Below are positions 1 to 64,000 of a stretch of 64,000 bases of DNA, piece after piece. A program made the position numbers and the translations under genes. Numbering within the stretch: the first letter of the stretch is position 1; each line of letters opens with the position of its first letter. Below the pieces are notes generated by a model. That model was given only the letters and a program-made list of their open reading frames with translations, made no database searches and was not told the origin of the DNA. The stretch covers positions 96,001-160,000 of the forward strand of contig CAWCXJ010000001.1 of the NCBI GenBank assembly GCA_963799485.1, written 5' to 3'. Source of the stretch: an uncultured Trueperaceae bacterium (lineage in GTDB: Bacteria > Deinococcota > Deinococci > Deinococcales > Trueperaceae).

Positions 1-64
1 GCTTACCTACGGTAAAATGAAACCGTTGATTCTATTGCGACAATGCACACAATCTCCCTGAACA

Positions 65-784
65 TTAAGGTTTGGTGAGTTTGAACAGCGCTAGTGCGAC
101 CGGCCCCCGGTACTCGGCACGCTCGAGCCCGAATCCCACCTTTTGCGCCCCCTGCTCGAGTTTTTCCGGGTCGATAAAACGGAGCCCCGACAGCTTGAGC
201 ACGCCTTGTCCCAGCCTGCCGGGCAAGCTCTGCGCGTTTGTCAAGTACATCTGCCACATCCGCCCGCCCGGTTTGAGTACCCGCGCAAACTCCGAGAGCG
301 TCCGGGATAAATCGGTAAACTCGTTGAGCGAGCCGCCGCAAACGAGCGCGTCGAACACGGCGTTGCGGTAGGGGAGACTTCGCACATCGGCCTGAACCAA
401 TACGGGCGAAACGCCGTCACGTTCAGCGTACGCTTGAGCTTTTTTGAGAAACGCTTCGCTAAAGTCGAGCGCGTGAACCTCGAGCCCCGGTTGATGTTGC
501 AAAAGCGTCCGGGCGTAAAGTCCGGCTGAGGTGGCCGCGTCCAAAATACGTTCACCCGGCCTCGGTTTAAGCTGTGCGAGCATCAGTTCCAACTCGCGCT
601 TGGTACTAAAACTGCCCCGCGTCAAGAGCGACAACGACCGTTTTCGCCAGAGCGGTTCGTACATGGCGGCGGTCAGGGGCCAAAAGTTGCTGCTCTGCGC
701 CAGCGGCACCCGCGGGCGTTTTTCTAAAGCCCGGTAGATGCCGCCCTTTTGCTCGAGCGGCCTTAGAAAGAGGGTGTCGGACAC
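65..784 (-). CDS. Class I SAM-dependent methyltransferase
   Basis: 239 aa; degenerate motif I (ILDAATSAG), ALDFSEAFL, QADVRSLPY..FD, EFARVLKPGGR. Confidence 0.85.
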   Translation of the reverse strand: MSDTLFLRPLEQKGGIYRALEKRPRVPLAQSSNFWPLTAAMYEPLWRKRSLSLLTRGSFSTKRELELMLAQLKPRPGERILDAATSAGLYARTLLQHQPGLEVHALDFSEAFLKKAQAYAERDGVSPVLVQADVRSLPYRNAVFDALVCGGSLNEFTDLSRTLSEFARVLKPGGRMWQMYLTNAQSLPGRLGQGVLKLSGLRFIDPEKLEQGAQKVGFGLERAEYRGPVALALFKLTKP

Positions 785-811
785 GAGTTCAGTGTGGCAC
801 GTTTACGGCGA

Positions 812-1999
812 CTAAAAAACGTCCTGCACCCAGCTGAGCTCACGTTCAATCGACGCGGTGAGGCCCAGTTTGAGCGCGTCGGGCAAGATGCTCCAGGTAT
901 ACGTTTCGACTTCAAAGTGTTCAGTCAAGGGTTTTTGACGGTGTAGCTCGAGCGTCCTTAAAATCATCTTTTGCGTCGTGTTGAAAGCTGTCGTCTGCGC
1001 CAAAAAAACCGGCACGTGAAAGTGCACCCGCCAGCGCTCGGCGTCCGGCTGGGGCAACGCAGCAAGCGCGCCGGGCAGGTCGGGAAAACGGGTCAGGGTG
1101 CCGCCCTTGTTTTTTTGAATAACCTGATGGAGATAAACGGGTTCGTTAAACGGTTCCAGTGCCCGCTTTGTCACCTCGGCGTTGTGGGGGGACAGCTCGA
1201 GCGCCGAACTCAGCTGCACCTTGCCGATGAGGATGCCCAGCGCCGTAAAATCGCTTAAGATTTCCGCCGGGTCTTCATAAGCGAGCGCAACGTGACAGGT
1301 ATCGAAACAGACCTGAATGTGCCGTAAAAGCGTTTCTTTCGCCTTTTTTACGGTAATGTTCAACCGCTCTGCCAGCCTTTCAGCCCCATAAGTCAGCAAC
1401 CAAGTCTCAAAAAACCGGGTGAGTTCAGCCATGTTCTCTAACAGGCCGCCCTGTTCGGGCTCGAGGTCTAGGTGAATCATGACCCCCCGCTCGGCGTACA
1501 ATTTAGCTAGATATTCCGCGACGCGCACGACGTTTTCAGTCAGCTGCCGCCAGGTCGCCGCGTCGCTTTCGTCAATCCACGCTTTATATGACAGTGGGCT
1601 CGTCGAAATCCCACCGGTGACGCCTTCGGGTAACAGCACGGCTAAACTCTGCGCCAACCGGAGCGTGTAATTCACCCGCTCATCAGAACGCCAGTCGGGG
1701 GCGTGAACCTGCGCTTTGACCGGCTGGTTGTGAAACGGCCCGTGCGGAAAACCGTTCATCGTAAAGACGTAAAGGCCGTTTTCATCCAGCCAGCGTTTGA
1801 ACCCCGTAAGGGTGTCGCCCGCTAAAAGTTCACGGCTCTCGTCGCCTGAAAGCCGCAGCCCGATACCGAAAGGTGCATTCGGGGAGAGGGACGCTTTGAG
1901 GGGTAGTGCGTGTTGTTTTAGGCTCTCCCAGACTTCGGGGAAGCCCCTGGCCGGATGGATGTTGGTGCAGTAGGTGAGGTGGCTACGTCCTAGTTTCAT
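812..1999 (-). CDS. eboE: EboE-family TIM-barrel protein
   Basis: HLTYCTNIHP, PFGIGLRLS, FTMNGFPHGPFH..VK..V..PDW, GKVQLSSAL, EPVYLHQV, WRVHFHVP, EVETYTW. Confidence 0.9.
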   Translation of the reverse strand: MKLGRSHLTYCTNIHPARGFPEVWESLKQHALPLKASLSPNAPFGIGLRLSGDESRELLAGDTLTGFKRWLDENGLYVFTMNGFPHGPFHNQPVKAQVHAPDWRSDERVNYTLRLAQSLAVLLPEGVTGGISTSPLSYKAWIDESDAATWRQLTENVVRVAEYLAKLYAERGVMIHLDLEPEQGGLLENMAELTRFFETWLLTYGAERLAERLNITVKKAKETLLRHIQVCFDTCHVALAYEDPAEILSDFTALGILIGKVQLSSALELSPHNAEVTKRALEPFNEPVYLHQVIQKNKGGTLTRFPDLPGALAALPQPDAERWRVHFHVPVFLAQTTAFNTTQKMILRTLELHRQKPLTEHFEVETYTWSILPDALKLGLTASIERELSWVQDVF

Positions 2000-2002
2000 A
2001 AA

Positions 2003-2221
2003 CTAGAGCGTAAACCCTAAAGCGGTACACCAGGCTATAAAAGCGAGATAAACCCAGACCAATCTCGGTATTTTCTGGTAGTTTGTACCGTTCATTTGAC
2101 GCATCTTTTGAACCGCCGAACTTGGATTTTTAACGACGCCCTTCGCTTCAGCTATCAGCAGGTTGACTAACAGATGAAAGAAAACCAAAGTCAGTGCCCA
2201 AAGAAATGTCTGCACCGTCAT
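2003..2221 (-). CDS. Small hypothetical membrane protein with two hydrophobic segments
   Basis: 72 aa; overlaps the DUF433 stop (ATGA) and ends 3 nt before eboE; locally lower GC. Confidence 0.5.
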   Translation of the reverse strand: MTVQTFLWALTLVFFHLLVNLLIAEAKGVVKNPSSAVQKMRQMNGTNYQKIPRLVWVYLAFIAWCTALGFTL

Positions 2222-2421
2222 AGCCCCCGTGCTGCAAAGTAAAGCGCTGCTCTGGTATCCTCGGTTTCCAAACCGGGCAGTTCTTCAGGTACCTGTTCCG
2301 GGCTGAGACCGGCAGCTAAAAGCCCCAACACATCCGATATGCGAATCCGCATCCCCCGAATGCGGGGACGCCCGCCGCACTGTTCCGGATTGATGGTGAT
2401 GCGAGTAAGCGCGTGAGCCAT
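2218..2421 (-). CDS. DUF433-domain protein (antitoxin-like), possibly degenerate
   Basis: RITINPEQCGGRPRIRGMRIRISDVL..LAAG.S.EQ pattern. Confidence 0.8.
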   Translation of the reverse strand: MAHALTRITINPEQCGGRPRIRGMRIRISDVLGLLAAGLSPEQVPEELPGLETEDTRAALYFAARGL

Positions 2422-2429
2422 AGCCCGGT

Positions 2430-3297
2430 TTAGCGTCCGGCGGCGTGGCTCGAGAGCGGTTCGCCCGTTTGCGGTGTGAACTCCAGTTTCGGCACTGAAA
2501 GCTTAAACTTCGGCGACTGCCCCAAAAACTCTGCTGGGTTATGCAGGATAATCTTTTCAATAAGTTTTTCGCTGTGCCCCCGGCGGCGCATCTCCAAGAC
2601 GAACTCGGGCACCGCGACCGGGTCGGACTCGCCCCAATCGCACGCCGACGCGACGACGATGCGCTCACTGCCGTACATCTCGAGCATGTCAATCGCCCGG
2701 TTCGGTGACGCTTTGGTTTTCGGATAGAGGGTCATACCTGTCCAAAAGCCATTATCTAGAATCATTCCGACGGTGTGCTCTTCGGCGTGGTCAACCATCA
2801 CCCGTTCGGGACGGACGCGTGGGTCGGCGGCGAGCGTTTCGACAATCGTTTTGGTGCCTTTGTACTTATCCTCGAGGTGCGGCGTATGAATGTGAATCAG
2901 CTGGTTATGCTCCAGACGCCAGTTCCACGTGGTCTCTAAACGTCGCCAACTCGTTGCGCGTCACCCGGTTGAGCCCGATTTCACCGATACCTAAAACCGT
3001 CTCGCGACCTAAAAACTCGGGGATGATTTTCAAGACTTCTCTGGTGAGTTCCCGGTCTTCGCCCTCTTTGGGGTTCAAGCAGAGCCAACAGTAGTGCTTG
3101 ATACCGTACTCGGCGGCCCGTGCGGGTTCAAAGGTCGTCAAGTGCTCGAAATAGTCGGCGAACACGTCGGCGCTGCGGCGGTCGTAACCGGCCCAAAACG
3201 CGGGTTCGGTGACAGCCAGGCAACCCGTCAGGGCCATCTGCCGGTAGTCGTCGGTGGTGCGCGAAACCATGTGCGCGTGCATGTCGATGTAGGTCAC
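2430..3297 (-). pseudogene. eboB: EboB/TatD-family hydrolase split by a +1 frameshift near 2916
   Basis: N-part [15 protein letters not shown]...GIGEIGL. Removing the A at plus-strand 2916 restores [24 protein letters not shown], in frame with ORF 2430-2801 ([18 protein letters not shown]). Confidence 0.85.
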
Positions 3298-3608
3298 CCT
3301 TCGCCCCCTTGCCGGATAGGCGCGCCGTAAGCCCCTTGCTGGTCGCGTTCTTCTAACAGTGAGGTGTCTAAGTCGCTGAGGAGCAGTTGCACGCGTTCGG
3401 CGCGACCAAAATCGCCCGTGGAGAGTTCGCGCAGAGCTTTTTTAAGCCCGACGAAGCGAAACTCGTCTTCGGCGTTTTTGTCGGCTGACCTGTCCATCCG
3501 GTCTAAAAAGGCGGCAATCGCCAGAACCTGATTGCGGTGTTCCATAAAGTAGCGGTCGATCAGTTCTTTTTGCCCTAACGGGCAGCTGCTGCGAACGTCG
3601 GTGTCCAC
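3294..3608 (-). CDS. Hypothetical protein in the ebo cluster
   Basis: 104 aa overlapping both neighbours; [21 protein letters not shown] reads as a real helical protein. Confidence 0.75.
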
Positions 3609-4792
3609 GGTTCCTCCTTTTGCTGTACTCGTTGTGACAGATAGTTTACGGCGTGCCGGACGAGCGTTTCATCGAGTTCGTGAACCTCCACGCCGCGCCC
3701 GACGCCTGCTAAAAGCATGATGGTGAGCTGCCCGCCTAAATGTTCGCGGAACTCACGGACGCCGTGAACGACTTCGGGGTTGGTAAGTTCCGGGACGAAG
3801 GTCTTAAGACCCAGCGTTGCAAAGACGTTTAAGATACGCTTCAGGTCGGTTTCTGAAAGCAAGCCCGACAGGTGCGCGTAGGTGCTGTCTAGCGCGATAC
3901 CGACGGCGACCGCTTCACCGTGCCGGAGTTGGTAAGCGGTGAGCGCCTCGAGCTTGTGCGCCGCCCAATGTCCAAAATCCAGGGGCCGCGACGAACCGAA
4001 CTCGAAGGGGTCGCCGCTCGTCGCAATATGCTCTAGGTGCAGCTCGGCGCAGCGGATGACGGCGTGCGCCATCGCCTCCCGGTCACGGTTTCGCAGATTT
4101 ACGGCGTTGGTCTCTAAAAAGCTGAAGAACGCGGCGTCTTTTAAGAGCGCGACTTTAATAGCTTCGGACAAACCGCCGACCCAGTCGCGCTGCGCCAGAG
4201 AGTCTAGAAAATTAAGGTCGTTGAGAACCGCAAAGGGCGGCGCAAACGTGCCTAAAAAGTTCTTTTTGCCAAAGGCGTTGACGCCGTTTTTAACCCCGAC
4301 TGCCGAGTCGTTTTGCGACAAGACGGTTGTGGGAACCCGCACGAGCCGCACGCCCCGGTGCGAGGTCGCGGCGGCGTATCCGACCATATCGAGGAGTGCG
4401 CCGCCGCCGACGGCGATAATAAACGAATGCCGGTCGATACCGTAGCGCTCGACCGCCTGTTGAATCAAGGTGACGTTTTCAGGCGTGTTCTTCGTCTCTT
4501 CGCCGCCTGCTATGACGAGGGGAGCGGTGACAAGCTCGAGCCCTTTATACCCGTCAAAATACGCGGAAATCCGCTCGAGTAGACCCGGCTGGTGTCGCGC
4601 GAAACCCTCATCTATTACGACCAGAAGCCGTTTGGGGCCAGCGCCGGGTTGAGCGTCTGCCAGGAGTGTTTCGGCGAGTAAAGGCTGCTCTGCGGTCAAA
4701 AGGTTGCGGGTAAAATGAACGGGAAACGCGTAATTCACCACGACCCGCTGACGAATCGTATGCATGGTGTATGGTACCGAGTGCGTAAGCAC
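3575..4792 (-). CDS. eboD: EboD-type sugar-phosphate cyclase (3-dehydroquinate synthase-like)
   Basis: [64 protein letters not shown]; start may be ATG 4765. Confidence 0.88.
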
Positions 4793-4858
4793 TACACCTT
4801 AGCCCGTATCACATGAACCGGACTGTGAAGATCTGCCGTAAAAGCTCGACGCGAAAAC

Positions 4859-6112
4859 TTAACGAAGTGCGCGCAAGAGGTGAACGCCGTTGTGCCCGAA
4901 CGACGCACGCATGAGCGGGAGCCGGACACTGTTGGGCGCATACTGGAACATCGCGGTCATCGTCCGGGCGACGCCGCCCGCACGGTGTGTACCGGACAGA
5001 TAGCCCTGCCAGAGTTCGGGTGAGAGCTTGAAAAATGCGCTGAAAAAACCCTGAAGCTGGGTGCTGTCGAGTGTTAAGAGAGCCTCGAGCCCGAAGAGAT
5101 AAAGCTCCCTTGCCTGTACCCGCCCTCTGGGCCAGAGTGTTTCCCACGCCGCTGCTGCTGCTTGTTCCGGTGAAGTGTTGGGTTGTCCCAAAGAGCTTGA
5201 AATCGCTCTAGCCAGTTCCGGTGCGCGCCGTAAAGTCGTCGCCATCAGGTAGCCCGACGCCGGATGCACCAGGCTCGCTGCCCCGCCGAAACCGACCGTG
5301 CGCTGGGTGAGGTCGGGTAGCGGCACATTCACCGGAAAGCGGCAGTTCTCTCGCTCCAAAACCTCAGTTGTTTGAATGCCCATATGCGCCAGGCGGCGCT
5401 CGAGCCTGCCCTTCAAAATGTCCACACTCAGACCGGGGCGATGTGCCAGTGAGGTTTCTTCAACAAAAAACAGCCCGTTCTCCATATCCATCGCATAGAG
5501 AAAAGTCGGGGTTACGCGTTCTTCGGGCCGTAAAAAGTCGTCTTGAAAATCCATCAGAAGCACCTGTCCCGGCTTTACGGGTGGCGCGGAAAATCGTCCC
5601 AAAACGCCGTAAGCGGTTTGAAAGGCTGGGTTGCCAGAAGGCCGTGAAACGAGTTTGGGAAAGTGACCGCTGCTGTCGATGACGAGGCGTGCGGAGTAGG
5701 TGTGAGCGCCTGTTTGGTTACTTATAACCGTGAGGCTCGAGCCCTCCTTGCCAGCTTCCACTTTTGCCGCAAAGCCTTGATGCCAGACGACGCCGGCTTT
5801 TTCGCCCCTTGCTAGAAAATACTCCCGCAACGCAGGGTTATTGAAGCGTCCGTAAGAACGGTTTAAGGCGACCTCTCCGCGACCGAAATTGCCTACGACG
5901 TCGTGCCAGACGTGCGCTAAAAAAGGCGCGTAGCCGAGCGGCGCGACTTCATCAACCCAGACGCCGTAAGTGTTGGGCCAGCCGGTGCTCGAGTCCATCA
6001 CGGCGTCAGGGGAGACGCCGACGACGCGGAGGCCGGTTTCACCCAGGTGCGCCGCTGCTGCTAAACCGGCTGGCCCTGAACCCACGATGAGTACATCGGC
6101 GTCGGGAGTCAA
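4859..6112 (-). CDS. crtL: Lycopene cyclase (CrtL/CrtY flavoprotein family)
   Basis: VLIVGSGPAG dinucleotide motif, NTYGVW, QTAYG, VEETSL, GGAASLVHPASGY. Confidence 0.88.
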   Translation of the reverse strand: MTPDADVLIVGSGPAGLAAAAHLGETGLRVVGVSPDAVMDSSTGWPNTYGVWVDEVAPLGYAPFLAHVWHDVVGNFGRGEVALNRSYGRFNNPALREYFLARGEKAGVVWHQGFAAKVEAGKEGSSLTVISNQTGAHTYSARLVIDSSGHFPKLVSRPSGNPAFQTAYGVLGRFSAPPVKPGQVLLMDFQDDFLRPEERVTPTFLYAMDMENGLFFVEETSLAHRPGLSVDILKGRLERRLAHMGIQTTEVLERENCRFPVNVPLPDLTQRTVGFGGAASLVHPASGYLMATTLRRAPELARAISSSLGQPNTSPEQAAAAAWETLWPRGRVQARELYLFGLEALLTLDSTQLQGFFSAFFKLSPELWQGYLSGTHRAGGVARTMTAMFQYAPNSVRLPLMRASFGHNGVHLLRALR

Positions 6113-6870
6113 TGACGTACCACCCTGGTGCCGCGCGTTCCTGCCAGCGTCGCCCGCAGGTCTTGCGGTTTACGTCCGTCGGCAATGACGGCAAACGGTG
6201 CGCCCGCAGCCAACGCGTCTAGCGCCGCCTCGACTTTGGGAATCATCCCGCCGGAGATGCGCCCATCACGAATTCGCGCTTGAATCTCGCCTTCGCTCAA
6301 GGTCGTCATGAGGCTGTCCGGGTCGCCCGGGTCGCTCAGCACGCCGGGAATGTTGCTCAAAAACACAACCGGCGCGCCCAGTGCCCCGGCAACCGCGCTC
6401 GCGGCGTCGTCCGCGTTGACGTTGAGCGCGCCGCCGTAAACGTCTACGCCCAAACAAGCGACGACCGGAATCAGCTCTAAACCCAAAAGCCCGGTCAGCA
6501 ACTCACAGTTGACCGTCGTCACCTTACCGACCAGACCGAGCGCCGCGCTGAAAGGTGCTGCAATCAAGAGCCCTGCGTCCCGCCCGGTCAGGCCGACACC
6601 CTGCCCGAGTTCTTGCGCTAGTACCTTGCCGAGCTGCGTCAGGGTGCGCTCGATAATGGGTAAACTCGCCTCGTCGGTGACCCGCAAACCCCGCACAAAA
6701 CGGCTCTCGAGCCCGGCTTCTTTAAGCGCCGCGGCAATAAAGGGGCCGCCGCCGTGAACGACGACCGCGCCCGGCAGCCGGGCAATTTCACGGGCCACCC
6801 TTGCGCGCAGCGCCGGTTCGGTCATCGCGTTGCCGCCGTACTTGATAACGACCGGGACAGGTGCAGACAT
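6109..6870 (-). CDS. argB: Acetylglutamate kinase
   Basis: VIKYGGNAM, VVHGGGP, GLRVTD, NVNAD, GGMIPKV. Confidence 0.95.
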   Translation of the reverse strand: MSAPVPVVIKYGGNAMTEPALRARVAREIARLPGAVVVHGGGPFIAAALKEAGLESRFVRGLRVTDEASLPIIERTLTQLGKVLAQELGQGVGLTGRDAGLLIAAPFSAALGLVGKVTTVNCELLTGLLGLELIPVVACLGVDVYGGALNVNADDAASAVAGALGAPVVFLSNIPGVLSDPGDPDSLMTTLSEGEIQARIRDGRISGGMIPKVEAALDALAAGAPFAVIADGRKPQDLRATLAGTRGTRVVRH

Positions 6871-7006
6871 CCTCTCACCATGACACGCGCCGTTCGGCTG
6901 GACAAGAGGTTGTCAGGCACGACTTTTTACGGTCAGCTTGGTATGCTCCTGAAACCTGACCGCACCGCGCGGCATTTTTTAGAACGGCTCGAGAGGACAC
7001 AACAGC

Positions 7007-8437
7007 GTGGACACACTTGTTTTCGGTACCGACGGCTGGCGCGACATCATCGGCGAACGTTTTACCTTTGCAAACGTCTCGAGGGTCGCGCAGGCTTACG
7101 CGGCGTATCTGCACGACGCGGGCACGCCGAGCGTCGCCGTCGGTTACGACACCCGCTTTAACGGGGCACTTTTCGCGCGGCGGGTCGCCGAGGTATTCGC
7201 CGCCAACGGCGTCCGGGTATTCCTGACTGAAAATTACCTGCCGACGCCTGCGCTCTCGTTCGCCGTAAACCACTTGACACTCGGCGGCGGCGTGATGCTC
7301 ACGGCGTCGCACAACCCGCCGCCGTACAGCGGCTTCAAGCTCAAGGGGCCGTATGGCGGCACGGCGACCGAAGCCATCTATAAAGATGTGAGCGCCCGCG
7401 TCGCCGAAACCGACCCGGACGACGTGCTTGGCTTTGACGAGAAAAAACACGTGCTGGAAACGCTCGACATCCGCGCCGCCTACTACGACGCGCTGAGCCA
7501 GCTTGTTGACCTTGACTTGCTCCGCACCTTTACCGGCACGCTTGCTCACGACGCGATGGGCGGCGCGGGCTCAGGCTGGCTAAAAGGCTTTGCCGAATAC
7601 GCCGGGCTGCCCTTGACCGTGCAGGAGCTGCGCGGCGACCCGACCCCGATGTTTTACGGCGTCAACCCCGAACCGCTGCCGCAAAACCTCGCCTCGACGA
7701 TGGACTTTATGAAGCGTTCGGACGCTGTATTTGCCGCTGCTACCGACGGCGACGCCGACCGGCTCGGGTTGGCGCTGCCGGGTGGGACGTTTTTCAACTC
7801 GCACCAGATTTTAGCGGTGCTGCTCAGTTCGCTTTACGACAAAGGGGGTCGTGGGCGGGTCGTCAAAACCTTTACGACCTCGAGGGTTGTCGAACGGCTC
7901 GCCGAAAAACGCGGTCTGGAGGTGCTCGAGACCCCCGTCGGTTTCAAATACATCGTCGACGCGATGCTCGCGGGTGACGTGCTGATCGGCGGGGAAGAGT
8001 CGGGCGGGATTGGCGTACAAGGCCACATCCCCGAACGCGACGGGCTCGCGAATACGCTTTTGATGCTCGAGGCCACTTTGCGCTCCGGTAAAAGCGTCGC
8101 CGAACTGTTCGCGGCGCTGGAACAAGAAGCCGACTGGCAGCACGCCTACGACCGAGTAGATTTGCAGCTCTCCGGTAACGCGCTTAAAGACGCCGTACTG
8201 AACGCGCTCAAAAATCCCCCTGAAGCGTTCGCGGGCCGCAGAGTCGAATCGGTCGAAACTTTAGACGGCGTAAAGTTCAATCTTTCCGGCAAAGCGTGGC
8301 TGCTCTTCCGCGCGTCGGGCACCGAGCCGGTGCTGCGTATCTACTGCGAGGCGCAGTCGGAAGCCGACGTCGCAGACATTTTGAAGGCGGGGCAGGCGTT
8401 TGTCGCCGAGATAGAAGCAATGAGAAGAAAGCAATGA
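7007..8437 (+). CDS. Phosphoglucomutase/phosphomannomutase family protein
   Basis: FGTDGWR, TASHNP, DGDADR, GGEESGG, RASGTEP. Confidence 0.95.
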   Translation: MDTLVFGTDGWRDIIGERFTFANVSRVAQAYAAYLHDAGTPSVAVGYDTRFNGALFARRVAEVFAANGVRVFLTENYLPTPALSFAVNHLTLGGGVMLTASHNPPPYSGFKLKGPYGGTATEAIYKDVSARVAETDPDDVLGFDEKKHVLETLDIRAAYYDALSQLVDLDLLRTFTGTLAHDAMGGAGSGWLKGFAEYAGLPLTVQELRGDPTPMFYGVNPEPLPQNLASTMDFMKRSDAVFAAATDGDADRLGLALPGGTFFNSHQILAVLLSSLYDKGGRGRVVKTFTTSRVVERLAEKRGLEVLETPVGFKYIVDAMLAGDVLIGGEESGGIGVQGHIPERDGLANTLLMLEATLRSGKSVAELFAALEQEADWQHAYDRVDLQLSGNALKDAVLNALKNPPEAFAGRRVESVETLDGVKFNLSGKAWLLFRASGTEPVLRIYCEAQSEADVADILKAGQAFVAEIEAMRRKQ

Positions 8438-8489
8438 GCAACGAGTTACGACCTAAGCTCTCGGTGCTCATTGCTCGGTACTCATCCCT

Positions 8490-9560
8490 CTAAAGTGTTA
8501 TCAGCTCTTTCGGACTGTGCGACAGCAGTTCAAACCCCGTTTCCGTCACCATCGCCAAGTCTTCAATCCGGACGCCCGCGTCACCGGGAATGTACGCGCC
8601 CGGTTCGATGGTCACGCTCATACCGGGTTTGAGCACCCCGCCGGAAAGCTTGCTCAGGCGCGGGCCTTCGTGGACTTCCAAACCGACGCCGTGCCCGAGG
8701 CTATGGGAAAAATACTCGCCCAGACCGGCTTCGGTGAGAGAGTCCCGCGCTACCGCGTCCATCTCCTTGCCTGTTTTACCGGGAGCCAGCGCCTGCACTG
8801 CCGCCTCTTGAGCGCGCAGCACGGATTCGTAAAGCTCTGAGTGTGCGTCCGTCAGCTTGCCAACCGCAACCGTGCGGGTCATATCGGCGTGGTAGCCGTC
8901 TACTTTTGCGCCGAAGTCGAGCGTCACCAATTCGCCGGCTTCGATGCGTTTGCTCGAGGCCGTCCCGTGCGGCATCGCGCTCCGGTGACCCGACGCGACG
9001 ATAATCTCAAACGCAGCACCTTCGGCCCCGGCAGCGCGCATGAAACGCCCTAGTTCCAAAGCCACCTCGACCTCGCTAAGCCCCGCCCGGATAAACCCCA
9101 GGATATGCGTAAACGCGTCGTCGGTCAGCTTCGCGGCCTGCCGTAAAAGCTCGATTTCGCCCGGTGTTTTGACGAGCCGCAGTTCGGCAACTAAACCTTC
9201 GGTCGGGCGCAGGGCTCCTGTCAGCTTCTCCTGCAGGGTTTCAAAAAGCGCGTAGGTGACGTTTTCGGCTTCAAAGGCGACGCTCCGCCCGCCAAGTTTA
9301 GCCGCTAGATGCTCCGTCCACGAGTCCCCAAAAATCTCGACGGGCAGCTGCGACTCTTCACCGGCCTGCGCAATGTAGCGCCCATCGGTAATCAGCGTAG
9401 CGCCCTCATACGTGACGAGAACGCGCCCGTCTTCGGGTGCGCGAAAGCCGGACAGGTAGCGCACGTTGGCGGGCTGCGTGACGAGCAGCGCCTCGGCTCC
9501 GGTGTCGGCAAACGCTTCGCGGATATGCGCCAGCCTCGTCTCTAGAACAGCTTTCAGCAC
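8490..9560 (-). CDS. Xaa-Pro aminopeptidase (M24B)
   Basis: TDGRY, LDFGA..GYHADMTRT, HSLGHGVGLEVHE, TIEPG, GVRIED; start set at GTG 9560, overlapping the tpiA stop. Confidence 0.92.
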   Translation of the reverse strand: MLKAVLETRLAHIREAFADTGAEALLVTQPANVRYLSGFRAPEDGRVLVTYEGATLITDGRYIAQAGEESQLPVEIFGDSWTEHLAAKLGGRSVAFEAENVTYALFETLQEKLTGALRPTEGLVAELRLVKTPGEIELLRQAAKLTDDAFTHILGFIRAGLSEVEVALELGRFMRAAGAEGAAFEIIVASGHRSAMPHGTASSKRIEAGELVTLDFGAKVDGYHADMTRTVAVGKLTDAHSELYESVLRAQEAAVQALAPGKTGKEMDAVARDSLTEAGLGEYFSHSLGHGVGLEVHEGPRLSKLSGGVLKPGMSVTIEPGAYIPGDAGVRIEDLAMVTETGFELLSHSPKELITL

Positions 9561-10306
9561 GCGGCGGCAATCTTGGCGAGTGAGGCGGGCTCGAGGCTGG
9601 CGCTGCCGATCAAGCCGCCGTTGATGTCGGGTTGGGCGAGCAACCCGGCGGCGTTGTCGCCTTTCATCGAGCCGCCGTAAAGGATACGCACGTTGTCCGC
9701 CAAGTCCGGCATGAGGCGGCGTAACTCGCCGCGAATCGCGCCGCTCATCTCCTGCGCGTCTTCGTCGGTCGCGGTTTTGCCTGTTCCGATGGCCCATACG
9801 GGTTCGTAGGCAATGACGAGCTGTTCGGCGCTGCCTGGCGAGAGTCCCTCGAGCGCTGCTTTTAACTGGCCCAGGGTAACGTCTTCAGCCCTTCCCGCAC
9901 CGCGCGCCGCGAGCTTTTCACCGATACACAAGATAGGGGTGAGTCCCGCGGCTTGCACCGCTTTCAGTTTGGCCCGCACCAGCGCGTCGTCTTCGCCGTG
10001 ATACTCGCGCCGCTCGGAGTGCCCGACGATAACGTAGTGAACACCGACGTCTTTAAGCATCGCCGCGGCGACCTCGCCGGTATACGCGCCCTGGTCGTGC
10101 GCGCTCACGTCTTGCGCGCCGAGCTTGACGTCACCGCCTGCAAGGGCCGCTTCGAGCGCCGGAAGATGCGTGTAGGGCGCGCAGAGAGCCAGCTCGAGCC
10201 CCCTCGTCTCGACGTCCTCCAACGCAGTATGAAGGTCTGCGACCCAGGCGTTCATTTCACTCGGGAGTTTGTGGAGTTTCCAGTTAGCCGCAATGAGAGG
10301 TTTCAT
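9554..10306 (-). CDS. tpiA: Triosephosphate isomerase
   Basis: AANWK, GAYTGE, GHSERR, AYEPVWAIGTG, YGGS; ATG 10306 lies 7 nt after TATCCT. Confidence 0.97.
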   Translation of the reverse strand: MKPLIAANWKLHKLPSEMNAWVADLHTALEDVETRGLELALCAPYTHLPALEAALAGGDVKLGAQDVSAHDQGAYTGEVAAAMLKDVGVHYVIVGHSERREYHGEDDALVRAKLKAVQAAGLTPILCIGEKLAARGAGRAEDVTLGQLKAALEGLSPGSAEQLVIAYEPVWAIGTGKTATDEDAQEMSGAIRGELRRLMPDLADNVRILYGGSMKGDNAAGLLAQPDINGGLIGSASLEPASLAKIAAAC

Positions 10307-10697
10307 ACCTGCAAGGATACCGCACCTGCCGTAAACGTAAAGAAGCCGGCGGCGTAACGGCGGATGCTGTGGTGCTGGAAGGTGCCGGAAGCGGACATTT
10401 TTGTTGGGAGAGGCCGGTCGTGGCTCACCGCCAAATGACCGCCAAATGACAATAATTACGCTACCCATCTTCAGGGGGCCGCAACCCCTCGCTCAAAGCT
10501 CTACCGCAGTTTAGAGCGCTATAAAGCCGCGAGTAAACACTGCCCGTTTTAGACGTAGCTGTGCGACCTTAAAGCCGATTTCGCCGAAATGTCGTGCGCG
10601 CCGACCCTGCTGCTCTCTGTGGTCTGTATCTTCGTGGTCTGTATCCGTGAGCCCACAGTCGGCCCCGCAACCCTCAGCAGAAGCCGGTCACCAAGCG

Positions 10698-10973
10698 CTA
10701 GGCTTCAGCGACACCCGGCTCGAGCATCAGCGTCCGGTTGCCCATGACAAACCCACCTTTTACGGCGTTGCCGGCCTCGCTGTCAACCATACGCCCTTGC
10801 CAAAAGGTGCCGCCGCTATGGGTCGCAACTTTATACGCAACGAAACGGTCGCGGAAGATCAGCAGCTTGGTCGGGCCGTTGTCAATCTGTGTAGCGAGCT
10901 CGACCTGTTCAGCCGAGAGTTTAAGCGCCTGCGCCGGGTTGACTTCTACAATGTAGCGAGTTGACAGCATCAC
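10698..10973 (-). CDS. Hypothetical protein, 91 aa
   Basis: AGGGGG RBS-like sequence and AT-rich upstream region; no family recognised. Confidence 0.55.
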   Translation of the reverse strand: MMLSTRYIVEVNPAQALKLSAEQVELATQIDNGPTKLLIFRDRFVAYKVATHSGGTFWQGRMVDSEAGNAVKGGFVMGNRTLMLEPGVAEA

Positions 10974-11154
10974 GACCCCCTAAAAAGTAACTGAGTTTAA
11001 GTGTAAACAACTTACAGCTGTACCAGAAGCGTGTATACAGAAAATTAGTACACAACCTCATGTGTAAGCCTATTCACTGCTTGCTGTTTCGACCGGTAAA
11101 ATACTTAAAACCACCGCCAGAAGTTGCATAAACTTTCTTTGGTAAGTGCGAAGC

Positions 11155-14716
<3,562 letters not shown>

Positions 14717-14720
<4 letters not shown>

Positions 14721-15280
14721 CCCCTTTTGCCCCCATCGACATTCTCCTTCCGCTGCTCTGGCTGTTTATCGTCGTGGTGTCGGCGCAGCGGGGCTTGGTC
14801 GGGCTGATTGCCGGGCTTGCCGGGGCCGTGTTTCTCAAACCGCTGCTGCTGGTTGCAAACTACAGTGCGCCGCTCGCGCTCGTGGTGGCGCTTTTGCTCG
14901 GCTTTCTAGTGACGATGTTGGTGCGGCCTTTTCCCAACCTGAGTTACCGCCAACCGCGCTGGGGCTACTTGTTAGGGACGCTCGGCGGCGCGGTTTTGGG
15001 AACCGCGCTCGTGTTAACGCTGCTCGTTTCTTTGCCCATGGGCCGTGACTTAAGCGGGGCGGTGCGTTATCCCGACAAAGAGATGCCCTTTGCAGCGTTG
15101 TTCGAGCGCTCACGCCTGGTTTCGTTCGGACGTGCTATTTTGCTGTATCCGCTGCTCGAGCAGAGCGGTGAGATTGCCCCCGCGAACCGGGGCGTCTTAA
15201 ACGCGCTGCACACGATGTTCGTTGTCGGGCAGCCGTGGGAGGAGGGCGAGGGAAGACTCTCGGGAAAGCGCAAGCCCTGA
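14717..15280 (+). CDS. Hypothetical membrane protein (weakly CvpA-like)
   Basis: Four hydrophobic segments; ATGA coupling to pheT. Confidence 0.7.
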
Positions 15281-15370
15281 TTTGCGGCAGGTTTTAGCTT
15301 ATCTAGTGAGCCGGTTATAAGCGCTACACCTCTAGAGGTTATGCGTTCCAAGCCGGTTTTATAAGCCGAT

Positions 15371-15660
15371 ACCGTTAGCGCCACGAGTGCTGGCTGCAAG
15401 TCAGGTGACGAGGTGGAGGGCTTTTACCCCCGGACACGCATATATATTGCGTTCGGGTGGTAAAAGATAAGGTAACGGTTGACGGCGCTATCATCCCGAA
15501 CCGTACCGAAAATGCGAAGCTGTCTGCGGGCCCCTCCCGTCTTTTGATGCTCGAGTCCTGCCGGAATCCCAACCGGCGCAAAAAGTCGTTACGAAAACCG
15601 GTAGAAAAACCTGAAGGCGTGCCTGTGAGGTCAGCGGCCTGTAGGTATTGTGTGGCTGCG
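15371..15660 (+). ncRNA. glmS ribozyme variant with internal insertion; 3' boundary approximate
   Basis: AGCGCC (15377-82), P1 CTGGCT/AGTCAG, TGACGAGG (15406-13), GGAGGG pairing with CCCTCC near 15532, ACCGAA...TCTGCGGG; sits in the glmS leader. Confidence 0.75.
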
Positions 15661-15715
15661 TCTAAACACGCGCAGACCTTGTTGTTGATAGCAGATGTTG
15701 ATATAGGAGACTTTT

Positions 15716-17536
15716 ATGTGTGGCATCGTGGGTTATGTAGGACACCGCCAGGCGGCGGAGGTAATTCTAGACGGGCTCAAAAGGCTCGAGTACCGGGGCT
15801 ACGACTCCGCCGGGGTCGTGATTTCAGGCAAAAACGAAGACGCGCTTCAGGTGACCAAAAGGGCCGGAAAGCTCAAGGTTCTAGCCGCCGCGCTGCAAAC
15901 CAAACCGCTCGCCGGCACGCTCGGCCTCGGTCATACACGCTGGGCGACGCACGGCAAACCCAACGACGTCAACGCGCATCCGCATCTGTCCGAAGACGGC
16001 AAGCTCGCGGTGATTCATAACGGCATCATCGAAAACTACCTGCCGCTCAAGTCGCGGTTGCAAACAGCAGGTCACGTCTTCGCTTCCGAGACCGACACCG
16101 AGGTCATAGTTCACCTCATCGAAGCGCACTATCAGGGCGATCTGGTCGCGGCGGTGCGGAGCGCCCTGCGCGAGGTAACGGGCGCGTACGCGCTCGTGGT
16201 GTCGCACAAAGACCACGACCTGATTGTCGCCGCCAGAGCCACCAGCCCGATGGTTCTGGGTCTCGGCGACGGCGAGACCTTCGTCGCCAGCGACGTACCG
16301 GCGCTCTTGCCGTATACCCGCGAGGTCGTGTTCCTGCACGACGGTGATATGGCGCTGTTGACCCGGGACGGCGTGACGATTACCGACTTCGGCGGCAACG
16401 TGTTGGCGCGCAGCAGCACTACCATCGATTGGGACGCGGAAGCGGCGGAAAAGGCCGGCTTCGAGCACTTTATGCTCAAGGAAATCTACGAGCAGCCCAC
16501 GGTGTTGCAAAACACGCTCGGCGGGCGCTTTGCTGCTAACGGGGCGGACGTGCAGCTGGGGCTGAAGCTCGATCCGAACGACATCGACCGGGTGGTCGTG
16601 AGCGCGTGCGGCACCGCCTACTACTCGGGCATGGTCGGCGAGTATCTGATCGAAAAGCTCGCGCGTATCCCCGTAGACGTCGAGATTGCCAGCGAGTTTC
16701 GTTACCGCGAGCCGGTCTTGAATGACCGCACGCTCTGCGTGGTGGTGTCGCAGTCGGGCGAGACGATCGATACGCTCGAGGCCCTCCGCGAAGCCAAAAC
16801 CCAGGGCGCAAAAACACTCGCCATCCTGAACTCGAAAGGCTCATCCATCAGCCGCGAGGCCGACGACGTTCTTTACATCCACGCCGGCCCGGAAATCGGC
16901 GTCGCCAGCACCAAAGCCTATACCGCGATGGTCGCGGCGTTTGAACTGTTGGCCATCTTTTTAGGCCGCGCCAAGGGTGCGCTCAGCGGTGAACGCGCCG
17001 CCGAACTCATCAGCGCCTTGCGGCAGCTGCCGGTTTTGGTCGAAGAGACGCTGCAAACCCGCGCCGAAGTCGCCCGGATTGCCGAGACCTACAAAGACAA
17101 GCGTGACTACCTCTTTCTGGGCCGGGGTGCGAACTATCCAACGGCTTTGGAGGGTGCGCTCAAACTCAAAGAAATCTCGTACATCCACGCCGAAGCCTAC
17201 GCCACCGGCGAGATGAAACACGGCCCGATTGCGCTCATCGATTCGGACATGCCGGTCGTAGCGGTCGCTACCGCCTCGGCCTTGTATGACAAAACCATCT
17301 CGAACTTGCAAGAGGTGCGGGCCAGGGACGGCATCGTGATTGCTCTGGCCAGCGAAGGCGACACCCGCATCGCCGCGCACGCCGACGCTGTGATCTATGT
17401 CCCGGCAACCCTCGAGCTCGTCTCACCGATTGTCAACGTGGTGGCGCTCCAGCTTTTGGCTTACGAAACCGCTGCGCGGCTCGGGCGCGATGTTGACCAG
17501 CCGCGTAATCTGGCCAAGAGCGTCACGGTCGAGTAA
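15716..17536 (+). CDS. glmS: Glutamine-fructose-6-phosphate aminotransferase
   Basis: MCGIVG, LEYRGYDSAG, GHTRWATHG, SQSGET, PRNLAKSVTVE. Confidence 0.99.
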   Translation: MCGIVGYVGHRQAAEVILDGLKRLEYRGYDSAGVVISGKNEDALQVTKRAGKLKVLAAALQTKPLAGTLGLGHTRWATHGKPNDVNAHPHLSEDGKLAVIHNGIIENYLPLKSRLQTAGHVFASETDTEVIVHLIEAHYQGDLVAAVRSALREVTGAYALVVSHKDHDLIVAARATSPMVLGLGDGETFVASDVPALLPYTREVVFLHDGDMALLTRDGVTITDFGGNVLARSSTTIDWDAEAAEKAGFEHFMLKEIYEQPTVLQNTLGGRFAANGADVQLGLKLDPNDIDRVVVSACGTAYYSGMVGEYLIEKLARIPVDVEIASEFRYREPVLNDRTLCVVVSQSGETIDTLEALREAKTQGAKTLAILNSKGSSISREADDVLYIHAGPEIGVASTKAYTAMVAAFELLAIFLGRAKGALSGERAAELISALRQLPVLVEETLQTRAEVARIAETYKDKRDYLFLGRGANYPTALEGALKLKEISYIHAEAYATGEMKHGPIALIDSDMPVVAVATASALYDKTISNLQEVRARDGIVIALASEGDTRIAAHADAVIYVPATLELVSPIVNVVALQLLAYETAARLGRDVDQPRNLAKSVTVE

Positions 17537-17546
17537 ACAGCACGCT

Positions 17547-17587
17547 ATATGAAAAGAGGTCGGTGTGAAACCGACCTCTTTTCATAT
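17547..17587. terminator. Bidirectional intrinsic terminator
   Basis: 18-bp perfect inverted repeat ATATGAAAAGAGGTCGGT/ACCGACCTCTTTTCATAT between convergent genes. Confidence 0.9.
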
Positions 17588-17608
17588 TCTTTTTAGGCGC
17601 ATGACCGT

Positions 17609-18610
17609 TTACCAGGCGTAAGCTTCAGGAACCGGGCCGGGGCCGAGTTTACGGCCCCTGTTGATGCTGAATATCTCGTCAAGGCGGGTCATGACGCCCG
17701 GCTCGAGCCTCAACCCTGCAGCCTCCTCTAAACCGTCTAACTGCTCGACTTTCCGCACACCGACGATTGCTGAAGCTACCGCCGGATTCTGCAAAACCCA
17801 GGCCGTCGCTACCACGTGTTCACGCACGCCCAAACCCTTGCACAGCGCAGAAAACTGCGTAAACTGGTCATTGCCTTCGCCCAATTTGATGTCGTACTCT
17901 TCCTCTAACTGCTTGGTGCGTGAGCCTTCAGCCGCGCTCACCTTACCGGTTAAGAGTCCGCCCGCGAGCGGCATATAGGCGATGACGCCGATGCCGAAGT
18001 CTTGTGCGGCGGGCAATACCTCCAGCTCGGGAATCCGGTTGAGCAGATTGTACTGCGTCTGCTCGGAGACGAAGCCGAGAGAGCCGCGTTGCCACGCCTG
18101 CGACTGCATTTTGGCGAGTCCCCAACCGGGAAAGTTGCTCGAGCCCGCGTAGAGCACGTCCCCGTCTGCAATCATCTTTTCATACGTGCCCCAAAACTCC
18201 TCAGAAGAGACGCGGCGGTCGATGTGGTGAACCTGATAGAGGTCGATGCGGTCGGTTTGGAGCCGCCCCAACGACTCCGCGACCTGCTTTCGCGCCTTGT
18301 ACGCCGAAAATCCGGCCTCGTCGTTAGGGACATGGCCTTTTTGCATCGGATTATAGAGCTTGGTTGCTAAAACAACCTGGTCGCGGACTTCGGGCCGACG
18401 CGCAAACCAGCTGCCGATAATCTTTTCCGAGCGGCCTTTGTCGTCACCGCCGTAAACGTTCGCCGTGTCGATAAAGTTGATGTCCATTTCCAACGTCCGG
18501 TCGAGTATTTTATGCGACTCCTCTTCGGACGCATACGGCCCGAAGTGCATGGTGCCTAGGCAAATCTTGCTGACCGTCAGGTTCGAGCGGCCCAGTTTGG
18601 TGTATTCCAT
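17609..18610 (-). CDS. Aldo/keto reductase
   Basis: LGRSNLTVSKICLGTM, FIDTANVYG, VLATK, SLGRLQTDRIDLYQVH, YMPLAGGLL. Confidence 0.93.
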   Translation of the reverse strand: MEYTKLGRSNLTVSKICLGTMHFGPYASEEESHKILDRTLEMDINFIDTANVYGGDDKGRSEKIIGSWFARRPEVRDQVVLATKLYNPMQKGHVPNDEAGFSAYKARKQVAESLGRLQTDRIDLYQVHHIDRRVSSEEFWGTYEKMIADGDVLYAGSSNFPGWGLAKMQSQAWQRGSLGFVSEQTQYNLLNRIPELEVLPAAQDFGIGVIAYMPLAGGLLTGKVSAAEGSRTKQLEEEYDIKLGEGNDQFTQFSALCKGLGVREHVVATAWVLQNPAVASAIVGVRKVEQLDGLEEAAGLRLEPGVMTRLDEIFSINRGRKLGPGPVPEAYAW

Positions 18611-18649
18611 CCGTTCTCCTCTAGTAAGTACGTCTTTCGTTACGGATTG

Positions 18650-18680
18650 AGTATATGAGTCAGAGCAAACTCTAAGTCAA
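18650..18680 (-). promoter_or_regulatory. Promoter with 19-bp spacer and MerR-family dyad
   Basis: Minus strand TTGACT-19 nt-TATACT; spacer carries TTAGAG-TTTG-CTCTGA. Confidence 0.7.
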
Positions 18681-18714
18681 ATTTTGCGCCTTTTCTCGAA
18701 CTTGTCTTCCTCGC

Positions 18715-19587
18715 TTAACAACTCGCTAAAAAGTGTCTCGAGGCCAGCAGACCGGCTTTTTCCGTGTCCTCTTCACCGTTGAAAAAATGGTCCTCCAACT
18801 CGACACAGACGCAGCCCCCGTAACCAGCCTCAGCCAGCATTTCAAATGCCCGCTGCCAGCGCATGACGCCGTGACCGGGAATCGTATAGCGCCAGAACGA
18901 CCCACTAAAACGCGGAGGTTTGGCAAAGAGCGGTTTCTGCTCCGTCCCGTATTCGTACTGCAACTCACTAAAGATTTCGGTGTCTTTGGCGTGAACGTGA
19001 TAGACGCGCCCGACAAACTCGCCCAAAAACCGCAGCGGGTCGATGCCCATACGCAGCAGGTGCGACGGGTCGTAATTGACGCCCATTGCCGGAGACGGAC
19101 ACGCTTTAAAAAAGGCGCGGTACGATTCAGGCGTGCAGCAGAGGGCTCCGGGGCCGGGCCAGCCTTCGATGACCACTTTGGCGTTGTGCGTCTCGAGCGT
19201 CGGTGCCAGCGCACCGTAACTTTCGACCATCGCCGTAAAAACCTCTTGCGGCGGGTTGTTCGGGTTTTCCGGGAGCATCACGACAAAGTGGTTGAGCGGC
19301 CCTGCGGCGGCGCATTCCTCAACGTAGGTTTGGTTACGCGCTACCGCGTTGCGGCGTTTTTCTGGGTCGGGCGAGAGCATCCCCGACCACTCGAGCAGGT
19401 CAACTGAACCCGATCTCAGACCGGCAGCGGTCACAGCAGCGACGTTTTCAGGACTTTTGCCGGTGTCTAAAGCACTAAAATCGTTTTCTTGCGCCCAGGT
19501 GATGAGTCCCTGAACATCTTGACTCCACGCCGACAGCGGCGCGTAGCGAAATCCTACCGGAAAGTTTCCGGTGGCCGTTTGACTCAT
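18715..19587 (-). CDS. Sugar phosphate isomerase/epimerase (xylose isomerase-like TIM barrel)
   Basis: VIEGW, NYDPSHL, HVHAKD, IPGHG, CVELED; AAGGAG RBS before ATG 19587. Confidence 0.88.
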   Translation of the reverse strand: MSQTATGNFPVGFRYAPLSAWSQDVQGLITWAQENDFSALDTGKSPENVAAVTAAGLRSGSVDLLEWSGMLSPDPEKRRNAVARNQTYVEECAAAGPLNHFVVMLPENPNNPPQEVFTAMVESYGALAPTLETHNAKVVIEGWPGPGALCCTPESYRAFFKACPSPAMGVNYDPSHLLRMGIDPLRFLGEFVGRVYHVHAKDTEIFSELQYEYGTEQKPLFAKPPRFSGSFWRYTIPGHGVMRWQRAFEMLAEAGYGGCVCVELEDHFFNGEEDTEKAGLLASRHFLASC

Positions 19588-19597
19588 ACTGTCTCCT

Positions 19598-20626
19598 TCA
19601 CAGAACACTTTGTAAGGGCGCAGTCTGCTGCCAGCCTTCGGCGCTTTGGGTCGCTTTGAGGATGAGCTCGAGCACGGCCCGCCCATCCTCCGCGCCGTGA
19701 AGCGGCTGCGTGCCGTCCCGCAAACAGTCAACAAAGTAACCAATTTCTTCGGTAAAGGTGCTCTCGATATTAGGTAAGACACGCTCCGCAGGTGTAGCAA
19801 ACCCGGTCGGGCGGTAGTAAAGGATGTTGCTCGAGCCGAACAACTCTCCTTTATCCCCCACCAGATGCAGTTTGTGCGTTCCGTAGGGCAGCGGCATCGC
19901 CCACGAGGTAAAAATCTCGCCGAGGACGCCGTTTTGAAAGCGAACCTGCACGCTCGCGGTGTCTTCTCCCTCGATTCTCATATGAAAGCGGCTCATGCTG
20001 CCGCGAACCGCCGCGAGCGGTGCGCCTGCCAGATAGAGCAGCAGGTACGCCGGATGATAGCCGGTATCGATGAGTTCGCCGCCGCCCTGTGAGGCGACGC
20101 TGCCACGCCAGGTACCGTGCATTGCGGTTGCGGGCGGAACGTAAAAGTCCTGTGTCCGGAGCCAGCGGAGTTGCCCAATTAGACCTTCATCCAGTAACCG
20201 TTTGGCCTCCCGCACGACCGGGGTGAAGAGCTGATTGTGGGCCGACATGTAGGTGACGCCCGAACGCGCGACCGCTGCTACGATCGTGTCCGCTTCGGCA
20301 AGCGTCGTACACATCGGTTTTTCGCAGAGGATGTGTTTTCCCGCTGCCGCTGCCGCCAGAATTGCCGGGGCGTGCAGCCGGTGCGGCAGTGCGATGATTA
20401 CGGCGTCCAAACCTTGCTGTTCAGCGAGCAGCGTGTTCCAATCGTGATAGAGCGCCGGACTAGTGCCGAGCTGCGCGGCGCGGAGAGAAAGCGCCGCATC
20501 CGATACGTCGCAGAGGGCGACGCACTCGAGTTTATCCGCATGTGCCAGCATTCCGGCAACATGAACCCGCGCGATACTGCCCGCACCGAGCAGGGCGACT
20601 TTGAGTTTTCTTACGTCACTTGTCAT
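19598..20626 (-). CDS. Gfo/Idh/MocA-family oxidoreductase
   Basis: ALLGAGSIA, GKHILCEKP, GGGELIDTGYH. Confidence 0.92.
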   Translation of the reverse strand: MTSDVRKLKVALLGAGSIARVHVAGMLAHADKLECVALCDVSDAALSLRAAQLGTSPALYHDWNTLLAEQQGLDAVIIALPHRLHAPAILAAAAAGKHILCEKPMCTTLAEADTIVAAVARSGVTYMSAHNQLFTPVVREAKRLLDEGLIGQLRWLRTQDFYVPPATAMHGTWRGSVASQGGGELIDTGYHPAYLLLYLAGAPLAAVRGSMSRFHMRIEGEDTASVQVRFQNGVLGEIFTSWAMPLPYGTHKLHLVGDKGELFGSSNILYYRPTGFATPAERVLPNIESTFTEEIGYFVDCLRDGTQPLHGAEDGRAVLELILKATQSAEGWQQTAPLQSVL

Positions 20627-20627
20627 C

Positions 20628-23600
20628 TTAGTCCTGTGCCGGGGTGAGTTTGAGGGTAACGATTTCAAAAGGTTTGAGGTCGAAAGTGACGGAATTGCCC
20701 TGAACCTCGAGGGTCTCGCGGCCCTGCTCGAGCAGATTCGTCCGTTCGGCTGTTGCCAGAGTAAAGCCGACTGTCAGCGTGACCGGCCCGCGCTGCCGCT
20801 GCGACTCGTAAAGCCGCACGACAATCCCCGAACCGTCTTCAGCGTGTTTTACGGTTTCGATGACGGCGTTGGGTCGGTTTACGGCTAAAAAGCTCGTCGG
20901 CGCAGCCGCTTCGCCGCTCGCTTTAACAGCTAAAAGCGGGTCGTTGAGTGCGTAGGCGGCTTTGATAGTCGTTTCACCCACCGCGCCTGCGTGCGGCAGC
21001 AAGCTGTAGGTGAAGATGTGCCGGCCCTGGTCGGCTTCGGGGTCGGGTGCGGTCGGACTCCGTAACAGAGAGAGCCGCACCGTGCCGCCCTGCACGTCGT
21101 TGCCGTATTTACAGTCGTTTAAGAGGCTGACGCCGTAATCGGACTCGGACACGTCTACCCACTTTTGTGCGCAGGTTTCAAAGCGTGCCCAGTCCCACGA
21201 AGTGTTGCGGTGCGTCGGGCGCTGCACACTGCCCCACTGGATTTCGTGCGTGGCAACCGGCGACAAGATAGGCGTCGGAAAGGCGACTTTGAGCAGGGTA
21301 TGCCGCTCTCGCCAGTCTATTTCAGTCGTAATATCCAACTGAGGGCTGTTATAGCTGAGGGACAAACGCTGGGTGTAGGGGCTGTGCAAAATCCGCCGTT
21401 TAATCTCTACCGTCGCGCGTAACGGCCCTTGTTCAATTACCCTCACCGCTGAGGCCGGTTCAGCGTAGTAGACCTTATCGTCGTAAAAGATATCTACGTC
21501 CCACGCGTCCCAGGCGTTGGGTCGGTCTTCAAACGCTAGAAACTCGTTGCCTTTGGCACCTTCAGCCAAGACTTCACGGTTGGTGGTTTTGTCGAAGACC
21601 CTGGTCAAATCCCCTTCGGCGCTCAGTTCAACCCGGATGAAGGTGTTTTCAAGCTGGGTTTCACTTACGCTCAGCTCGGGTACAGGCGTATCGGTCTCAT
21701 CCCCGCTTCTCAGGGGTGTGGCGCTGTAGGGCTCGAGCCTGCCTGCCGCCAGCAGCGTTCCGCCCTCGACCGCTTGCGTCAACACCGGCAAGCCGTCGGC
21801 GCGCCGTAAAGCCCCCACCGTCTCGGCAACCAAGACCAAATCGTCGCGCACAAACGAAGTCGGGTTGACGACCACGACTTCACCGCCCATGTTTTGCGCG
21901 ATAACCGTTAGGGCAGAGTCCCTGGCCCCCTCGCCTAAAGCCTTGACTTCTTCGTACTGTTCCAGAGATTCGGTATAGACCTCGCCGATGCTGCTGCCGG
22001 GGATGATGTCGTGAAACTGGTTCAGGCACACCAGCTCCCACGCTCTGCCGAGGTCGGTTTTGGGGTAGCTGTAACTTTTGTCCAATGTGCTTGCCAAAGA
22101 AGCCAAAAACTCGGCGTCGTGGAGCAAAAACTCGCTTTTACGGTTCGCACGTTTGTTACGGCTCTGCGTGGTGTAGGTGCCCCGGTGCAGCTCGAGGTAC
22201 AGCTCGCCGTTCCAGGTTGGCAGGTGCTCGCCGGAGGTCTTCATAAGCCCCTCGAAAAAACTTTTTGCGGTGCTAAAGCGCATCTGCGGTTGCGCCGGAA
22301 AGTCTTGCATCAAGGTAATGTTTTCTAACATTTCGCGCGTCGGGCCGCCGCCGCCGTCACCGTAACCATAGGCCATAAAGAGGTCTTGCGCGGCGTCTTT
22401 TTGCTGGAAATTGCGCCAGGTACCGAGGTTTTGCGCGGGCGTTGCCGCCGCGTTGTAGGTACTCGCGTGTGGGCCGGTGGGGTCGGGGGTCGTTGAAAAG
22501 TGCGTCAAGACTTTGGTGCCGTCCAACCCTTGCCAGTAAAACGAATCGTAGGGGAGACGGTTGTACTGGCTCCAGCCGATTTTGATGGTGAAGAAATACT
22601 CCAAACCCGCTTCCTTGATGAGCTGCGGCAGGTTCCAGGCGTAGCCGAACACGTCGGGGAGCCACAAGATAGGCGAATCGACCTCACCAAAGTGTTCCTT
22701 ATAAAACGCTCGCCCCAGCACGAACTGCCGCGCCAGCGACTCGGAACCCGACAAGTTGCAGTCGGCTTCAATCCACATCCCGCCCAGGGTTTCCCAGCGG
22801 CCTTCGGCGACCCGTTTTTTGATGTCCTCGAACAGCTCGGGGTAATCTTGCCGCACGTAGTCGTAAAGCTGCGGCTGACTCTGCGAAAAGGTGTAGTCGG
22901 GAAACTCTTCCATGAGCCGCGTCACGGTGTGAAAGGTGCGCCCGGCTTTACGGCGCGTCTGCGAGAGCGTCCAGAGCCACGCCACGTCGATGTGGGCGTG
23001 TCCGGCGGCGGCGACCGTCACCGCTTCGGCGGGGCCGGCTTGGGCAATTCCGGCTTTGAGCGTGTCTAAAGCGCCGGGGACGCTGCCGTAAAAGGCGTCG
23101 TGGTCGGGCTCGTTTTGGTCTATTGCGCGGGTCTCGAGTCTCTTGAACGCCTCATCGAGCGCGTTAAGCAGGTGTCCTTTCGCCGGGTCGTTGTCGTCCA
23201 GATGATTGGCTGTCGCGAGCGCAACCCGTGCCAAATTGACGAACTCGCGGGTGGTGGGCCCCAACTGCACGACGCTGCATTCGCGCAGATATAAGCGCCG
23301 GTCTTCGGCGTAGTTGATACCCGTCCAACCGTGCAGCGCCAGCTCATGCGTGCCCCTTACGCCGTCCGGCAACCGCACCTCCTGGTGATGGCGGTCGGCG
23401 GCGGCGTAAGGCGTGGCGTCCAGGTAGACGAGCGTTTCCGGGTGGCTGAAGTCGCCCGCTTCACCGAGCGGCAAGTAGAGCGCGACGGGTAAGCTGCTGT
23501 CCCAGCTTTCCGGCACCGTAAACGAACTGCGAATCATAAACTCGGTGCGGGGTGCGCCCCAGTACGAGCCGAACGGCATCGTTTCCCAGTCCGAGGTAGT

Positions 23601-23759
23601 GGTGTTGAGGAGGGGGGGCTCGAGCGGAGAGTCCAGCTTTTTATACTTGAACGTTTTCAGGGGGGCGTGGCGGCGGTAGACGAGCGGGACGATGAATTTA
23701 AGGCGTTTCTCGAGCTTTTCGGCGGTATGACGAACGCTGTGATGGGCACTGTGACGCAA
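20628..23759 (-). CDS. Alpha-mannosidase, GH38
   Basis: GHAHIDVAWLW, WLPDVFG, YGYGDGGGGP, ELYLELHRG, NQFHDIIPGS. Confidence 0.95.
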   Translation of the reverse strand: MRHSAHHSVRHTAEKLEKRLKFIVPLVYRRHAPLKTFKYKKLDSPLEPPLLNTTTSDWETMPFGSYWGAPRTEFMIRSSFTVPESWDSSLPVALYLPLGEAGDFSHPETLVYLDATPYAAADRHHQEVRLPDGVRGTHELALHGWTGINYAEDRRLYLRECSVVQLGPTTREFVNLARVALATANHLDDNDPAKGHLLNALDEAFKRLETRAIDQNEPDHDAFYGSVPGALDTLKAGIAQAGPAEAVTVAAAGHAHIDVAWLWTLSQTRRKAGRTFHTVTRLMEEFPDYTFSQSQPQLYDYVRQDYPELFEDIKKRVAEGRWETLGGMWIEADCNLSGSESLARQFVLGRAFYKEHFGEVDSPILWLPDVFGYAWNLPQLIKEAGLEYFFTIKIGWSQYNRLPYDSFYWQGLDGTKVLTHFSTTPDPTGPHASTYNAAATPAQNLGTWRNFQQKDAAQDLFMAYGYGDGGGGPTREMLENITLMQDFPAQPQMRFSTAKSFFEGLMKTSGEHLPTWNGELYLELHRGTYTTQSRNKRANRKSEFLLHDAEFLASLASTLDKSYSYPKTDLGRAWELVCLNQFHDIIPGSSIGEVYTESLEQYEEVKALGEGARDSALTVIAQNMGGEVVVVNPTSFVRDDLVLVAETVGALRRADGLPVLTQAVEGGTLLAAGRLEPYSATPLRSGDETDTPVPELSVSETQLENTFIRVELSAEGDLTRVFDKTTNREVLAEGAKGNEFLAFEDRPNAWDAWDVDIFYDDKVYYAEPASAVRVIEQGPLRATVEIKRRILHSPYTQRLSLSYNSPQLDITTEIDWRERHTLLKVAFPTPILSPVATHEIQWGSVQRPTHRNTSWDWARFETCAQKWVDVSESDYGVSLLNDCKYGNDVQGGTVRLSLLRSPTAPDPEADQGRHIFTYSLLPHAGAVGETTIKAAYALNDPLLAVKASGEAAAPTSFLAVNRPNAVIETVKHAEDGSGIVVRLYESQRQRGPVTLTVGFTLATAERTNLLEQGRETLEVQGNSVTFDLKPFEIVTLKLTPAQD

Positions 23760-23817
23760 CGGTTTCTCCTAAATCGGGTGGTGATATTTCTGAACGGGCG
23801 GTAGACTGTCCCCGGCG

Positions 23818-24408
23818 ATGCGACTTTTAGACAACCAATTTTACTGGTGGCTCAACCGCCTCAGCAGTTACCTGCTCCTAAGCGGTTTGTGGCTCCTCTC
23901 TTCTTCACTGGTCATCACCCTCTTTCCGGCGACGGTCGCCATGTTTGCGGTGTTTCGCGCCTGGCAGGATAACCCCGACGACGCCTTTTATATACACTTC
24001 TTCGCCCGGTTTCGCACCTCTTTCGGGCAGGATTTTCTGCTCGGTCTTTTGTGGCTGCTCGTGGCGGCGCTGCTCGTTCTCAACGCGCTGCTGGTGCCGC
24101 AAGTCGCCGCCCCCTTGCGTCCGCTGGTTTTTGCGCTGATCGCGCTGGGGGCTGTTTTGTACTTTGCCGCGAGCGTATTTATCTTTCCCCTCCGGGTCGG
24201 TACGACACTGGGTTTGTGGGCGAGTGTCAGGGCCGCCGTTATTCTAGGCATGACGCAACTCGGGACGACGGCGCTTTGCCTCGGCGTGCTGGTACTCGCA
24301 GGGGTCGCCTTCTGGTTTTTCCCAGCCAGCTTGCTGCTGAGTGGGACGGTCGCCGCGCATCTCGTCTACCGACTCTGCTACCGCCGTATCGCCCAGATTT
24401 TTACGTGA
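23818..24408 (+). CDS. YesL/DUF624-family membrane protein
   Basis: LWLLSS.LVITLFPATVAMF motif; sugar ABC context. Confidence 0.8.
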   Translation: MRLLDNQFYWWLNRLSSYLLLSGLWLLSSSLVITLFPATVAMFAVFRAWQDNPDDAFYIHFFARFRTSFGQDFLLGLLWLLVAALLVLNALLVPQVAAPLRPLVFALIALGAVLYFAASVFIFPLRVGTTLGLWASVRAAVILGMTQLGTTALCLGVLVLAGVAFWFFPASLLLSGTVAAHLVYRLCYRRIAQIFT

Positions 24409-24412
24409 CCCG

Positions 24413-25288
24413 TCACTTGACACTGCCCAACGTAATCCCTTCTAAAAACGCCCGCTGAAAGAGTAAAAAGATGATGACGACCGGCAACACGATTAAAGTA
24501 GAAGCCGCCATCAGCAGATTGAACTGCACGTCGTACTGTGAGCGGAAAAACGTCAGGCCGATAGCGAGCGTGTATTTGCTCTCGTCCTGAAGGTAAATCA
24601 GCGGCCCGATAAAGTCGTTCCAGGCGTAGAGCGCCGCAAAAATCCCGATGACGCCGACAGCGGGCAGCGTCAACGGCAGAACGACCCTGCTAAAGACCTG
24701 AAACTCGTTCGCGCCGTCGATACGGGCGGCGTCGGAGACCTCCATCGGAATCTGCATGAGAAACTGCCGCATCAGAAAAATCCAGAAGGCTTGACCGAAA
24801 AACATCGGCACCACCAGCGGCAAAAAGGTGTTGATCCAGCCCAGCCGCGCGAAGATGTCGAAGAGTGCGATAATCACCACCGGAAAGGGGATAAACACGG
24901 TGGCCATGACCAGCAAGAACACCCGGTTGCGGCCCGGCCACTCGAGCCGCGAAAAGCCGTAGGCGATGAGCGGGTTTGAGATGACCGAACCGACGACCGT
25001 TAAAACCGTCACGGTTAAGGTGTTGCTCAAAAATCTGAAAAAAGGGATGTAATTCACCGCCTCGGTGAAGTTGCGCCACTGCGGATTTTGCGGAAACAGC
25101 GTCGGCGGAAAAACCGCGAGTTCCTGATCGGTTTTGAGGGCGGTGGCGATCATCCAGTAGAGCGGCAACAGCAGCGCGATACTAAAGAGGATGAGGAGAA
25201 ACCTCGAGACCCACTTTTGCGTCTCTTTACGAGTGCGGGTTTTGGGGCCGGTTGCCGGTTGACTGAGGGTTCTCGGCGTCGTCGCCAT
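24413..25288 (-). CDS. Carbohydrate ABC permease (MalG-like)
   Basis: DAARIDGA loop, WNDFIGPL; start coupled to the upstream stop. Confidence 0.93.
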   Translation of the reverse strand: MATTPRTLSQPATGPKTRTRKETQKWVSRFLLILFSIALLLPLYWMIATALKTDQELAVFPPTLFPQNPQWRNFTEAVNYIPFFRFLSNTLTVTVLTVVGSVISNPLIAYGFSRLEWPGRNRVFLLVMATVFIPFPVVIIALFDIFARLGWINTFLPLVVPMFFGQAFWIFLMRQFLMQIPMEVSDAARIDGANEFQVFSRVVLPLTLPAVGVIGIFAALYAWNDFIGPLIYLQDESKYTLAIGLTFFRSQYDVQFNLLMAASTLIVLPVVIIFLLFQRAFLEGITLGSVK

Positions 25289-26187
25289 CAGGCCACCGTC
25301 TCGTAGTTGACCCAGCGCCGCGAGGTGCGAAAAATCAGCAGCGCCAGAAAAAGCGTGATAATAAAGAGCACCCACGCCATCGCCGAGGCCGCGCCCATAT
25401 TGCTGTAGCGAAACGCTTGATTGTAGAGGTAGTACACGTAAAAGTTCGTGGCATTCGCCGGGCCGCCGGAGGTAATGATATAGGCTTGCGCGAAGACCTG
25501 AAGTCCCAAGCTGAGACCCAGAATCAGCGAGTAGAGGATGACGGGCGTCATGAGCGGCAGCGTGACGCTCCAAAAGCGGCGCAGCGGCCCCGCGCCATCT
25601 AGGACTGCGGCCTCATACAGCGTTTTGGGGATAGCTTTAAGTCCGGCTAAAAAAACCAGCGCGGTATTCCCCGCGCCGAACTGCGCCAACAAGACCAGCC
25701 CCAGCTTGGCGTAACGCGGGTCGCCGAACCAGTTGATGTTGGGTAGCCCCAGGGCCACCATCAGCTGATTGAAGATGCCGCGGTTGGGGTCAAGCAGCGC
25801 GATAAAGATGAACGACACCGCGAACAGGGGCAGCACCGAAGGCAAGTACAGTGCGGCGCGGTAGAGAGACACCTCACGTAAGGGCTGGTTCATGGCAATC
25901 GCCATCGCCATCGCCATCGCCACGACGATACCGATGGGCACGGCGAGCGCCGTGTAGTAGAGCGTATTCCAGAGCGAATCCCAAAAAACGGTATCCGTCC
26001 AGAGTGCCTTGTAGTTGGCGAAACCGACCCACAGCGGGGTACCGAAGCCGGTATAACGGGTAAAACTAATACGCAAGGTGTAAAAAACCGGGTAGACCGT
26101 AAACGCCAGAAAGCCTAAAATCCACGGCGAGATAAACATCAGGCCGAGGAGTAGTTTACGGCGCTCGAGTGGAGAAAGCCGGCGCAT
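25288..26187 (-). CDS. Carbohydrate ABC permease (MalF-like)
   Basis: VGFANY, LYEAAVLDGA, ASAMAW. Confidence 0.93.
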   Translation of the reverse strand: MRRLSPLERRKLLLGLMFISPWILGFLAFTVYPVFYTLRISFTRYTGFGTPLWVGFANYKALWTDTVFWDSLWNTLYYTALAVPIGIVVAMAMAMAIAMNQPLREVSLYRAALYLPSVLPLFAVSFIFIALLDPNRGIFNQLMVALGLPNINWFGDPRYAKLGLVLLAQFGAGNTALVFLAGLKAIPKTLYEAAVLDGAGPLRRFWSVTLPLMTPVILYSLILGLSLGLQVFAQAYIITSGGPANATNFYVYYLYNQAFRYSNMGAASAMAWVLFIITLFLALLIFRTSRRWVNYETVA

Positions 26188-26203
26188 CAGAAACCTCCAA
26201 ACA

Positions 26204-26230
26204 AGGTGCCGGAGGTTTACTCCGGCACCT
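26204..26230. terminator. Hairpin between the binding-protein and permease genes (terminator or mRNA stabiliser)
   Basis: AGGTGCCGGAG-GTTTA-CTCCGGCACCT. Confidence 0.65.
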
Positions 26231-26252
26231 GAAAGCTAGAGCGAGCGGTGGG

Positions 26253-27170
26253 CTAGTTCGCCGCCGCTTGGAGTTGGGCGCAAAACGGTTGCAGCTGCGG
26301 CTGCACACGCGCCGCAACTTGCTCCAAAGCGGGTAGCGGCTCTTGCTGATTGAGGTAAACCTTTTCCCAGGCGCTTGTCAGCTCGTCCCAGTAGAGCGCG
26401 CCGACAGGGAGCGGTGGGCGGTTCTGAGCGGTCGGGAGTAGGTCTCTAAAAAACCGGTACCTACCTTTGAAGAGCGACTGATCCTCGAGCAGCGCCGTCA
26501 ACGTCGGCAAGCGTTGCCTCTCGGTGGTGTAAACGCGCTGCCCCGGCTCACCGGCAAAGTACTTCATAAATTCAAAGGCGGCTTCAGGTTCTTTGGCGCC
26601 CTGCGGCATCACTACCGACCAGCCTCCGGCCCACGTCACCGACTCGCCGCCTTCGGTTGCTGCGGGAATATAGGTTACGCCGTAGTTGAGGTCGGGCGCA
26701 TAGCGCTCCAGGTTGCTGAGCATCCAGTCGCCGGTAATGACCATCGCCAGCTGCTGCGCGATAAAGGGGTTTTGCTGCGGGGGCAAGTCGGGCCGGGTAA
26801 AGGCTTGCCGAAACGCCTGCACCTGCTGTGGGCCTTTTTCGGCGGCGTAGTCGTAGGCGTACCGAAACGCCGCGACGACCCCTTCGTTTGTCGGCGTCAC
26901 CTGACACGCAGCTTCGTCGTAAAAGCTGCCGCCGAAATCGAAGCCGTAGGTGTAGTGCCAGCCCTGCTCGAACCAGGGGATAAAGCCCATCTTGTCATAG
27001 TTGCCCTCGGCGTTTTTCTGATCAACTTGAGCGGCGAGTTCCCCGACGCGGGCCAGCGTCACCGGGCCGTTGGCGGGCTCGAGTTCGCTGACGTCGACCC
27101 CGGCGGCCTCCAACATGTCGATGTTGTAGTAGAGCGCGCGGGCATCGGTATCGAAAGGCAGTGCGTAGGG
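26253..27170 (-). pseudogene. 5'-truncated sugar ABC substrate-binding protein
   Basis: Begins at the internal motif PYALPFDTDARALYYN; no signal peptide; later MVITGDW, WAGGWSVV, AFEFMKYF. Confidence 0.85.
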
Positions 27171-27377
27171 GTACCGCAAGAGTTGGCGGTAGTCGGTTTC
27201 GACGACGTTCCCTTAGCGGAAGCGCGCGCGCTCACGACGGTTGCGCAACCGAGCCGAGAGATCGGTTTGCAGGCGGCGCGGCAACTGCTCAGCCGTATCG
27301 GGGGTGACACCTCCCCGGCGAAGCGGCTGCTGCTCCCGACGCGGCTGGTGGTGCGCGGGTCGTGCGGGGCACGCTAA
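27168..27377 (+). pseudogene. C-terminal remnant of a LacI-family regulator
   Basis: VPQELAVVGFDDVPLA...LTTVAQP..EIG..AA..LL...LLPTRLVVRGSC; no HTH or start codon. Confidence 0.88.
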
Positions 27378-27486
27378 GCCCCGGTTTTGCAAGCACCGTA
27401 AAACGTCGCGGCAACCCGTTAGGTGCCGCTGGCTGGGCTTTTATTTGGGTGTGGGGCTGAAGTCAGGACTGCTGCTTGACTCGAGC

Positions 27487-28098
27487 CTACGGCGTAAAGC
27501 CAAACGTCGTTTCGACAACGCCCGGTAAAACGCGGTAGATAGAGCGCCCTATAGCCGCCTCCATCTCCGCTTGAACACCGAACAAAGCCCGCCATTTCGA
27601 GACGGTCAGCGTGTCTACGCCGTAGCGTAGCGCCACGTCCAGACACCGTTTTTCGATCAAGCAGACCCCTTCGGGAAGTGCAAGTGCGTCGCAAAGTTGA
27701 ATGAGTCTGTCGTAAGGGGTATAGGTTAAACTCATGAGATAGGTTTCAGCCATACTCAGTTCGGTTTCGGTGCAGTCCCAGCTGCCGAAAACAGCGTAGA
27801 TATCTTGTAGCGGGTGGGAATGGGTCAAACAGATACGCGCCGCATCTTCGTAACCCAAATTGTGCAAGAACGTATACCCGTCGAGCGTGTGCCGCATGTT
27901 TGTAACGCCCTCTTGTCTACCGATGTCATGGAGCAAACCCAGGATATAGGCGCTTCCGGGCTCTAGCTGTGGATGCACTTCAGCAAGGTGACGGGCAGCC
28001 AGCGCTACGTTGCGAGAATGCGCTACCCAAGGGCCGGGATTTCTCGCTTCGGCCTCGTCTAAAAGCTTCTCTGCTTCGGCTAATGTAGGAATATTCAT
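27487..28098 (-). CDS. HD-domain metal-dependent phosphohydrolase
   Basis: WVAHS, GLLHDIGR, ICLTHS, QLCDAL. Confidence 0.85.
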   Translation of the reverse strand: MNIPTLAEAEKLLDEAEARNPGPWVAHSRNVALAARHLAEVHPQLEPGSAYILGLLHDIGRQEGVTNMRHTLDGYTFLHNLGYEDAARICLTHSHPLQDIYAVFGSWDCTETELSMAETYLMSLTYTPYDRLIQLCDALALPEGVCLIEKRCLDVALRYGVDTLTVSKWRALFGVQAEMEAAIGRSIYRVLPGVVETTFGFTP

Positions 28099-28115
28099 CA
28101 GCCTAGTTTAGCCCG

Positions 28116-28146
28116 AAAAAAATGCCCCCTCGAGCCTCGAGGGGGG
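28116..28146 (-). terminator. Intrinsic terminator after the BMP gene
   Basis: CCCCCTCGAG/CTCGAGGGGG stem with an adjacent A7 run (U tail on the minus strand). Confidence 0.75.
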
Positions 28147-28169
28147 TTAAACTCTCTCGTTCTAAAGGT

Positions 28170-29312
28170 TTACGGCTCGTCGGGCCACGGCCCCTCGACA
28201 CCTTCCACAGCCCACTGCATACTCGTCAAATCACCGACGCTCATCACTGCGCCGTCAGCGACGACCTCGTTACCCTTACGGTCGGTCAGCGGCCCGCTAA
28301 AGGGTTCAAAGGCGGGCGGGTCTTGCGACATCTGCCCCAAGCGTTTCATCACCAGGTCGTAAACCGAAATCTCGCCGAGTTCGCTGTCTTCCACAGATTT
28401 AGCCTTGAGCGCGTCCGTAAACACCGGATTGATGACCGTACCGACGTCCGCGCCGGTTTCGACTGCGCCGCTCGCCAAGAGCGACCAGTAGTCCACGGCT
28501 TCCATGTTTTGCGGCGTATAGGTGCCGTCGCGAATTTTGGTCAGGATGTCGCGGTAGATTTTGTCCCAGTGGACGATCTGCCCGGAAACCACATAATCGG
28601 GGGCAAACGCAAGCATCGGCGAGTAGTGCCCGAAGCTCGGCAATTTGTTCCGCGCGGCGACCTGCACGACGGTAGCGGTATCTTCGGTAAAGGCGAACAC
28701 GTCTACCCCGTCGGCGACAAGCGCCTGCGTCGCCTCGGTCGCGGCGACGGGGTTATAAAAAGCGTTAAGCCAGCGGACGCTGACGGTCGCGTCCGGGTTG
28801 ACCGCGCGCGCACCCATGGTAAAGGCGTTGATGTGCCGTTTGATCTCGGGGATAGGAACGGAACCGACGTAACCAAGTTTGCCACTCTCGGACAGCGCAC
28901 CCGCCATGAGGCCGTTTAGGTAGTAGATTTGGTAAAACTCGGCGGTGTAGGTCGCCACGTTCGGCGCACGCATAAAGCCGGTAGCGTTGGCAAAAATTAC
29001 CTCCGGATAGCGGGCGGCGGCGGCTAGGGTCGCGTCCATAAAACCAAAACTCGTCGTGAAGATGACGTTCGCGCCCTGATTTACGAGCTGGTCGATAAAA
29101 ACTTCCGCGTCGGCTTCGGGCACCGATTCAACCGCGATGGTGTCCAACCAATCAAATTCGTCGTCGAGCATTTGCCGCGCCTGGTCGTGCGCCTCTGTCC
29201 AGCCGTTGTCGTCGGTCGGGCCGACGTAGATAAAGCCGGCGGTGATCTTGTCTTGCTGGGCCAGCGCAAAAGTAAAAATTGCGAGAAAAATCAGAACCGA
29301 AAAACGCCGCAC
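28170..29312 (-). CDS. BMP-family (purine/nucleoside) ABC substrate-binding protein
   Basis: GFIYVGP.DD.GWT.AHDQAR, IFTTSFGFMD, INAFTMGA..VNP; signal peptide; GGAGG before GTG 29312. Confidence 0.92.
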   Translation of the reverse strand: MRRFSVLIFLAIFTFALAQQDKITAGFIYVGPTDDNGWTEAHDQARQMLDDEFDWLDTIAVESVPEADAEVFIDQLVNQGANVIFTTSFGFMDATLAAAARYPEVIFANATGFMRAPNVATYTAEFYQIYYLNGLMAGALSESGKLGYVGSVPIPEIKRHINAFTMGARAVNPDATVSVRWLNAFYNPVAATEATQALVADGVDVFAFTEDTATVVQVAARNKLPSFGHYSPMLAFAPDYVVSGQIVHWDKIYRDILTKIRDGTYTPQNMEAVDYWSLLASGAVETGADVGTVINPVFTDALKAKSVEDSELGEISVYDLVMKRLGQMSQDPPAFEPFSGPLTDRKGNEVVADGAVMSVGDLTSMQWAVEGVEGPWPDEP

Positions 29313-29504
29313 GTAGACCTCCTGGGGAGACTCGAGGAAAAGACTCGAGTCCACTTTGGTCAGTATATGAAGTTATCGGGCATGACTGCAATCGTCTGTG
29401 CGAACATAAAGCTATTTTGCTCCTGACACTTTGCTGCGTTCTGGTACGTTATACCGTAAAAAATCCCTGATTGACGCTTTGATGTGCTTTTGCTACCGTA
29501 CAGT

Positions 29505-30539
29505 ATGTCTTTGACCGATGTTGAAATTACGGGTGCTCGAGCCGAGTCCGAGCGTCTCAAACCCGGCGCTGGCGACCCGGTGCTAGCGCGGCAGTGGATG
29601 GCCTTGGCCCGCAGCGAAGACGTTACCGATGAACCTTTACGCGCTGAACTTTTAGGTGAAGCAGTCGTCCTGTGGCGAAGTGAAACGGGTTTGAGAGCGT
29701 TTCGTGACCTCTGCATCCACCGGGGGGCAGCCCTGTCGCTCGGGCGGGTCGAGGGCGGCGAGCTGGTCTGTCCGTATCACGGCTGGCGTTACGGCGAAGA
29801 CGGCGCGTGTACGAAGATTCCGGCGCAACCTGCCGGGGCGAAGGTGCCGACGAAAGCGTGGGCGCTCACCTACGCGTGTGAAGAGCGTTACGGGCTCGTT
29901 TGGGTGGCGTTGGGGGCCCCTGAAACCGAAGTTCCTGTTTACGCCGAGGCCACTGAACCCGGTTTCTATACCCTCAGCGTCGGCCCCTATACGTTAAATG
30001 CCGAACCGCCCCGCGTCATCGAAAACTTTCTAGACGTGTCGCACCTCATGTGGGTCCACGAAGGCTTGTTGGGCGTCCCCGACTACGCCGAAATCCCCGA
30101 CCACCACGTCTACCGCGTCGGCAACACGCTCCGCAGCGACCCCATCGACATCTTTCAACCCGACCCCGACGGACGCGGCAAGGCGCTCACCAACCGTTAC
30201 GTCTACGAGGTTTTAGCCCCAACCACCGCCCGCTTCCGCAAAACCGACCCGGACACCGGCGAGGTCTTTTCGATGCTCCTGCACGCGACGCCGACCGCCG
30301 CAGGGGAGACGCTTGCCTACGCGCTCTTGTCGCGCAACTACGATTTGGACGCTTCTGATGAGACGTATATCGACTTTCAGAACACGCTGATGGCACAGGA
30401 CAAACGCATTATCGAGTCCCAGCGCCCGGAAAATCTGCCTTTGGATTTGCAGGCCGAGTTGCACCTCAAGTCGGACAGGTTGGCGATTGCGTATCGTAAG
30501 TATCTGAACGAGTTGGGAGTAGAAAGAGGAACCGCGTAG
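29505..30539 (+). CDS. Rieske non-heme iron oxygenase (VanA/Ndm-like demethylase group)
   Basis: CIHRGA...CPYHGW; ENFLDVSHLMWVH; leaderless promoter TTGACG-17 nt-TACCGT before ATG 29505. Confidence 0.92.
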   Translation: MSLTDVEITGARAESERLKPGAGDPVLARQWMALARSEDVTDEPLRAELLGEAVVLWRSETGLRAFRDLCIHRGAALSLGRVEGGELVCPYHGWRYGEDGACTKIPAQPAGAKVPTKAWALTYACEERYGLVWVALGAPETEVPVYAEATEPGFYTLSVGPYTLNAEPPRVIENFLDVSHLMWVHEGLLGVPDYAEIPDHHVYRVGNTLRSDPIDIFQPDPDGRGKALTNRYVYEVLAPTTARFRKTDPDTGEVFSMLLHATPTAAGETLAYALLSRNYDLDASDETYIDFQNTLMAQDKRIIESQRPENLPLDLQAELHLKSDRLAIAYRKYLNELGVERGTA

Positions 30540-30573
30540 CTACAACCCGTTTCAGGTCGGGTAATATTTTGAA

Positions 30574-31179
30574 ATGGACATACTGGGTTTGCTAGAAGAG
30601 ATACAGACGGTTGCTCGTAATGGTCTCAATTACACGCAGAACATTTACGACCGTGAACGCTACGAACATCTGCTGAGCCTCAGTGTCCAACATTACGCCG
30701 AGCTGCTAGATAGCCCCACATCCGAGGTCAGAGAAAAGCTTAGCCAAGAGCTTGGTCATATCACTCCCAAACTTGGGGGTGACGCTGCTATTTTTGATGA
30801 CCAAGGACGTATTCTGCTCATGGACAGGGTAGATGGTAGCGGTTGGTGTCTGCCCTGTGGTTGGGTTGAACCCAATGAGCGCCCTGCTGATACGGCGGTT
30901 AGGGAAACGAAAGAAGAGACGGGACTCGAGGTCGAAGTACGCCGTCTAGTAGGTGTCTTCTCACGTCTTGCAAGCCAAACGACGGGTCTTCACAGCATGA
31001 GCGCGGTAGTTCATCTCTGTGATGTTACGGGCGGTGAACTTACGCTGTCCCATGAAGGTTTAGGGCTACGCTATTGGCATCTTGACGAAGTACCTCTCTG
31101 GTCTCCTGAGCATGACAAGAAGGCCCGAGCAGCGCACGCAATGTGGATTTCTGAAGACATGGACGCTGTTTCCGACTAG
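30574..31179 (+). CDS. Nudix hydrolase with N-terminal helical domain
   Basis: IARNGL-like start followed by YDRERY, TPKLG, and Nudix box GWVEPNERPADTAVRETKEETG. Confidence 0.9.
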   Translation: MDILGLLEEIQTVARNGLNYTQNIYDRERYEHLLSLSVQHYAELLDSPTSEVREKLSQELGHITPKLGGDAAIFDDQGRILLMDRVDGSGWCLPCGWVEPNERPADTAVRETKEETGLEVEVRRLVGVFSRLASQTTGLHSMSAVVHLCDVTGGELTLSHEGLGLRYWHLDEVPLWSPEHDKKARAAHAMWISEDMDAVSD

Positions 31180-31214
31180 CTTCATATCTTCTACCCATAG
31201 CCAAGAAAAATACT

Positions 31215-32144
31215 CTACCGTTCCCCCCGTGTATACGGCTCTCCAAGCGCCGCCGGTGCCCCCGCCTGCCTGCCCCCGCGCCCAAGCGCAATCAGCGTTA
31301 GCGACAAGATAGTCACAAGGTACGGCAACATCTGCAAAAACTCGGCAGGAAACACGTTTTGTAACCGAAACGCCAGGTGAAAACACGCGCCGAAGATAAA
31401 CGCCGCAAAAATCGCCCGCACGGGTCGCCACGCCGCAAAAATCACGATAGCGAGCGCAATCCAGCCCATTCCGGCAGTCATCCCGTCCGTCCAGGTCGGG
31501 CGGTACGCCAAAGACAGATACGCCCCGGCAATCCCTGCCATTACGCCGCCGAACACCACGCAGAGGTAGCGCACCAAAAAGACGTTGATACCGAGCGCGT
31601 CGGTTGCTGCCGGGGACTCACCCGCCGAGCGGACGATGACGCCGATTTTGGTCGTAAACAGAACGACGCCGAGCAAAATAGCGACGATGAGCCCCGCATA
31701 GGTCAGCAGGTATTGACCCGTAAAAAGCGCAGGGCCGAGAATGGGCACAGCTGAGAGGCCCGGTACGTTTACGGTCTGCATCGGGTCGGTGAGCGGAATC
31801 CCGACGTAGTTGCGCCCCACAAGCCCCGCCAGCCCGAGGCCGAAGATGGTCAGCGCCAGCCCGGAAACGTACTGATTTGCCCGTAAAGTCACCGAAAAAA
31901 AGGCGTGAACGAGTCCGGCCAGTCCGCCGACGGCTGCGGCTGCGGCAAGTCCCAGCAGGGGAGAGCCGGTCGTCTGCGCGGCGATAAAGCCCGAAATCGC
32001 CCCTAAAATCATCATCCCTTCGACGCCCAGGTTGACGACGCCGGCGCGTTCGGCGTAGATTTCACCCAGAGCGGCCCACAAGAGCGGGGTGCTGAAGGCG
32101 AGCGAGCGGGCGATAGTCGGGACGAGCCAGGACTCGAGTTCCAC
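31215..32144 (-). CDS. Nucleoside-type ABC permease
   Basis: ERAGVVNLGVEGMM, GMGWIALAIV, PAALGEPY. Confidence 0.92.
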   Translation of the reverse strand: MELESWLVPTIARSLAFSTPLLWAALGEIYAERAGVVNLGVEGMMILGAISGFIAAQTTGSPLLGLAAAAAVGGLAGLVHAFFSVTLRANQYVSGLALTIFGLGLAGLVGRNYVGIPLTDPMQTVNVPGLSAVPILGPALFTGQYLLTYAGLIVAILLGVVLFTTKIGVIVRSAGESPAATDALGINVFLVRYLCVVFGGVMAGIAGAYLSLAYRPTWTDGMTAGMGWIALAIVIFAAWRPVRAIFAAFIFGACFHLAFRLQNVFPAEFLQMLPYLVTILSLTLIALGRGGRQAGAPAALGEPYTRGER

Positions 32145-33265
32145 TAGTCACTTCCTTCGGGCGCGGGTTGGGCCGCAGGTACAGCGACCCGGCTGCTTTC
32201 ACGCCGCCAGCGGTAACGCAGGAGCGGTTCGGTACCGATTAAAAAGAACAAAATGAGCCCGCTCATGACCCCGGTAATTTCAGCGGGCATCCGGAGCGTG
32301 ACCCGCACCACGTCGCCGGTTGCCGAAACCCAGCCGAGCAGCAGCGCCGTAAGAATCGCTGCGAGTGGGTTTCCCCGTGCGAGCAGCGCCACGATGATGG
32401 CGGTGTAGCCGAATCCGAGCGAGAGCTGACCCGGCTCGATTAAGCGGTGATGCAGCCCCGCGACCTCGCCGACGCCTGCGAGCCCCGCCGCGCCCGCCGC
32501 AATGAGAATCAACAAGAGGGTTGTCCGGGTAAAGTTAATGCCCGCGTAGCGCGCAGCTTTAGGGCTCTGACCCAAGACTTTGGTTTCAAACCCGAGCGTC
32601 GTTTTAGAGAGTAAAAACAGCACGGCAAAGGCCAGTAAGACGCCTAAAACGAGCGTCGGCCAGTGCAGCCGCGTACCGGGGAGAACCGGGAGCCACGCCG
32701 CCGGGACGAACGTGTCCGTAATCGCCATACCGCGCGTGCTGAGGCCTTTCCACGGGCCGTAAATCAGGTACTGCACGAGATAGCTAGCGACGTAGTTGAG
32801 CATCAGGGTGGTGATGACCTCGCTCACGCCGAGCCGCACTTTGAGAAGTGCGGGCAACAAGCCCCAGAGTGCCCCGCCTAAAAATCCGGCGAGAAACATT
32901 AAGATTAACAGCCACGGTGCGCCGAGCGGAACGAACAGCGCGACGCCCGACGCGGCAATCGCTCCCGCCAAAATCTGCCCTTCTGCGCCGATATTCCAGA
33001 ACTGGGCCCGAAATGCCAAGACCAGCCCGACACCTGCCAAAAGCAGCGGGATGGCTTTACGCAGCACTTCGGCAAAGCCCCGGAAGTTGCCCAGCGTACT
33101 CGCCAGAATGTCGCGGTAGGCGGTGACGGGGTTGTGACCGTAGGCCCAGAAGATGAGACCGGTGACGAACAGGGCGGCGAAAACGGCCCCCACCGACACG
33201 AGCAAGACGAGTGCGCGTGAGGGGTTGGGGCGGGGCTCGAGCCGCCAGCCGCCAAGCTTAAACAT
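32144..33265 (-). CDS. Nucleoside-type ABC permease
   Basis: WNIGAEGQ, EVITTLMLNY, AARYAGI, GYTAIIVALL. Confidence 0.92.
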   Translation of the reverse strand: MFKLGGWRLEPRPNPSRALVLLVSVGAVFAALFVTGLIFWAYGHNPVTAYRDILASTLGNFRGFAEVLRKAIPLLLAGVGLVLAFRAQFWNIGAEGQILAGAIAASGVALFVPLGAPWLLILMFLAGFLGGALWGLLPALLKVRLGVSEVITTLMLNYVASYLVQYLIYGPWKGLSTRGMAITDTFVPAAWLPVLPGTRLHWPTLVLGVLLAFAVLFLLSKTTLGFETKVLGQSPKAARYAGINFTRTTLLLILIAAGAAGLAGVGEVAGLHHRLIEPGQLSLGFGYTAIIVALLARGNPLAAILTALLLGWVSATGDVVRVTLRMPAEITGVMSGLILFFLIGTEPLLRYRWRRESSRVAVPAAQPAPEGSD

Positions 33266-34853
33266 GGGTCACACCGCCGGGGTGTTCGCCCGCGTAAATA
33301 GGGGCTTGCGCCGAGCCCGCCATCATCAGCCCGACTTGTGCGCGGTCGGCACCTTCGGCCTCGACGATGCCCATCACTTTACCGCCGAACAACACCAGAA
33401 TCCGGTGACTGAGCCGAAACAGCTCTTCCAAGTCTTCGCTGATCAAGAGCACCCCTGCGCCCCGGTCGCGTTCACTCAGGAGCGCCCCGTGCGTCACCTC
33501 GGTCGCGCCGATGTCGAGCCCATAGGTCGGGTGCGCCGCGACGACGAGCTTGACCTCGCCGCTCGGACGTTTCGAGAGTTCGCGCGCTAAAACCAGTTTT
33601 TGAATGTTGCCGCCCGAAAGCAGCCCGGTTCGTGTATTTAGCGACGGCGTAGAAACCTCGTAGTCACGTACCGACGTTTCGGCAAAACGCCGCGCCGCGC
33701 CCGCGTCGAGCAGGCCGCCGTGCGAAAAAGGCGGGTAACGGTAGTGGCGCAGCGTCAGGTTCTCGTGAACGGGCAGCCCCGGCAACGTCCCGACCCCGTT
33801 GCGCTCTTCGGGAATGTGCGCGATACCGCGCTCGAAGTGTTCGCGGACGCCCGCGTGACCCAGCTCTAGACCCAAAAACCGGACGTTGCCCGCCGTAACT
33901 TTGCGGTGCCCGGTGACGACCTCGGCTAGCTCGAGCTGCCCGTTTCCGGCAACCCCGGCGACGCCCAGGATTTCACCCTTACGAACGCCGAACGACACGT
34001 TTTTAAGTGCCTCGCTGCCCCGGTCGTTACGCGCCGAGACGTCTTGCAGCTCGAGCACCGTTCCCTCATGAACCGGCGGTGCCGGAACTCGCCCCAGTAC
34101 CACGTCGCGCCCGACCATGAGCCGCGCCAGACTCTTCGCGTCGGCCCCTTCGCGCGGCAGCGACCCGACCACAGAACCTTTACGTAACACCGTGATGCGG
34201 TCGGCAACGTCTAGTACCTCACCGAGTTTGTGGGTGATAAAGATGACGCCGTGACCTTCGCGTTTCATCCGCCGCACCACCTCGAAGAGCTTGTCGGCTT
34301 CGCCGGGGGTCAAGACACCGGTCGGTTCGTCTAAAATCAGGATTTTCGCCTCGCGTACGAGCGCTTTCATAATCTCGACGCGCTGCTGCTCACCTGCCGA
34401 GAGCTCATAAATATGCGCGTCGGGGTCGACCTCGAGCCCATAGCGCTTACCTAATTCACGCAGTTTCGCCTTGAGGCGGCGCGTCGGTCTGAAAAAAGGC
34501 GTTCCCGGTAGCCCCAATGCGATGTTTTCCGCGACCGTGTGCCGCTCGACCAGCATAAAGTGCTGCGCGACGAGCCCGATACCTTCGGCGATGGCGTCTT
34601 TCGGGGCGCGAAACCGAACCGGACGGCCTGAGCGAATCAGCTGCCCCTCATCGGGCGGATAGAGGCCGTAGAGCATACTGATGAGCGTCGTTTTGCCCGC
34701 GCCGTTTTCGCCCAAAAGCGCGTGGACTTCGCCCGCACGGAGAGTAAACGACACCTGGTCGTTGGCGACGACGCCTGGAAAGCGCTTGGTGATGCCCTGC
34801 GCGTTTAGGAGCGTCTCGGCTGGCGTCGCGGTGGCCTCGGTCGTAAGCGTCAT
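33258..34853 (-). CDS. ABC ATP-binding protein with two ABC domains (CUT2/nucleoside type)
   Basis: GENGAGKT, LSAGEQQR, ILDEPT, LSGGNIQK; ATG 34853 follows TATAGT. Confidence 0.95.
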   Translation of the reverse strand: MTLTTEATATPAETLLNAQGITKRFPGVVANDQVSFTLRAGEVHALLGENGAGKTTLISMLYGLYPPDEGQLIRSGRPVRFRAPKDAIAEGIGLVAQHFMLVERHTVAENIALGLPGTPFFRPTRRLKAKLRELGKRYGLEVDPDAHIYELSAGEQQRVEIMKALVREAKILILDEPTGVLTPGEADKLFEVVRRMKREGHGVIFITHKLGEVLDVADRITVLRKGSVVGSLPREGADAKSLARLMVGRDVVLGRVPAPPVHEGTVLELQDVSARNDRGSEALKNVSFGVRKGEILGVAGVAGNGQLELAEVVTGHRKVTAGNVRFLGLELGHAGVREHFERGIAHIPEERNGVGTLPGLPVHENLTLRHYRYPPFSHGGLLDAGAARRFAETSVRDYEVSTPSLNTRTGLLSGGNIQKLVLARELSKRPSGEVKLVVAAHPTYGLDIGATEVTHGALLSERDRGAGVLLISEDLEELFRLSHRILVLFGGKVMGIVEAEGADRAQVGLMMAGSAQAPIYAGEHPGGVTHV

Positions 34854-34933
34854 ATGCAACTATATGAGCCCGGACTACAGACTGCAAGGTGTTCTTTGTT
34901 TGTAAGCACCGTTACCACGGTGCCGGTATTTTT

Positions 34934-35923
34934 CTAGTTTGCAAGCGAATATGGTTGTAAAGTGTCCAGCCACGGCGTGACAGCAGTCAAGAACTTCCGT
35001 GGACATTCTTCTTGCGGGAGATGTCCACAATCTGTCAGCACTTTGAACTCAGCCCCGGTTATGTTTTCTGCGGCCCGTTCGCTTTGCTCGAGCGGCACGA
35101 CGCTGTCTTCGGCACCGCTGATGATGAGCGTCGGTACCTCGAGTTCACCCAAGCGCGGGAAAAGGTCTTCGGGCCGGTTGGCTTTTGTGATCTCCCAGAG
35201 CGCACTGTCCCAGTTGTCGGCCTGAAGCGGTCGGCGGTAGCCGGCAATGTCGGCGTCCGTGAGGCGGCTGGGGTCGGCGTAGGCGCGGCGGAGCAGCTCG
35301 AGCCCCGCGTCTTCACCAAAAGGTCGCATCAGGTACGGCCCGAGTCTTGTGCCCTGCGGCGTGTTGTAGAGCGCCCGCACCCAAGCGGGCGGCCCGCCAC
35401 TTCTCAGCGCCGGATCGACCAACACGAGCCCGGCAACCCGTTCGGGGTGGGCCAGCGCAAAGTTTACGGCAACTGCGCCACCTTCGGAATTACCGACCAA
35501 AATCGCCTTGTCTATCCCTAACTCGTCGAGTAGACCCAAGCTAAGCGCGACTTGCGCCGCCGGCGTGTACGGATTTTGTGCCCCGGTTTGCGTACGCGTT
35601 ACAGCCGGTCGCGCGCTCAGACCGAAACCGGGGCGGTCGAAGGCGATGACCCGCGCCTGTTCTCCCAGCGTTTCGGTGACTTTACGCCACGAGAAGACGC
35701 TCCCACCGAATCCGTGCAGCAGCAACAGGGTTGGCGGCGCGGTGCCGATGTCGGTATAGCGGAGGTTTACGCCGTTTACTTCGGTAAATTCGTCGTTCGC
35801 TCCGGCAAGGCTTTGCGGCGGGACGGTCTCGAGCGGTGGAACCGGGTAGAGCAGCGGCAAAACGGCGGCTGAAACGAGCAGCACGGCGAAAAAGATTACG
35901 GTCAGGCGGAGGCGAAAGGGCAT
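34934..35923 (-). CDS. Alpha/beta hydrolase with N-terminal membrane anchor
   Basis: LLHGFGG, FDRPGFG, GNSEGG, CGHLPQEE. Confidence 0.9.
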   Translation of the reverse strand: MPFRLRLTVIFFAVLLVSAAVLPLLYPVPPLETVPPQSLAGANDEFTEVNGVNLRYTDIGTAPPTLLLLHGFGGSVFSWRKVTETLGEQARVIAFDRPGFGLSARPAVTRTQTGAQNPYTPAAQVALSLGLLDELGIDKAILVGNSEGGAVAVNFALAHPERVAGLVLVDPALRSGGPPAWVRALYNTPQGTRLGPYLMRPFGEDAGLELLRRAYADPSRLTDADIAGYRRPLQADNWDSALWEITKANRPEDLFPRLGELEVPTLIISGAEDSVVPLEQSERAAENITGAEFKVLTDCGHLPQEECPRKFLTAVTPWLDTLQPYSLAN

Positions 35924-35963
35924 ATAGGGTATTAGACCACGCGCGCCTAAAAGAGCTTTACAC

Positions 35964-36794
35964 TCAGCTTGCCTTTAGCTCGAGCCGCAAATAGGCGCGG
36001 TCGTCAAATGACGCGTTTTCCGGGTGCCGGCCTTTGGCTGCGACGTGCAACTCGGTAAGAAGTGGGTCGTGCGCGAGAACATGCTTCAGCCACGCTTCAC
36101 TCTCGCGTAAAGTCGCGTAAACCTGTGGGTAGCCGTCGCTCGCCAGGACGATTTCACGGGCTGCTGTCGGCACTTTGATGATTTCGACGAACTTTGTCGG
36201 AACCTCGCCTCCACTGATGGCACCGTAACCGTAAAGGCTGTCCGCGCGGTTCATAAACCGGGTCTGTAGCTCGAGCATTGGCCTGATAACCTCGCGCCCC
36301 GGGTCATCCCGGCGGAGGGCTTGGGCGGAGGTACCGGCGAACTGGTGGGCTTGAACAACCAACTGTCTAGCCTTGACGACAACCTCATCTACCGCCATCT
36401 GAGGATTGTGACCCTCGCCGTCGATCAGGTATTGCGGGTCGCCGACCCGCCACAGCTCGCGCCGCGCCGCCGAATACATCACCAAGACAAAGCACAGGGG
36501 CCGTGAAGGTGCACGGTCGGGTCGGGCGTCTTGCAACCCCTCTTTTACGGCCTCGGACATCTGGATTACGGCTTCGTGTGCAGCTACGTCCGGCGAGAGT
36601 GTTTTGGTGACCTGTGCGCCTATTTGGGCGACAAAGCGGGCTGCGCCGACGCCGCCGTAAAGTGCGCCCGAGCTGTCGGTCGCGCCGTCTAAAACGGCTG
36701 CAAAGTGTGGCGTAACGACGAGGAGGTCGTCGCCACCGTCGGCAGCGCCTGTTTTCGAGCAGAGATGAGACTCGAGCACACGAAAGGAAGCCAT
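35964..36794 (-). CDS. Hypothetical protein with PP2C-like phosphatase motifs
   Basis: GDD, AVLDGAT, VGD, LASDGY, FDDRAY. Confidence 0.65.
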   Translation of the reverse strand: MASFRVLESHLCSKTGAADGGDDLLVVTPHFAAVLDGATDSSGALYGGVGAARFVAQIGAQVTKTLSPDVAAHEAVIQMSEAVKEGLQDARPDRAPSRPLCFVLVMYSAARRELWRVGDPQYLIDGEGHNPQMAVDEVVVKARQLVVQAHQFAGTSAQALRRDDPGREVIRPMLELQTRFMNRADSLYGYGAISGGEVPTKFVEIIKVPTAAREIVLASDGYPQVYATLRESEAWLKHVLAHDPLLTELHVAAKGRHPENASFDDRAYLRLELKAS

Positions 36795-36847
36795 GTCTGG
36801 ATTTTAACCGCATTTCCTTGATTGAACGCGCGTGCTAAGCTCACGTT

Positions 36848-37726
36848 ATGACCCGGCTTACACAACCCGTTTCAACCTTCTCCATCGTCGCCCTAGACCC
36901 TGAAACCGGCGACTTGGGCGTCGCTACGGCGTCGAAGTTTTTAGCTGTCGGCAGCGTTGTCCCGTTTGCCGAAGCAGGCCTTGGGGCAGTTGCTACGCAG
37001 TCGTATGCCAACACGACCTTCGGCCCGCGCACCATCAGGGCGCTCCGGGGCGGTATCTCGCTCGAGCTTATCGCCCAAGCCTTCGCCGAGTCCGACGAGC
37101 AGCACGACCAAAGGCAGTACGGACTGGTAGACGTACACGGTCACACACTGACGTTTACCGGCGCGGCGTGTCATCCGTGGGCGGGCGGTCGCACCGGTGA
37201 GGGCTACGCTGCGCAGGGCAACCTGCTCGCCGGGCCGGAGGTCGTAGACGCCCTTTGCGAAACCTTCGAGGCGGCGGCGGGGCCGCTCGCGGAGCGCCTT
37301 ATCGCGGCGCTTAAGGCGGGCGACGCGGCGGGCGGTGACAAACGCGGGCGGCAGTCGGCGGCGCTCCTCGTCGTCCGGGAAGGTGGCGGTTACGGCGGCT
37401 TTAACGACCGTTATTTAGACCTGCGGGTAGACGATCATCCTGCGCCGGTCGGGGAATTGGGGCGGCTCTTGGAGCTGCACGCGCTCTACTTCGAGCGCCC
37501 GAAAGAAGCGGATATCTTAACGATAGATGCGGCGCTGGCCGAGCGGCTACAGGCAGCGCTGGTTCGGGCAGGGCGACTGGACGCGCCTCGAGCTTCGTGG
37601 GACGCTGAAGCGGAAACGGCGCTTAGAGAGCTGGCGGGTACTGAAAACCTCGAGGAACGCCTGCTGGAACCGGGACAGATCGACCGGGTGGTGCTGGGGT
37701 ATCTCGAGCGCAAATACGCTACCTAA
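36848..37726 (+). CDS. DUF1028-family Ntn-hydrolase-like protein
   Basis: TFSIVA.D..TG.LGVA.ASKFLAVG, AVATQS, GGDKRGRQSAAL, DLRVDDH. Confidence 0.9.
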   Translation: MTRLTQPVSTFSIVALDPETGDLGVATASKFLAVGSVVPFAEAGLGAVATQSYANTTFGPRTIRALRGGISLELIAQAFAESDEQHDQRQYGLVDVHGHTLTFTGAACHPWAGGRTGEGYAAQGNLLAGPEVVDALCETFEAAAGPLAERLIAALKAGDAAGGDKRGRQSAALLVVREGGGYGGFNDRYLDLRVDDHPAPVGELGRLLELHALYFERPKEADILTIDAALAERLQAALVRAGRLDAPRASWDAEAETALRELAGTENLEERLLEPGQIDRVVLGYLERKYAT

Positions 37727-38130
37727 AAGGAATCGGCAAAAGGGCGTGCTGAACTTCCCAGGCAAACGTAAAACGGCTCACAAGAAGTACCGACCCTCAA
37801 CCGACTTGCGCCATAGGCCGGTGACAACGCCAACCGCTTAAAACGTGTGTACTTGACGGATTACTTTTGTTTGACGAGACGTCGAGACAAGCTGCTAGAA
37901 TAACTTGGTATTCAAGCCTTACGTTTCTTGACGCGGTTTACCGACCGGGCGCAGCAGGTAAAGCGTCTCGACCTGATTGTCGACCCTTTTGTGGGGGCAG
38001 ATTGTGCTCAGGTACGCGCAAACGTCTTCGACTTGGAGCCGCGAAGGGGGTGCGCCACTTACTGCGTTATATAAACCAGGTTATACAAACCAGCCACTAG
38101 ATTCTAATCAGCTACTCAGGAGGGGTATTT

Positions 38131-40041
38131 GTGCCGCAACTCCAGCAGGCCGGGGAGTCCCGGATACCGATTAAGGCGAGCCTTAACACTCGAGCCTTCT
38201 TTTTAGTCGCCGTCACCTTGTTGCTGAGTTCGTGCAGCACGCTTTTAGGTGATGAGGCGCTCGAGTCCGCACGCTACCGCAGTCGCAGCAACGACCTCGG
38301 ACCCAACGTCACGGTCTTCGACCCGGGTATGCCCGTAAGCGAAATCCAAACCATCCTCGACGCCACCTACGCGCAGCAAGTCGACAACGAAATGGGTAGT
38401 GCGCGTTACGCTTATCTCTTTAAGCCCGGCACCTACGGTACCGACGAAGCGCCGCTACAGATCAAGGTCGGTTACTACACCGAGATTTCCGGCTTGGGCG
38501 CGTCACCCGGTGACGTAACGATCAACGGCAAGATCGAGGTCTACAACCGCTGCCTAGGGGATGACGGCACGAGCAACTGCATCGCGCTCAACAACTTCTG
38601 GCGCACGCTTTCAAACCTCACGGTAAACATAAATGCGAAAGATCAGGACGGTTGCCGCGCCTCCGCCAACTTTTGGGCCGTGTCACAGGCGGTCTCGGTA
38701 CGCCGCGTCGATGTTAGCGGTGGTACCTTCTCGCTGATGGATTACTGCACGGCGGAGCCTCGGTTTGCCAGTGGTGGCTATATTGCCGACACGCGCGCCG
38801 AGACGATTCTCAACGGCTCGCAGCAGCAGTGGTTTACCCGCAACAGTACGGTTGGTGAATGGACGAACGGCGTATGGAACCAGGTATTTGCGGGCGTCGA
38901 GGGTGCGCCGGACGATGCGGGATTTCCCGACCCGCCCTACACGGCCCTCGAGACCACGCCGGTCAGCCGCGAAAAGCCGTACCTGTTCGTTGACGGGCGG
39001 GGTAAGTACAACGTCCGTGTGCCTGCTGCACAGACAAATACCCGCGGCATTTCATGGGATGAGGGCATGACCCGGGGCCGCACGGTTCCGCTCGGCGAGT
39101 TCTTTATCGCGCGACCGTCGGACTCGGTGCAGACCATCAACAACGCGCTTGCCCGCGGCAGAAACTTGCTCCTTACACCGGGCGTCTACGACATTGCCAA
39201 AACCATCAAGGTCAAGCGCGCAGATACGGTTGTGCTGGGTATCGGGCACGCAACCCTCAAAGCGGTCGGCGGCGCTGTCCCTATGGAGGTGGCTGACGTT
39301 CCCGGCGTGGTGATTGCGGGCGTCACGGTTGACGCCGGGAGCGAACTGTCCCCGGTGCTTTTACGGGTTGGTAAAAAGAACGGCAACCGCAGCCCTAAAA
39401 AGAGCGGCGCGGCTAACCCGACCACGCTCTCAGACGTGTACTTCCGCGTAGGTGGCCCGTACGTCGGCAAGACGGTCGTGGCCCTCGAGGTCAACAGCGA
39501 CTTTGTTCTTATCGACCACACCTGGGTCTGGCGCGCCGACCACGGTATCGAAGGCTTTACCGAGGGCGTCAACGGCGACACCGAACGCTGGAACACCAAC
39601 TTGGGGCGCAACGGTGCCGTCATAAACGGCGACAACGTGACGGCGACGGGTCTTTTCGTCGAGCATTTCCAGGAGTACAACACCATCTGGAACGGCGAGA
39701 ACGGTACGACGATTTTGTACCAGAACGAGCTGCCGTACGACCCACCGACACAAGCTGATTGGATGAACGGCGACACGCTCGGCTGGGCCGGGTACAAGGT
39801 TGCCGACGACGTAAAGTCACACAATCTTTACGGCGGCGGCGTCTACGTGTTTAACCAGAACAATCCGGCTATCGTTACGGAGAACGGCTTTGAAGTCCCG
39901 GTGACGCCGGGGGTTCGGCTCGAGCACATCCTGACGGTTAATCTAGGCGCAGGTACCATCGAACACGTGGTCAACGGCGTGGGGGGGCAAGTTGACAACA
40001 GCAATACCGGAACCCCAGCTTATGTGCTGAACTACCCGTAA
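38131..40041 (+). CDS. GH55-like exo-beta-1,3-glucanase lipoprotein
   Basis: Lipobox LLSSC; LFKPGTYG, ALNNFWR, WAVSQA, SQQQW, LLLTPGVY, WRADHG, GLFVEHFQ, QNELPYDPP as in actinobacterial GH55. Confidence 0.8.
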   Translation: MPQLQQAGESRIPIKASLNTRAFFLVAVTLLLSSCSTLLGDEALESARYRSRSNDLGPNVTVFDPGMPVSEIQTILDATYAQQVDNEMGSARYAYLFKPGTYGTDEAPLQIKVGYYTEISGLGASPGDVTINGKIEVYNRCLGDDGTSNCIALNNFWRTLSNLTVNINAKDQDGCRASANFWAVSQAVSVRRVDVSGGTFSLMDYCTAEPRFASGGYIADTRAETILNGSQQQWFTRNSTVGEWTNGVWNQVFAGVEGAPDDAGFPDPPYTALETTPVSREKPYLFVDGRGKYNVRVPAAQTNTRGISWDEGMTRGRTVPLGEFFIARPSDSVQTINNALARGRNLLLTPGVYDIAKTIKVKRADTVVLGIGHATLKAVGGAVPMEVADVPGVVIAGVTVDAGSELSPVLLRVGKKNGNRSPKKSGAANPTTLSDVYFRVGGPYVGKTVVALEVNSDFVLIDHTWVWRADHGIEGFTEGVNGDTERWNTNLGRNGAVINGDNVTATGLFVEHFQEYNTIWNGENGTTILYQNELPYDPPTQADWMNGDTLGWAGYKVADDVKSHNLYGGGVYVFNQNNPAIVTENGFEVPVTPGVRLEHILTVNLGAGTIEHVVNGVGGQVDNSNTGTPAYVLNYP

Positions 40042-40059
40042 ACGGAACAACTTACCGCT

Positions 40060-40087
40060 AGAAGCAGCCTTGAGAAAGGCTGCTTCT
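40060..40087. terminator. Intrinsic terminator between convergent genes
   Basis: AGAAGCAGCCTT-GAGA-AAGGCTGCTTCT. Confidence 0.8.
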
Positions 40088-40170
40088 TACGTCGGGAAGA
40101 CGCATAATCTGACGGGTTTGGGGGTGGCTCGAGCGCAAATACTCAGCTCGAGCTTACAAGTCGGTGTCGT

Positions 40171-40629
40171 TTAAGAATCCAAGCATTTTGCGTATGAAAC
40201 GTCTCTCATTACAACAGTTTGTGGTTCAAATTTGACGAGTACGCTGTCGGGGTCAAGGAGTGCGGCTCTGAAGCGCTCGTCCCATGCGCTTTCGTCATTT
40301 CCTAAATAACGCCGCAATAGAGCGCGTGCGCGTCCAGCATCAAAAATTTCTAGCGTCGCGTGTCCCCTCATTCCGACATGTTCAACGAGGCCGGTTTGAA
40401 CATCGAAATCAACGATACCGACAGCGCAGCGGGAGTCTTTTTGTATACGTTTTGGAAAAGTGTCGGTTTGCTTGTTGCCAATAATCCAGATTGCGTTTTC
40501 CTCCCATAAAAACCAGACCGGCGAGTCTCTTGGGCCGTCTTCTGAAGCTGTTGCCAAGTGCGCGAAGAGCGGACGGGAGAAAAAATTCTCAAAATCCGGT
40601 GAACGCTCTCGGTCACGGATAATCTTCAT
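40171..40629 (-). CDS. Pyridoxamine 5'-phosphate oxidase-like split-barrel protein
   Basis: AHLATA..GPRDSPVWFLWE; lower GC than neighbours. Confidence 0.8.
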   Translation of the reverse strand: MKIIRDRERSPDFENFFSRPLFAHLATASEDGPRDSPVWFLWEENAIWIIGNKQTDTFPKRIQKDSRCAVGIVDFDVQTGLVEHVGMRGHATLEIFDAGRARALLRRYLGNDESAWDERFRAALLDPDSVLVKFEPQTVVMRDVSYAKCLDS

Positions 40630-40636
40630 GGTATAG

Positions 40637-41488
40637 CTACTGCCCCCGAAACTCCGCCGCCCGCTTCTCCAAAAACGCGCTCGTCCCCTCTTTGGCGTCT
40701 TCGGTCAACAGCGCCATCCCGAACAGGTCGGCCTCGACCTCGAGCCCCTGACTCAAACCCAAATCCAGGCCGCGCACCACGGCCTCTTTGGCAAGCCCGA
40801 GTGCGACCGGTGCATTTTTCAGGGTGAGACGGGCGAGGTCTAAAGCGCCTTCTAAAGCGTCCTCAACCACCCGGTTGACGAGCCCCATCTGCAGCGCTTC
40901 GTCCGCACCGACGTGTCTCCCCGTAAAAATTAAATCGAACGCCCGCCCCTGACCGATCAGCCGCGGTAAGCGCTGCGTACCGCCGTAACCGGGAATTAAA
41001 CCGAGGCCGACTTCAGGCAGGCCGAGTTTTGCCGTGTGACTAGCAACGCGCAGGTCGGCGGCTAAGGCCAGCTCGAGCCCGCCCCCGAGCGCAAACCCGT
41101 TGACAGCGGCAACCGTCGGGATGGGTAGCGCCGCCAGGGTGTTCATCACGTCTTGTCCGGCTAACGCACTCTCACGTCCGCTAAAGCCGTCCGTGGAACC
41201 CTGAAGCCCGGCAATGTCGGCCCCCGCCGCAAACGCCCGCCCGCTCCCGGTAATCACGAGCGCCCGCACGCCGAGGTCGGCCTGCGCCAGCTCAAAGGCA
41301 ACCCCGAGCTCATATAAAACCTGCGCGTTCAGGGCGTTGAGCGCGTCGGGCCGGTCGATGGTGATAACTGCGACGCCACCGTCAACGTCGAAACTCAGCG
41401 TCTCGAGCTCCGAAGTAAGGTCTTCAAGCTCGAGGTCATCGTGCTCGTGCAAATGCTCGTGTTCGTCGTGACTGTGGGTATCGCTCAC
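40637..41488 (-). CDS. Enoyl-CoA hydratase (crotonase family)
   Basis: RPDALNAL, AFAAGADI, ALGGGLEL, PEVGLGLIPGYGGTQRL; His/acidic N-terminal tail. Confidence 0.93.
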   Translation of the reverse strand: MSDTHSHDEHEHLHEHDDLELEDLTSELETLSFDVDGGVAVITIDRPDALNALNAQVLYELGVAFELAQADLGVRALVITGSGRAFAAGADIAGLQGSTDGFSGRESALAGQDVMNTLAALPIPTVAAVNGFALGGGLELALAADLRVASHTAKLGLPEVGLGLIPGYGGTQRLPRLIGQGRAFDLIFTGRHVGADEALQMGLVNRVVEDALEGALDLARLTLKNAPVALGLAKEAVVRGLDLGLSQGLEVEADLFGMALLTEDAKEGTSAFLEKRAAEFRGQ

Positions 41489-42346
41489 TCAATTCTCCTC
41501 GTAGCGGTAGAAGCCTTCGCCGCTTTTACGCCCCAGCTTACCCGCCCGGACGAGCTGCCGTAAAAGGGTCGGCACGCGAAACTTGGGGTCTTGAAACTCA
41601 CCGTAAAGCGATTCTGCTGCGGCTAACGCAATATCTAAGCCCACCAGGTCGATCAAGGCGAGCGGGCCGATAGGCATATTGGCGCCGAGTTTCATGGCCG
41701 TGTCGATGGCTTCGGGGGTGCCGACCCCTTCTTGCAGGGCAAATACGGCGTCGTTTAAGTACGGAATCAAGAGCCGGTTGACGATAAAACCCGGTTTATC
41801 GTCGCAGACAACGGCGGTTTTACCGATTTGCTCGACCAAGCCCCGGGCGCGTTCAATCGTCGTTTCCGACGTTTGCTGCGCCCGCACCACCTCGACGAGC
41901 GGCAGAATCGGCGCGGGGTTAAAAAAGTGCAACCCGCAAAAGCGTTCCGGGTGCGGGATTCCGGCAGCAATTTCGGTGATGGAGAGGCTCGAGGTGTTCG
42001 TCGCCAGTAGCGCGTCAGCGGACACGACTCCGGCGAGTGTTCCCCAGACCGAGCGTTTGACCTCCAAAGTCTCAAAAACTGCTTCGACCACGGCTTCGGC
42101 TCCGCTCAGCGCACCGGGGTCGGCGGTCGTCGTGACACGCTCCAGCGCCGCCTGCTTTGCGTCTTCGGTGAGATTGCCCTTTTTGACGATGCGCGTGAGG
42201 CTGCGCTCGATTCCTTTAACGCCCCTGGTGAGTGCGTCTGTTTGCGTATCGAATAAGACGACGTTTATTCCGGCGACGGCGCAGACCTGCGCGATACCCG
42301 CGCCCATCGTTCCCGCACCGACGACGCCGATGTTTTTTTCGCTCAT
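41489..42346 (-). CDS. 3-hydroxyacyl(butyryl)-CoA dehydrogenase
   Basis: GAGTMGAGIA, EAVFE, TNTSSL, GLHFFNP, GFIVNR, GRKSGEGFY. Confidence 0.93.
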   Translation of the reverse strand: MSEKNIGVVGAGTMGAGIAQVCAVAGINVVLFDTQTDALTRGVKGIERSLTRIVKKGNLTEDAKQAALERVTTTADPGALSGAEAVVEAVFETLEVKRSVWGTLAGVVSADALLATNTSSLSITEIAAGIPHPERFCGLHFFNPAPILPLVEVVRAQQTSETTIERARGLVEQIGKTAVVCDDKPGFIVNRLLIPYLNDAVFALQEGVGTPEAIDTAMKLGANMPIGPLALIDLVGLDIALAAAESLYGEFQDPKFRVPTLLRQLVRAGKLGRKSGEGFYRYEEN

Positions 42347-43050
42347 GCTTGGGCTCCCAGCGCGAGGCACGCCGCAAGCGCACTCCCGGTCATCTCGAGG
42401 ACGCGCGCGTGCAAAAACGCCGGGTCGATAAACGAACTGTCGCCGATACGGTTCGACGCGACGAGGACGCAGCCGGTTTCGACCCCTCGGAGCTTGCCGA
42501 GTAAAAACAGCGCCGACGACTCCATCTCGATAGCGAGCACCCCGCGTTCGGCGAGTTTGGGAACGTCTTCCGGGCCGGTCGCGTAAAACGCATCTTCAGT
42601 CTGGATCAGCCCGACATGCGCGCCCGGTGCGGCGTCGGTGAGGGCGCGGGTGACGGCAAACGACGCACAGGGCGCGTAGGGGTCGCCGCGTAAATACATC
42701 CGGGTGGTACCGTCTTGCGGTACGGCGGCGCTGGCGACAACCAGGTCGCCGGGGGAGACGCGCCTTGCAGTAATCCCGGCGGTACCGACTCTGATAAGGG
42801 TCTGCGCCCCCAAACGCACGAGTTCTTCGGTGACGATAGCGAGGCTCGGACAGCCCATCCCGGTCGTTTGGACGGAGACGCGTAAGCCTTTGTAGTGACC
42901 CGTGTAACCCCACAAGCCGCGGTAATCGGTGTAGCGGCGCGGCGCATCTAAAAACGTCTCGGCGATGAGTCTGGCGCGGTGCGGGTCGCCGGGTAAGAGC
43001 ACGAACGGGGCCACGTCGCCCGGTTCGGCGTGAAGGTGAAGTTCAGCCAC
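42343..43050 (-). CDS. Nucleoside phosphorylase (PNP/UDP family 1)
   Basis: LLPGDP.RA, GMGCPS, IRVGTAG, DAFY, IEMES. Confidence 0.9.
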   Translation of the reverse strand: MAELHLHAEPGDVAPFVLLPGDPHRARLIAETFLDAPRRYTDYRGLWGYTGHYKGLRVSVQTTGMGCPSLAIVTEELVRLGAQTLIRVGTAGITARRVSPGDLVVASAAVPQDGTTRMYLRGDPYAPCASFAVTRALTDAAPGAHVGLIQTEDAFYATGPEDVPKLAERGVLAIEMESSALFLLGKLRGVETGCVLVASNRIGDSSFIDPAFLHARVLEMTGSALAACLALGAQA

Positions 43051-43221
43051 GCCTTAAGATACCAGCTCAGCTGCTACGGGGGTCTAGGGTGAGATTTTGC
43101 AGGACAGCTCAAAAAACCGGAAAAGGCGAATTTTCTACATGGACGCACCCTTTTGCGGCGTAGGCTGAACTATGATTCGACAGACTTTCCGAACAGGATA
43201 TGGGCGCTACGGGTGTACGGC

Positions 43222-43578
43222 GTGAGCCCCGCTGCGCTACTGGCGCACCTGCTCGAGCTAGAAGGTGTCATCGATGCGGCGCTGATAAACCGGGACGGGG
43301 AGCCGCTAGCGCCTCTGTCCGAGACGCAGCCGCTCGCCTCCGTACAAGCTGCGCTCGCAACTTGTACGGCGTCTAACCGGGTACTCGCCGAGCTGTTGGG
43401 TGCTGAAGTCCCGACCCAGACGGTTTTGGAGTTCGCTTCGGAGACCGTTTTGCTTACTGTAAGCGCCGACCTCGCCGGCACACCGTGCCGCGTCGCCGCG
43501 CTCTGCAGGGTGCCGGACCTGAGCCGGGTACGCTTCGGCCTCCGGCGGCTTTTACCCCAGGCAGCCCTCGAGACCTAA
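43222..43578 (+). CDS. Roadblock/LC7-like protein
   Basis: LLELEGVIDAALINRDG..L, QTVLEF pattern; start uncertain. Confidence 0.6.
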   Translation: MSPAALLAHLLELEGVIDAALINRDGEPLAPLSETQPLASVQAALATCTASNRVLAELLGAEVPTQTVLEFASETVLLTVSADLAGTPCRVAALCRVPDLSRVRFGLRRLLPQAALET

Positions 43579-43637
43579 GGTATCAGGTGTGTACCGGGGT
43601 CCGGCTTGCGGTAGGCTTATTAGGTCTGGAGGTTTTT

Positions 43638-43910
43638 ATGAGTATGAAAGAGCTAAAGCTCGAGGTCGATAAAGAAACAGCCCGTGGTCGCTACGCCAAC
43701 GTCGCCGTGATCGCCCACACCAAAGACGAGTTCATCCTGGATTTTGCGCTCGCCTACCCGGGTCAGTCGCCCTCGGTCGGGTCGCGCGTGATTACCAGTC
43801 CACACCACGCCAAGGCGCTCTTACGCAGCTTGGAGGACAACGTGCGTAAATACGAAGACCGCTTTGGCACCATCGGTGAACCGCCGCGCCCCGCCTCCGG
43901 GGACAACTAG
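43638..43910 (+). CDS. DUF3467-family protein
   Basis: GRYANVAVIAHT..EFILDF, RVITSP.HAKAL...L..NV..YE..FG; GGAGG RBS. Confidence 0.88.
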   Translation: MSMKELKLEVDKETARGRYANVAVIAHTKDEFILDFALAYPGQSPSVGSRVITSPHHAKALLRSLEDNVRKYEDRFGTIGEPPRPASGDN

Positions 43911-44047
43911 GCAAATCGCCGGGTGAGGCGTTTTTCGCCGCTCACGGCTGCCCTGCGCTCACTTTTTGTACACGCTACGCCTTTGTAACTTTGGGCGCTG
44001 TTTTTCGGCTTACCTGAATTTGGGCGCGTGGGGGCTTTAATAGCTTC

Positions 44048-44665
44048 ATGCCTGAAGTGGTTACGGTTTACTACGATTATGTCTGCCCGTTTGCCTGGCG
44101 CGGCGCGGAACTCGCCGAGCAGATTGCGCCCGCACTCGGCCTCACCTTCGAGTGGCGACACTTTTCGCTCTACCAAAGTAACTACGCGGGCGGCAACGGC
44201 TGGCAGCTCTGGAACCAGAAACTCTCATTCGACGACGACGGCGGTGACAAGGGACTCTTGCCCTTTATGGCGTCGTGCGCGGCGCGGCGTCAGGGCAAAG
44301 AGAAGCACGCGGTGTTTCGCCTCGAGCTGATGCGCGCCCGTCACCGCGACCACAAACCTTTCTCGTTACAAACGCTCCGCGAGGTTGCCGAAGTCGCGGC
44401 TTTGGACCTGCCCCGCTTCGAGTCCGACCTCGCCAACCCCGAATGCCGCACGGTCTTGGCGCACGAACACCACCACGCCGTATCACAAGACATCTTCGGG
44501 ACGCCGACCTTTAGCTTTGAAAGCGGTCACACCGCCTACGTCCGTCTTAAAGCGCTCCCCTGCAGCGCTGCTGAAGCCGCCTCGCTCTTTACGAGTTACC
44601 GGAACCTACTCGAGCGCTACCCGTACCTAGAGACCCTCAAACGGCCCCGCCCCAAAGGAAACTGA
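44048..44665 (+). CDS. DsbA/thioredoxin-fold protein with a single-Cys motif
   Basis: YYDYVCPFAW, IFGTPTF. Confidence 0.85.
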   Translation: MPEVVTVYYDYVCPFAWRGAELAEQIAPALGLTFEWRHFSLYQSNYAGGNGWQLWNQKLSFDDDGGDKGLLPFMASCAARRQGKEKHAVFRLELMRARHRDHKPFSLQTLREVAEVAALDLPRFESDLANPECRTVLAHEHHHAVSQDIFGTPTFSFESGHTAYVRLKALPCSAAEAASLFTSYRNLLERYPYLETLKRPRPKGN

Positions 44666-44925
44666 CGTTGCCGAGCGCTTTCCCGGCAGCCTTGCCGGGT
44701 TGACGGACGTTTAAGAAATGCTGTTGCCCGTACGTCAAAACGCCCGTATATCAAAACCCGGTGCTTACGCTCTGCTTCTTACGGTTTACCTCTGGCACGG
44801 CAAAATCCATTGTGGCTGGGCTGTGCTGGTCACACCCGGGCGCCGCGTGCGTTTTTTGTAAGAGACGCCGCGCTAAACTGTAAACTGTGACTGAACTGCG
44901 TTTCTCGGCGTAACGGGTCGTAGTT

Positions 44926-47130
44926 ATGGAGGCGCGGGTGCTTTGGTCGGGTGTTGCAATATGGCTTTTCGGGATGACGCTCTTGCTACGTTCGCCCCGG
45001 TTGTTGGGTGCCGGAGTGTTTACTTCCCTGTTGGCGCTGAGTGGGCTTTTCGCCTTCTCCGGAGGGCTCGAGCGCGCGACCACGCCGCTGCTCTTGCAGG
45101 CACTCGCGCTCGGCGTTTTTTTGCCGCCTAAGCGCCCCGCGCGTGCACCCCGCGTTGCGCGGCGTAAAAGCAGTGCGCCCAAATGGAGCCTTGAAAGGCT
45201 GAGGCGGACGCTTCTGCCCAAACTGCCTCAAACGCTGAGTCTAGCGGCGTCGACCTCGGCAACCCCTACCGCTGTCTTCTACAAACCCGAGCGCGACACC
45301 TCTTCGCCACTCGATTTATGGGACGTTCCCGGCTATGAAGTGCTGGAAAAAGTCGGCTCCGGCGGGATGGCGAACGTCTTTAGAGCGCGCCGTAAACGCG
45401 ACGGTGCGCTTGTAGCGCTTAAAATCCCCAACGAGAACTTTGTCAGCGACGACAAGTTCATCCGCCGTTTTCATCAAGAGGCCGAGGTCGCGCAGGGGCT
45501 CGTTCACGCGAATATCGTGCGGACGCTCGAGCACGGCAGCGTCGGGGCAAAGCACTTTATGGTGATGGAATTTATCGAGGGCTTTAGTCTGGAGAGCTAC
45601 ATCGACGAACCCACCTACCGCCACGACTACGCGGCGAGCTGTGAACTGATGCGGCAGGCCGCCGCCGCGCTCAGCTATATCCACGACGCCGGGGTCGTTC
45701 ACCGCGATATCAAACCTGCCAACCTGATGCTGCGCGCAGAAGGTTTGAGAGCTACCGGTACCGAGGTCAGTTTCGCGCCGGACGCCCTCAAACTGATGGA
45801 TTTCGGGGTTGCCGGCGGGCAATCGACCAAGCCTACGGTGGCGGGCGCGCGCGTCGGCACGCCTATCTATATGTCACCCGAGCAGGCGCGCGGCCTTCGC
45901 GCGGACGAGCGCAGCGACGTCTACAGCCTGGGGCTGGTGTTTTACGAACTGCTGACCGGGCAGTCGGCCTTTAAGGGGGGGTACGAGGTCATCGTGCATC
46001 AGCAAATTTTCCAGCTGCCACCCCCGCCCCGGCAGCACGACGCGCGTATTCCGCTGCAGCTCGAGCGTCTGGTGATGCAGATGGTCGCCAAAGCACCCGA
46101 AGCGCGCCCAAGCCTGGCTGAAATCGAATACCGGCTTGCCGAACGCGCCCCCCTGCCCGAACTCGCGCCCAAAAGTCGGCTCTTGTGTACGCTCGAGACG
46201 GCTCAGGGTTCGCTGCTTATCTTGGACGGTGTAGGTAACGTCAGCGCCCCCGGTGACGTCGGGGCCGCCCTCCCCGCGCCGTCCAAGGCGTGCGCCTGCG
46301 ACAGTAGCGGCAACTTGTACCTCGCAGTTACAGAAGCGCTCGAGCCCGGCAGGCGTTACCCGCTGATTCACAAGCTGGCTCCGGACGGCGCACCGCTTTT
46401 GGCTTTTGGACGTTACGGTATGAAACCCGGCGAGTTTTTGCGGCCTGTCGCCCTCGCCGCCGCGCCGGACGACAGCCTCTGGGTTTTGGACGCCGAAACA
46501 CACCGGGTAGAGCATTTTCAAGAAGACGGTCTCTATCTAGGCGGTTTTGGCGGGCCGGGCGCGGGTGAAGGACGGTTTAACGACCCGCGCGACCTCCTCG
46601 TCGATGCTCACGGCGAGGTGTACGTTCTCGACTACGGCAACCGGCAAGTGCAGCGTTTCGGTGCCGACGGCGCGTACAAAAACCGCTGGGCGTTTCGTAT
46701 GTCGGACCGAAGTGTAGACGATATGAGCGCAACGACGTCGGGTAACCATTCAGATACTAAGTTTTCAGATACCAAGGTGTCAGGTACTCAGGTGCCGGGT
46801 GCTCAGATGCCGGGTGCTCAGGCGGAGCTTCGTCTCCTCAGCGGTTTTACGCTAAGTCAGGCCGGCGACCTTTATCTGCGAGAGGCGCAGACCGGCAAGG
46901 TTCACCGGATCGCGCCGCAGGGCGGGACGCTCGAGACGCTTCTCTTGGGTCAAATGGCGACCATTCGGCCCGATAAACTCGTTGACTTGGGAGTAGACGA
47001 CGCAGGCAATCTGTTTGCCGCCGAGCGTGGCAGCAGCACGATCTTCAAATACGCGCCGAGCGGTGAACTGCTCGCAGCGCTCGAGACCTGCGCCCCCATC
47101 GCGCAGCTAAGGGTCGATGTAAGCGCCTAG
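44926..47130 (+). CDS. Membrane-anchored Hanks-type Ser/Thr kinase with C-terminal NHL repeats
   Basis: N-terminal hydrophobic helices; GSGGMA, ALK, HRDIKPAN, DFG, YMSPE, DVYSLG; NHL repeats FLRPVALA, FNDPRDL..D..GEVYVLDYGNRQVQRF. Confidence 0.92.
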   Translation: MEARVLWSGVAIWLFGMTLLLRSPRLLGAGVFTSLLALSGLFAFSGGLERATTPLLLQALALGVFLPPKRPARAPRVARRKSSAPKWSLERLRRTLLPKLPQTLSLAASTSATPTAVFYKPERDTSSPLDLWDVPGYEVLEKVGSGGMANVFRARRKRDGALVALKIPNENFVSDDKFIRRFHQEAEVAQGLVHANIVRTLEHGSVGAKHFMVMEFIEGFSLESYIDEPTYRHDYAASCELMRQAAAALSYIHDAGVVHRDIKPANLMLRAEGLRATGTEVSFAPDALKLMDFGVAGGQSTKPTVAGARVGTPIYMSPEQARGLRADERSDVYSLGLVFYELLTGQSAFKGGYEVIVHQQIFQLPPPPRQHDARIPLQLERLVMQMVAKAPEARPSLAEIEYRLAERAPLPELAPKSRLLCTLETAQGSLLILDGVGNVSAPGDVGAALPAPSKACACDSSGNLYLAVTEALEPGRRYPLIHKLAPDGAPLLAFGRYGMKPGEFLRPVALAAAPDDSLWVLDAETHRVEHFQEDGLYLGGFGGPGAGEGRFNDPRDLLVDAHGEVYVLDYGNRQVQRFGADGAYKNRWAFRMSDRSVDDMSATTSGNHSDTKFSDTKVSGTQVPGAQMPGAQAELRLLSGFTLSQAGDLYLREAQTGKVHRIAPQGGTLETLLLGQMATIRPDKLVDLGVDDAGNLFAAERGSSTIFKYAPSGELLAALETCAPIAQLRVDVSA
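46750..46824 (+). repeat. Five degenerate 15-bp in-frame tandem repeats
   Basis: Encodes SDTKF-SDTKV-SGTQV-PGAQM-PGAQA. Confidence 0.8.
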
Positions 47131-47255
47131 CATGCCGGTTACGGTTTGATGAAGCCGCCTCGAGCCGACGCCGAGGCGCAAACAAATGAGAGATGTTCTT
47201 TCGTCTCTCACCGCGCTTACGCCCAAACCAAGTAAGGTGCGCTTTGGAGGAAACT

Positions 47256-47759
47256 GTGGTTCTAACGACGTTGAAGATGCTTTTTTGTACGGTTCTGCTC
47301 GCACTGCCCGTGGGCTTTGCCCAATTTTATCTCGGCGGAACAGTCGGTACGCCGCTCTCTGCGCCCGTAAACCCAACCGATTATGTTGAACTCGGCGCGC
47401 AGCTGGGTTTCGACCCGTTGCCGGGGTTTGGAGTGCGCGTCGGCGCTGAAGGAAATCCCTTTAACGGCGGCCTCAAGCTCGCCGGCGGCGACGCGCTCTT
47501 CCGTTTTTTTCTGCCGCTCTCGGCAACCTCGCTCTATACCGGGCTCGGGGCCGACGCCCTTTTTGGCACTCAACCGACCTCGCTGGCGGCGTTTCGTGAG
47601 GCACAGCTTATCGCGCACGTGCTCGGGGGCCTCGAGCTTCGGTTGGGTAGTTTCGGTGTGTTTGGCGAACTGCTGCCCAGCTATAAAATCGGGAGTGACT
47701 TTACCAGCAGCGGCGCGTACTTTGTGCGGCTAAGGGGGGGCGTCAACCTTCACTTTTAG
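47256..47759 (+). CDS. Putative outer-membrane beta-barrel protein
   Basis: GGAGGA RBS, signal peptide ending GFAQ, amphipathic strands, terminal GGVNLHF. Confidence 0.65.
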   Translation: MVLTTLKMLFCTVLLALPVGFAQFYLGGTVGTPLSAPVNPTDYVELGAQLGFDPLPGFGVRVGAEGNPFNGGLKLAGGDALFRFFLPLSATSLYTGLGADALFGTQPTSLAAFREAQLIAHVLGGLELRLGSFGVFGELLPSYKIGSDFTSSGAYFVRLRGGVNLHF

Positions 47760-47794
47760 AATCAACTAAGCCGACCTGCTGTAAGGGCGGTCTC

Positions 47795-47821
47795 GGGGGT
47801 GCGGCGGCATCCTCTTTTTTT
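47795..47821 (+). terminator. Putative intrinsic terminator
   Basis: GGGGGTGC-GGCG-GCATCCTC followed by a T-run. Confidence 0.55.
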
Positions 47822-47940
47822 GGATATGAAATCCGGACATCCTGTTTCCTGCCTGAACGCCCGCACGAGTAGCGCAGCGAGCCGCGACGGTGTAGAGTAA
47901 AAGACGCTACTGAGCGACAATTCCAGTTGAGGAGGCAGAG

Positions 47941-49206
47941 ATGAAAAAGTGTGTCGTGACTTTGGGCTTTACCCTGTGTTTGACCGTTTTGGGACTGGGC
48001 TTCGCGCAGGTGCGGGTCTTTATCGGCTCGACGCTGCGCCCGGACGTGATCGGCCCGATTCTAGACCAGTTCACTGAAGAGACCGGGATTCAAACCGAAC
48101 TCGAGGAGGGCGGCGCGACCAGCGAAGTGCGTGACCAGTACCTCAGTACGATTCTTACGAGCCGCAGCGGAGACATCGACTTGTACTTGATGGACGTGGT
48201 GAACCCGCCGCAATATGCCGCTGCGGGTTGGGCCGAACCGTTAGACGGTTATTTCGAGTCCGAAGCGGCGCAGCGTGAGTTTCTCGAGCCTTTCCTAGAC
48301 AGCGTGGTCGAGGCCAACACCGTAGACGGTCAACTTTACGGCATCCCCGGTTGGACGGACGCGCAGTTCTTGTACTACCGTAAAGACTTGCTCGACAAAT
48401 ACGGCTTTGAACCGCCGACAAGCTGGGAAGAGCTCAAAACGCAGGCGCTCGCCATTATGGAGGGCGAGGGCGACCCCAGTTTGCAGGGCTTTAACTATCA
48501 GGGCGCCGCTATCGAAGGTACCAACTGCACCTTTTTAGAGGCGCTCTGGACGGCGGGCGGCGACTGGCAGGCCGAGGACGGCACCGTCACCGTCGATACC
48601 GAGGCAGGCCGGACGGCTTTGGCGTGGTACGACGAGACGCTTTCATCCGGTATTACCAAGCAGGGTATCGCCGAAGAGACGACCGACTTAAGCCGTCAGG
48701 CATTTCAGGCCGGGGACGTTGTCTTCATGCTCAACTGGGGTTACGCTTGGGCACTTTTTCAAGAGGGCCAAGAGGGTGAAGAAACCCAAGTGGCCGGGAA
48801 AGTTGGCGTCGCACCCTTGCCCGCTTTTGACGACAACGAATCGGCAACCTGCGTCGGCGGCTTTCAGTGGGCGATGAACCCCTTTAGCGACAACAAAGAA
48901 GAAGCGTTTCAGGTGATGCAGTATATGGCGTCATACGACTCACAAAAAGAGCTGGCGATTGCGGCGAGCCACATCCCGGCTAGAGACGCGCTCTACCAAG
49001 ATGAAGAGGTGTTAGCCGCCGCGCCGCAGTTCGGACAGTTTTTCGACGTGATTAAAAACGCCCGCCCGCGCCCGCTGACGCCCTTTTACGGCGAAGTCTC
49101 GGAGCTCATTCGCACGAATATGAACGCTTTTTTTGCCCGCGCCCAAGACGCCGACACGACGCTCTCACAGATGCAGTCGGGGCTGACAGATATCCTCGAG
49201 CAGTAG
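47941..49206 (+). CDS. Sugar ABC substrate-binding protein (trehalose/maltose-like)
   Basis: Signal peptide, DGQLYGIP..TDAQFLYYRKDLL, FQAG..FMLNW, PRP.TP.Y. Confidence 0.92.
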   Translation: MKKCVVTLGFTLCLTVLGLGFAQVRVFIGSTLRPDVIGPILDQFTEETGIQTELEEGGATSEVRDQYLSTILTSRSGDIDLYLMDVVNPPQYAAAGWAEPLDGYFESEAAQREFLEPFLDSVVEANTVDGQLYGIPGWTDAQFLYYRKDLLDKYGFEPPTSWEELKTQALAIMEGEGDPSLQGFNYQGAAIEGTNCTFLEALWTAGGDWQAEDGTVTVDTEAGRTALAWYDETLSSGITKQGIAEETTDLSRQAFQAGDVVFMLNWGYAWALFQEGQEGEETQVAGKVGVAPLPAFDDNESATCVGGFQWAMNPFSDNKEEAFQVMQYMASYDSQKELAIAASHIPARDALYQDEEVLAAAPQFGQFFDVIKNARPRPLTPFYGEVSELIRTNMNAFFARAQDADTTLSQMQSGLTDILEQ

Positions 49207-49212
49207 CCTTAG

Positions 49213-50319
49213 ATGTCTACACTTGCTAAACCGTACAAGCGCCCAGGTTTCTGGGCGCGTTTAACATCTGGAAATCCCACTGAGGCGCAGCTCGGGTATC
49301 TCTTACTCGTTCCGGCCTTTTTAGTCCTGGCACTGGTGATGTTTTATCCAATTGTGAACGTCGTCTGGAAATCTTTGCACTACGAAAAGCTCAACCTGCC
49401 CATGCGGGGAACGCCGTTTACGGGGCTCGCGAATTTCCGCGAAATGGCGTGGGGCGAAGGGCTGACCTGGACGCTCACGCATCTGCTGATGTGGCGTTCG
49501 CTGCTACTCGCTGCGCTCGTCGCCGCGTGGGTGTTCGTCTGGCGGAGGTTTTCCTGGACAGCGTTCGGCTGGAGTGCGCTGCTCGTGGCAGTGTGGGCGC
49601 TGCTCGGGATTCAGCCGGGGCCGGAAGGCAGCTGGAACGACCCCCGCTTTTACAACGCGTTCGGCGTTTCGCTGCTGATTATCTTCGTCAGCGTCGTCGG
49701 CTCGTTTCTAGTTGGCTTGCCGCTCGCGCTTATCGCCGACCTCAAAACGCGCGGACGCTGGCTCGTTCGGGTAGCGCTGCTACTACCCTGGGCAATGCCG
49801 CCGGTTCTGACCGGTTTGATGTTCTCATGGCTGTTTCAAGACCGCTACGGCGTGGTCAACGATTTGCTCGCGCGTATCGGGATCGACGGGCCCATCTGGT
49901 TGGCCCGCGTTACGCCCGCTATCGTCGCCGTAAACTACACGCTTATCTGGAAAACGTCGTCGTTCGTGGGTCTTGTTCTCCTTGCCGGACTCCAGTCGAT
50001 CGACCGAGGGCTTTACGAAGCTGCTGAGGTTGACGGAGCGAGTGGCTGGCAACGGTTCTGGCGGATTACGCTGCCGCTGTTACGGCCTGCAATCGCGGTT
50101 GCCCTCATCTTTCGCACCTTGACAGCGATTCAAGCGTTCGACGTACCATTTGCGATGACGCGGGGCGGGCCGGGACGGGCTTTGGAAACCCTCGGTATCT
50201 ACGTCTACAACACCACCCTGACGCTCGACATCGGGTACGCGGCGGCGCTCTCGGTGGCGCTCTTTTTGCTGAGTTTGGGCATCACCGTCTTTTATCTGCG
50301 CTGGATTTACACCGAATGA
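49213..50319 (+). CDS. Sugar ABC permease
   Basis: FTGLANF, LLLPWA, LYEAAEVDGA; extra hydrophobic insert. Confidence 0.92.
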   Translation: MSTLAKPYKRPGFWARLTSGNPTEAQLGYLLLVPAFLVLALVMFYPIVNVVWKSLHYEKLNLPMRGTPFTGLANFREMAWGEGLTWTLTHLLMWRSLLLAALVAAWVFVWRRFSWTAFGWSALLVAVWALLGIQPGPEGSWNDPRFYNAFGVSLLIIFVSVVGSFLVGLPLALIADLKTRGRWLVRVALLLPWAMPPVLTGLMFSWLFQDRYGVVNDLLARIGIDGPIWLARVTPAIVAVNYTLIWKTSSFVGLVLLAGLQSIDRGLYEAAEVDGASGWQRFWRITLPLLRPAIAVALIFRTLTAIQAFDVPFAMTRGGPGRALETLGIYVYNTTLTLDIGYAAALSVALFLLSLGITVFYLRWIYTE

Positions 50320-51179
50320 ACCGGCTGTTCAAATATGCCGCCGTGCTGCTCGTTATCATCAACGGAATCTTTCCGGCGTTCTGGCTGCTCCTCACCTCGT
50401 TTAAGACCGACGGCGAATTGCGGCAGTTACCTATTACTTACTTGCCGCAAAACTTTACGCTGCAAAACTACGTCTCGGTCTTTTCCGAAAACCCGTTCGG
50501 GCGCTTTTTGCTCAACTCGGCGGTTGTGTCTATCGTAGCGACGCTTTTGTGCGTCCTTTTCGCCGGCTTTGCCGGCTACGCGCTCGGGCGGCTCAACCTG
50601 CCGGGACGCCGCGTGATCCTCACGCTTATCGTTATGACGAGTATGTTTCCGGCGCTCGTGCTGCTCGTCCCGCTCTACCGGCTGTTCGTCGGCGTCGAAA
50701 TCCCCTTTTTGAGCGACCTGTTCGGCTCGCCCGTCTTTACGCCGAACCTGCTCAACACTTACTGGGCGCTGATTATTCCGTATGTCGCCCTAAGTTTGCC
50801 GATTGCCACGCTGATTTTGACAAGTTTCTTTCAGCTGATTCCGGCTGATTTGGAAAGTGCCGCTTTGGTAGACGGCTGCACCCGTGTCTCGGCGCTGTTT
50901 CGCATCGTTGCGCCGGTCAGTGCGCCCGGTATCGTGACGGCGGCGATTATCGTCTTTGTCAACTCATGGAACGAGTTTCTGCTGGCCTTGACCTTTAATA
51001 CGAGTTTGCAGATGCGTACCGTCCCGGTCGGGATTACCCTCTATCAGGGTGAATATGCGTTTCCCTGGGCGATTATCAGTTCGGCAATTATGCTGGGCGT
51101 GTTACCCCTGGTCGTACTGATCATCTTTTTTCAGCGGCGGATTATCAGCGGGTTGACGGCGGGGGGCGTCAAGGGTTGA
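50316..51179 (+). CDS. Sugar ABC permease
   Basis: ESAALVDG, WNEFLLAL, GLTAGGVKG. Confidence 0.92.
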   Translation: MNRLFKYAAVLLVIINGIFPAFWLLLTSFKTDGELRQLPITYLPQNFTLQNYVSVFSENPFGRFLLNSAVVSIVATLLCVLFAGFAGYALGRLNLPGRRVILTLIVMTSMFPALVLLVPLYRLFVGVEIPFLSDLFGSPVFTPNLLNTYWALIIPYVALSLPIATLILTSFFQLIPADLESAALVDGCTRVSALFRIVAPVSAPGIVTAAIIVFVNSWNEFLLALTFNTSLQMRTVPVGITLYQGEYAFPWAIISSAIMLGVLPLVVLIIFFQRRIISGLTAGGVKG

Positions 51180-51420
51180 AAAGTAACAGTAAACGGCTCA
51201 CGCAAAAAGACGACCGCCAAACTCGGAGCGTGGTGGAAACGCGCTCGGCGACCTTGTTCTCGTAATGAGACGCGGTTTACTGCATCAGCCTATACTTAAA
51301 AATTCCGACTCTACCTGTACTTGCGCAAACCAATACTTGTGCAAACCAAGGTCGACGAAAGAGAGTATAGCCCCTGCTCCCTGCCAGGCCTCCTTGAGGC
51401 TGTGTTCTCGCAGGGAGAAC

Positions 51421-52224
51421 TTACCCCTTCTGACTTGACTCGTCTAAAAACATCCCCATCGCATGATACCCGGCGTCTACATAGACGGTCTCGCCTGTGA
51501 CGCCGCCCCCAAGTTCTTCGGTGAGTAAAGACAGGGCCACCCCCGCGACTTCTTCCTGGGTAATGTTGCGCCGGAGCATCGAGAGTTTGCCGGCAGTTTC
51601 AAACATACTGCCGAACCCTGAAATGCTCCGCGCCGCTACGGTGCGGAGCGGCCCCGCGCTGATGGCGTTGACCCGGACACCCTGCGCGCCGAGGTCGTAG
51701 GCAAGGAATCTAACGCTGGCCTCGAGCGCCGCCTTTGCCACGCCCATCATGTTGTAGTGCGGCACGACGCGTTCGGCAGCCAGATAGGTGAGCGCCAGCA
51801 TCCCGCTGCCCTCTTTCATCAAGGGTTGCGCCCGCCGCGCCATCGCCACGAGCGAATAGGCGGACACGTCCATCGCCAACGCCCAGTCCTCCCGGGAGAC
51901 CTCGTAAAAGGGTTTTTCAAAGGTTGCCGGCGGCGCAAAGGCGACCGCGTGAATGAGATAGTCGAGCCCGCCGAGTTCATTCTTTAGGGTTTCAAACGCT
52001 GCGTCGAGTTCGTCGTCTCGGGTTACGTCGCACTGCAAAAGAAGGGGCTTGTCGAAGTTTGCGGTGAGTTTCTCCAAGGTGCCCCTAAGCCTTTCACCCT
52101 GATAGCCAAATGCGAGCTGTGCGCCCGCTTGCGAGAGCTTTTCGGCGATGGCCCAGCCAATCGAGCGCTGATTGGTCACGCCGAAAACGACGCCCTTTTT
52201 ACCGCTTAAATCGAGTGTGTACAT
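51421..52224 (-). CDS. fabI: Enoyl-ACP reductase (NADH)
   Basis: GVTNQRSIGWAIA, SAYSL, YNMMGVAKAALE, NAISAGP. Confidence 0.96.
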   Translation of the reverse strand: MYTLDLSGKKGVVFGVTNQRSIGWAIAEKLSQAGAQLAFGYQGERLRGTLEKLTANFDKPLLLQCDVTRDDELDAAFETLKNELGGLDYLIHAVAFAPPATFEKPFYEVSREDWALAMDVSAYSLVAMARRAQPLMKEGSGMLALTYLAAERVVPHYNMMGVAKAALEASVRFLAYDLGAQGVRVNAISAGPLRTVAARSISGFGSMFETAGKLSMLRRNITQEEVAGVALSLLTEELGGGVTGETVYVDAGYHAMGMFLDESSQKG

Positions 52225-52245
52225 GGCGCTTAAGCTACCACACGC

Positions 52246-52461
52246 CTACTCTTCTTGCTCGAGGTGTTTGTCTGGCTCGACCAGCGTTTTGCGTTCGTTG
52301 AGGTCTCGGTTGTAACGCCTAATGAACCACACCGTCAGTCAAACGAGCAGCCGGGCGGGTACGGCGACAATCCGGAAAAGCCAAAAGACCATCCAGAGAT
52401 TCCAGATCCAGCTAACAAGTACGCCTGCGCCTTTACTCACGGGTGCGTTCTGCGGACGCAC
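52246..52461 (-). pseudogene. Small membrane protein ORF interrupted by an in-frame TGA (52339-41)
   Basis: GGAGGA-GTG; ...WMVFWLFRIVAVPARLLV*LTVWFIRRYNRDLNERKTLVEPDKHLEQEE*. Confidence 0.4.
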
Positions 52462-52491
52462 GTCCTCCAGTCTAGCTGTTAGAGTTGAACC

Positions 52492-52758
52492 ATGCTCCGC
52501 GTCTACGGTGTAGAAGGTTGCGGCCCCTGTGAAGTGACGAAGCTGTTTTTGCGCTCGAGACACGTCCCTTTCGAGTTTATCGACGTAGCAACCCAACCGG
52601 ACAAACGCCGAGAGCTTAAAGAAAAACTCGGCTCGCTTACCGGCGGTGTTATCTTAGACGGCTCGGAAGACGGCGAGGATATCGTTGTCATGCAGGGTGT
52701 GTCGGTTGCCAAACTCAGCCGCTACCTGGCGGAATATCAGGCCCGTCACCCGGTTTGA
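52492..52758 (+). CDS. Glutaredoxin-like protein
   Basis: YGVEGCGPC..TK.FL...VPFEFIDV; TAGAGT 6 nt before ATG. Confidence 0.85.
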   Translation: MLRVYGVEGCGPCEVTKLFLRSRHVPFEFIDVATQPDKRRELKEKLGSLTGGVILDGSEDGEDIVVMQGVSVAKLSRYLAEYQARHPV

Positions 52759-52761
52759 TGG

Positions 52762-53180
52762 CTACCGAACCGGTTTGCTTATGCGGTAGACCGTCCCGCC
52801 GACAAAACTGCCTGTTTTAGTGCTTGCCCGAACGATTTTCGAGCGTGTCCGGAGCACGACAAAAAGCCCTCTCGGCGCAAACGGTGACGCGACACCCGTC
52901 GGGGTCGTGCCGGGGGCGAAAAGTGCGAGGGCACTTTTGCCCTACTTGTTTTTGCGTCTCGAGGTTTACGGCGACAACCTGACCCGTTCCGGCGTTTTCA
53001 CCCCCGGCAAGCTGCGCCGCCCACAAGCGTCCGTCCGGGCCGAAGGTCATCTGCGCCGGGCCGCGCAAACCCGTTACGAAGGGCTCGAGCCGGTAGCCGT
53101 CCGGGACTTTCGGCGTTTGGGCAAAACTCAAAGAGAGTTCAGGAGAACTGCCAAAAAAGAGGCCGCGTAGTCCAGTTCAA
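52762..53180 (-). pseudogene. Remnant of a PQQ/sorbosone-dehydrogenase-like secreted propeller protein
   Basis: VPDGYRLEPFVTGLRGPAQMTFGPDGRLW, then a frame jump near 52942 to ALFAPGTTPTGVA...GGTVYRIS*; far shorter than the family. Confidence 0.65.
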
Positions 53181-53235
53181 GGCGGCCTCTCTGGGGCGAC
53201 GTAAGCAGGTCTTGCCGAAACCCGCGGTAAGTCTG

Positions 53236-54477
53236 TTACGGCGTGCAGGGCTCGAGTTCACTCAACGAAAAGACCTCGTGCGCCGTAGACGGGCCGACGC
53301 CCTGAACAACACCGCCCGCGGCGATGTAAACGCCGCCGTTACACACCGCCGCCTGAATTCCGTGGCGCGCTGTAAGCATGGGCGCAAGCTCACGCCATGT
53401 GTTCGTTTCGGGGTTATATGCCTCTACCGTACCGTAAGTGTTACCGTCCCCTTCGCCCCCGATGACCAAGATTTCGTTACCCAGCGCCGCCGCAGCGAAG
53501 CCGCCGCGTTCGGTCGGCAGGCTCGTCTCGAGCGTCGTCCAAGTTTGTGTCTCGAAGTCGAAAGCATCTACAAACGGCATCGTCGCGTTGACGTTCGCCT
53601 CGCGCCCGCCGATAGCGTAAAACACCCCGCTTAGCACCGCCGCGTGAAAGTGATCTCGGCTGCGCGGCATCGCGGGCAGCTCGGCCCAACTGTCGGCGTC
53701 CGGGTCGTAAACGTAAAACGAGGGCTGCGCTGCGCCGCCGCTCAGACCACCCGCGTAATAGATTTTGCCGCCGTAAACCGCAACCCCGCCCGCGCCGCGG
53801 CCTTGCGGCATGGGCGCACCTTCACTAAAGCTATCGGTTGCCGGATCGTAGATATTAACTGTGTCAACCTCCGGCCCGGGCCACCCTGCCAAGCCGCCGA
53901 GATAGTAGATTTTACCGCCGACGGTGACGCCCTGAATGTGGTCGAGGTTTTGCGGCATGGGCGCTAGCGTCGTCCACATCTGCGCTACCGGGTCGTAAAC
54001 CTCGTGCAGCGCGCTGCCCCCTGCCAGATAAAACTTGCCGCCGAGCTGCACGTAAGAAACCTCTTGCCGCGCTTCGGAGGTCGGCGACAACGTCTCCCAG
54101 GTACCTGTTCCCAAAGGCGCTTCTGCAACTTTCACCGCGAGGTCATCTTCAGCACTGAGTACGCCGTCGGAAACGCTCAAGGTGAGCGTGTAGCTGCCTA
54201 TATCTGCAAAGGTCGCGGTGGTTTCTAAAGCAGTTGCGTCGGTAAACGTTGCGCCCTCACCCGACCACGACGCGCTAAGCGTATCGCCGTCCGGGTCGCT
54301 GGCAACGCCCCTTAGCAGAACTGTTTCGGTAGGTCGCGCCGTTTGGTCGGAGCCTGCTGAAACGGTGGGAGCCTGATTGACCGAGTCTATGTTGGTTTGA
54401 TTGGTATTACAAGCTGCGACAAGTAGCGTAAGCCCTACAGGAAAAACCGCAAAAGTCTGAAAGAGGGAACGAATCAT
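53236..54477 (-). CDS. Lipoprotein with a PKD-like domain and Kelch repeats
   Basis: Lipobox VAAC; NQAPTVSAGSDQ..DPDGD; six GG...YDP...W repeats. Confidence 0.9.
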   Translation of the reverse strand: MIRSLFQTFAVFPVGLTLLVAACNTNQTNIDSVNQAPTVSAGSDQTARPTETVLLRGVASDPDGDTLSASWSGEGATFTDATALETTATFADIGSYTLTLSVSDGVLSAEDDLAVKVAEAPLGTGTWETLSPTSEARQEVSYVQLGGKFYLAGGSALHEVYDPVAQMWTTLAPMPQNLDHIQGVTVGGKIYYLGGLAGWPGPEVDTVNIYDPATDSFSEGAPMPQGRGAGGVAVYGGKIYYAGGLSGGAAQPSFYVYDPDADSWAELPAMPRSRDHFHAAVLSGVFYAIGGREANVNATMPFVDAFDFETQTWTTLETSLPTERGGFAAAALGNEILVIGGEGDGNTYGTVEAYNPETNTWRELAPMLTARHGIQAAVCNGGVYIAAGGVVQGVGPSTAHEVFSLSELEPCTP

Positions 54478-54601
54478 CTAAACTCCTCTCGAGATGTCCT
54501 AAGTCTTCCTACCCTAGCCGATTTCTTTGCCCTGTTGAGGTGACGGGGCGAACACCGGGTATACTCACCGCAGGGTCGTCACAACCCTTTCAGGAGGTCT
54601 T

Positions 54602-56173
54602 ATGCGCGTCTACCGGTGGTTTTCCCTCGCTCTCGTTCTAGCTGCCCCATTCGCTTCAGCGCAGAGTGCGCGTCAGTCTACGCTTGTGATCGGGGCCGAC
54701 CTCAGTGACCTCATCACGATGGATCCGGGTGTGTCGTATGAATTCTCCGGTTCGCTCATCGTCGATAACCTCTACGAAACCCTCGTAAAGTTTGAGGGTA
54801 CCGACTTAACCGAAGTCAAACCGGGCTTGGCGGAGTCGTGGGAGGTCAAAGCCGAGGGCGGCGGTAATACCCTGACCTTTACGCTTGGAGACGCGACTTT
54901 TGCCTCGGGCAACCCGGTGACGGCGCAAGACGTGGTGTATTCGTTCGACCGGGTTATCGAGTTGCAGAGCCCCTCGTCGTTTCTCTTAACCGACGTAGCA
55001 GGGTTGGAGGTCGGTTCTACCGTCGCCGTAGACGACAAGACCGTTCAGCTCACCCTACCCGAAGGCGTCAACCCGACGATTGTGCTGAACCTGCTGACCT
55101 TTAATGTCGGCGGCGTGGTCGATTCGCAGGTTGTGCAGGAACAGGTACAAGACGGCGACTACGGTTCGGCGTGGTTGACCGACAATTCGGCGGGGTCGGG
55201 GCCGTATGTACTGGTGCGCTGGGACCGGGGCGCGCAGGTGGCTTTGGAAGCCAACCCCAACGCTTCGCAAACCGGTAGCATCAGCCGGGTCATCTTACGC
55301 AACATCCAGGAGTCGTCGGCGCAGCGGGCGGCACTAGAATCCGGTGAAATCGACGTGGCTTACGACCTCACCCCGGACGCCTTCAAAGCAGCCGAGTCCG
55401 ACGCGCGTTTTAACGCCCTGCGTACCGATACCTTTGTGCTCGAGTACCTCGGCATGAACTCCGGCGAAGGCTCGCCCTTTGCCGACAACCGGGTACGCCA
55501 GGCGGTGCGTTACGCACTCGACCAAGACGGCATGGTCGAAGGGCTTCTAGGCGGTCTCGGGCGCAAAATCCAGACCATCATCCCGATAGGTCTATTGGGC
55601 GCGAACGAAACGGTTTTTTACGAACAAGACCCGGAACGCGCCCGTGAACTCCTCGCCGAAGCGGGTGTTGGCGACGGGTTAAGCGTGGACTTTTTAGTCC
55701 CGACCGGTTCGTGTTTCGGCGGCGTCCCGTGCGCCGACCTCGCCGCCAAAGTTCAGAGCGACCTCGCCGCTGTGGGCATTCAGGCCAACATCACCCAGAC
55801 CGTTCAGGCCGAGCTGTTAGACATCTACCGCGCTCAAAACGCAGAGCTCGTGCTGATCAACTGGAGCCCCGACTACCCCGACCCCGACGGCAACGCGACG
55901 CCCCTGGCGGATTACAACGCCGAAAGCCTCGCGTGGCGCAATGTTTGGGAGAACTCCGACGCGAGCGCGTTAGCTAAAGAAGGTGCCACCACCACCGACC
56001 CCGACGCGCGCGCCGCCGTCTACGAAAAACTGACGACATTGGTCGCCGAACAGGGGCCTTACGCCATCCTCTACCAGTCCCTCAAACCTATCGTCACGCT
56101 CGCTTCGGTTGAAAACTTCGTCCGCAACGCACAGGGCAACGTGGACTTTACGGCGGTAAGTAAAACCGAATAA
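54602..56173 (+). CDS. Peptide/nickel ABC substrate-binding protein (family 5)
   Basis: TMDP, YETLV, PGLAESW, GSGPY, RVRQAVRYALD, WSPDYPDP. Confidence 0.93.
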   Translation: MRVYRWFSLALVLAAPFASAQSARQSTLVIGADLSDLITMDPGVSYEFSGSLIVDNLYETLVKFEGTDLTEVKPGLAESWEVKAEGGGNTLTFTLGDATFASGNPVTAQDVVYSFDRVIELQSPSSFLLTDVAGLEVGSTVAVDDKTVQLTLPEGVNPTIVLNLLTFNVGGVVDSQVVQEQVQDGDYGSAWLTDNSAGSGPYVLVRWDRGAQVALEANPNASQTGSISRVILRNIQESSAQRAALESGEIDVAYDLTPDAFKAAESDARFNALRTDTFVLEYLGMNSGEGSPFADNRVRQAVRYALDQDGMVEGLLGGLGRKIQTIIPIGLLGANETVFYEQDPERARELLAEAGVGDGLSVDFLVPTGSCFGGVPCADLAAKVQSDLAAVGIQANITQTVQAELLDIYRAQNAELVLINWSPDYPDPDGNATPLADYNAESLAWRNVWENSDASALAKEGATTTDPDARAAVYEKLTTLVAEQGPYAILYQSLKPIVTLASVENFVRNAQGNVDFTAVSKTE

Positions 56174-56268
56174 ACCTTTGAGGGGAGAGGTCAGCCGACC
56201 CCTCCCCTTGTTACGCCCATAAGCGCCCAACCTGTCAACTTCTACTTTACCAACACCCGGAGGCACGT

Positions 56269-57276
56269 TTGCTGGCCTATCTTTTACGGCGTTTGGGCTA
56301 CCTCGTATTCGTCATCTGGGGGGTGGGCTTTGCGGCGTTTTTTATCTCTCGTGTCGTCCCCGCCGACCCCGCCGCCGCTGCGCTGGGTCAAAACGCGCGC
56401 GAAGAGCAGATTCAGGCGTACCGTGAAAAGTTCGGCCTTAACGACCCGGTTGTGGTGCAGTACGTGAACTATATGGGCAATTTGTTTCAGGGGGACTTGG
56501 GTATTTCACTCCGCACCCGCCGCCCGATTGTCGCCGACCTCAAAGACTTTTTTCCGGCGACGCTCGAGCTCACCCTCGCCGCCATGCTCATCTCACTCTT
56601 GTTCGGCTTACCGGCGGGTTTAATCGCCGCGCTCTACCAAAACCGACCTGCCGACCTGATTGTCCGCACCTTTGCCCTGTTAGGCGGCGCGACGCCCGTG
56701 TACTGGCTGGCAATTGTGATGCTCGATGTGTTTCACGCCCGTCTCGGCTGGCTGCCGGGGCCGGGACGACTTAACGCCTACCTGTTCGCACCGCAGACCG
56801 TCACCGGCGTCCTGAGTATCGACGCACTCCTGGCCCGCGACTACGAGGTTTTTTGGGACGGCCTTAAACACCTCATCTTGCCCGCCGTTGTCCTCGGCGC
56901 ATTTTCGACGGCGCTGCTAGCACGGATGGTGCGGAGCGCGATGTTGGAAACCTTGTCGCAAGACTTTATCCGGACGGCTCGGGCCAAAGGTGTTCACGAG
57001 CGGTGGGTTGTGCTCAAACACGGTCTTAGAAACGCGGCCTTGCCCATCCTGACGGTTTCAGCGAATGTTCTGGGGAGTCTATTGACCGGCGCGGTACTAA
57101 CTGAAACCATCTTTTCGTGGCCGGGGATCGGCAGTTACGCGACCTCGAGCGCCACCTCGCTGGACTTTCCCGCCGTCATGGGCGTGACCCTCGTCGCCGG
57201 ACTGACCTATGCTTTGATTAACTTGCTAGTAGATTTGCTCTACGCCTGCTTCGACCCCCGGATTAGCTATGCCTGA
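56269..57276 (+). CDS. Peptide ABC permease (DppB-like)
   Basis: GDLGIS, PATLEL, FIRTARAKG, ETIFSWPG, DPRI. Confidence 0.93.
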   Translation: MLAYLLRRLGYLVFVIWGVGFAAFFISRVVPADPAAAALGQNAREEQIQAYREKFGLNDPVVVQYVNYMGNLFQGDLGISLRTRRPIVADLKDFFPATLELTLAAMLISLLFGLPAGLIAALYQNRPADLIVRTFALLGGATPVYWLAIVMLDVFHARLGWLPGPGRLNAYLFAPQTVTGVLSIDALLARDYEVFWDGLKHLILPAVVLGAFSTALLARMVRSAMLETLSQDFIRTARAKGVHERWVVLKHGLRNAALPILTVSANVLGSLLTGAVLTETIFSWPGIGSYATSSATSLDFPAVMGVTLVAGLTYALINLLVDLLYACFDPRISYA

Positions 57277-57285
57277 GGTAAGTCT

Positions 57286-58161
57286 GTGAGAGCCGAAAGG
57301 GTAAGAACGCGTCCTTTCTTGGGCGACACCTTACAAAGCCGCGCCGTCCGCCGCTTTTTGCGCGACCCCGGCGCGCTCGTCGGCCTCGTGGTCGTGCTGC
57401 TGCTTGTTGCTCTCGCTGCCCTCGCGCCGCTGTTAGCAGGCAACCCGCTCGCGCAAAATCTGTCTGAACGGCTGCAAGCGCCGAGCGGAAGCTATCTATT
57501 CGGCACCGACCAACTGGGCCGGGACGTGTTCGCCCGTACCCTGTGGGGTTCACGGATTTCGCTGGCGATTGGGTTTTTGGTCGTCGCCTTGTCGCTCGCC
57601 GTGGGGGCCGGGGTCGGACTTTTGGCGGGCGTTTTGGGCGGGTTTTGGGACAACCTCTTGATGCGCGTCACCGACATCTTTCTGGCGTTTCCCGCGCTGA
57701 TTCTGGCGATGGCGATCTCTGCGGCTTTGGGGCCGAGCTTAACAAACGTGATGATTGCCGTCGCCGCCGTGTCGTGGCCCAACTACGCGCGGCTCACAAG
57801 GGCGCAGGTGTTGAGTATCCGGGGGCTCGAGTTTATCGACGCCGCCCGCTCACTCGGCGCGTCGGGTGGGCGTATCGCGTGGCGGCATCTCTTGCCCAAC
57901 AGCCTGTCACCGCTCTTGGTGCAAGCGAGTTTCGACGTCGGCGGGGCAATTTTAACCGCTGCCGGACTCGGGTTTATCGGCTTTGGGGCGCAACCCCCGA
58001 CCCCGGAGTGGGGCGCGATGGTCTCCGAAACGCGCAACTTTATCGCCGAAGCGCCGTGGGCTTCAACTGCGCCGGCGTTAGCCATCTTGCTGACCGTGTT
58101 GGCCTTTAACCTCTTGGGCGACGGCCTCCGTGACGTGCTCGACCCGCGTGGCAAGCGTTGA
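57286..58161 (+). CDS. Peptide ABC permease (DppC-like)
   Basis: FGTDQLGRD, DAARSLGAS, HLLPN, PEWG, GDGLRD.LDPR. Confidence 0.93.
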   Translation: MRAERVRTRPFLGDTLQSRAVRRFLRDPGALVGLVVVLLLVALAALAPLLAGNPLAQNLSERLQAPSGSYLFGTDQLGRDVFARTLWGSRISLAIGFLVVALSLAVGAGVGLLAGVLGGFWDNLLMRVTDIFLAFPALILAMAISAALGPSLTNVMIAVAAVSWPNYARLTRAQVLSIRGLEFIDAARSLGASGGRIAWRHLLPNSLSPLLVQASFDVGGAILTAAGLGFIGFGAQPPTPEWGAMVSETRNFIAEAPWASTAPALAILLTVLAFNLLGDGLRDVLDPRGKR

Positions 58162-58174
58162 CCGGGGGCCTTTT

Positions 58175-58214
58175 TTACACAGCGCGAACTTACACAGCGC
58201 GAACTTACACAGCG
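58175..58214 (+). repeat. 15-bp tandem repeat TTACACAGCGCGAAC, about 2.7 copies
   Basis: Direct inspection; no spacers between units. Confidence 0.9.
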
Positions 58215-58408
58215 TAAACGCGTAGCTTGCAATCTTTACGCCTCAGCTTTACGCCCTCAAACATCCCTAAAGCGCTGCGCCTGAGCCAAGTTTGTTAAAC
58301 TGCCCTTGCGAAACGCCTTACCGCCCGAGCTATCGGCGGTCACAGCCCCCCGTTTCGCCTGTACAGCTGATCTGACGGGTAACTAGGTAGGCAATATGGC
58401 ACACGCAC

Positions 58409-59080
58409 ATGGTTGAGTTTTTAGCCCTCACCGGACGGGCGCTGGCCCTCGACGACGCGGTGCAGATGCTCGTGCAAGAGGCGTCTTGGCGCAACACCTT
58501 TGTAACATTTATAGTCATTCTGGCAGGCTTTTCCGAGGCACTTGGACAGTCGGTCGTGCTCTTTGCCAGCCGCGTTAAAAAGCGGCGCTTCGTTCTGTCG
58601 CTGCTCTTTTCTGCCTTCGTCTACACCTTTAGCTTCTTTTTTCTGACGCTCAGTATCTGGCTCGTGAGCGCCCAGGTGTTCGGACGCGCCGCGAGTTTCG
58701 ACGTGGTGATGCGGGCTGTCGGACTCGGTTACGCGCCGTACCTCTTTTCTTTTTTTGTTTTAGCGCCTTACTTCGGCAACCCCATCGGCCTCTTTCTGTC
58801 CGTCTGGAGCCTCGTCGCCGTCAACCGGGGGGTGCAGTTTGCGCTTGATCTCAACTTGTGGCAAGCGCTGCTCTGCACTTTTTTGGGCTGGTTGCTGCTG
58901 CAGGTTTTGCAGCGCACGGTGGGGCGGCCCTTTGTCGGCGGGTTGCGCTGGCTGCGGCGGCGGGTCGCGGGCGCGCCGCTGGTCACGAGCCGTAAAGAAC
59001 TCCGCGAACTCTTCGACCTGCCGCAAAATCCCAGACCGGAGTTTCAGACAAAGTTCCAAACGCGCAGGCGGGAGAAGTAG
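58409..59080 (+). CDS. Hypothetical multi-pass membrane protein (Yip1-like)
   Basis: About five hydrophobic helices; SEALGQSVVLF, GLGYAP; coupled to the next gene. Confidence 0.75.
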   Translation: MVEFLALTGRALALDDAVQMLVQEASWRNTFVTFIVILAGFSEALGQSVVLFASRVKKRRFVLSLLFSAFVYTFSFFFLTLSIWLVSAQVFGRAASFDVVMRAVGLGYAPYLFSFFVLAPYFGNPIGLFLSVWSLVAVNRGVQFALDLNLWQALLCTFLGWLLLQVLQRTVGRPFVGGLRWLRRRVAGAPLVTSRKELRELFDLPQNPRPEFQTKFQTRRREK

Positions 59081-60057
59081 TGCTCGAGCTACTCCTCTTC
59101 CTCGCTCTCCTCGTACTGGCCTTCTTGCTAGCAGGCGTCCTCTCACCGTTCGAGGCGCTCGGCTGGTGGGCGGGTTGGTATGGTGAGGACGAAACCCAAG
59201 AAGCCGAGGTCTCAACCTTCCCGGTTAAACCCGTTCAGGCCGAACGCTTCGTCGTCTTTTTGTCGGGTATCAACAGCGTCTCCGGCGAGTCGCTGGCCGA
59301 ACGTGAAATTACTTTTTTAGACCGCCTGAAACGCGAGTTGACCGATTCGGCGACGGTTTTGGTCGATGACATCTTTCCGTACTCGGTTATAGAGCGCCCG
59401 CTGACGGGTCGCCGGGTGTTCGCGTGGTTTTGGCGCTGGACGCTTCGCACGAAGATCAGCGGAGCCGGGGCGGCGCGGTTTTTAATCAACATTCGCAACC
59501 TCTGGCAGGTCGCGGTCTCCGCCGACAGCCGCTACGGGCCGATCTACAACCAGGGTTCGGCGGCGATGATCTTGCACGGTTTACGGCGAAACGGTTACAC
59601 CGTCGGCAGTGGCGTCCCGATTACGCTCATCGGGTACTCCGGCGGTGGTCAGGTGGCGCTCGGGGCCGCGCCGCACCTCAAGCGGGCGCTCCGGGTGCCG
59701 ATTTCAATTATCTCGCTCGGCGGCGTGATGAGCGCCGACCCCGGGGTGCTGACGCTCGAGCACCTCTATCACCTTTACGGCGCACGCGACAACGTGCAGC
59801 GGCTCGGCAGTATCTTTTTTCCGGGGCGCTGGCCCGCCATCCCGTCCCCGTGGAACACCGCCAAAAAGCACAACATCGTCGAACTCGTCTTTATGGGGCC
59901 GCCCGACCACACCGGGCCGGGCGGCTACCTGGACGAAGCGAGCAGCCTTCCCGACGGGCGCAGCTACCTAGACGCCACCGTCGAGACGATGACGCGGCTG
60001 ATTCAGCGTGACGTTGAACGTAAAGTGCGGGTTTATCCGGTCACTGAGCCGCCTTGA
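59080..60057 (+). CDS. Membrane-anchored alpha/beta-hydrolase-like hypothetical protein
   Basis: N-terminal TM, PFEALGWWAGW, nucleophile-elbow IGYSGGGQ, later D and H candidates. Confidence 0.75.
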   Translation: MLELLLFLALLVLAFLLAGVLSPFEALGWWAGWYGEDETQEAEVSTFPVKPVQAERFVVFLSGINSVSGESLAEREITFLDRLKRELTDSATVLVDDIFPYSVIERPLTGRRVFAWFWRWTLRTKISGAGAARFLINIRNLWQVAVSADSRYGPIYNQGSAAMILHGLRRNGYTVGSGVPITLIGYSGGGQVALGAAPHLKRALRVPISIISLGGVMSADPGVLTLEHLYHLYGARDNVQRLGSIFFPGRWPAIPSPWNTAKKHNIVELVFMGPPDHTGPGGYLDEASSLPDGRSYLDATVETMTRLIQRDVERKVRVYPVTEPP

Positions 60058-60070
60058 ACCAGTCGGTAGA

Positions 60071-60487
60071 TTATATCCAGCCGGATTCGCCGAACCACAC
60101 GCCGTTAATAAGATGATGCTCCAACGCCCGCCTCACAAACGGAACCATATTATGCGGCAGCGCAGCAAAAGCACACCGGCGCAGGTCGTCACATTCAGCT
60201 TCGGCAACAGGCTCCCCTTGCCAGCGCTCGGCCCGTAAAAAGAAGTCGATGCCGCCCCCTATAGGCGAGGTGTAGTGCGTTACGCCGATGACTGTCAGAG
60301 CGCTGGGCTCGAGCCCAACCCCAACTTCTTCCCAACATTCCCGCATTGCTGTTTGAACGATGGTTTCACCGGGTTCCAGGTGTCCCCCGACCGGGCCGTA
60401 ATTGCCGTCTTCAAAACCGGTAGCTTTACGGCGGGCAAGCAACACGGTGTTCTCACGAATCAGAAACACGTGAGCGACGACCGGCAA
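60071..60487 (-). CDS. Nudix hydrolase
   Basis: GGHLEPGETIVQTAMRECWEEVG. Confidence 0.88.
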   Translation of the reverse strand: MPVVAHVFLIRENTVLLARRKATGFEDGNYGPVGGHLEPGETIVQTAMRECWEEVGVGLEPSALTVIGVTHYTSPIGGGIDFFLRAERWQGEPVAEAECDDLRRCAFAALPHNMVPFVRRALEHHLINGVWFGESGWI

Positions 60488-60488
60488 C

Positions 60489-61994
60489 CTAACCGCGATA
60501 CTCGCCCCACTCGAGCCTCAACACCCCACAAACTTCGCCGAGCGTCGCCCCCGCACGAAACGCCGCCAGCACAGAAGGAAAAAGGTTTTCCGAGTCCCGT
60601 AAAACCGCCTTCAGACCCGCCAAAGCCTCGTCGGTCGCCCTTTGGTCACGGTTTTTACGGTAGCTCTGGACTTCACGAACCCGCGCCCCTTCGGTTTCTG
60701 CCGATAGCTCCTGCACCGGCACGCCCTCTTCTTTCTCCAGCCGAAACCGGTTGACCCCGACGACGATGCGCTCGTCTCGTTCAATCTCGCGCTGAAACCT
60801 GAACGCCGCCTCTTCGATCTCTTCCTGGATAAACCCGGCTTCAATCGCCTTGACCGAACCGCCCAAATCCTCCACTTGCTGCATCAGGGTGAGGGCGTCC
60901 TGCTCCAACTTGTCCGTCAAGGCTTCAATGACGTAGCTCCCGCCCAACGGGTCGGGTTCACTCGTCACACCCGACTCATACGCCAAAATCTGCTGCGTCC
61001 GGAGCGCTACCCGCGCCGAACGGTCGGTCGGCAGCCCCAGCGCCTCGTCCATCCCATTTGTATGCAAAGACTGCGTACCGCCCAGCACTGCTGCTAATGC
61101 CTGATACGCCGTCCGGACGATGTTGTTTTCCGGTTGCTGCGCGGTCAAGGTGCTGCCGCCCGTCTGCGTGTGAAAACGTAGCTGCTGCGCCCGGATGTTG
61201 CCGCCGAACTCGCCCTGCATAATGTGCGCCCACAGCCGCCGCGCCGCCCGGAACTTGGCGACCTCTTCTAAAATATTGTTGTGGCAGGCAAAAAAGAACG
61301 ACAAACGGGGGGCGAAAGCGTTGACCTCGAGCCCCGTCGCCAGCGCCGCCCGCACATACGCCCGCGCATTTGAAAGCGTAAACGCAAGCTCCTGCGCCGC
61401 CGTCGCGCCTGCCTCACGGATGTGATACCCCGAAATCGAAATCGTGTTCCAGTTCGGGACGTGTTCGGCGCAGTAGGCGAACATATCGGTAATCAGCCGC
61501 ACCGAAGGCTCCGGCGGATAGATATAGGTGCCTCTTGCGATGTACTCCTTCAAGATGTCGTTTTGCACGGTGCCGCCGAGTTGGTCGCTGCTCACGCCCT
61601 GTTCTTCGGCGACCAGGATGTAAAGCGACAAGAGCATCATCGCGGGCGCGTTGATAGTCATTGAAGTGGTAACTTCTCCGAGCGGAATGTCTTTGAAAAG
61701 CCGCCGCATATCGTCCAGCGTGGCAATCGATACGCCGACCCTGCCGACTTCGCCCTTGGCGAGGGGGTCGTCCGGGTCTAAGCCGAGCTGGGTGGGCAGG
61801 TCAAACGCGACCGATAAACCGGTGGTGCCCTGCCCCAAGAGATAACGGTAACGGGTGTTCGATTCCTCCGCGGTGCCGAAACCGGCGTACTGACGCATCG
61901 TCCATAAGCGGCCCGCTGAGTACATCTGCGGATAGATGCCGCGCGTGTAGGGGTACATACCGGGGCGCTCGAGCTTATCTTTTTCGGCTGTCAT
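60489..61994 (-). CDS. Methylmalonyl-CoA mutase, substrate-binding subunit (no B12-binding domain)
   Basis: [47 protein letters not shown]. Confidence 0.95.
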
Positions 61995-62044
61995 ACGCTA
62001 ATTATAGGTGCCGCAGACCCCTCGAGATAAAGTACAACGGCAAT

Positions 62045-62461
62045 TCAGGAACCGGCGACAAGGTAAACAGCGACACCTGCCAAAGCGATACCCAGAACTT
62101 TACGCAGCGTGACCGGCTCACCCGAAAAAAAGCCCAAAACCGAACTCAGCACGATAAAAAGCCCGAAGATAGGCACGACGACGCTCACCGCGCCGAGCGA
62201 CAGGGCGCGGTAGTAACTTGCAATCCCGACCGCCAGAAATGCACCCGCTAGATAAGCGTTCCAGGCAGCCGGATGTGTAAACCCGCGCAGGCTGAGCGAA
62301 CCCGTAAAAATAGCAATCAGCAGCGAACCGAGAACAAGCATTACCGACGTGATAAGAAGTACTAAAAACTCCGGCATTCCGCCGCCGATAGCGCGGCTCA
62401 CAAAAGGTGCGACGAATGAATACGCAAACATGGCGACGAGCACCCAGAGAACAGCTGACAT
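62045..62461 (-). CDS. Single-domain EamA/DMT transporter
   Basis: YYRALSLG.VSVVVPI, GEPVTLRKVLGI; GGAGG RBS. Confidence 0.85.
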   Translation of the reverse strand: MSAVLWVLVAMFAYSFVAPFVSRAIGGGMPEFLVLLITSVMLVLGSLLIAIFTGSLSLRGFTHPAAWNAYLAGAFLAVGIASYYRALSLGAVSVVVPIFGLFIVLSSVLGFFSGEPVTLRKVLGIALAGVAVYLVAGS

Positions 62462-62627
62462 ATCAGCCTCCTGTAGCTAAGCACAAGCCGAAGGTCCGGC
62501 TGTACGCCTAACTTTATCTTTTAGGGGGCGCGAGCGTAGCTTTCTGGCAATCACAGTTGACGACTTTATCAGGACTCGCGCATGTTCTTTCGTTGACTGT
62601 TAAAACCAATATGGTAGCCTGCCGCTC

Positions 62628-63824
62628 ATGTCGCCGCGTACTTTTTTAGCCCTCCTCGCCTTTTTGGCCTTTATCAGCCTGGGCCTGCCCGACGGCCTGT
62701 TGGGGGTCGCGTGGCCTTCGGTTCGGGGTAGCTTCGGCTTGCCACTCGACGCGCTCGGGCTCTTGTTAGCGTTTAGTACAGCAGGCTATTTGACCTCGAG
62801 CTTTCTCAGTGGGCGTATTTTACGGGTGTTGCCTATCGGCAGTGTTCTGGCACTTTCAACAGCGGCGGCGGCAACGGCTCTTTTGGGCTACGCGCTGACC
62901 CCCTTCTGGCCGCTGATGCTCGTTCTCGGCTTTTTAGGCGGGCTCGGCGGCGGCGCGGTCGATGCGGGGCTCAACGCTTACGGCGCGACACATTTTAACG
63001 CCCGCATCCTCAACTGGTTGCACGCCTTCTTCGGCCTCGGCACCACGGCGGGGCCGCTTATCGTCACAGCGGTCTTAAACGCCGGATTCGTCTGGCGCTG
63101 GAGCTACGCACTGGTCGGCAGCGCGCAGGCGCTTTTGGCTCTCACCTTTTTTCTGACGCGGGGGCGCTGGTCGCAGGTGACCGAGACCACCTCGGAAGAT
63201 GCACCGCCTGTAGCGGCGCGTACCCGCGACACGTTGGGCCGCCCGCTCGTCTGGCTCGGGATGCTGGTCTTTTTCGTCTATACCGGCGTCGAACTCGTGG
63301 CCGGGCAGTGGAGTTATTCGCTGCTCACTTTGGAGCGTGGCGTCGCAGCGGGTGCAGCGGGGGTCTGGGTGAGCCTTTACTGGGGTGGGCTGATGCTCGG
63401 GCGGGTGTTGTTCGGCATTATCGCCGACCGGGTACCGCTGACGCAGACGTTGCGCGTTTGTATGCTGGCGACCGCAGTCGGGGCAACGCTGTTTTGGCTC
63501 GAGCCCACCCGCTTTTTGTCCCTCGCAGGTCTCGTGATGATTGGGTTCTTTTTAGCACCTATCTTCGCCTCGCTCATCAGCCTGACTCCGAGCCGGGTCG
63601 GGCGCACCCACGCGGACAGCGCTATCGGTTTTCAGATTGCAGCGGCGGGACTCGGCGGGGCCACCCTGACGGGGCTTGTCGGGGTTGTCGCGCGTGCGCT
63701 CGGGCTCTGGGTTGTCGGCGCGTCGCTGCTCTTTTTTACGCTGCTGCTTTTGGGGCTTTACGAGGTGCTGCTGAGGGTCAAACCGAACGCTGTCCCGACA
63801 CCGACACCAACTCAGTCTTCGTAA
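62628..63824 (+). CDS. MFS transporter
   Basis: AFISLGLPDGLLGVAWP, GAVDAGLN, NWLHAFFGLG; about 12 TM segments. Confidence 0.92.
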   Translation: MSPRTFLALLAFLAFISLGLPDGLLGVAWPSVRGSFGLPLDALGLLLAFSTAGYLTSSFLSGRILRVLPIGSVLALSTAAAATALLGYALTPFWPLMLVLGFLGGLGGGAVDAGLNAYGATHFNARILNWLHAFFGLGTTAGPLIVTAVLNAGFVWRWSYALVGSAQALLALTFFLTRGRWSQVTETTSEDAPPVAARTRDTLGRPLVWLGMLVFFVYTGVELVAGQWSYSLLTLERGVAAGAAGVWVSLYWGGLMLGRVLFGIIADRVPLTQTLRVCMLATAVGATLFWLEPTRFLSLAGLVMIGFFLAPIFASLISLTPSRVGRTHADSAIGFQIAAAGLGGATLTGLVGVVARALGLWVVGASLLFFTLLLLGLYEVLLRVKPNAVPTPTPTQSS

Positions 63825-63864
63825 ACGGCCTTGTTTAGCTCCCCGGGACGCTTACACTGAGTTT

Positions 63865-64000
63865 ATGTTGCCGCCGACCGTTGTCAGCTCTTCCGTCTCG
63901 AGTTCTGAAGTGCGCAAGCTGCCCTTTTCGGGACGTTTAGGAGAACGCGCCCTTTACGTCTATCTGCCCCCCGATTATCACGACCCGGACGCGCAAGGGG
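63865..64000 (+). CDS. Putative esterase, 5' part only (runs off the window)
   Basis: TACACT 6 nt before ATG; LGERALYVYLPPDY motif. Confidence 0.65.
   Translation, partial: MLPPTVVSSSVSSSEVRKLPFSGRLGERALYVYLPPDYHDPDAQG

What the first reader, a model, noticed from the sequence alone, without database searches (positions are those of the whole stretch)
1..64000. CTCGAG behaves like a highly iterated palindrome (HIP-like)
Seen: a manual count gives about 26 copies in 1-10 kb and about 21 in 10-20 kb, against about 3 per 10 kb expected from base composition at roughly 60% GC, and it stays frequent to the end. It is not only the Leu-Glu codon pair. It occurs off-frame with AGG or CGA codons (GTC TCG AGG at 7076; similarly near 7879, 13619, 29536, 37588, 38189) and in intergenic pairs (28129/28136, 29331/29344, 40128/40147). 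Known: cyanobacterial HIP1 (GCGATCGC) is frame-independent and tied to DNA methyltransferase specificity; CTCGAG is the XhoI/PaeR7I site. Inference: a lineage-specific methylation- or repair-driven palindrome or a chromosome-binding motif. I cannot confirm whether this is already reported for this lineage.
Basis: partly seen in the sequence, partly recalled or inferred. Interest (0 to 1): 0.7.

Follow-up and report, generated by a model that had tools for sequence, protein, structure and literature searches.

The report
Hyper-abundant CTCGAG palindrome in Truepera
The six-letter palindrome CTCGAG is the commonest six-letter word in this Truepera genome, kept at about one copy per 500 bases in genes and between them, much like the unexplained HIP1 word of cyanobacteria, and cultured relatives are known to methylate this word.

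Summary
The window holds 135 CTCGAG sites against 21.8 expected. The genome holds 7252, the commonest of all 4096 hexamers and about 6 times the expectation.

It is not a Leu-Glu codon effect. Against synonymous-codon shuffles it is enriched 3.4, 7.3 and 3.9 times in the three reading frames, and 6.6 times in intergenic DNA. It still exceeds a dicodon-chain expectation off-frame (309 against 142, and 921 against 396).

- **Conservation:** in 240 kb aligned to a congener, its sites are the best conserved of 912 hexamer classes (64% against a median of 32%).
- **Spacing:** they are the most evenly spaced of the 60 commonest hexamers.
- **Spread:** the excess runs through Trueperaceae at 37-75% GC and through several Thermaceae-like genera. 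It is missing from the Deinococcus-like genus.

Blow et al. 2016 (supplement) list active m6A CTCGAG methyltransferases, with no cognate restriction enzyme entered, in three Deinococcota species. Relatives of this genome carry orthologues. Its only homologue has an internal TGA, and the methyltransferase-to-excess associations I tested were not significant.

My reading is a DNA-level, HIP-like word, probably a methylation mark whose reader is unknown. This scan has found the same word in other Deinococcales. I found no paper that reports the excess.

The parts
1..64000 (.). All 135 CTCGAG sites of the window (99 in frame CTC|GAG, 5 in frame xCT CGA Gxx, 17 in frame xxC TCG AGx, 14 intergenic)
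   Evidence: One search gives the site list and shows 135 against 21.8 expected. One search gives the class of each site from my own gene calls.
7078..7083 (+). Example of an off-frame site (frame xxC TCG AGx) in the gene called at 7007-8437
   Evidence: (7078-7007) mod 3 = 2.
29536..29541 (+). Example of an off-frame site that uses the rare Arg codon CGA (frame xCT CGA Gxx), in the gene called at 29484-30539
   Evidence: Genome-wide, 309 of the 346 xCT|CGA codon pairs are followed by G.
28129..28141 (.). Two intergenic CTCGAG sites 7 bases apart inside a G+C-rich inverted repeat (ccccCTCGAGcCTCGAGgggg), between the genes called at 27487-28098 and 28170-29354
   Evidence: context printed.
40128..40152 (.). 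Intergenic pair of GCTCGAGC sites 19 bases apart, between the genes called at 38131-40041 and 40637-41488
12309..14720 (+). pheT (phenylalanyl-tRNA synthetase beta chain). It served as the marker that placed the genome in Truepera. It holds CTCGAG sites at 12429, 12684, 12852 and 13619.
   Evidence: Pfam; 88% and 82% identity to Truepera sp. genome records.

Best explanation
CTCGAG is a DNA-level, actively maintained iterated palindrome, a counterpart of HIP1. It is neither a by-product of coding nor a repeat family.

**Shown**
- It is hyper-abundant in every reading frame and between genes, with the same weak flank preference (G before, C after) everywhere.
- Its sites persist between genomes far better than other words.
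- It is spread more evenly than any other common hexamer.
- The trait runs through Trueperaceae and several other Deinococcota genera, whatever their GC content.

**Inferred**
- The word is most likely kept because it is a methylation mark. In this phylum, CTCGAG is the target of m6A methyltransferases that have no recorded restriction partner (CTCGm6AG).
- An unknown lineage-specific reader uses the mark at roughly one site per 500 bases.
- Selection therefore keeps existing sites, and near-cognate words are short-lived.
- In this genome the only homologous methyltransferase gene has a recent nonsense codon. The mark may therefore be unwritten at present while the word persists.
For: **Abundance**
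- Window: 135 against 21.8.
- Genome: 7252 copies, first of 4096 hexamers by count and by observed/expected. The ratio is 5.9 at Markov order 1, 4.7 at order 2 and 3.3 at order 3. The next hexamer reaches 3.9.
- The same two codons in reverse order, GAGCTC, occur 551 times.

**Frame independence**
- Sites by class: 5108 frame 0, 304 frame 1, 914 frame 2, 911 intergenic, 11 in gene overlaps, 4 on gene boundaries.
- Thirty within-gene synonymous shuffles give 1527, 42.6 and 234. The ratios are 3.35, 7.25 and 3.93, with z of 101, 54 and 41.
- The dicodon-chain expectation off-frame is 142 against 309 seen, and 396 against 921 seen.
- Intergenic: 911 in 528,836 bases, ratio 6.6 at order 1. In gaps of 150 bases or less: 180 in 89,879 bases, ratio 8.2.
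- 53% of the 9590 Leu-Glu pairs are CTC-GAG, against 15% expected. CTC-GAA stands at 0.15 of its expectation.
- Flanks are alike in all four classes, and no longer consensus emerges.
- Density is 1.7-2.2 per kb in every codon-score class and uniform along genes.

**Conservation against G111 (240 kb aligned, 81% identity)**
- 320 of 497 sites are kept (64%), first of 912 hexamer classes (median 32%, 99th percentile 52%).
- By class, against class means of 30-32%: frame 0 264/399, frame 2 37/56, intergenic 12/22, frame 1 7/19.
- At 551 conserved Leu-Glu pairs, CTCGAG is retained at 0.835, the highest of 207 codon pairs (median 0.49). G111 has CTCGAG at 0.23 of the positions where this genome uses another Leu-Glu pair.

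**Evenness**
- Spacing CV is 0.935, the lowest of the 60 commonest hexamers (the others are 1.011 or more).
- Variance/mean is 0.93-0.94 in 5-kb and 20-kb bins, against 1.36-3.28 for other common hexamers.
- The largest gap is 4667 bases.

**Phyletic spread**
- All 41 sampled Trueperaceae have the word, at 0.29-2.6 per kb (this count includes the unpublished G033).
- In the 38 relatives I sampled for GC (37-75%), the composition-based ratio is 1.3-12.6.
- A 39% GC relative, G025, shows 89/56/19 by frame against 13.9/11.3/1.2, and 13 intergenic against 1.0.

**Methylation link**
- Blow et al. 2016, S3 table, lists active m6A 'cTcgAg' enzymes with an empty cognate-restriction-enzyme column in Meiothermus ruber (99.5% of sites detected), M. 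chliarophilus (94.1%) and Marinithermus hydrothermalis (94.6%).
- G054 encodes, letter for letter, a protein that NCBI names from M. ruber. G054 shows the same syndrome: 376/33/49 by frame against 104/1.6/12, and 24 intergenic against 3.4.
- Full-length orthologues of that enzyme (48-52% identity) occur in Trueperaceae G023 (same genus), G028 and G025.
- In genus g39, 9 of 9 genomes carry exactly one of two distantly related gamma-class methyltransferases (25% identical to each other). Three carry the M. ruber type and six the Truepera type.
- None of the three types has an orthologue in the 32 CTCGAG-poor g37 genomes. Two types gave no hit there, and the third gave one weak 26%-identity hit.
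Against: - **No intact candidate here.** The M. ruber type and the M.TaqI type have no orthologue in this genome. The Truepera type (C6:26002-27654) has an internal TGA where relatives have Arg. I could not check the TGA with reads.
- **Unknown specificity.** The target of the Truepera-type enzyme is not known. Its only solved relatives are M.TaqI and M.BseCI, at E of about 0.002-0.003 and over the catalytic domain only. G023 carries both types, which speaks against identical specificity.
- **No significant association in the family.**
  - Truepera type alone: median composition ratio 4.76 (n=21) against 4.41 (n=17), p=0.23.
  - Either type: 4.81 (n=24) against 4.09 (n=14), p=0.12.
  - Two of the 40 relatives (G033, G038) were not sampled.
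- **CTCGAG-rich genomes without a hit.** G105 and G068 (g41), G065 and G095 (g40) and G103 (g45) gave no hit with any of the three enzymes.
- **Known counter-example.** M. silvanus has no CTCGAG methylation in Blow's table.
- **No excess in other bearers.** Forty-six metagenome contigs that carry a Truepera-type homologue show no excess outside the gene. The pooled ratio is 1.05 (247 against 235.9), the median is 0.76, and only 2 exceed 2.
- **Conservation is not proof of selection.** High site retention would also arise from a strong directional repair bias.
- **Weaker than HIP1.** The ratio of 6 is far below the 15-300 reported for HIP1 (Xu 2018, abstract).
Confidence: 0.5

Rival explanations
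1. Neutral directional repair or conversion. A sequence-specific repair or gene-conversion activity, analogous to Dcm/Vsr very-short-patch repair that enriches CCWGG in E. coli, turns near-cognate words into CTCGAG and restores mutated sites. The word then accumulates without serving any function.
For: - The excess is frame-independent and equally strong in intergenic DNA.
- It is uniform in all gene classes, including the least native-looking genes, and on all 15 contigs.
- Near-cognate synonymous pairs are depleted: CTC-GAA 0.15, CTT-GAG 0.28, CTG-GAG 0.34.
- Switches between this genome and G111 mostly go to words 2-3 steps away, such as TTGGAG and TTGGAA, as if one-step neighbours were short-lived.
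- Blow's S3 table pairs m5C CTCGAG enzymes of Nocardia and Rhodopseudomonas with Vsr-type 'V.' genes.
Against: - No Vsr-family gene was found in this 99.99% complete genome. The control search rang in 3 of 14 reference genomes.
- The enzymes recorded for Deinococcota make m6A, which does not deaminate to a mismatch.
- No single one-mismatch variant is strongly depleted. Genome-wide ratios are 0.56-1.49 at order 1 and intergenic ratios are 0.61-1.09.
- Leu-Glu positions that do not use CTCGAG stay that way in 77% of cases.
- Close pairs are under-represented: 0.18 of expectation below 10 bases and 0.67 at 10-20 bases. A blind conversion process does not predict that.
Confidence: 0.2
2. A protein-binding or self-recognition word that does not depend on methylation. 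CTCGAG, weakly extended to GCTCGAGC, would be the binding site of an abundant lineage-specific DNA-binding protein such as a nucleoid or condensation factor. Alternatively it could be a DNA-uptake or recombination 'self' tag in these naturally transformable lineages.
For: - Coverage is even and sub-Poissonian, with no gap over 4.7 kb.
- Sites are conserved.
- The flank preference is palindromic: G at -1 in 50-53% of sites and C at +6 in 51-54%, in all classes.
- The excess is present in lineages where none of the three methyltransferases was found.
- This genome's methyltransferase homologue is broken, yet its density (1.98 per kb) equals that of G111 (2.03 per kb), which has an intact copy.
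Against: - No candidate reader was identified here.
- Six bases are short for a specific uptake signal. Known USS/DUS are 9-12 bases and not palindromic (recalled, not tested).
- No clusters were seen at any locus: none with 6 or more sites in 300 bases.
Confidence: 0.2
3. A coding by-product. Preferred codons CTC and GAG, a favoured Leu-Glu dipeptide and codon-pair (translational) bias would together create the excess.
For: - 70% of all sites (5108 of 7252) are in frame CTC|GAG.
- CTC and GAG are common codons here: 38,075 of about 124,000 Leu codons and 32,444 of 65,417 Glu codons.
- Leu-Glu is slightly favoured, at 1.23 of expectation.
- In the g38 genomes CTCGAG and GAGCTC are about equally common, as codon usage alone predicts.
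Against: - The ratios are 7.25 and 3.93 in the two other frames and 6.6 in intergenic DNA.
- Off-frame sites exceed even a dicodon-chain expectation.
- GAG-CTC, the same codons for Glu-Leu, stands at 0.36 of its expectation.
- The 39% GC relative G025 shows the excess although CTC is a rare Leu codon there, 394 of 6505.
- Density does not rise with codon-score class.
Confidence: 0.03

Closest known systems
HIP1 (GCGATCGC) and the alternative highly iterated palindromes of cyanobacteria (Elhai 2015, PMC4390886, passages read; Xu, Lawrence and Durand 2018, PMC5861425, abstract and outline read)
   Same: - A short palindrome at about 500-2500 copies per Mb; here 1984 per Mb.
- Present in all frames and between genes.
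- Sites conserved between genomes beyond background.
- Distribution non-random and even.
- Linked in the literature to methyltransferases without a restriction partner.
- Elhai also describes a hexamer case, GGCGCC in Calothrix.
   Different: - A different word, in a different phylum.
- Six letters instead of eight.
- A much lower observed/expected ratio: about 6 here, against 55-228 in Elhai's table and 15-300 in Xu's abstract.
- The recorded modification in relatives is m6A on the A of CTCGAG. In HIP1 it is GATC m6A plus CGATCG m5C or m4C.
- I did not test the 10-90 kb periodicity reported for HIP1.
m6A CTCGAG methyltransferases of Deinococcota with no cognate restriction enzyme entered: M.Mru1279II (Meiothermus ruber), M.Mch9957IV (M. 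chliarophilus), M.Mhy14884I (Marinithermus hydrothermalis). Source: Blow et al. 2016, PMC4752239, S3 and S5 tables searched and two passages of the main text read
   Same: - Same word, same phylum.
- A genome that carries the M. ruber enzyme (G054) shows the same all-frame and intergenic excess.
- Orthologues of that enzyme occur in this family and in this genus.
   Different: - This genome has no orthologue of the M. ruber enzyme or of the M.TaqI-type enzyme.
- Its only related gene is a distant paralogue (25-29% identity) with an internal stop codon.
- In the two main-text passages and the supplement rows I saw, the paper does not report that the word is hyper-abundant.
Orphan CTCGAG methyltransferase of Nocardia, with motif clusters at the replication origin (Blow et al. 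2016, main-text passage read)
   Same: The same word is recognised by a conserved orphan methyltransferase.
   Different: - There the sites cluster between dnaA and dnaN and the enzyme makes m5C (S3 table).
- Here I found no cluster anywhere: none with 6 or more sites in 300 bases. The word is spread evenly instead.
Dcm/Vsr very-short-patch repair, which enriches CCWGG in E. coli (recalled knowledge, no paper read here)
   Same: A methyltransferase target that becomes over-represented while near-cognates are depleted.
   Different: - No Vsr gene was found.
- The recorded modification in relatives is m6A, not m5C.
- No single deamination-product variant stands out.

Membership tests
Highly iterated palindrome (HIP) in the sense of Elhai 2015 and Xu 2018 | A palindromic word far more frequent than composition and low-order Markov models predict | tested here: met
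   7252 copies, first of 4096 hexamers. The ratio is 6.2 at order 0, 5.9 at order 1, 4.7 at order 2 and 3.3 at order 3. This is weaker than HIP1.
Highly iterated palindrome (HIP) in the sense of Elhai 2015 and Xu 2018 | Independent of reading frame and present in intergenic DNA | tested here: met
   Ratios against synonymous shuffles are 3.35, 7.25 and 3.93 in the three frames. Off-frame counts exceed the dicodon-chain expectation: 309 against 142 and 921 against 396. The intergenic ratio is 6.6, and 8.2 in gaps of 150 bases or less. Gene calls are my own crude caller.
Highly iterated palindrome (HIP) in the sense of Elhai 2015 and Xu 2018 | Sites conserved between genomes beyond background | tested here: met
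   320 of 497 sites are kept against G111, first of 912 hexamer classes. Synonymous retention is 0.835, the highest of 207 codon pairs. Only one relative and 240 kb were examined.
Highly iterated palindrome (HIP) in the sense of Elhai 2015 and Xu 2018 | A cognate methyltransferase without a restriction enzyme in the same genome | tested here: inconclusive
   The only homologue has an internal TGA, and its specificity is unknown. No XhoI-family endonuclease was found, but the control for that search rang in no genome. Orthologues of a documented CTCGAG enzyme are present in relatives.
Highly iterated palindrome (HIP) in the sense of Elhai 2015 and Xu 2018 | Non-random (periodic) spacing along the chromosome | tested here: inconclusive
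   Spacing is sub-Poissonian, with the lowest CV of the 60 commonest hexamers. I did not test the 10-90 kb periodicity, and the assembly is in 15 contigs.
HIP1 itself (GCGATCGC) | The octamer GCGATCGC | tested here: not met
   The word is CTCGAG. CGATCG occurs only 172 times, at 0.13 of its order-1 expectation.
Target of an M.Mru1279II-type m6A CTCGAG methyltransferase | An orthologue of the M. ruber enzyme in this genome | tested here: not met
   the best match in G000 is the C6 pseudogene, at 29% identity and E 9e-13. G023, G028 and G025 have 48-52% full-length orthologues.
Target of an M.Mru1279II-type m6A CTCGAG methyltransferase | m6A at CTCGAG in this organism's DNA | not testable with these tools
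   No signal-level reads are available. The runs found hold only small shares of the locus.
Vsr-driven enrichment of a methyltransferase target | A Vsr endonuclease gene, and strong depletion of the deamination-product variant | tested here: not met
   PF03852 is absent. TTCGAG/CTCGAA stands at 0.67 and CTTGAG/CTCAAG at 0.94 at order 1. Intergenic values are 0.71 and 0.87.
DNA uptake sequences (USS/DUS) | A 9-12 base non-palindromic core, often in inverted pairs behind genes (the definition is recalled) | tested here: not met
   The core is 6 bases and palindromic, with only a weak extension. Flanks at -2 and +7 reach about 40% or less.
Dispersed repeat family (REP or MITE) | Copies share a longer consensus | tested here: not met
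   Flanks beyond +/-2 are at background. The commonest 10-mer, GGCTCGAGCC, occurs 231 times among 7252 sites.

The most novel reading that the evidence does not exclude
CTCGAG is a phylum-level 'self' mark of Deinococcota outside Deinococcus. On this reading it has been kept for very long times, through GC shifts from 37% to 75%.

The mark would be written as m6A by interchangeable methyltransferases that have no restriction partner. At least three distant gamma-class lineages replace one another, 9 of 9 genomes in one genus carrying exactly one of two.

An as yet unknown lineage-specific machine would read it. Examples are strand discrimination in MutH-less mismatch repair, or guidance of the massive recombinational repair and transformation for which this phylum is known.

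This would be a second, independent origin of the HIP phenomenon. It occurs in genera that can be cultured, so it could be used to find out what HIPs are for.
Probability: 0.3. Interest if true: 0.8.

Novelty: new variant of a known kind. Interest (0 to 1): 0.6.

Why it matters
Highly iterated palindromes have been known in cyanobacteria for some three decades (as recent abstracts put it), and their function is still debated. A second, independent case would show that the phenomenon is not a cyanobacterial oddity. This case uses a different word, in a different phylum, with a documented m6A methyltransferase in cultured relatives (Meiothermus, Marinithermus).

It also makes the question testable. 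One could delete the methyltransferase in a cultured species and then measure mutation rate, recombination, transformation and nucleoid organisation.

There are practical consequences too:
- CTCGAG (XhoI) cuts these genomes about every 500 bases.
- CTCGAG content is a strong compositional signature for binning Trueperaceae and related MAGs.
- The pressure visibly shapes codon choice. 53% of Leu-Glu pairs use one of the 12 possible codon pairs, and it slightly shapes protein sequence as well.

Tried and rejected
- **Codon-pair explanation.** Rejected as the sole cause.
- **Repeat-family explanation.** Rejected, because flanks are diverse.
- **Origin-type clustering, as in Nocardia.** No cluster of 6 or more sites in 300 bases anywhere.
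- **Rfam scan of the window.** 0 matches.
- **XhoI-family endonuclease (PF04555).** No hit, but the control rang in none of the 14 reference genomes, so this says nothing.
- **Checking the internal TGA with public reads.**
  - The best runs hold at most 0.11 of the sampled words.
  - The laid contigs do not cover the codon; the nearest piece starts one base after it.
- **Exact look-up of the G083 M.TaqI-type protein.** Not in the collection, perhaps because of my choice of start codon.
- **Naming the specificity of the Truepera-type enzyme.** Two protein searches returned only generic names. NCBIfam gave no family above its cut-off. The PDB gave only weak hits to the catalytic domain.
- **Association of methyltransferase presence with the excess in the family.** Not significant.
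- **Contigs from other lineages that carry a Truepera-type homologue.** No excess.
- **Replication-strand bias of the second word, TTTACGGC.** None visible on four large contigs.
- **The two prophage-borne C5 methyltransferases.** They are 65% identical to each other. The best solved relatives are 8yf3 and M.HaeIII. Their specificity is unknown and I did not pursue them.
- **Literature.** Searches returned no paper that reports a CTCGAG excess in Deinococcota. bioRxiv supplements are closed, so the motif tables of preprint 10.64898/2026.06.24.734251 could not be seen. That preprint mentions shared CTCGAG and TCGA methylation in a hot-spring group whose phylum is not stated in the passages I read.

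Full report
**The observation**

CTCGAG occurs 135 times in the 64-kb window. One hundred dinucleotide-preserving shuffles give 21.79 +/- 4.67, the largest 31, and none reaches 135.

The window is G000:C1:96001-160000, in an assembly of 3,655,195 bases in 15 contigs at about 59% GC. Genome-wide there are 7252 copies, or 1.98 per kb. Every contig has 1.5-2.1 per kb.

CTCGAG is the most frequent of all 4096 hexamers. It also has the highest ratio of observed to expected:

| Markov order | Observed/expected |
|---|---|
| 0 | 6.2 |
| 1 | 5.9 |
| 2 | 4.7 |
| 3 | 3.3 |
| 4 | 1.48 |

The next hexamer, GATGAT, reaches 3.9 at order 1. Most other 6-base palindromes are depleted. GAGCTC, the same two codons in reverse order, occurs 551 times.

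PheT relatives place the organism in Truepera (Trueperaceae, Deinococcota), with 88% and 82% identity to two Truepera sp. genome records.

**Is it only Leu-Glu?**

No gene finder was on hand, so I wrote a crude one from long open frames scored by codon usage. It calls 3411 genes and 85.5% of the genome as coding. Starts may be over-extended, which makes the intergenic set conservative. All frame statistics below rest on these calls.

The 7252 sites fall into these classes:

| Class | Sites |
|---|---|
| Frame CTC GAG | 5108 |
| Frame xCT CGA Gxx | 304 |
| Frame xxC TCG AGx | 914 |
| Intergenic | 911 |
| In gene overlaps | 11 |
| On gene boundaries | 4 |

Thirty shuffles of synonymous codons within each gene give 1527, 42.6 and 234 for the three frames. 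The excess is therefore 3.35, 7.25 and 3.93 times, with z of 101, 54 and 41.

That null fixes the in-frame count by construction. For the off-frame sites the dicodon-chain expectation is 142 against 309 seen, and 396 against 921 seen. The context is also telling:
- Of 346 xCT|CGA codon pairs, 309 are followed by G.
- Of 1071 TCG|AGx codon pairs, 921 are preceded by xxC.

Intergenic DNA (528,836 bases, 53.6% GC) holds 911 sites, or 1.72 per kb. The ratio is 6.6 at order 1 and 5.7 at order 2. In gaps of at most 150 bases, where missed genes are unlikely, it is 180 sites in 89,879 bases, a ratio of 8.2.

Several further results point the same way:
- Of 9590 Leu-Glu pairs, 5118 (53%) are written CTC-GAG, against 1458 expected.
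- CTC-GAA stands at 0.15, CTT-GAG at 0.28 and CTG-GAG at 0.34 of expectation.
- GAG-CTC, for Glu-Leu, stands at 0.36 of expectation.
- The dipeptide Leu-Glu is at 1.23 of expectation and Glu-Leu at 1.04.
- Density is 1.7-2.2 per kb in every codon-score class and flat along genes.

The codon-pair reading is thus refuted as the sole cause.

**Anatomy**

All four classes share one weak extension: G before the word in 47-53% of sites and C after it in 46-54%. No longer consensus exists. The commonest 10-mer, GGCTCGAGCC, accounts for 231 of the 7252 sites, so this is not a repeat family.

One-mismatch variants are only mildly depleted. Genome-wide ratios are 0.56-1.49 at order 1, with TTCGAG/CTCGAA at 0.67 (0.51 at order 3). 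Intergenic ratios are 0.61-1.09.

The sites are evenly spread:
- Mean spacing is 502 bases, with a CV of 0.935. That is the lowest of the 60 commonest hexamers; all the others are 1.011 or more.
- Variance/mean of counts is 0.93 in 5-kb bins and 0.94 in 20-kb bins, against 1.36-3.28 for eleven other common hexamers.
- Pairs closer than 10 bases are at 0.18 of the exponential expectation, and pairs at 10-20 bases are at 0.67.
- The largest gap is 4667 bases, and no 300-base stretch holds 6 or more sites.

**Conservation**

I fetched 400 kb of G111, a congener with 88% PheT identity. It is 56.5% GC and has 813 CTCGAG and 58 GAGCTC. I aligned it to this genome and kept 134 non-overlapping segments covering 240,333 aligned positions at 81% identity.

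Of 497 CTCGAG sites in the aligned part, 320 (64%) are CTCGAG in G111. This is the highest value among the 912 hexamer classes with at least 100 occurrences (median 32%, 99th percentile 52%).

By class, against class means of 30-32%:

| Class | Sites kept |
|---|---|
| Frame 0 | 264/399 |
| Frame 1 | 7/19 |
| Frame 2 | 37/56 |
| Intergenic | 12/22 |

At 551 Leu-Glu pairs conserved in both genomes, CTCGAG in this genome is CTCGAG in G111 in 83.5% of cases. That is the highest synonymous retention of 207 common codon pairs (median 49%). Positions written otherwise here are CTCGAG in G111 in only 23% of cases. Where the two genomes differ, the partner is mostly two or three steps away (TTGGAG, TTGGAA) rather than a one-step neighbour.

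This shows active maintenance of existing sites. It does not by itself separate purifying selection from a strong restoring repair bias.

**Spread**

Whole-genome counts show the following.
- All 41 sampled Trueperaceae have the word, at 0.29-2.6 per kb. This count includes the unpublished G033, on which no other claim here depends.
- The reversed control GAGCTC is often far rarer: 73 in G032 and 62 in G035.
- From 1-20 kb samples of 38 of the 40 relatives (G033 and G038 were not sampled), the family spans 37-75% GC. The composition-based ratio is 1.3-12.6.

In the phylum sample:

| Group | Genomes | CTCGAG |
|---|---|---|
| g37 | 32 | 37-942 copies per 2.8-4.8 Mb (depleted) |
| g38 | 18 | About as many CTCGAG as GAGCTC |
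| g39, g41, g42 | 9, 2, 1 | 1.4-3.4 per kb |
| Family f4 | 4 | 1.7-2.9 per kb |

The all-frame and intergenic pattern recurs in three relatives:

| Genome | Frames seen (0/1/2) | Frames expected | Intergenic seen | Intergenic expected |
|---|---|---|---|---|
| G025 (39% GC; CTC is 394 of 6505 Leu codons) | 89/56/19 | 13.9/11.3/1.2 | 13 | 1.0 |
| G054 | 376/33/49 | 104/1.6/12 | 24 | 3.4 |
| G111 | 567/44/106 | 171/8.1/21 | 95 | 19 |

Thirty-nine unrelated PheT loci give a pooled ratio of 0.74.

**Methyltransferases**

This genome encodes the following:
- two type I HsdM-like methyltransferases
- an MmeI-like enzyme
- a 1084-residue N6/N4 methyltransferase
- two prophage-borne C5 methyltransferases, 65% identical to each other
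- one gamma-class adenine methyltransferase at C6:26002-27654, with Eco57I and M_Eco57I_C domains

No Vsr gene was found.

The gamma-class gene has an internal TGA at a position where relatives have Arg or Gln. It is otherwise 78% identical to G111's intact copy. Public reads did not cover the codon.

I call this the Truepera type.
- It is found in 24 of 41 family genomes.
- It is found in 6 of 9 g39 genomes and in no other sampled group outside the family, apart from one weak 26%-identity hit in a g37 genome.
- Its best solved relatives are M.TaqI (TCGA) and M.BseCI (ATCGAT), at E 0.002-0.003 and over the catalytic domain only.

**The literature link**

The S3 table of Blow et al. 2016 (PMC4752239; tables searched) lists active type II m6A enzymes of specificity 'cTcgAg', with an empty cognate-restriction-enzyme column, in three species:

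| Species | Locus tag | Sites detected |
|---|---|---|
| Meiothermus ruber DSM 1279 | Mrub_2385 | 99.5% |
| M. chliarophilus | MeichDRAFT_0814 | 94.1% |
| Marinithermus hydrothermalis | Marky_0034 | 94.6% |

M. silvanus has none in that table.

G054 encodes a 553-residue gamma-class enzyme. It is letter for letter a protein that NCBI names from M. ruber (WP_024050458.1), and a 518-residue form from DSM 1279 lies in the same cluster. That this protein is Mrub_2385 is my inference, not shown by any search.
- It is 25% identical over its full length to the Truepera type.
- It has 48-52% full-length orthologues in Trueperaceae G023 (same genus), G028 and G025, and a partial one in G004. This genome has none.
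- In g39 it is present in exactly the 3 of 9 genomes that lack the Truepera type. All 9 therefore have one of the two and none has both.

A third enzyme, from G083, belongs to the M.TaqI family (E 1e-126 to the solved structure). It has orthologues in 18 of 18 g38 genomes.

**Evidence against a simple methyltransferase cause**

- The family-wide associations are not significant: p=0.23 for the Truepera type alone and p=0.12 for either type. Relatives are also not independent of one another.
- Five CTCGAG-rich genomes of g40, g41 and g45 gave no hit with any of the three enzymes.
- G023 carries two types.
- Forty-six metagenome contigs that carry a Truepera-type homologue show no excess outside the gene. 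The pooled ratio is 1.05 and the median 0.76, and 2 of 46 exceed 2.

A methyltransferase alone is therefore not sufficient. If methylation matters, a lineage-specific reader must exist.

**Verdict**

The word is a real, DNA-level, maintained, evenly spread iterated palindrome, a HIP-like feature. It differs from HIP1 in three ways: it is a hexamer, it is in Deinococcota, and its enrichment is weaker.

- I hold the methylation-mark reading at about 0.5.
- Neutral biased repair and methylation-independent binding or self-recognition each stand at about 0.2.
- The coding by-product stands at about 0.03.

**Prior knowledge**

Four literature searches found no paper that reports the excess. Elhai 2015 (passages read) treats only cyanobacteria.

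This scan has noted the same word before, at higher densities, in other uncultured Deinococcales (notes e1-7209515, e1-7401283, e1-7209129, e1-7400597, e1-3516190), and once beside a restriction system (e1-7426370). Those summaries name no reader.

- The case in the genus Truepera.
- The spread to cultured genera.
- The tie to methyltransferases on record.
- The one-or-the-other pattern in g39.
- The broken copy in this genome.
- The negative association tests.

Noticed in passing
Whole genome G000; in the window, for example around 27480-27510: A second hyper-abundant word that is not palindromic: TTTACGG(CG), reverse complement CCGTAAA. TTTACGGC and its complement occur 1752 times, at about 6.7 times the order-2 expectation. 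Of these, 1011 are sense, 489 antisense and 252 intergenic. No replication-strand bias shows on four large contigs. It is also present in G111, at 148 per 400 kb.
   Followed up: partly
Whole genome G000: Several palindromes are almost absent, which looks like the footprint of restriction systems. TTTAAA occurs 22 times (0.03 of the order-1 expectation), GGCGCC 210 (0.07), GTTAAC 68 (0.08), GGATCC 53 (0.09), CGGCCG 284 (0.08) and GAGCTC 551 (0.49). Codon pairs that contain GGACC or GGTCC stand at 0.07-0.08 of expectation.
   Followed up: no
G032 and G035 (Trueperaceae), whole genomes: GAGCTC (the SacI word) occurs only 73 and 62 times in 4.2 and 4.5 Mb, while CTCGAG occurs 8868 and 6990 times. 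This is extreme avoidance of the reversed word in some family members.
   Followed up: no
g37 genomes (32 sampled), whole genomes: CTCGAG is strongly depleted, at 37-942 copies per 2.8-4.8 Mb, in the Deinococcus-like genus of the same phylum. Across the phylum the density of this one word spans about 260-fold.
   Followed up: no
G000:C6:26002-27654 (outside the window): A gamma-class adenine methyltransferase gene with a single internal TGA at an Arg position. It is otherwise 78% identical to the intact copy in G111. It lies among housekeeping genes, and I saw no endonuclease gene next to it.
   Followed up: partly
G000:C2:20460-21548 and C3:35865-36923 (outside the window): Two C5 cytosine methyltransferases, 65% identical to each other. 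Each sits in a cluster of small genes with low codon scores on a lower-GC contig, which looks like a prophage. Their specificity is unknown.
   Followed up: partly
g38 genomes (18 of 18 sampled): Every sampled genome of this genus carries an orthologue of an M.TaqI-family methyltransferase, at 53-58% identity to the G083 enzyme. This is a genus-wide conserved adenine methyltransferase.
   Followed up: no
Protein family of the C6 methyltransferase: The Truepera-type enzyme belongs to a very large family. More than 1300 proteins match at E <= 1e-100, and members stay above 50% identical across Thermaceae, Planctomycetes and Pyrinomonadaceae records. That suggests a horizontally spread enzyme with one conserved specificity that nobody has named.
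   Followed up: partly
Window 28116-28150: A G+C-rich inverted repeat behind an A-run (aaaaaaatgccccCTCGAGcCTCGAGggggg) lies between two minus-strand genes. It looks like a terminator and carries two CTCGAG sites in its stem and loop.
   Followed up: no

Follow-up and report, generated by a model that had tools for sequence, protein, structure and literature searches.

The glmS ribozyme's self-cleavage with GlcN6P as cofactor, decay of the resulting 5'-OH mRNA and feedback control are established for Bacillus subtilis. To our knowledge, no natural ribozyme other than that of glmS employs a metabolite as its cofactor; textbooks count among its features a peripheral P4/P4.1 domain and the fact that it does not depend on upstream sequence. 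In the classical core, P2.2 comprises the pairs C2-G56 to C5-G53, while P2.1 joins positions 28-30 to 43-45 (PMC7125110 and PMC11602151, excerpts of both), and mutations of pair 5-53 are strongly detrimental (PMC7125110, excerpt). The last G of the GACGAGG strand is the active-site guanine (G42 in Bsu, G40 in Tte), and P4/P4.1 stabilises P2.1 (PMC11602151, excerpt). Since a 66-nt core that lacks P3 and P4 is active in vitro (PMC7125110, excerpt), the P3/P4 periphery is not essential to the class.

We analysed an RNA element that lies directly 5' of a glmS gene, on the same strand, in a window of 64,000 nucleotides, the whole stretch of DNA under study (Table 1). An earlier note on this DNA had taken the element for a relative of the glmS ribozyme, and this reading is borne out by the leaders shared within its family, by the core motifs and by the position at glmS. 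As far as sequence can tell, our comparisons show a variant of the glmS ribozyme that is family-wide. We consider it probable, with good confidence, that positions 15259-15577 form a glmS ribozyme of family-specific architecture, in which the double-pseudoknot core is kept, the periphery is rebuilt and cleavage is predicted.

Table 1. Features of the putative ribozyme and its regulated gene, with positions in the window
Feature	Position	Strand	Remarks
P0, 5' strand CUCGGG	15259..15264	+	leader 5' of the cut; pairs with 15550-15555
Cleavage-site motif A^GCGCAAG	15267..15274	+	predicted cut A15267/G15268
P1	15276..15405	+	13-bp stem CCUGAUUUGCGGC (15276-88) / GCUGCAAGUCAGG (15393-15405)
Cleavage site proposed by the earlier note, UUAGCGCC	15375..15382	+	inside the P1 insertion, not the family site
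Catalytic strand GACGAGG	15407..15413	+	invariant in alignments A1 to A3; matches the Rfam consensus GACGAGG
P2, 5' strand GGAGGG	15415..15420	+	pairs with CCCUCC 15532-15537
HP1	15421..15466	+	hairpin CTTTTACC...GGTAAAAG, starts right after P2
HP1-HP2 junction AUAA	15467..15470	+	in the family AUA 56/86, AUAA 9, ACA 7
HP2	15471..15507	+	GGU, bulged A, ACGGUU, 18-nt loop, AACCGU, ACC
Purine-rich strand GAAAAUGCGAAG	15508..15519	+	GCG 15514-16, proposed P2.1 3' strand
GUCUGCGGGCCCCUCC	15522..15537	+	UGCG 15525-28, P2.2 3' strand; GGCC linker; CCCUCC 15532-37, P2 3' strand
P3	15538..15549	+	reduced: CGUC-UUUU-GAUG, 4 bp
P0, 3' strand CUCGAG	15550..15555	+	six nt after P3; pairs with 15259-15264
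P4' hairpin GCCGG-AAUCCCAA-CCGGC	15560..15577	+	downstream; in the MFE structure
glmS	15716..17536	+	606 aa, regulated gene; Pfam SIS and GATase_6/7 domains

The standard model and the family-wide leader design

The Rfam covariance-model search that the earlier note had suggested (Rfam 15, cmscan) gave no match at gathering scores over the whole window and no glmS match in 15250-15750 even at E<=10, and RF00234 found nothing in the window's whole genome. The RF00234 gathering score of 37 bits, which we used as an operational criterion of membership, is thus not reached by the window's element. When RF00234 was run over 41 related genomes (G000 included), four exceeded the cut-off, all of them from family f5 (42.8 to 49.4 bits); all four f2 genomes scored 31.7 to 35.6 bits, and in the window's family, f1, weak matches of at most 25.6 bits appeared in 6 of 24 genomes, none of them above the cut-off. 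With G000 counted, none of the 25 f1 genomes passes, the best score being 25.6 bits, which marks a blind spot of the Rfam glmS model. Weak full-length matches in f1 members scored 25.6, 22.6 and 14.7 bits; the last of these, in G011, overlaps the DNA match of that genome to the window, and the window is therefore tied by homology to half-recognised RNAs. We infer that f1 corresponds to the Trueperaceae, since the nearest glmS proteins among named records (75 to 77% identity) come from Trueperaceae-labelled MAGs.

From the glmS leaders of relatives, with the Rfam consensus taken from the alignments printed by cmscan, we read one shared design: CUCGAG-RW-A^GCGCAAG-CCC[P1]GG-UGACGAGG-Y-GGAGGG-[HP1]-AUA-[HP2]-GAAARYGCGAR-[HP3, optional]-AAGUCUGCGGGCCCCUCC-[P3]-CUCGAG-N3-8-[strand pairing with the P3 loop]. 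This architecture is common to the 87 distinct leaders that were parsed, seven loci having been dropped for want of a GACGAGG block within range. An MCGI-type start lies at most 750 nt downstream in 46 of the 47 related leaders that have at least 750 nt of 3' sequence. No variation is seen in the A^GCGCA motif, GACGAGG, P2 or the P2.2 strand among the leaders that we examined, and the window carries every invariant core motif of the family. Over 128 family genomes (tallies that take in G115), the 5' pattern GACGAGGNGGAGGG-N20-50-ATARG was found in 38 genomes, which represent 20 of the 36 genera (2 hits in the control), and the 3' 16-mer GTCWGCGGGCCCCTCY in 93 genomes and 31 of the 36 genera (1 hit in the control), leaving 35 genomes that have no exact copy of the 16-mer. 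Across the phylum, the same 16-mer occurs in 92 of 127 f1 genomes (without G000) as against 1 of 236 in the other five families (3 control hits), and in 1 of the 144 f2/f5 genomes.

The element resembles RF00234, as known from Bacillus and Thermoanaerobacter tengcongensis, in its place in the glmS leader, the A^GCGC site, P1, GACGAGG, P2 (GGAGG/CCUCC), a P2.2 formed by the four nt after G1, P3 and, in most family members, the P3-loop pseudoknot P3.1. In contrast to RF00234, the window's family stays below every Rfam threshold, has a two-hairpin domain of 90 nt where RF00234 has a P2/P2.1 linker of 3-5 nt, reads GCG for UCG in P2.1 and GGGCC for GGAUG after P2.2, lacks canonical P4/P4.1, and uses nucleotides 5' of the cut for a helix that we call P0; a P1 insertion of 104 nt is added in the window's species. 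The Deinococcus-type matches of the sister families f2 and f5 (L009 to L016; 31.7 to 49.4 bits) share with the window's family the AGCGCAAG site paired with UCUGCGG and a short P1; f2 also has GCGAG in its P2.1 strand, and f5 carries, between its P2.1 and P2.2 strands, an insertion (22 nt in L009) comparable to the hairpin HP3 of our family. Unlike the window, f2 and f5 keep GGAUGCC, P3 and an Rfam-alignable P4/P4.1, and they have neither HP1 nor HP2. Our search of the papers available to us, those on Truepera included, found no description of such a glmS variant; an earlier one may exist elsewhere, and with this in mind we would call new the P0 helix, the insertion point of HP1/HP2 and the family-wide distribution.

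Covariation, catalytic core and cleavage site

We aligned 14 leaders, marked the proposed structure and counted its pairs (alignment A1). Paired cells amount to 94.1%, as compared with 31 to 46% after the partners have been shifted by 1 to 3 columns; both sides change in 28 of the 48 pairs, and none of 500 shuffles reached the observed values. Covariation is seen in P0, P1, HP1, HP2, HP3, P3 and P3.1; P2, P2.1 and P2.2 are invariant within the family and hence offer no covariation of their own, either way. Unconstrained MFE folding of 15255-15580 recovers P0, the long P1, P2, HP1, HP2 and the downstream hairpin (z = -3.35; none of 100 shuffles folds as well). Moreover, a covariance model of 56 positions, restricted to the 5' half and derived from 21 leaders that belong to other genera (R1), gave two partial matches in the window: its site positions align at 15255-75 (17.0 bits) and its GACGAGG/GGAGGG block at 15407-20 (20.6 bits), the 104-nt P1 insertion not being bridged in one match, and near 15378 its site positions are deleted.

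The earlier note had placed the cut at A15377/G15378. We assign it instead to A15267^G15268, the likely site, about 110 bases further upstream, because the family motif, a perfect P2.2 pairing and the 13-bp P1 all point there. The family site motif CUCGGGAA-A^GCGCAAGCCC lies at 15259-15277, where the window reads CUCGGG-AA-A^GCGCAAGCCC, a sequence shared without change by two leaders of the same genus, L002 (G005) and L003 (G001). The AGCGCAAG motif, which at 15267-74 is followed by the 13-bp P1, recurs in Rfam-detectable relatives, and NAGCGCAAG is present in 86 of the 86 related leaders whose site was located by that motif. In P2.2, CGCA (C15269-A15272) forms all four pairs with its UGCG partner, with 96.4% of cells paired in A1, and the fourth pair changes both sides between the Rfam consensus (CGCC/GGCG) and the Deinococcota (CGCA/UGCG).

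The remaining core follows the same plan. The catalytic strand lies within UGACGAGG (15406-13); its CGA (15409-11) would form the 5' strand of P2.1, and G15413 corresponds to the active-site guanine. P2 is invariant and fully paired in all 14 rows of A1, and is also part of the MFE structure. For P2.1, under the pairing scheme drawn from excerpts of PMC7125110 and PMC11602151, the pairs C15409-G15516 and G15410-C15515 are possible and the third would be A-G; these positions are invariant, so that no covariation can be read from them. The motif of the proposed P2.1 3' strand was found in 86 of 87 leaders with the pattern AA[AG]N[CT]GCGA, 85 of them reading AAA[AG]YGCGA[AG], and the same GCG occurs in the f2 matches to RF00234. 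After P2.2, the linker reads GGGCC in the window versus GGaUG in the Rfam consensus.

All the motifs and hairpins listed in the earlier note, including the GGAGGG/CCCUCC pairing and AGCGCC at 15377-82, are found where it had placed them; what it made of the core fares differently. It had regarded ACCGAA as a replacement of AUCGAA, but the likely counterpart is the GCGA in GAAAAUGCGAAG, a strand that corresponds to CAGCGAG of the Deinococcus-type matches. Likewise, UCUGCGG, which it had counted as a deviation, is the norm in the phylum and pairs with the CGCA of AGCGCA, and the deviations read as a rewired core are norms of the lineage.

Peripheral elements

The P1 stem encloses an insertion of 104 nt (15289-15392), both when the segment and when the whole element is folded with RNAfold, and its base pairs covary in A1. 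Within the genus, G001 has a homologous long P1, the closing stem of which differs in sequence and still pairs; G005 has a plain P1 of 22 nt without the insertion, and the P1 segments of G004 and G002 measure 29 and 55 nt. We rejected the idea that the insertion is a mobile or repeated element, as it was found solely in two cassette copies of the window's genome; its derivation from the downstream ribozyme by inverted or direct copying was rejected too, the partners being non-collinear and direct 7-mers at chance level. A local hairpin, CUGGCU/AGUCAG, can be drawn at 15390-15404.

The earlier note had recognised a large insertion after the 5' strand of P2, and the insertion is indeed present: in 85 of 86 leaders, exactly two top-level hairpins are formed when the segment from GGAGGG to GAAARYGCGA is folded. 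The supposed insert is a conserved domain, predicted to form two hairpins between P2 and the P2.1 strand. HP1 follows P2 at offset 0 in all 86 leaders; its stem sequences vary widely among relatives, and all seven basal pairs change both sides in A1. Since no linker separates the start of HP1 from P2, HP1 would be expected to stack on P2. The pairs of HP2 covary as well, so that the covariation of the insert across relatives, which the earlier note had suggested examining, holds for both hairpins (A1, 14 leaders). In the window, the ACGGTT/AACCGT stem of HP2 (15475-80 with 15499-15504) closes a loop, 15481-98, that contains GGCGCUA (15484-90); the loop is enlarged in the window's species, and none of the four further members of the genus for which there is a leader (G001, G002, G004, G005) conserves its sequence. 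A role of HP2 as a substitute for the GNRA loop of P4.1 was considered and dropped, a GNRA apical loop being present in only 20 of 86 HP2 hairpins. The third hairpin, HP3, lies between the P2.1 and P2.2 strands and is present in 61 of 86 leaders and absent from 25, the window included; like three genus-mates, the window has neither HP3 nor P3.1.

The 5' strand of P0 consists of six nt located 1 to 3 nt upstream of A-1. At least five of its six pairs form in 59 of 84 leaders and in none of 84 when the 3' strand is reversed, a count that omits three leaders (two have no 4-bp P3, and in the other no site was located) and in which the spacer was picked among three lengths, giving a slight bias toward pairing. 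The compensatory types are CUCGAG/CUCGAG (17 leaders), CGCGAG/CUCGCG (11), CACGAG/CUCGUG (7) and GUCGAG/CUCGAC (2), with GUCGAG/CUCGAU (2), AUCGAG/CUCGAU (1) and UUUGGG/CCCAAG (1) among the rarer ones. In A1 four of the six pairs change both sides, and the helix also appears in the unconstrained MFE structure.

Although reduced in the window, P3 shows covariation of its stem across the family (UGAG/CUCA, CGAG/CUCG, CGUC/GAUG, CGUG/CACG). The pseudoknot P3.1, formed by the P3 loop and a downstream strand, is 5 bp or longer in 76 of 84 leaders, as against 21 of 84 in a reversed control. The P3 loop is UUUU in the window and in L002, L003 and L004, and the window, G001, G004 and G005 combine this loop with the lack of P3.1. 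Canonical P4/P4.1 was not seen in the window and none was alignable to Rfam in relatives from its family; the window lacks the full P3/P3.1 and P4/P4.1 periphery of the class. By eye, a YGGGYU...CCCR hairpin recurs in many relatives at the position of P4'.

Competing readings and possible consequences

In the earlier note, GGCGCUA (15484-90) and UAACGGU (15473-79) were thought to sequester a cleavage site at A15377/G15378, the insert acting as a conformational switch. Both 7-mer complements are exact (ACCGTTA at 15371 with TAACGGT at 15473, TAGCGCC at 15376 with GGCGCTA at 15484), and the hairpin at 15390-15404 could act as a short P1. The element is, moreover, rich in such matches: 15255-15600 holds 12 pairs of complementary 7-mers as against 4.0 +/- 2.8 in 500 shuffles, two of the 12 belonging to the real stem HP1, and between the P1 insertion and the rest of the element there are 9 versus 1.38 in shuffles, 0.3% of 400 of which come up to the observed number. 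In G001 the corresponding figures are only 1 and 1.0, and the partners of the 7-mers of the P1 insertion are not collinear. From the list of pairs, it can also be seen that three pairs of the P1 insertion share a near-palindromic GCCGGUU motif. When the 18-nt loop is shuffled 5000 times, 4.4% of the shuffled versions have a 7-mer complementary to the 104-nt insertion. What the earlier note took for complementarity of the insert to its own cleavage site concerns UAGCGCC, which sits in the species-variable P1 insertion, and its conservation within the genus does not hold, G005 having no insertion and G001 an insertion without AGCGC, so that neither has a counterpart of AGCGCC (15377-82). The GGCGCUA/UAGCGCC pairing is unconserved in the genus and near chance level. 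Further points against the model are that the family site motif and its perfect P2.2 partner sit at 15267-72, that a pairing of AGCGCC with UGCG would contain a C-U mismatch at the counterpart of pair 5-53, which is mutation-sensitive in the classical ribozyme (PMC7125110, excerpt), and that the distance from site to P1 would be 7 nt instead of 2 to 3. The HP2 loop sequence is unconserved, the two complements overlap on UA in swapped order and cannot form a single helix, and R1 deletes its site positions in this place. The gating switch is unsupported, and we regard the model as a whole as highly improbable. We also considered pairing of the HP2 loop with the true site: it amounts to 5 bp in the window (palindromic GCGC) and to 6 bp with wobble in G005, nothing specific was seen in G001, G004 and G002, and we judged it to be chance.

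The same 7-mer might instead belong to a tertiary contact specific to the species, in which a kissing interaction between the enlarged HP2 loop and the UAGCGCC hairpin of the P1 insertion stabilises the fold without any gating. It would join two predicted loop or hairpin regions by an exact 7-bp complement, and a contact between a peripheral loop and P1 is present in classical ribozymes, where it joins L4 to P1 as tetraloop and receptor (PMC11602151, excerpt), a loose analogy to which the GNRA-capped HP2 of 20 of the 86 relatives could be added. Such caps are nonetheless confined to those 20 leaders; G005 combines a long HP2 loop with a short P1, G001 has the insertion together with a different HP2, and the one 7-mer that is the sole support would arise by chance in about 4% of cases for the loop-insertion pair alone. 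We therefore consider this contact very unlikely, if slightly less so than the switch.

Another possibility is that the element descends from a glmS ribozyme and no longer cleaves, serving as a non-catalytic sensor of GlcN6P or as a structured leader with some other role. The GGGCC linker in place of GGAUG, the A-G at the third position of P2.1, the absence of canonical P4/P4.1, the loss of P3.1 and HP3 in the window's sub-lineage and the missing Rfam match would all be in line with decay. Against this, the invariance of A^GCGCA, GACGAGG, P2 and P2.2, together with the occurrence of the 16-mer in 93 of the 128 genomes, is in keeping with a catalytic core under selection; a 66-nt core without P3 and P4 is active in vitro (PMC7125110, excerpt), and GCGA in place of UCGA occurs also in Deinococcus-type matches that score 31.7 to 35.6 bits. 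We find loss of cleavage improbable, though the most plausible of these three alternatives.

Under the preferred reading, that of a cleaving ribozyme with a kept core and a rebuilt periphery, the core would consist of the site A15267^G15268, P2.2 (CGCA/UGCG), GACGAGG facing the GCG of GAAAAUGCGAAG and P2 (GGAGGG/CCCUCC). The periphery would have been rebuilt from the HP1 and HP2 domain, placed between P2 and the P2.1 3' strand, and from P0, in which the leader 5' of the cut would pair with the nucleotides that directly follow P3, the point at which P4 begins in classical ribozymes. In topology P0 would stand in for P4, lying between P3 and the 3' strand of P3.1 and drawing its second strand from the 5' leader, and P0 and HP1/HP2 together may take over the stabilising role of P4/P4.1 on P2.1. 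By analogy, GlcN6P would be the cofactor for self-cleavage at 15267/8, and the 5'-OH glmS mRNA would then be degraded, giving feedback control of GlmS. The family version seems to depart from the textbook ribozyme three times, by a domain inserted in the core, by the lack of canonical P4/P4.1 and by a helix, supported by covariation, in which the 5' cleavage product takes part; it would be a natural experiment in which the same active site is buttressed in different ways.

The site motif overlaps the 3' end of an upstream ORF (14717-15280) that encodes a hydrophobic protein of 187 aa, for which no Pfam or NCBIfam family was matched. The predicted cut lies 13 nt 5' of its stop codon (15278-80), so that cleavage of a co-transcript would probably leave the message of the upstream ORF without a stop codon. 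A simple consensus scan of 14600-15800 found no sigma-70-like promoter, which does not imply that there is none. Among the RNA runs searched, none contains the stretch, the best sharing 0.23 of its words. As the predicted cut and the 5' boundary of the ribozyme lie inside this ORF, a complete ribozyme would need transcription from within the ORF or from upstream of it. We tentatively propose, as an idea that we hold to be possible and by no means probable, that P0, recruiting the substrate strand, and the two-hairpin domain have replaced the P4/P4.1 buttress, and that in the genus the cut couples glmS with the upstream membrane-protein gene. If so, a single GlcN6P-triggered cut would silence glmS and strip the neighbour's mRNA of its stop codon, coupling both genes. 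For annotation, the likely cut and the 5' boundary of the ribozyme fall inside an annotated ORF, a place that is not normally inspected.

Gene order and the ORF upstream of the ribozyme

The 3' end of pheT and the start of a 187-aa ORF share 4 nt, which suggests that pheT, this ORF and, behind the ribozyme, glmS form an operon (pheT-orf187-(ribozyme)-glmS). The product of the ORF is hydrophobic, and a search for Pfam and NCBIfam families assigned none to it. In the genus of the window, the final 22 nt of the ORF overlap the P0 strand, the predicted cleavage site and the start of P1 of the ribozyme. In other genera, inspection by eye finds a like C-terminus (...VVGQPWE-like) 5' of the ribozyme, with the ORF stopping before the ribozyme begins (e.g., leaders L109 and L115).

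Genes and repeats discussed here
Feature	Location	Strand
Phenylalanyl-tRNA synthetase beta chain (PheT)	window 12309-14720	+
Hydrophobic ORF, 187 aa	window 14717-15280	+
2,389-bp repeat, first copy	window 15147-17535	
2,389-bp repeat, second copy	G000:C9:140067-142455	minus
Direct repeat AGCCGGTTATA / AGCCGGTTTTA in P1 insertion	window 15309-15319 and 15351-15361	
Downstream hairpin	window 15560-77	
Second 16-mer copy in G084 (L172)	G084:C1:2994918-2994933	

Extra copies of ribozyme sequences

The assembly of the window's genome (G000) carries two copies, with 100% identity, of a 2,389-bp stretch that comprises the 3'-terminal 134 nt of the 187-aa ORF along with the entire ribozyme and glmS as far as its stop codon. 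The flanking contexts of the two copies differ, and contamination of the assembly amounts to 4.63%. One of two explanations applies to the repeat: the ribozyme-glmS cassette was duplicated recently, or the assembly is in error here. Extra copies were also seen in two related genomes: G141 holds two full copies, each on a separate contig, and in G084 the 16-mer, the 3' family motif with the P2.2 and P2 3' strands, occurs a second time as an exact match, here without the neighbouring GACGAGG block of the catalytic strand. These additional copies may represent further duplications or a chance match.

Repeats within the ribozyme leaders

The P1 insertion of the window contains a direct repeat, and its near-palindromic GCCGG core is found again in the downstream hairpin. 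The P1 segment reaches at least 75 nt in 7 of 86 leaders. In several genera, P1 or HP3 carries a long insertion with internal direct repeats (L124, L025, L114, L007/L024 and L170); L124 and L025, for instance, have repeats of the GATGATACC type, and L114 has GCGTAGATGCGCC. The repeats in these leaders may bind proteins or may be what is left of small repeats. The leader of G009 (L018 / L101) carries three tandem copies of the P2.1 strand motif GAAAAUGCGAA, located between HP2 and the P2.2 strand.
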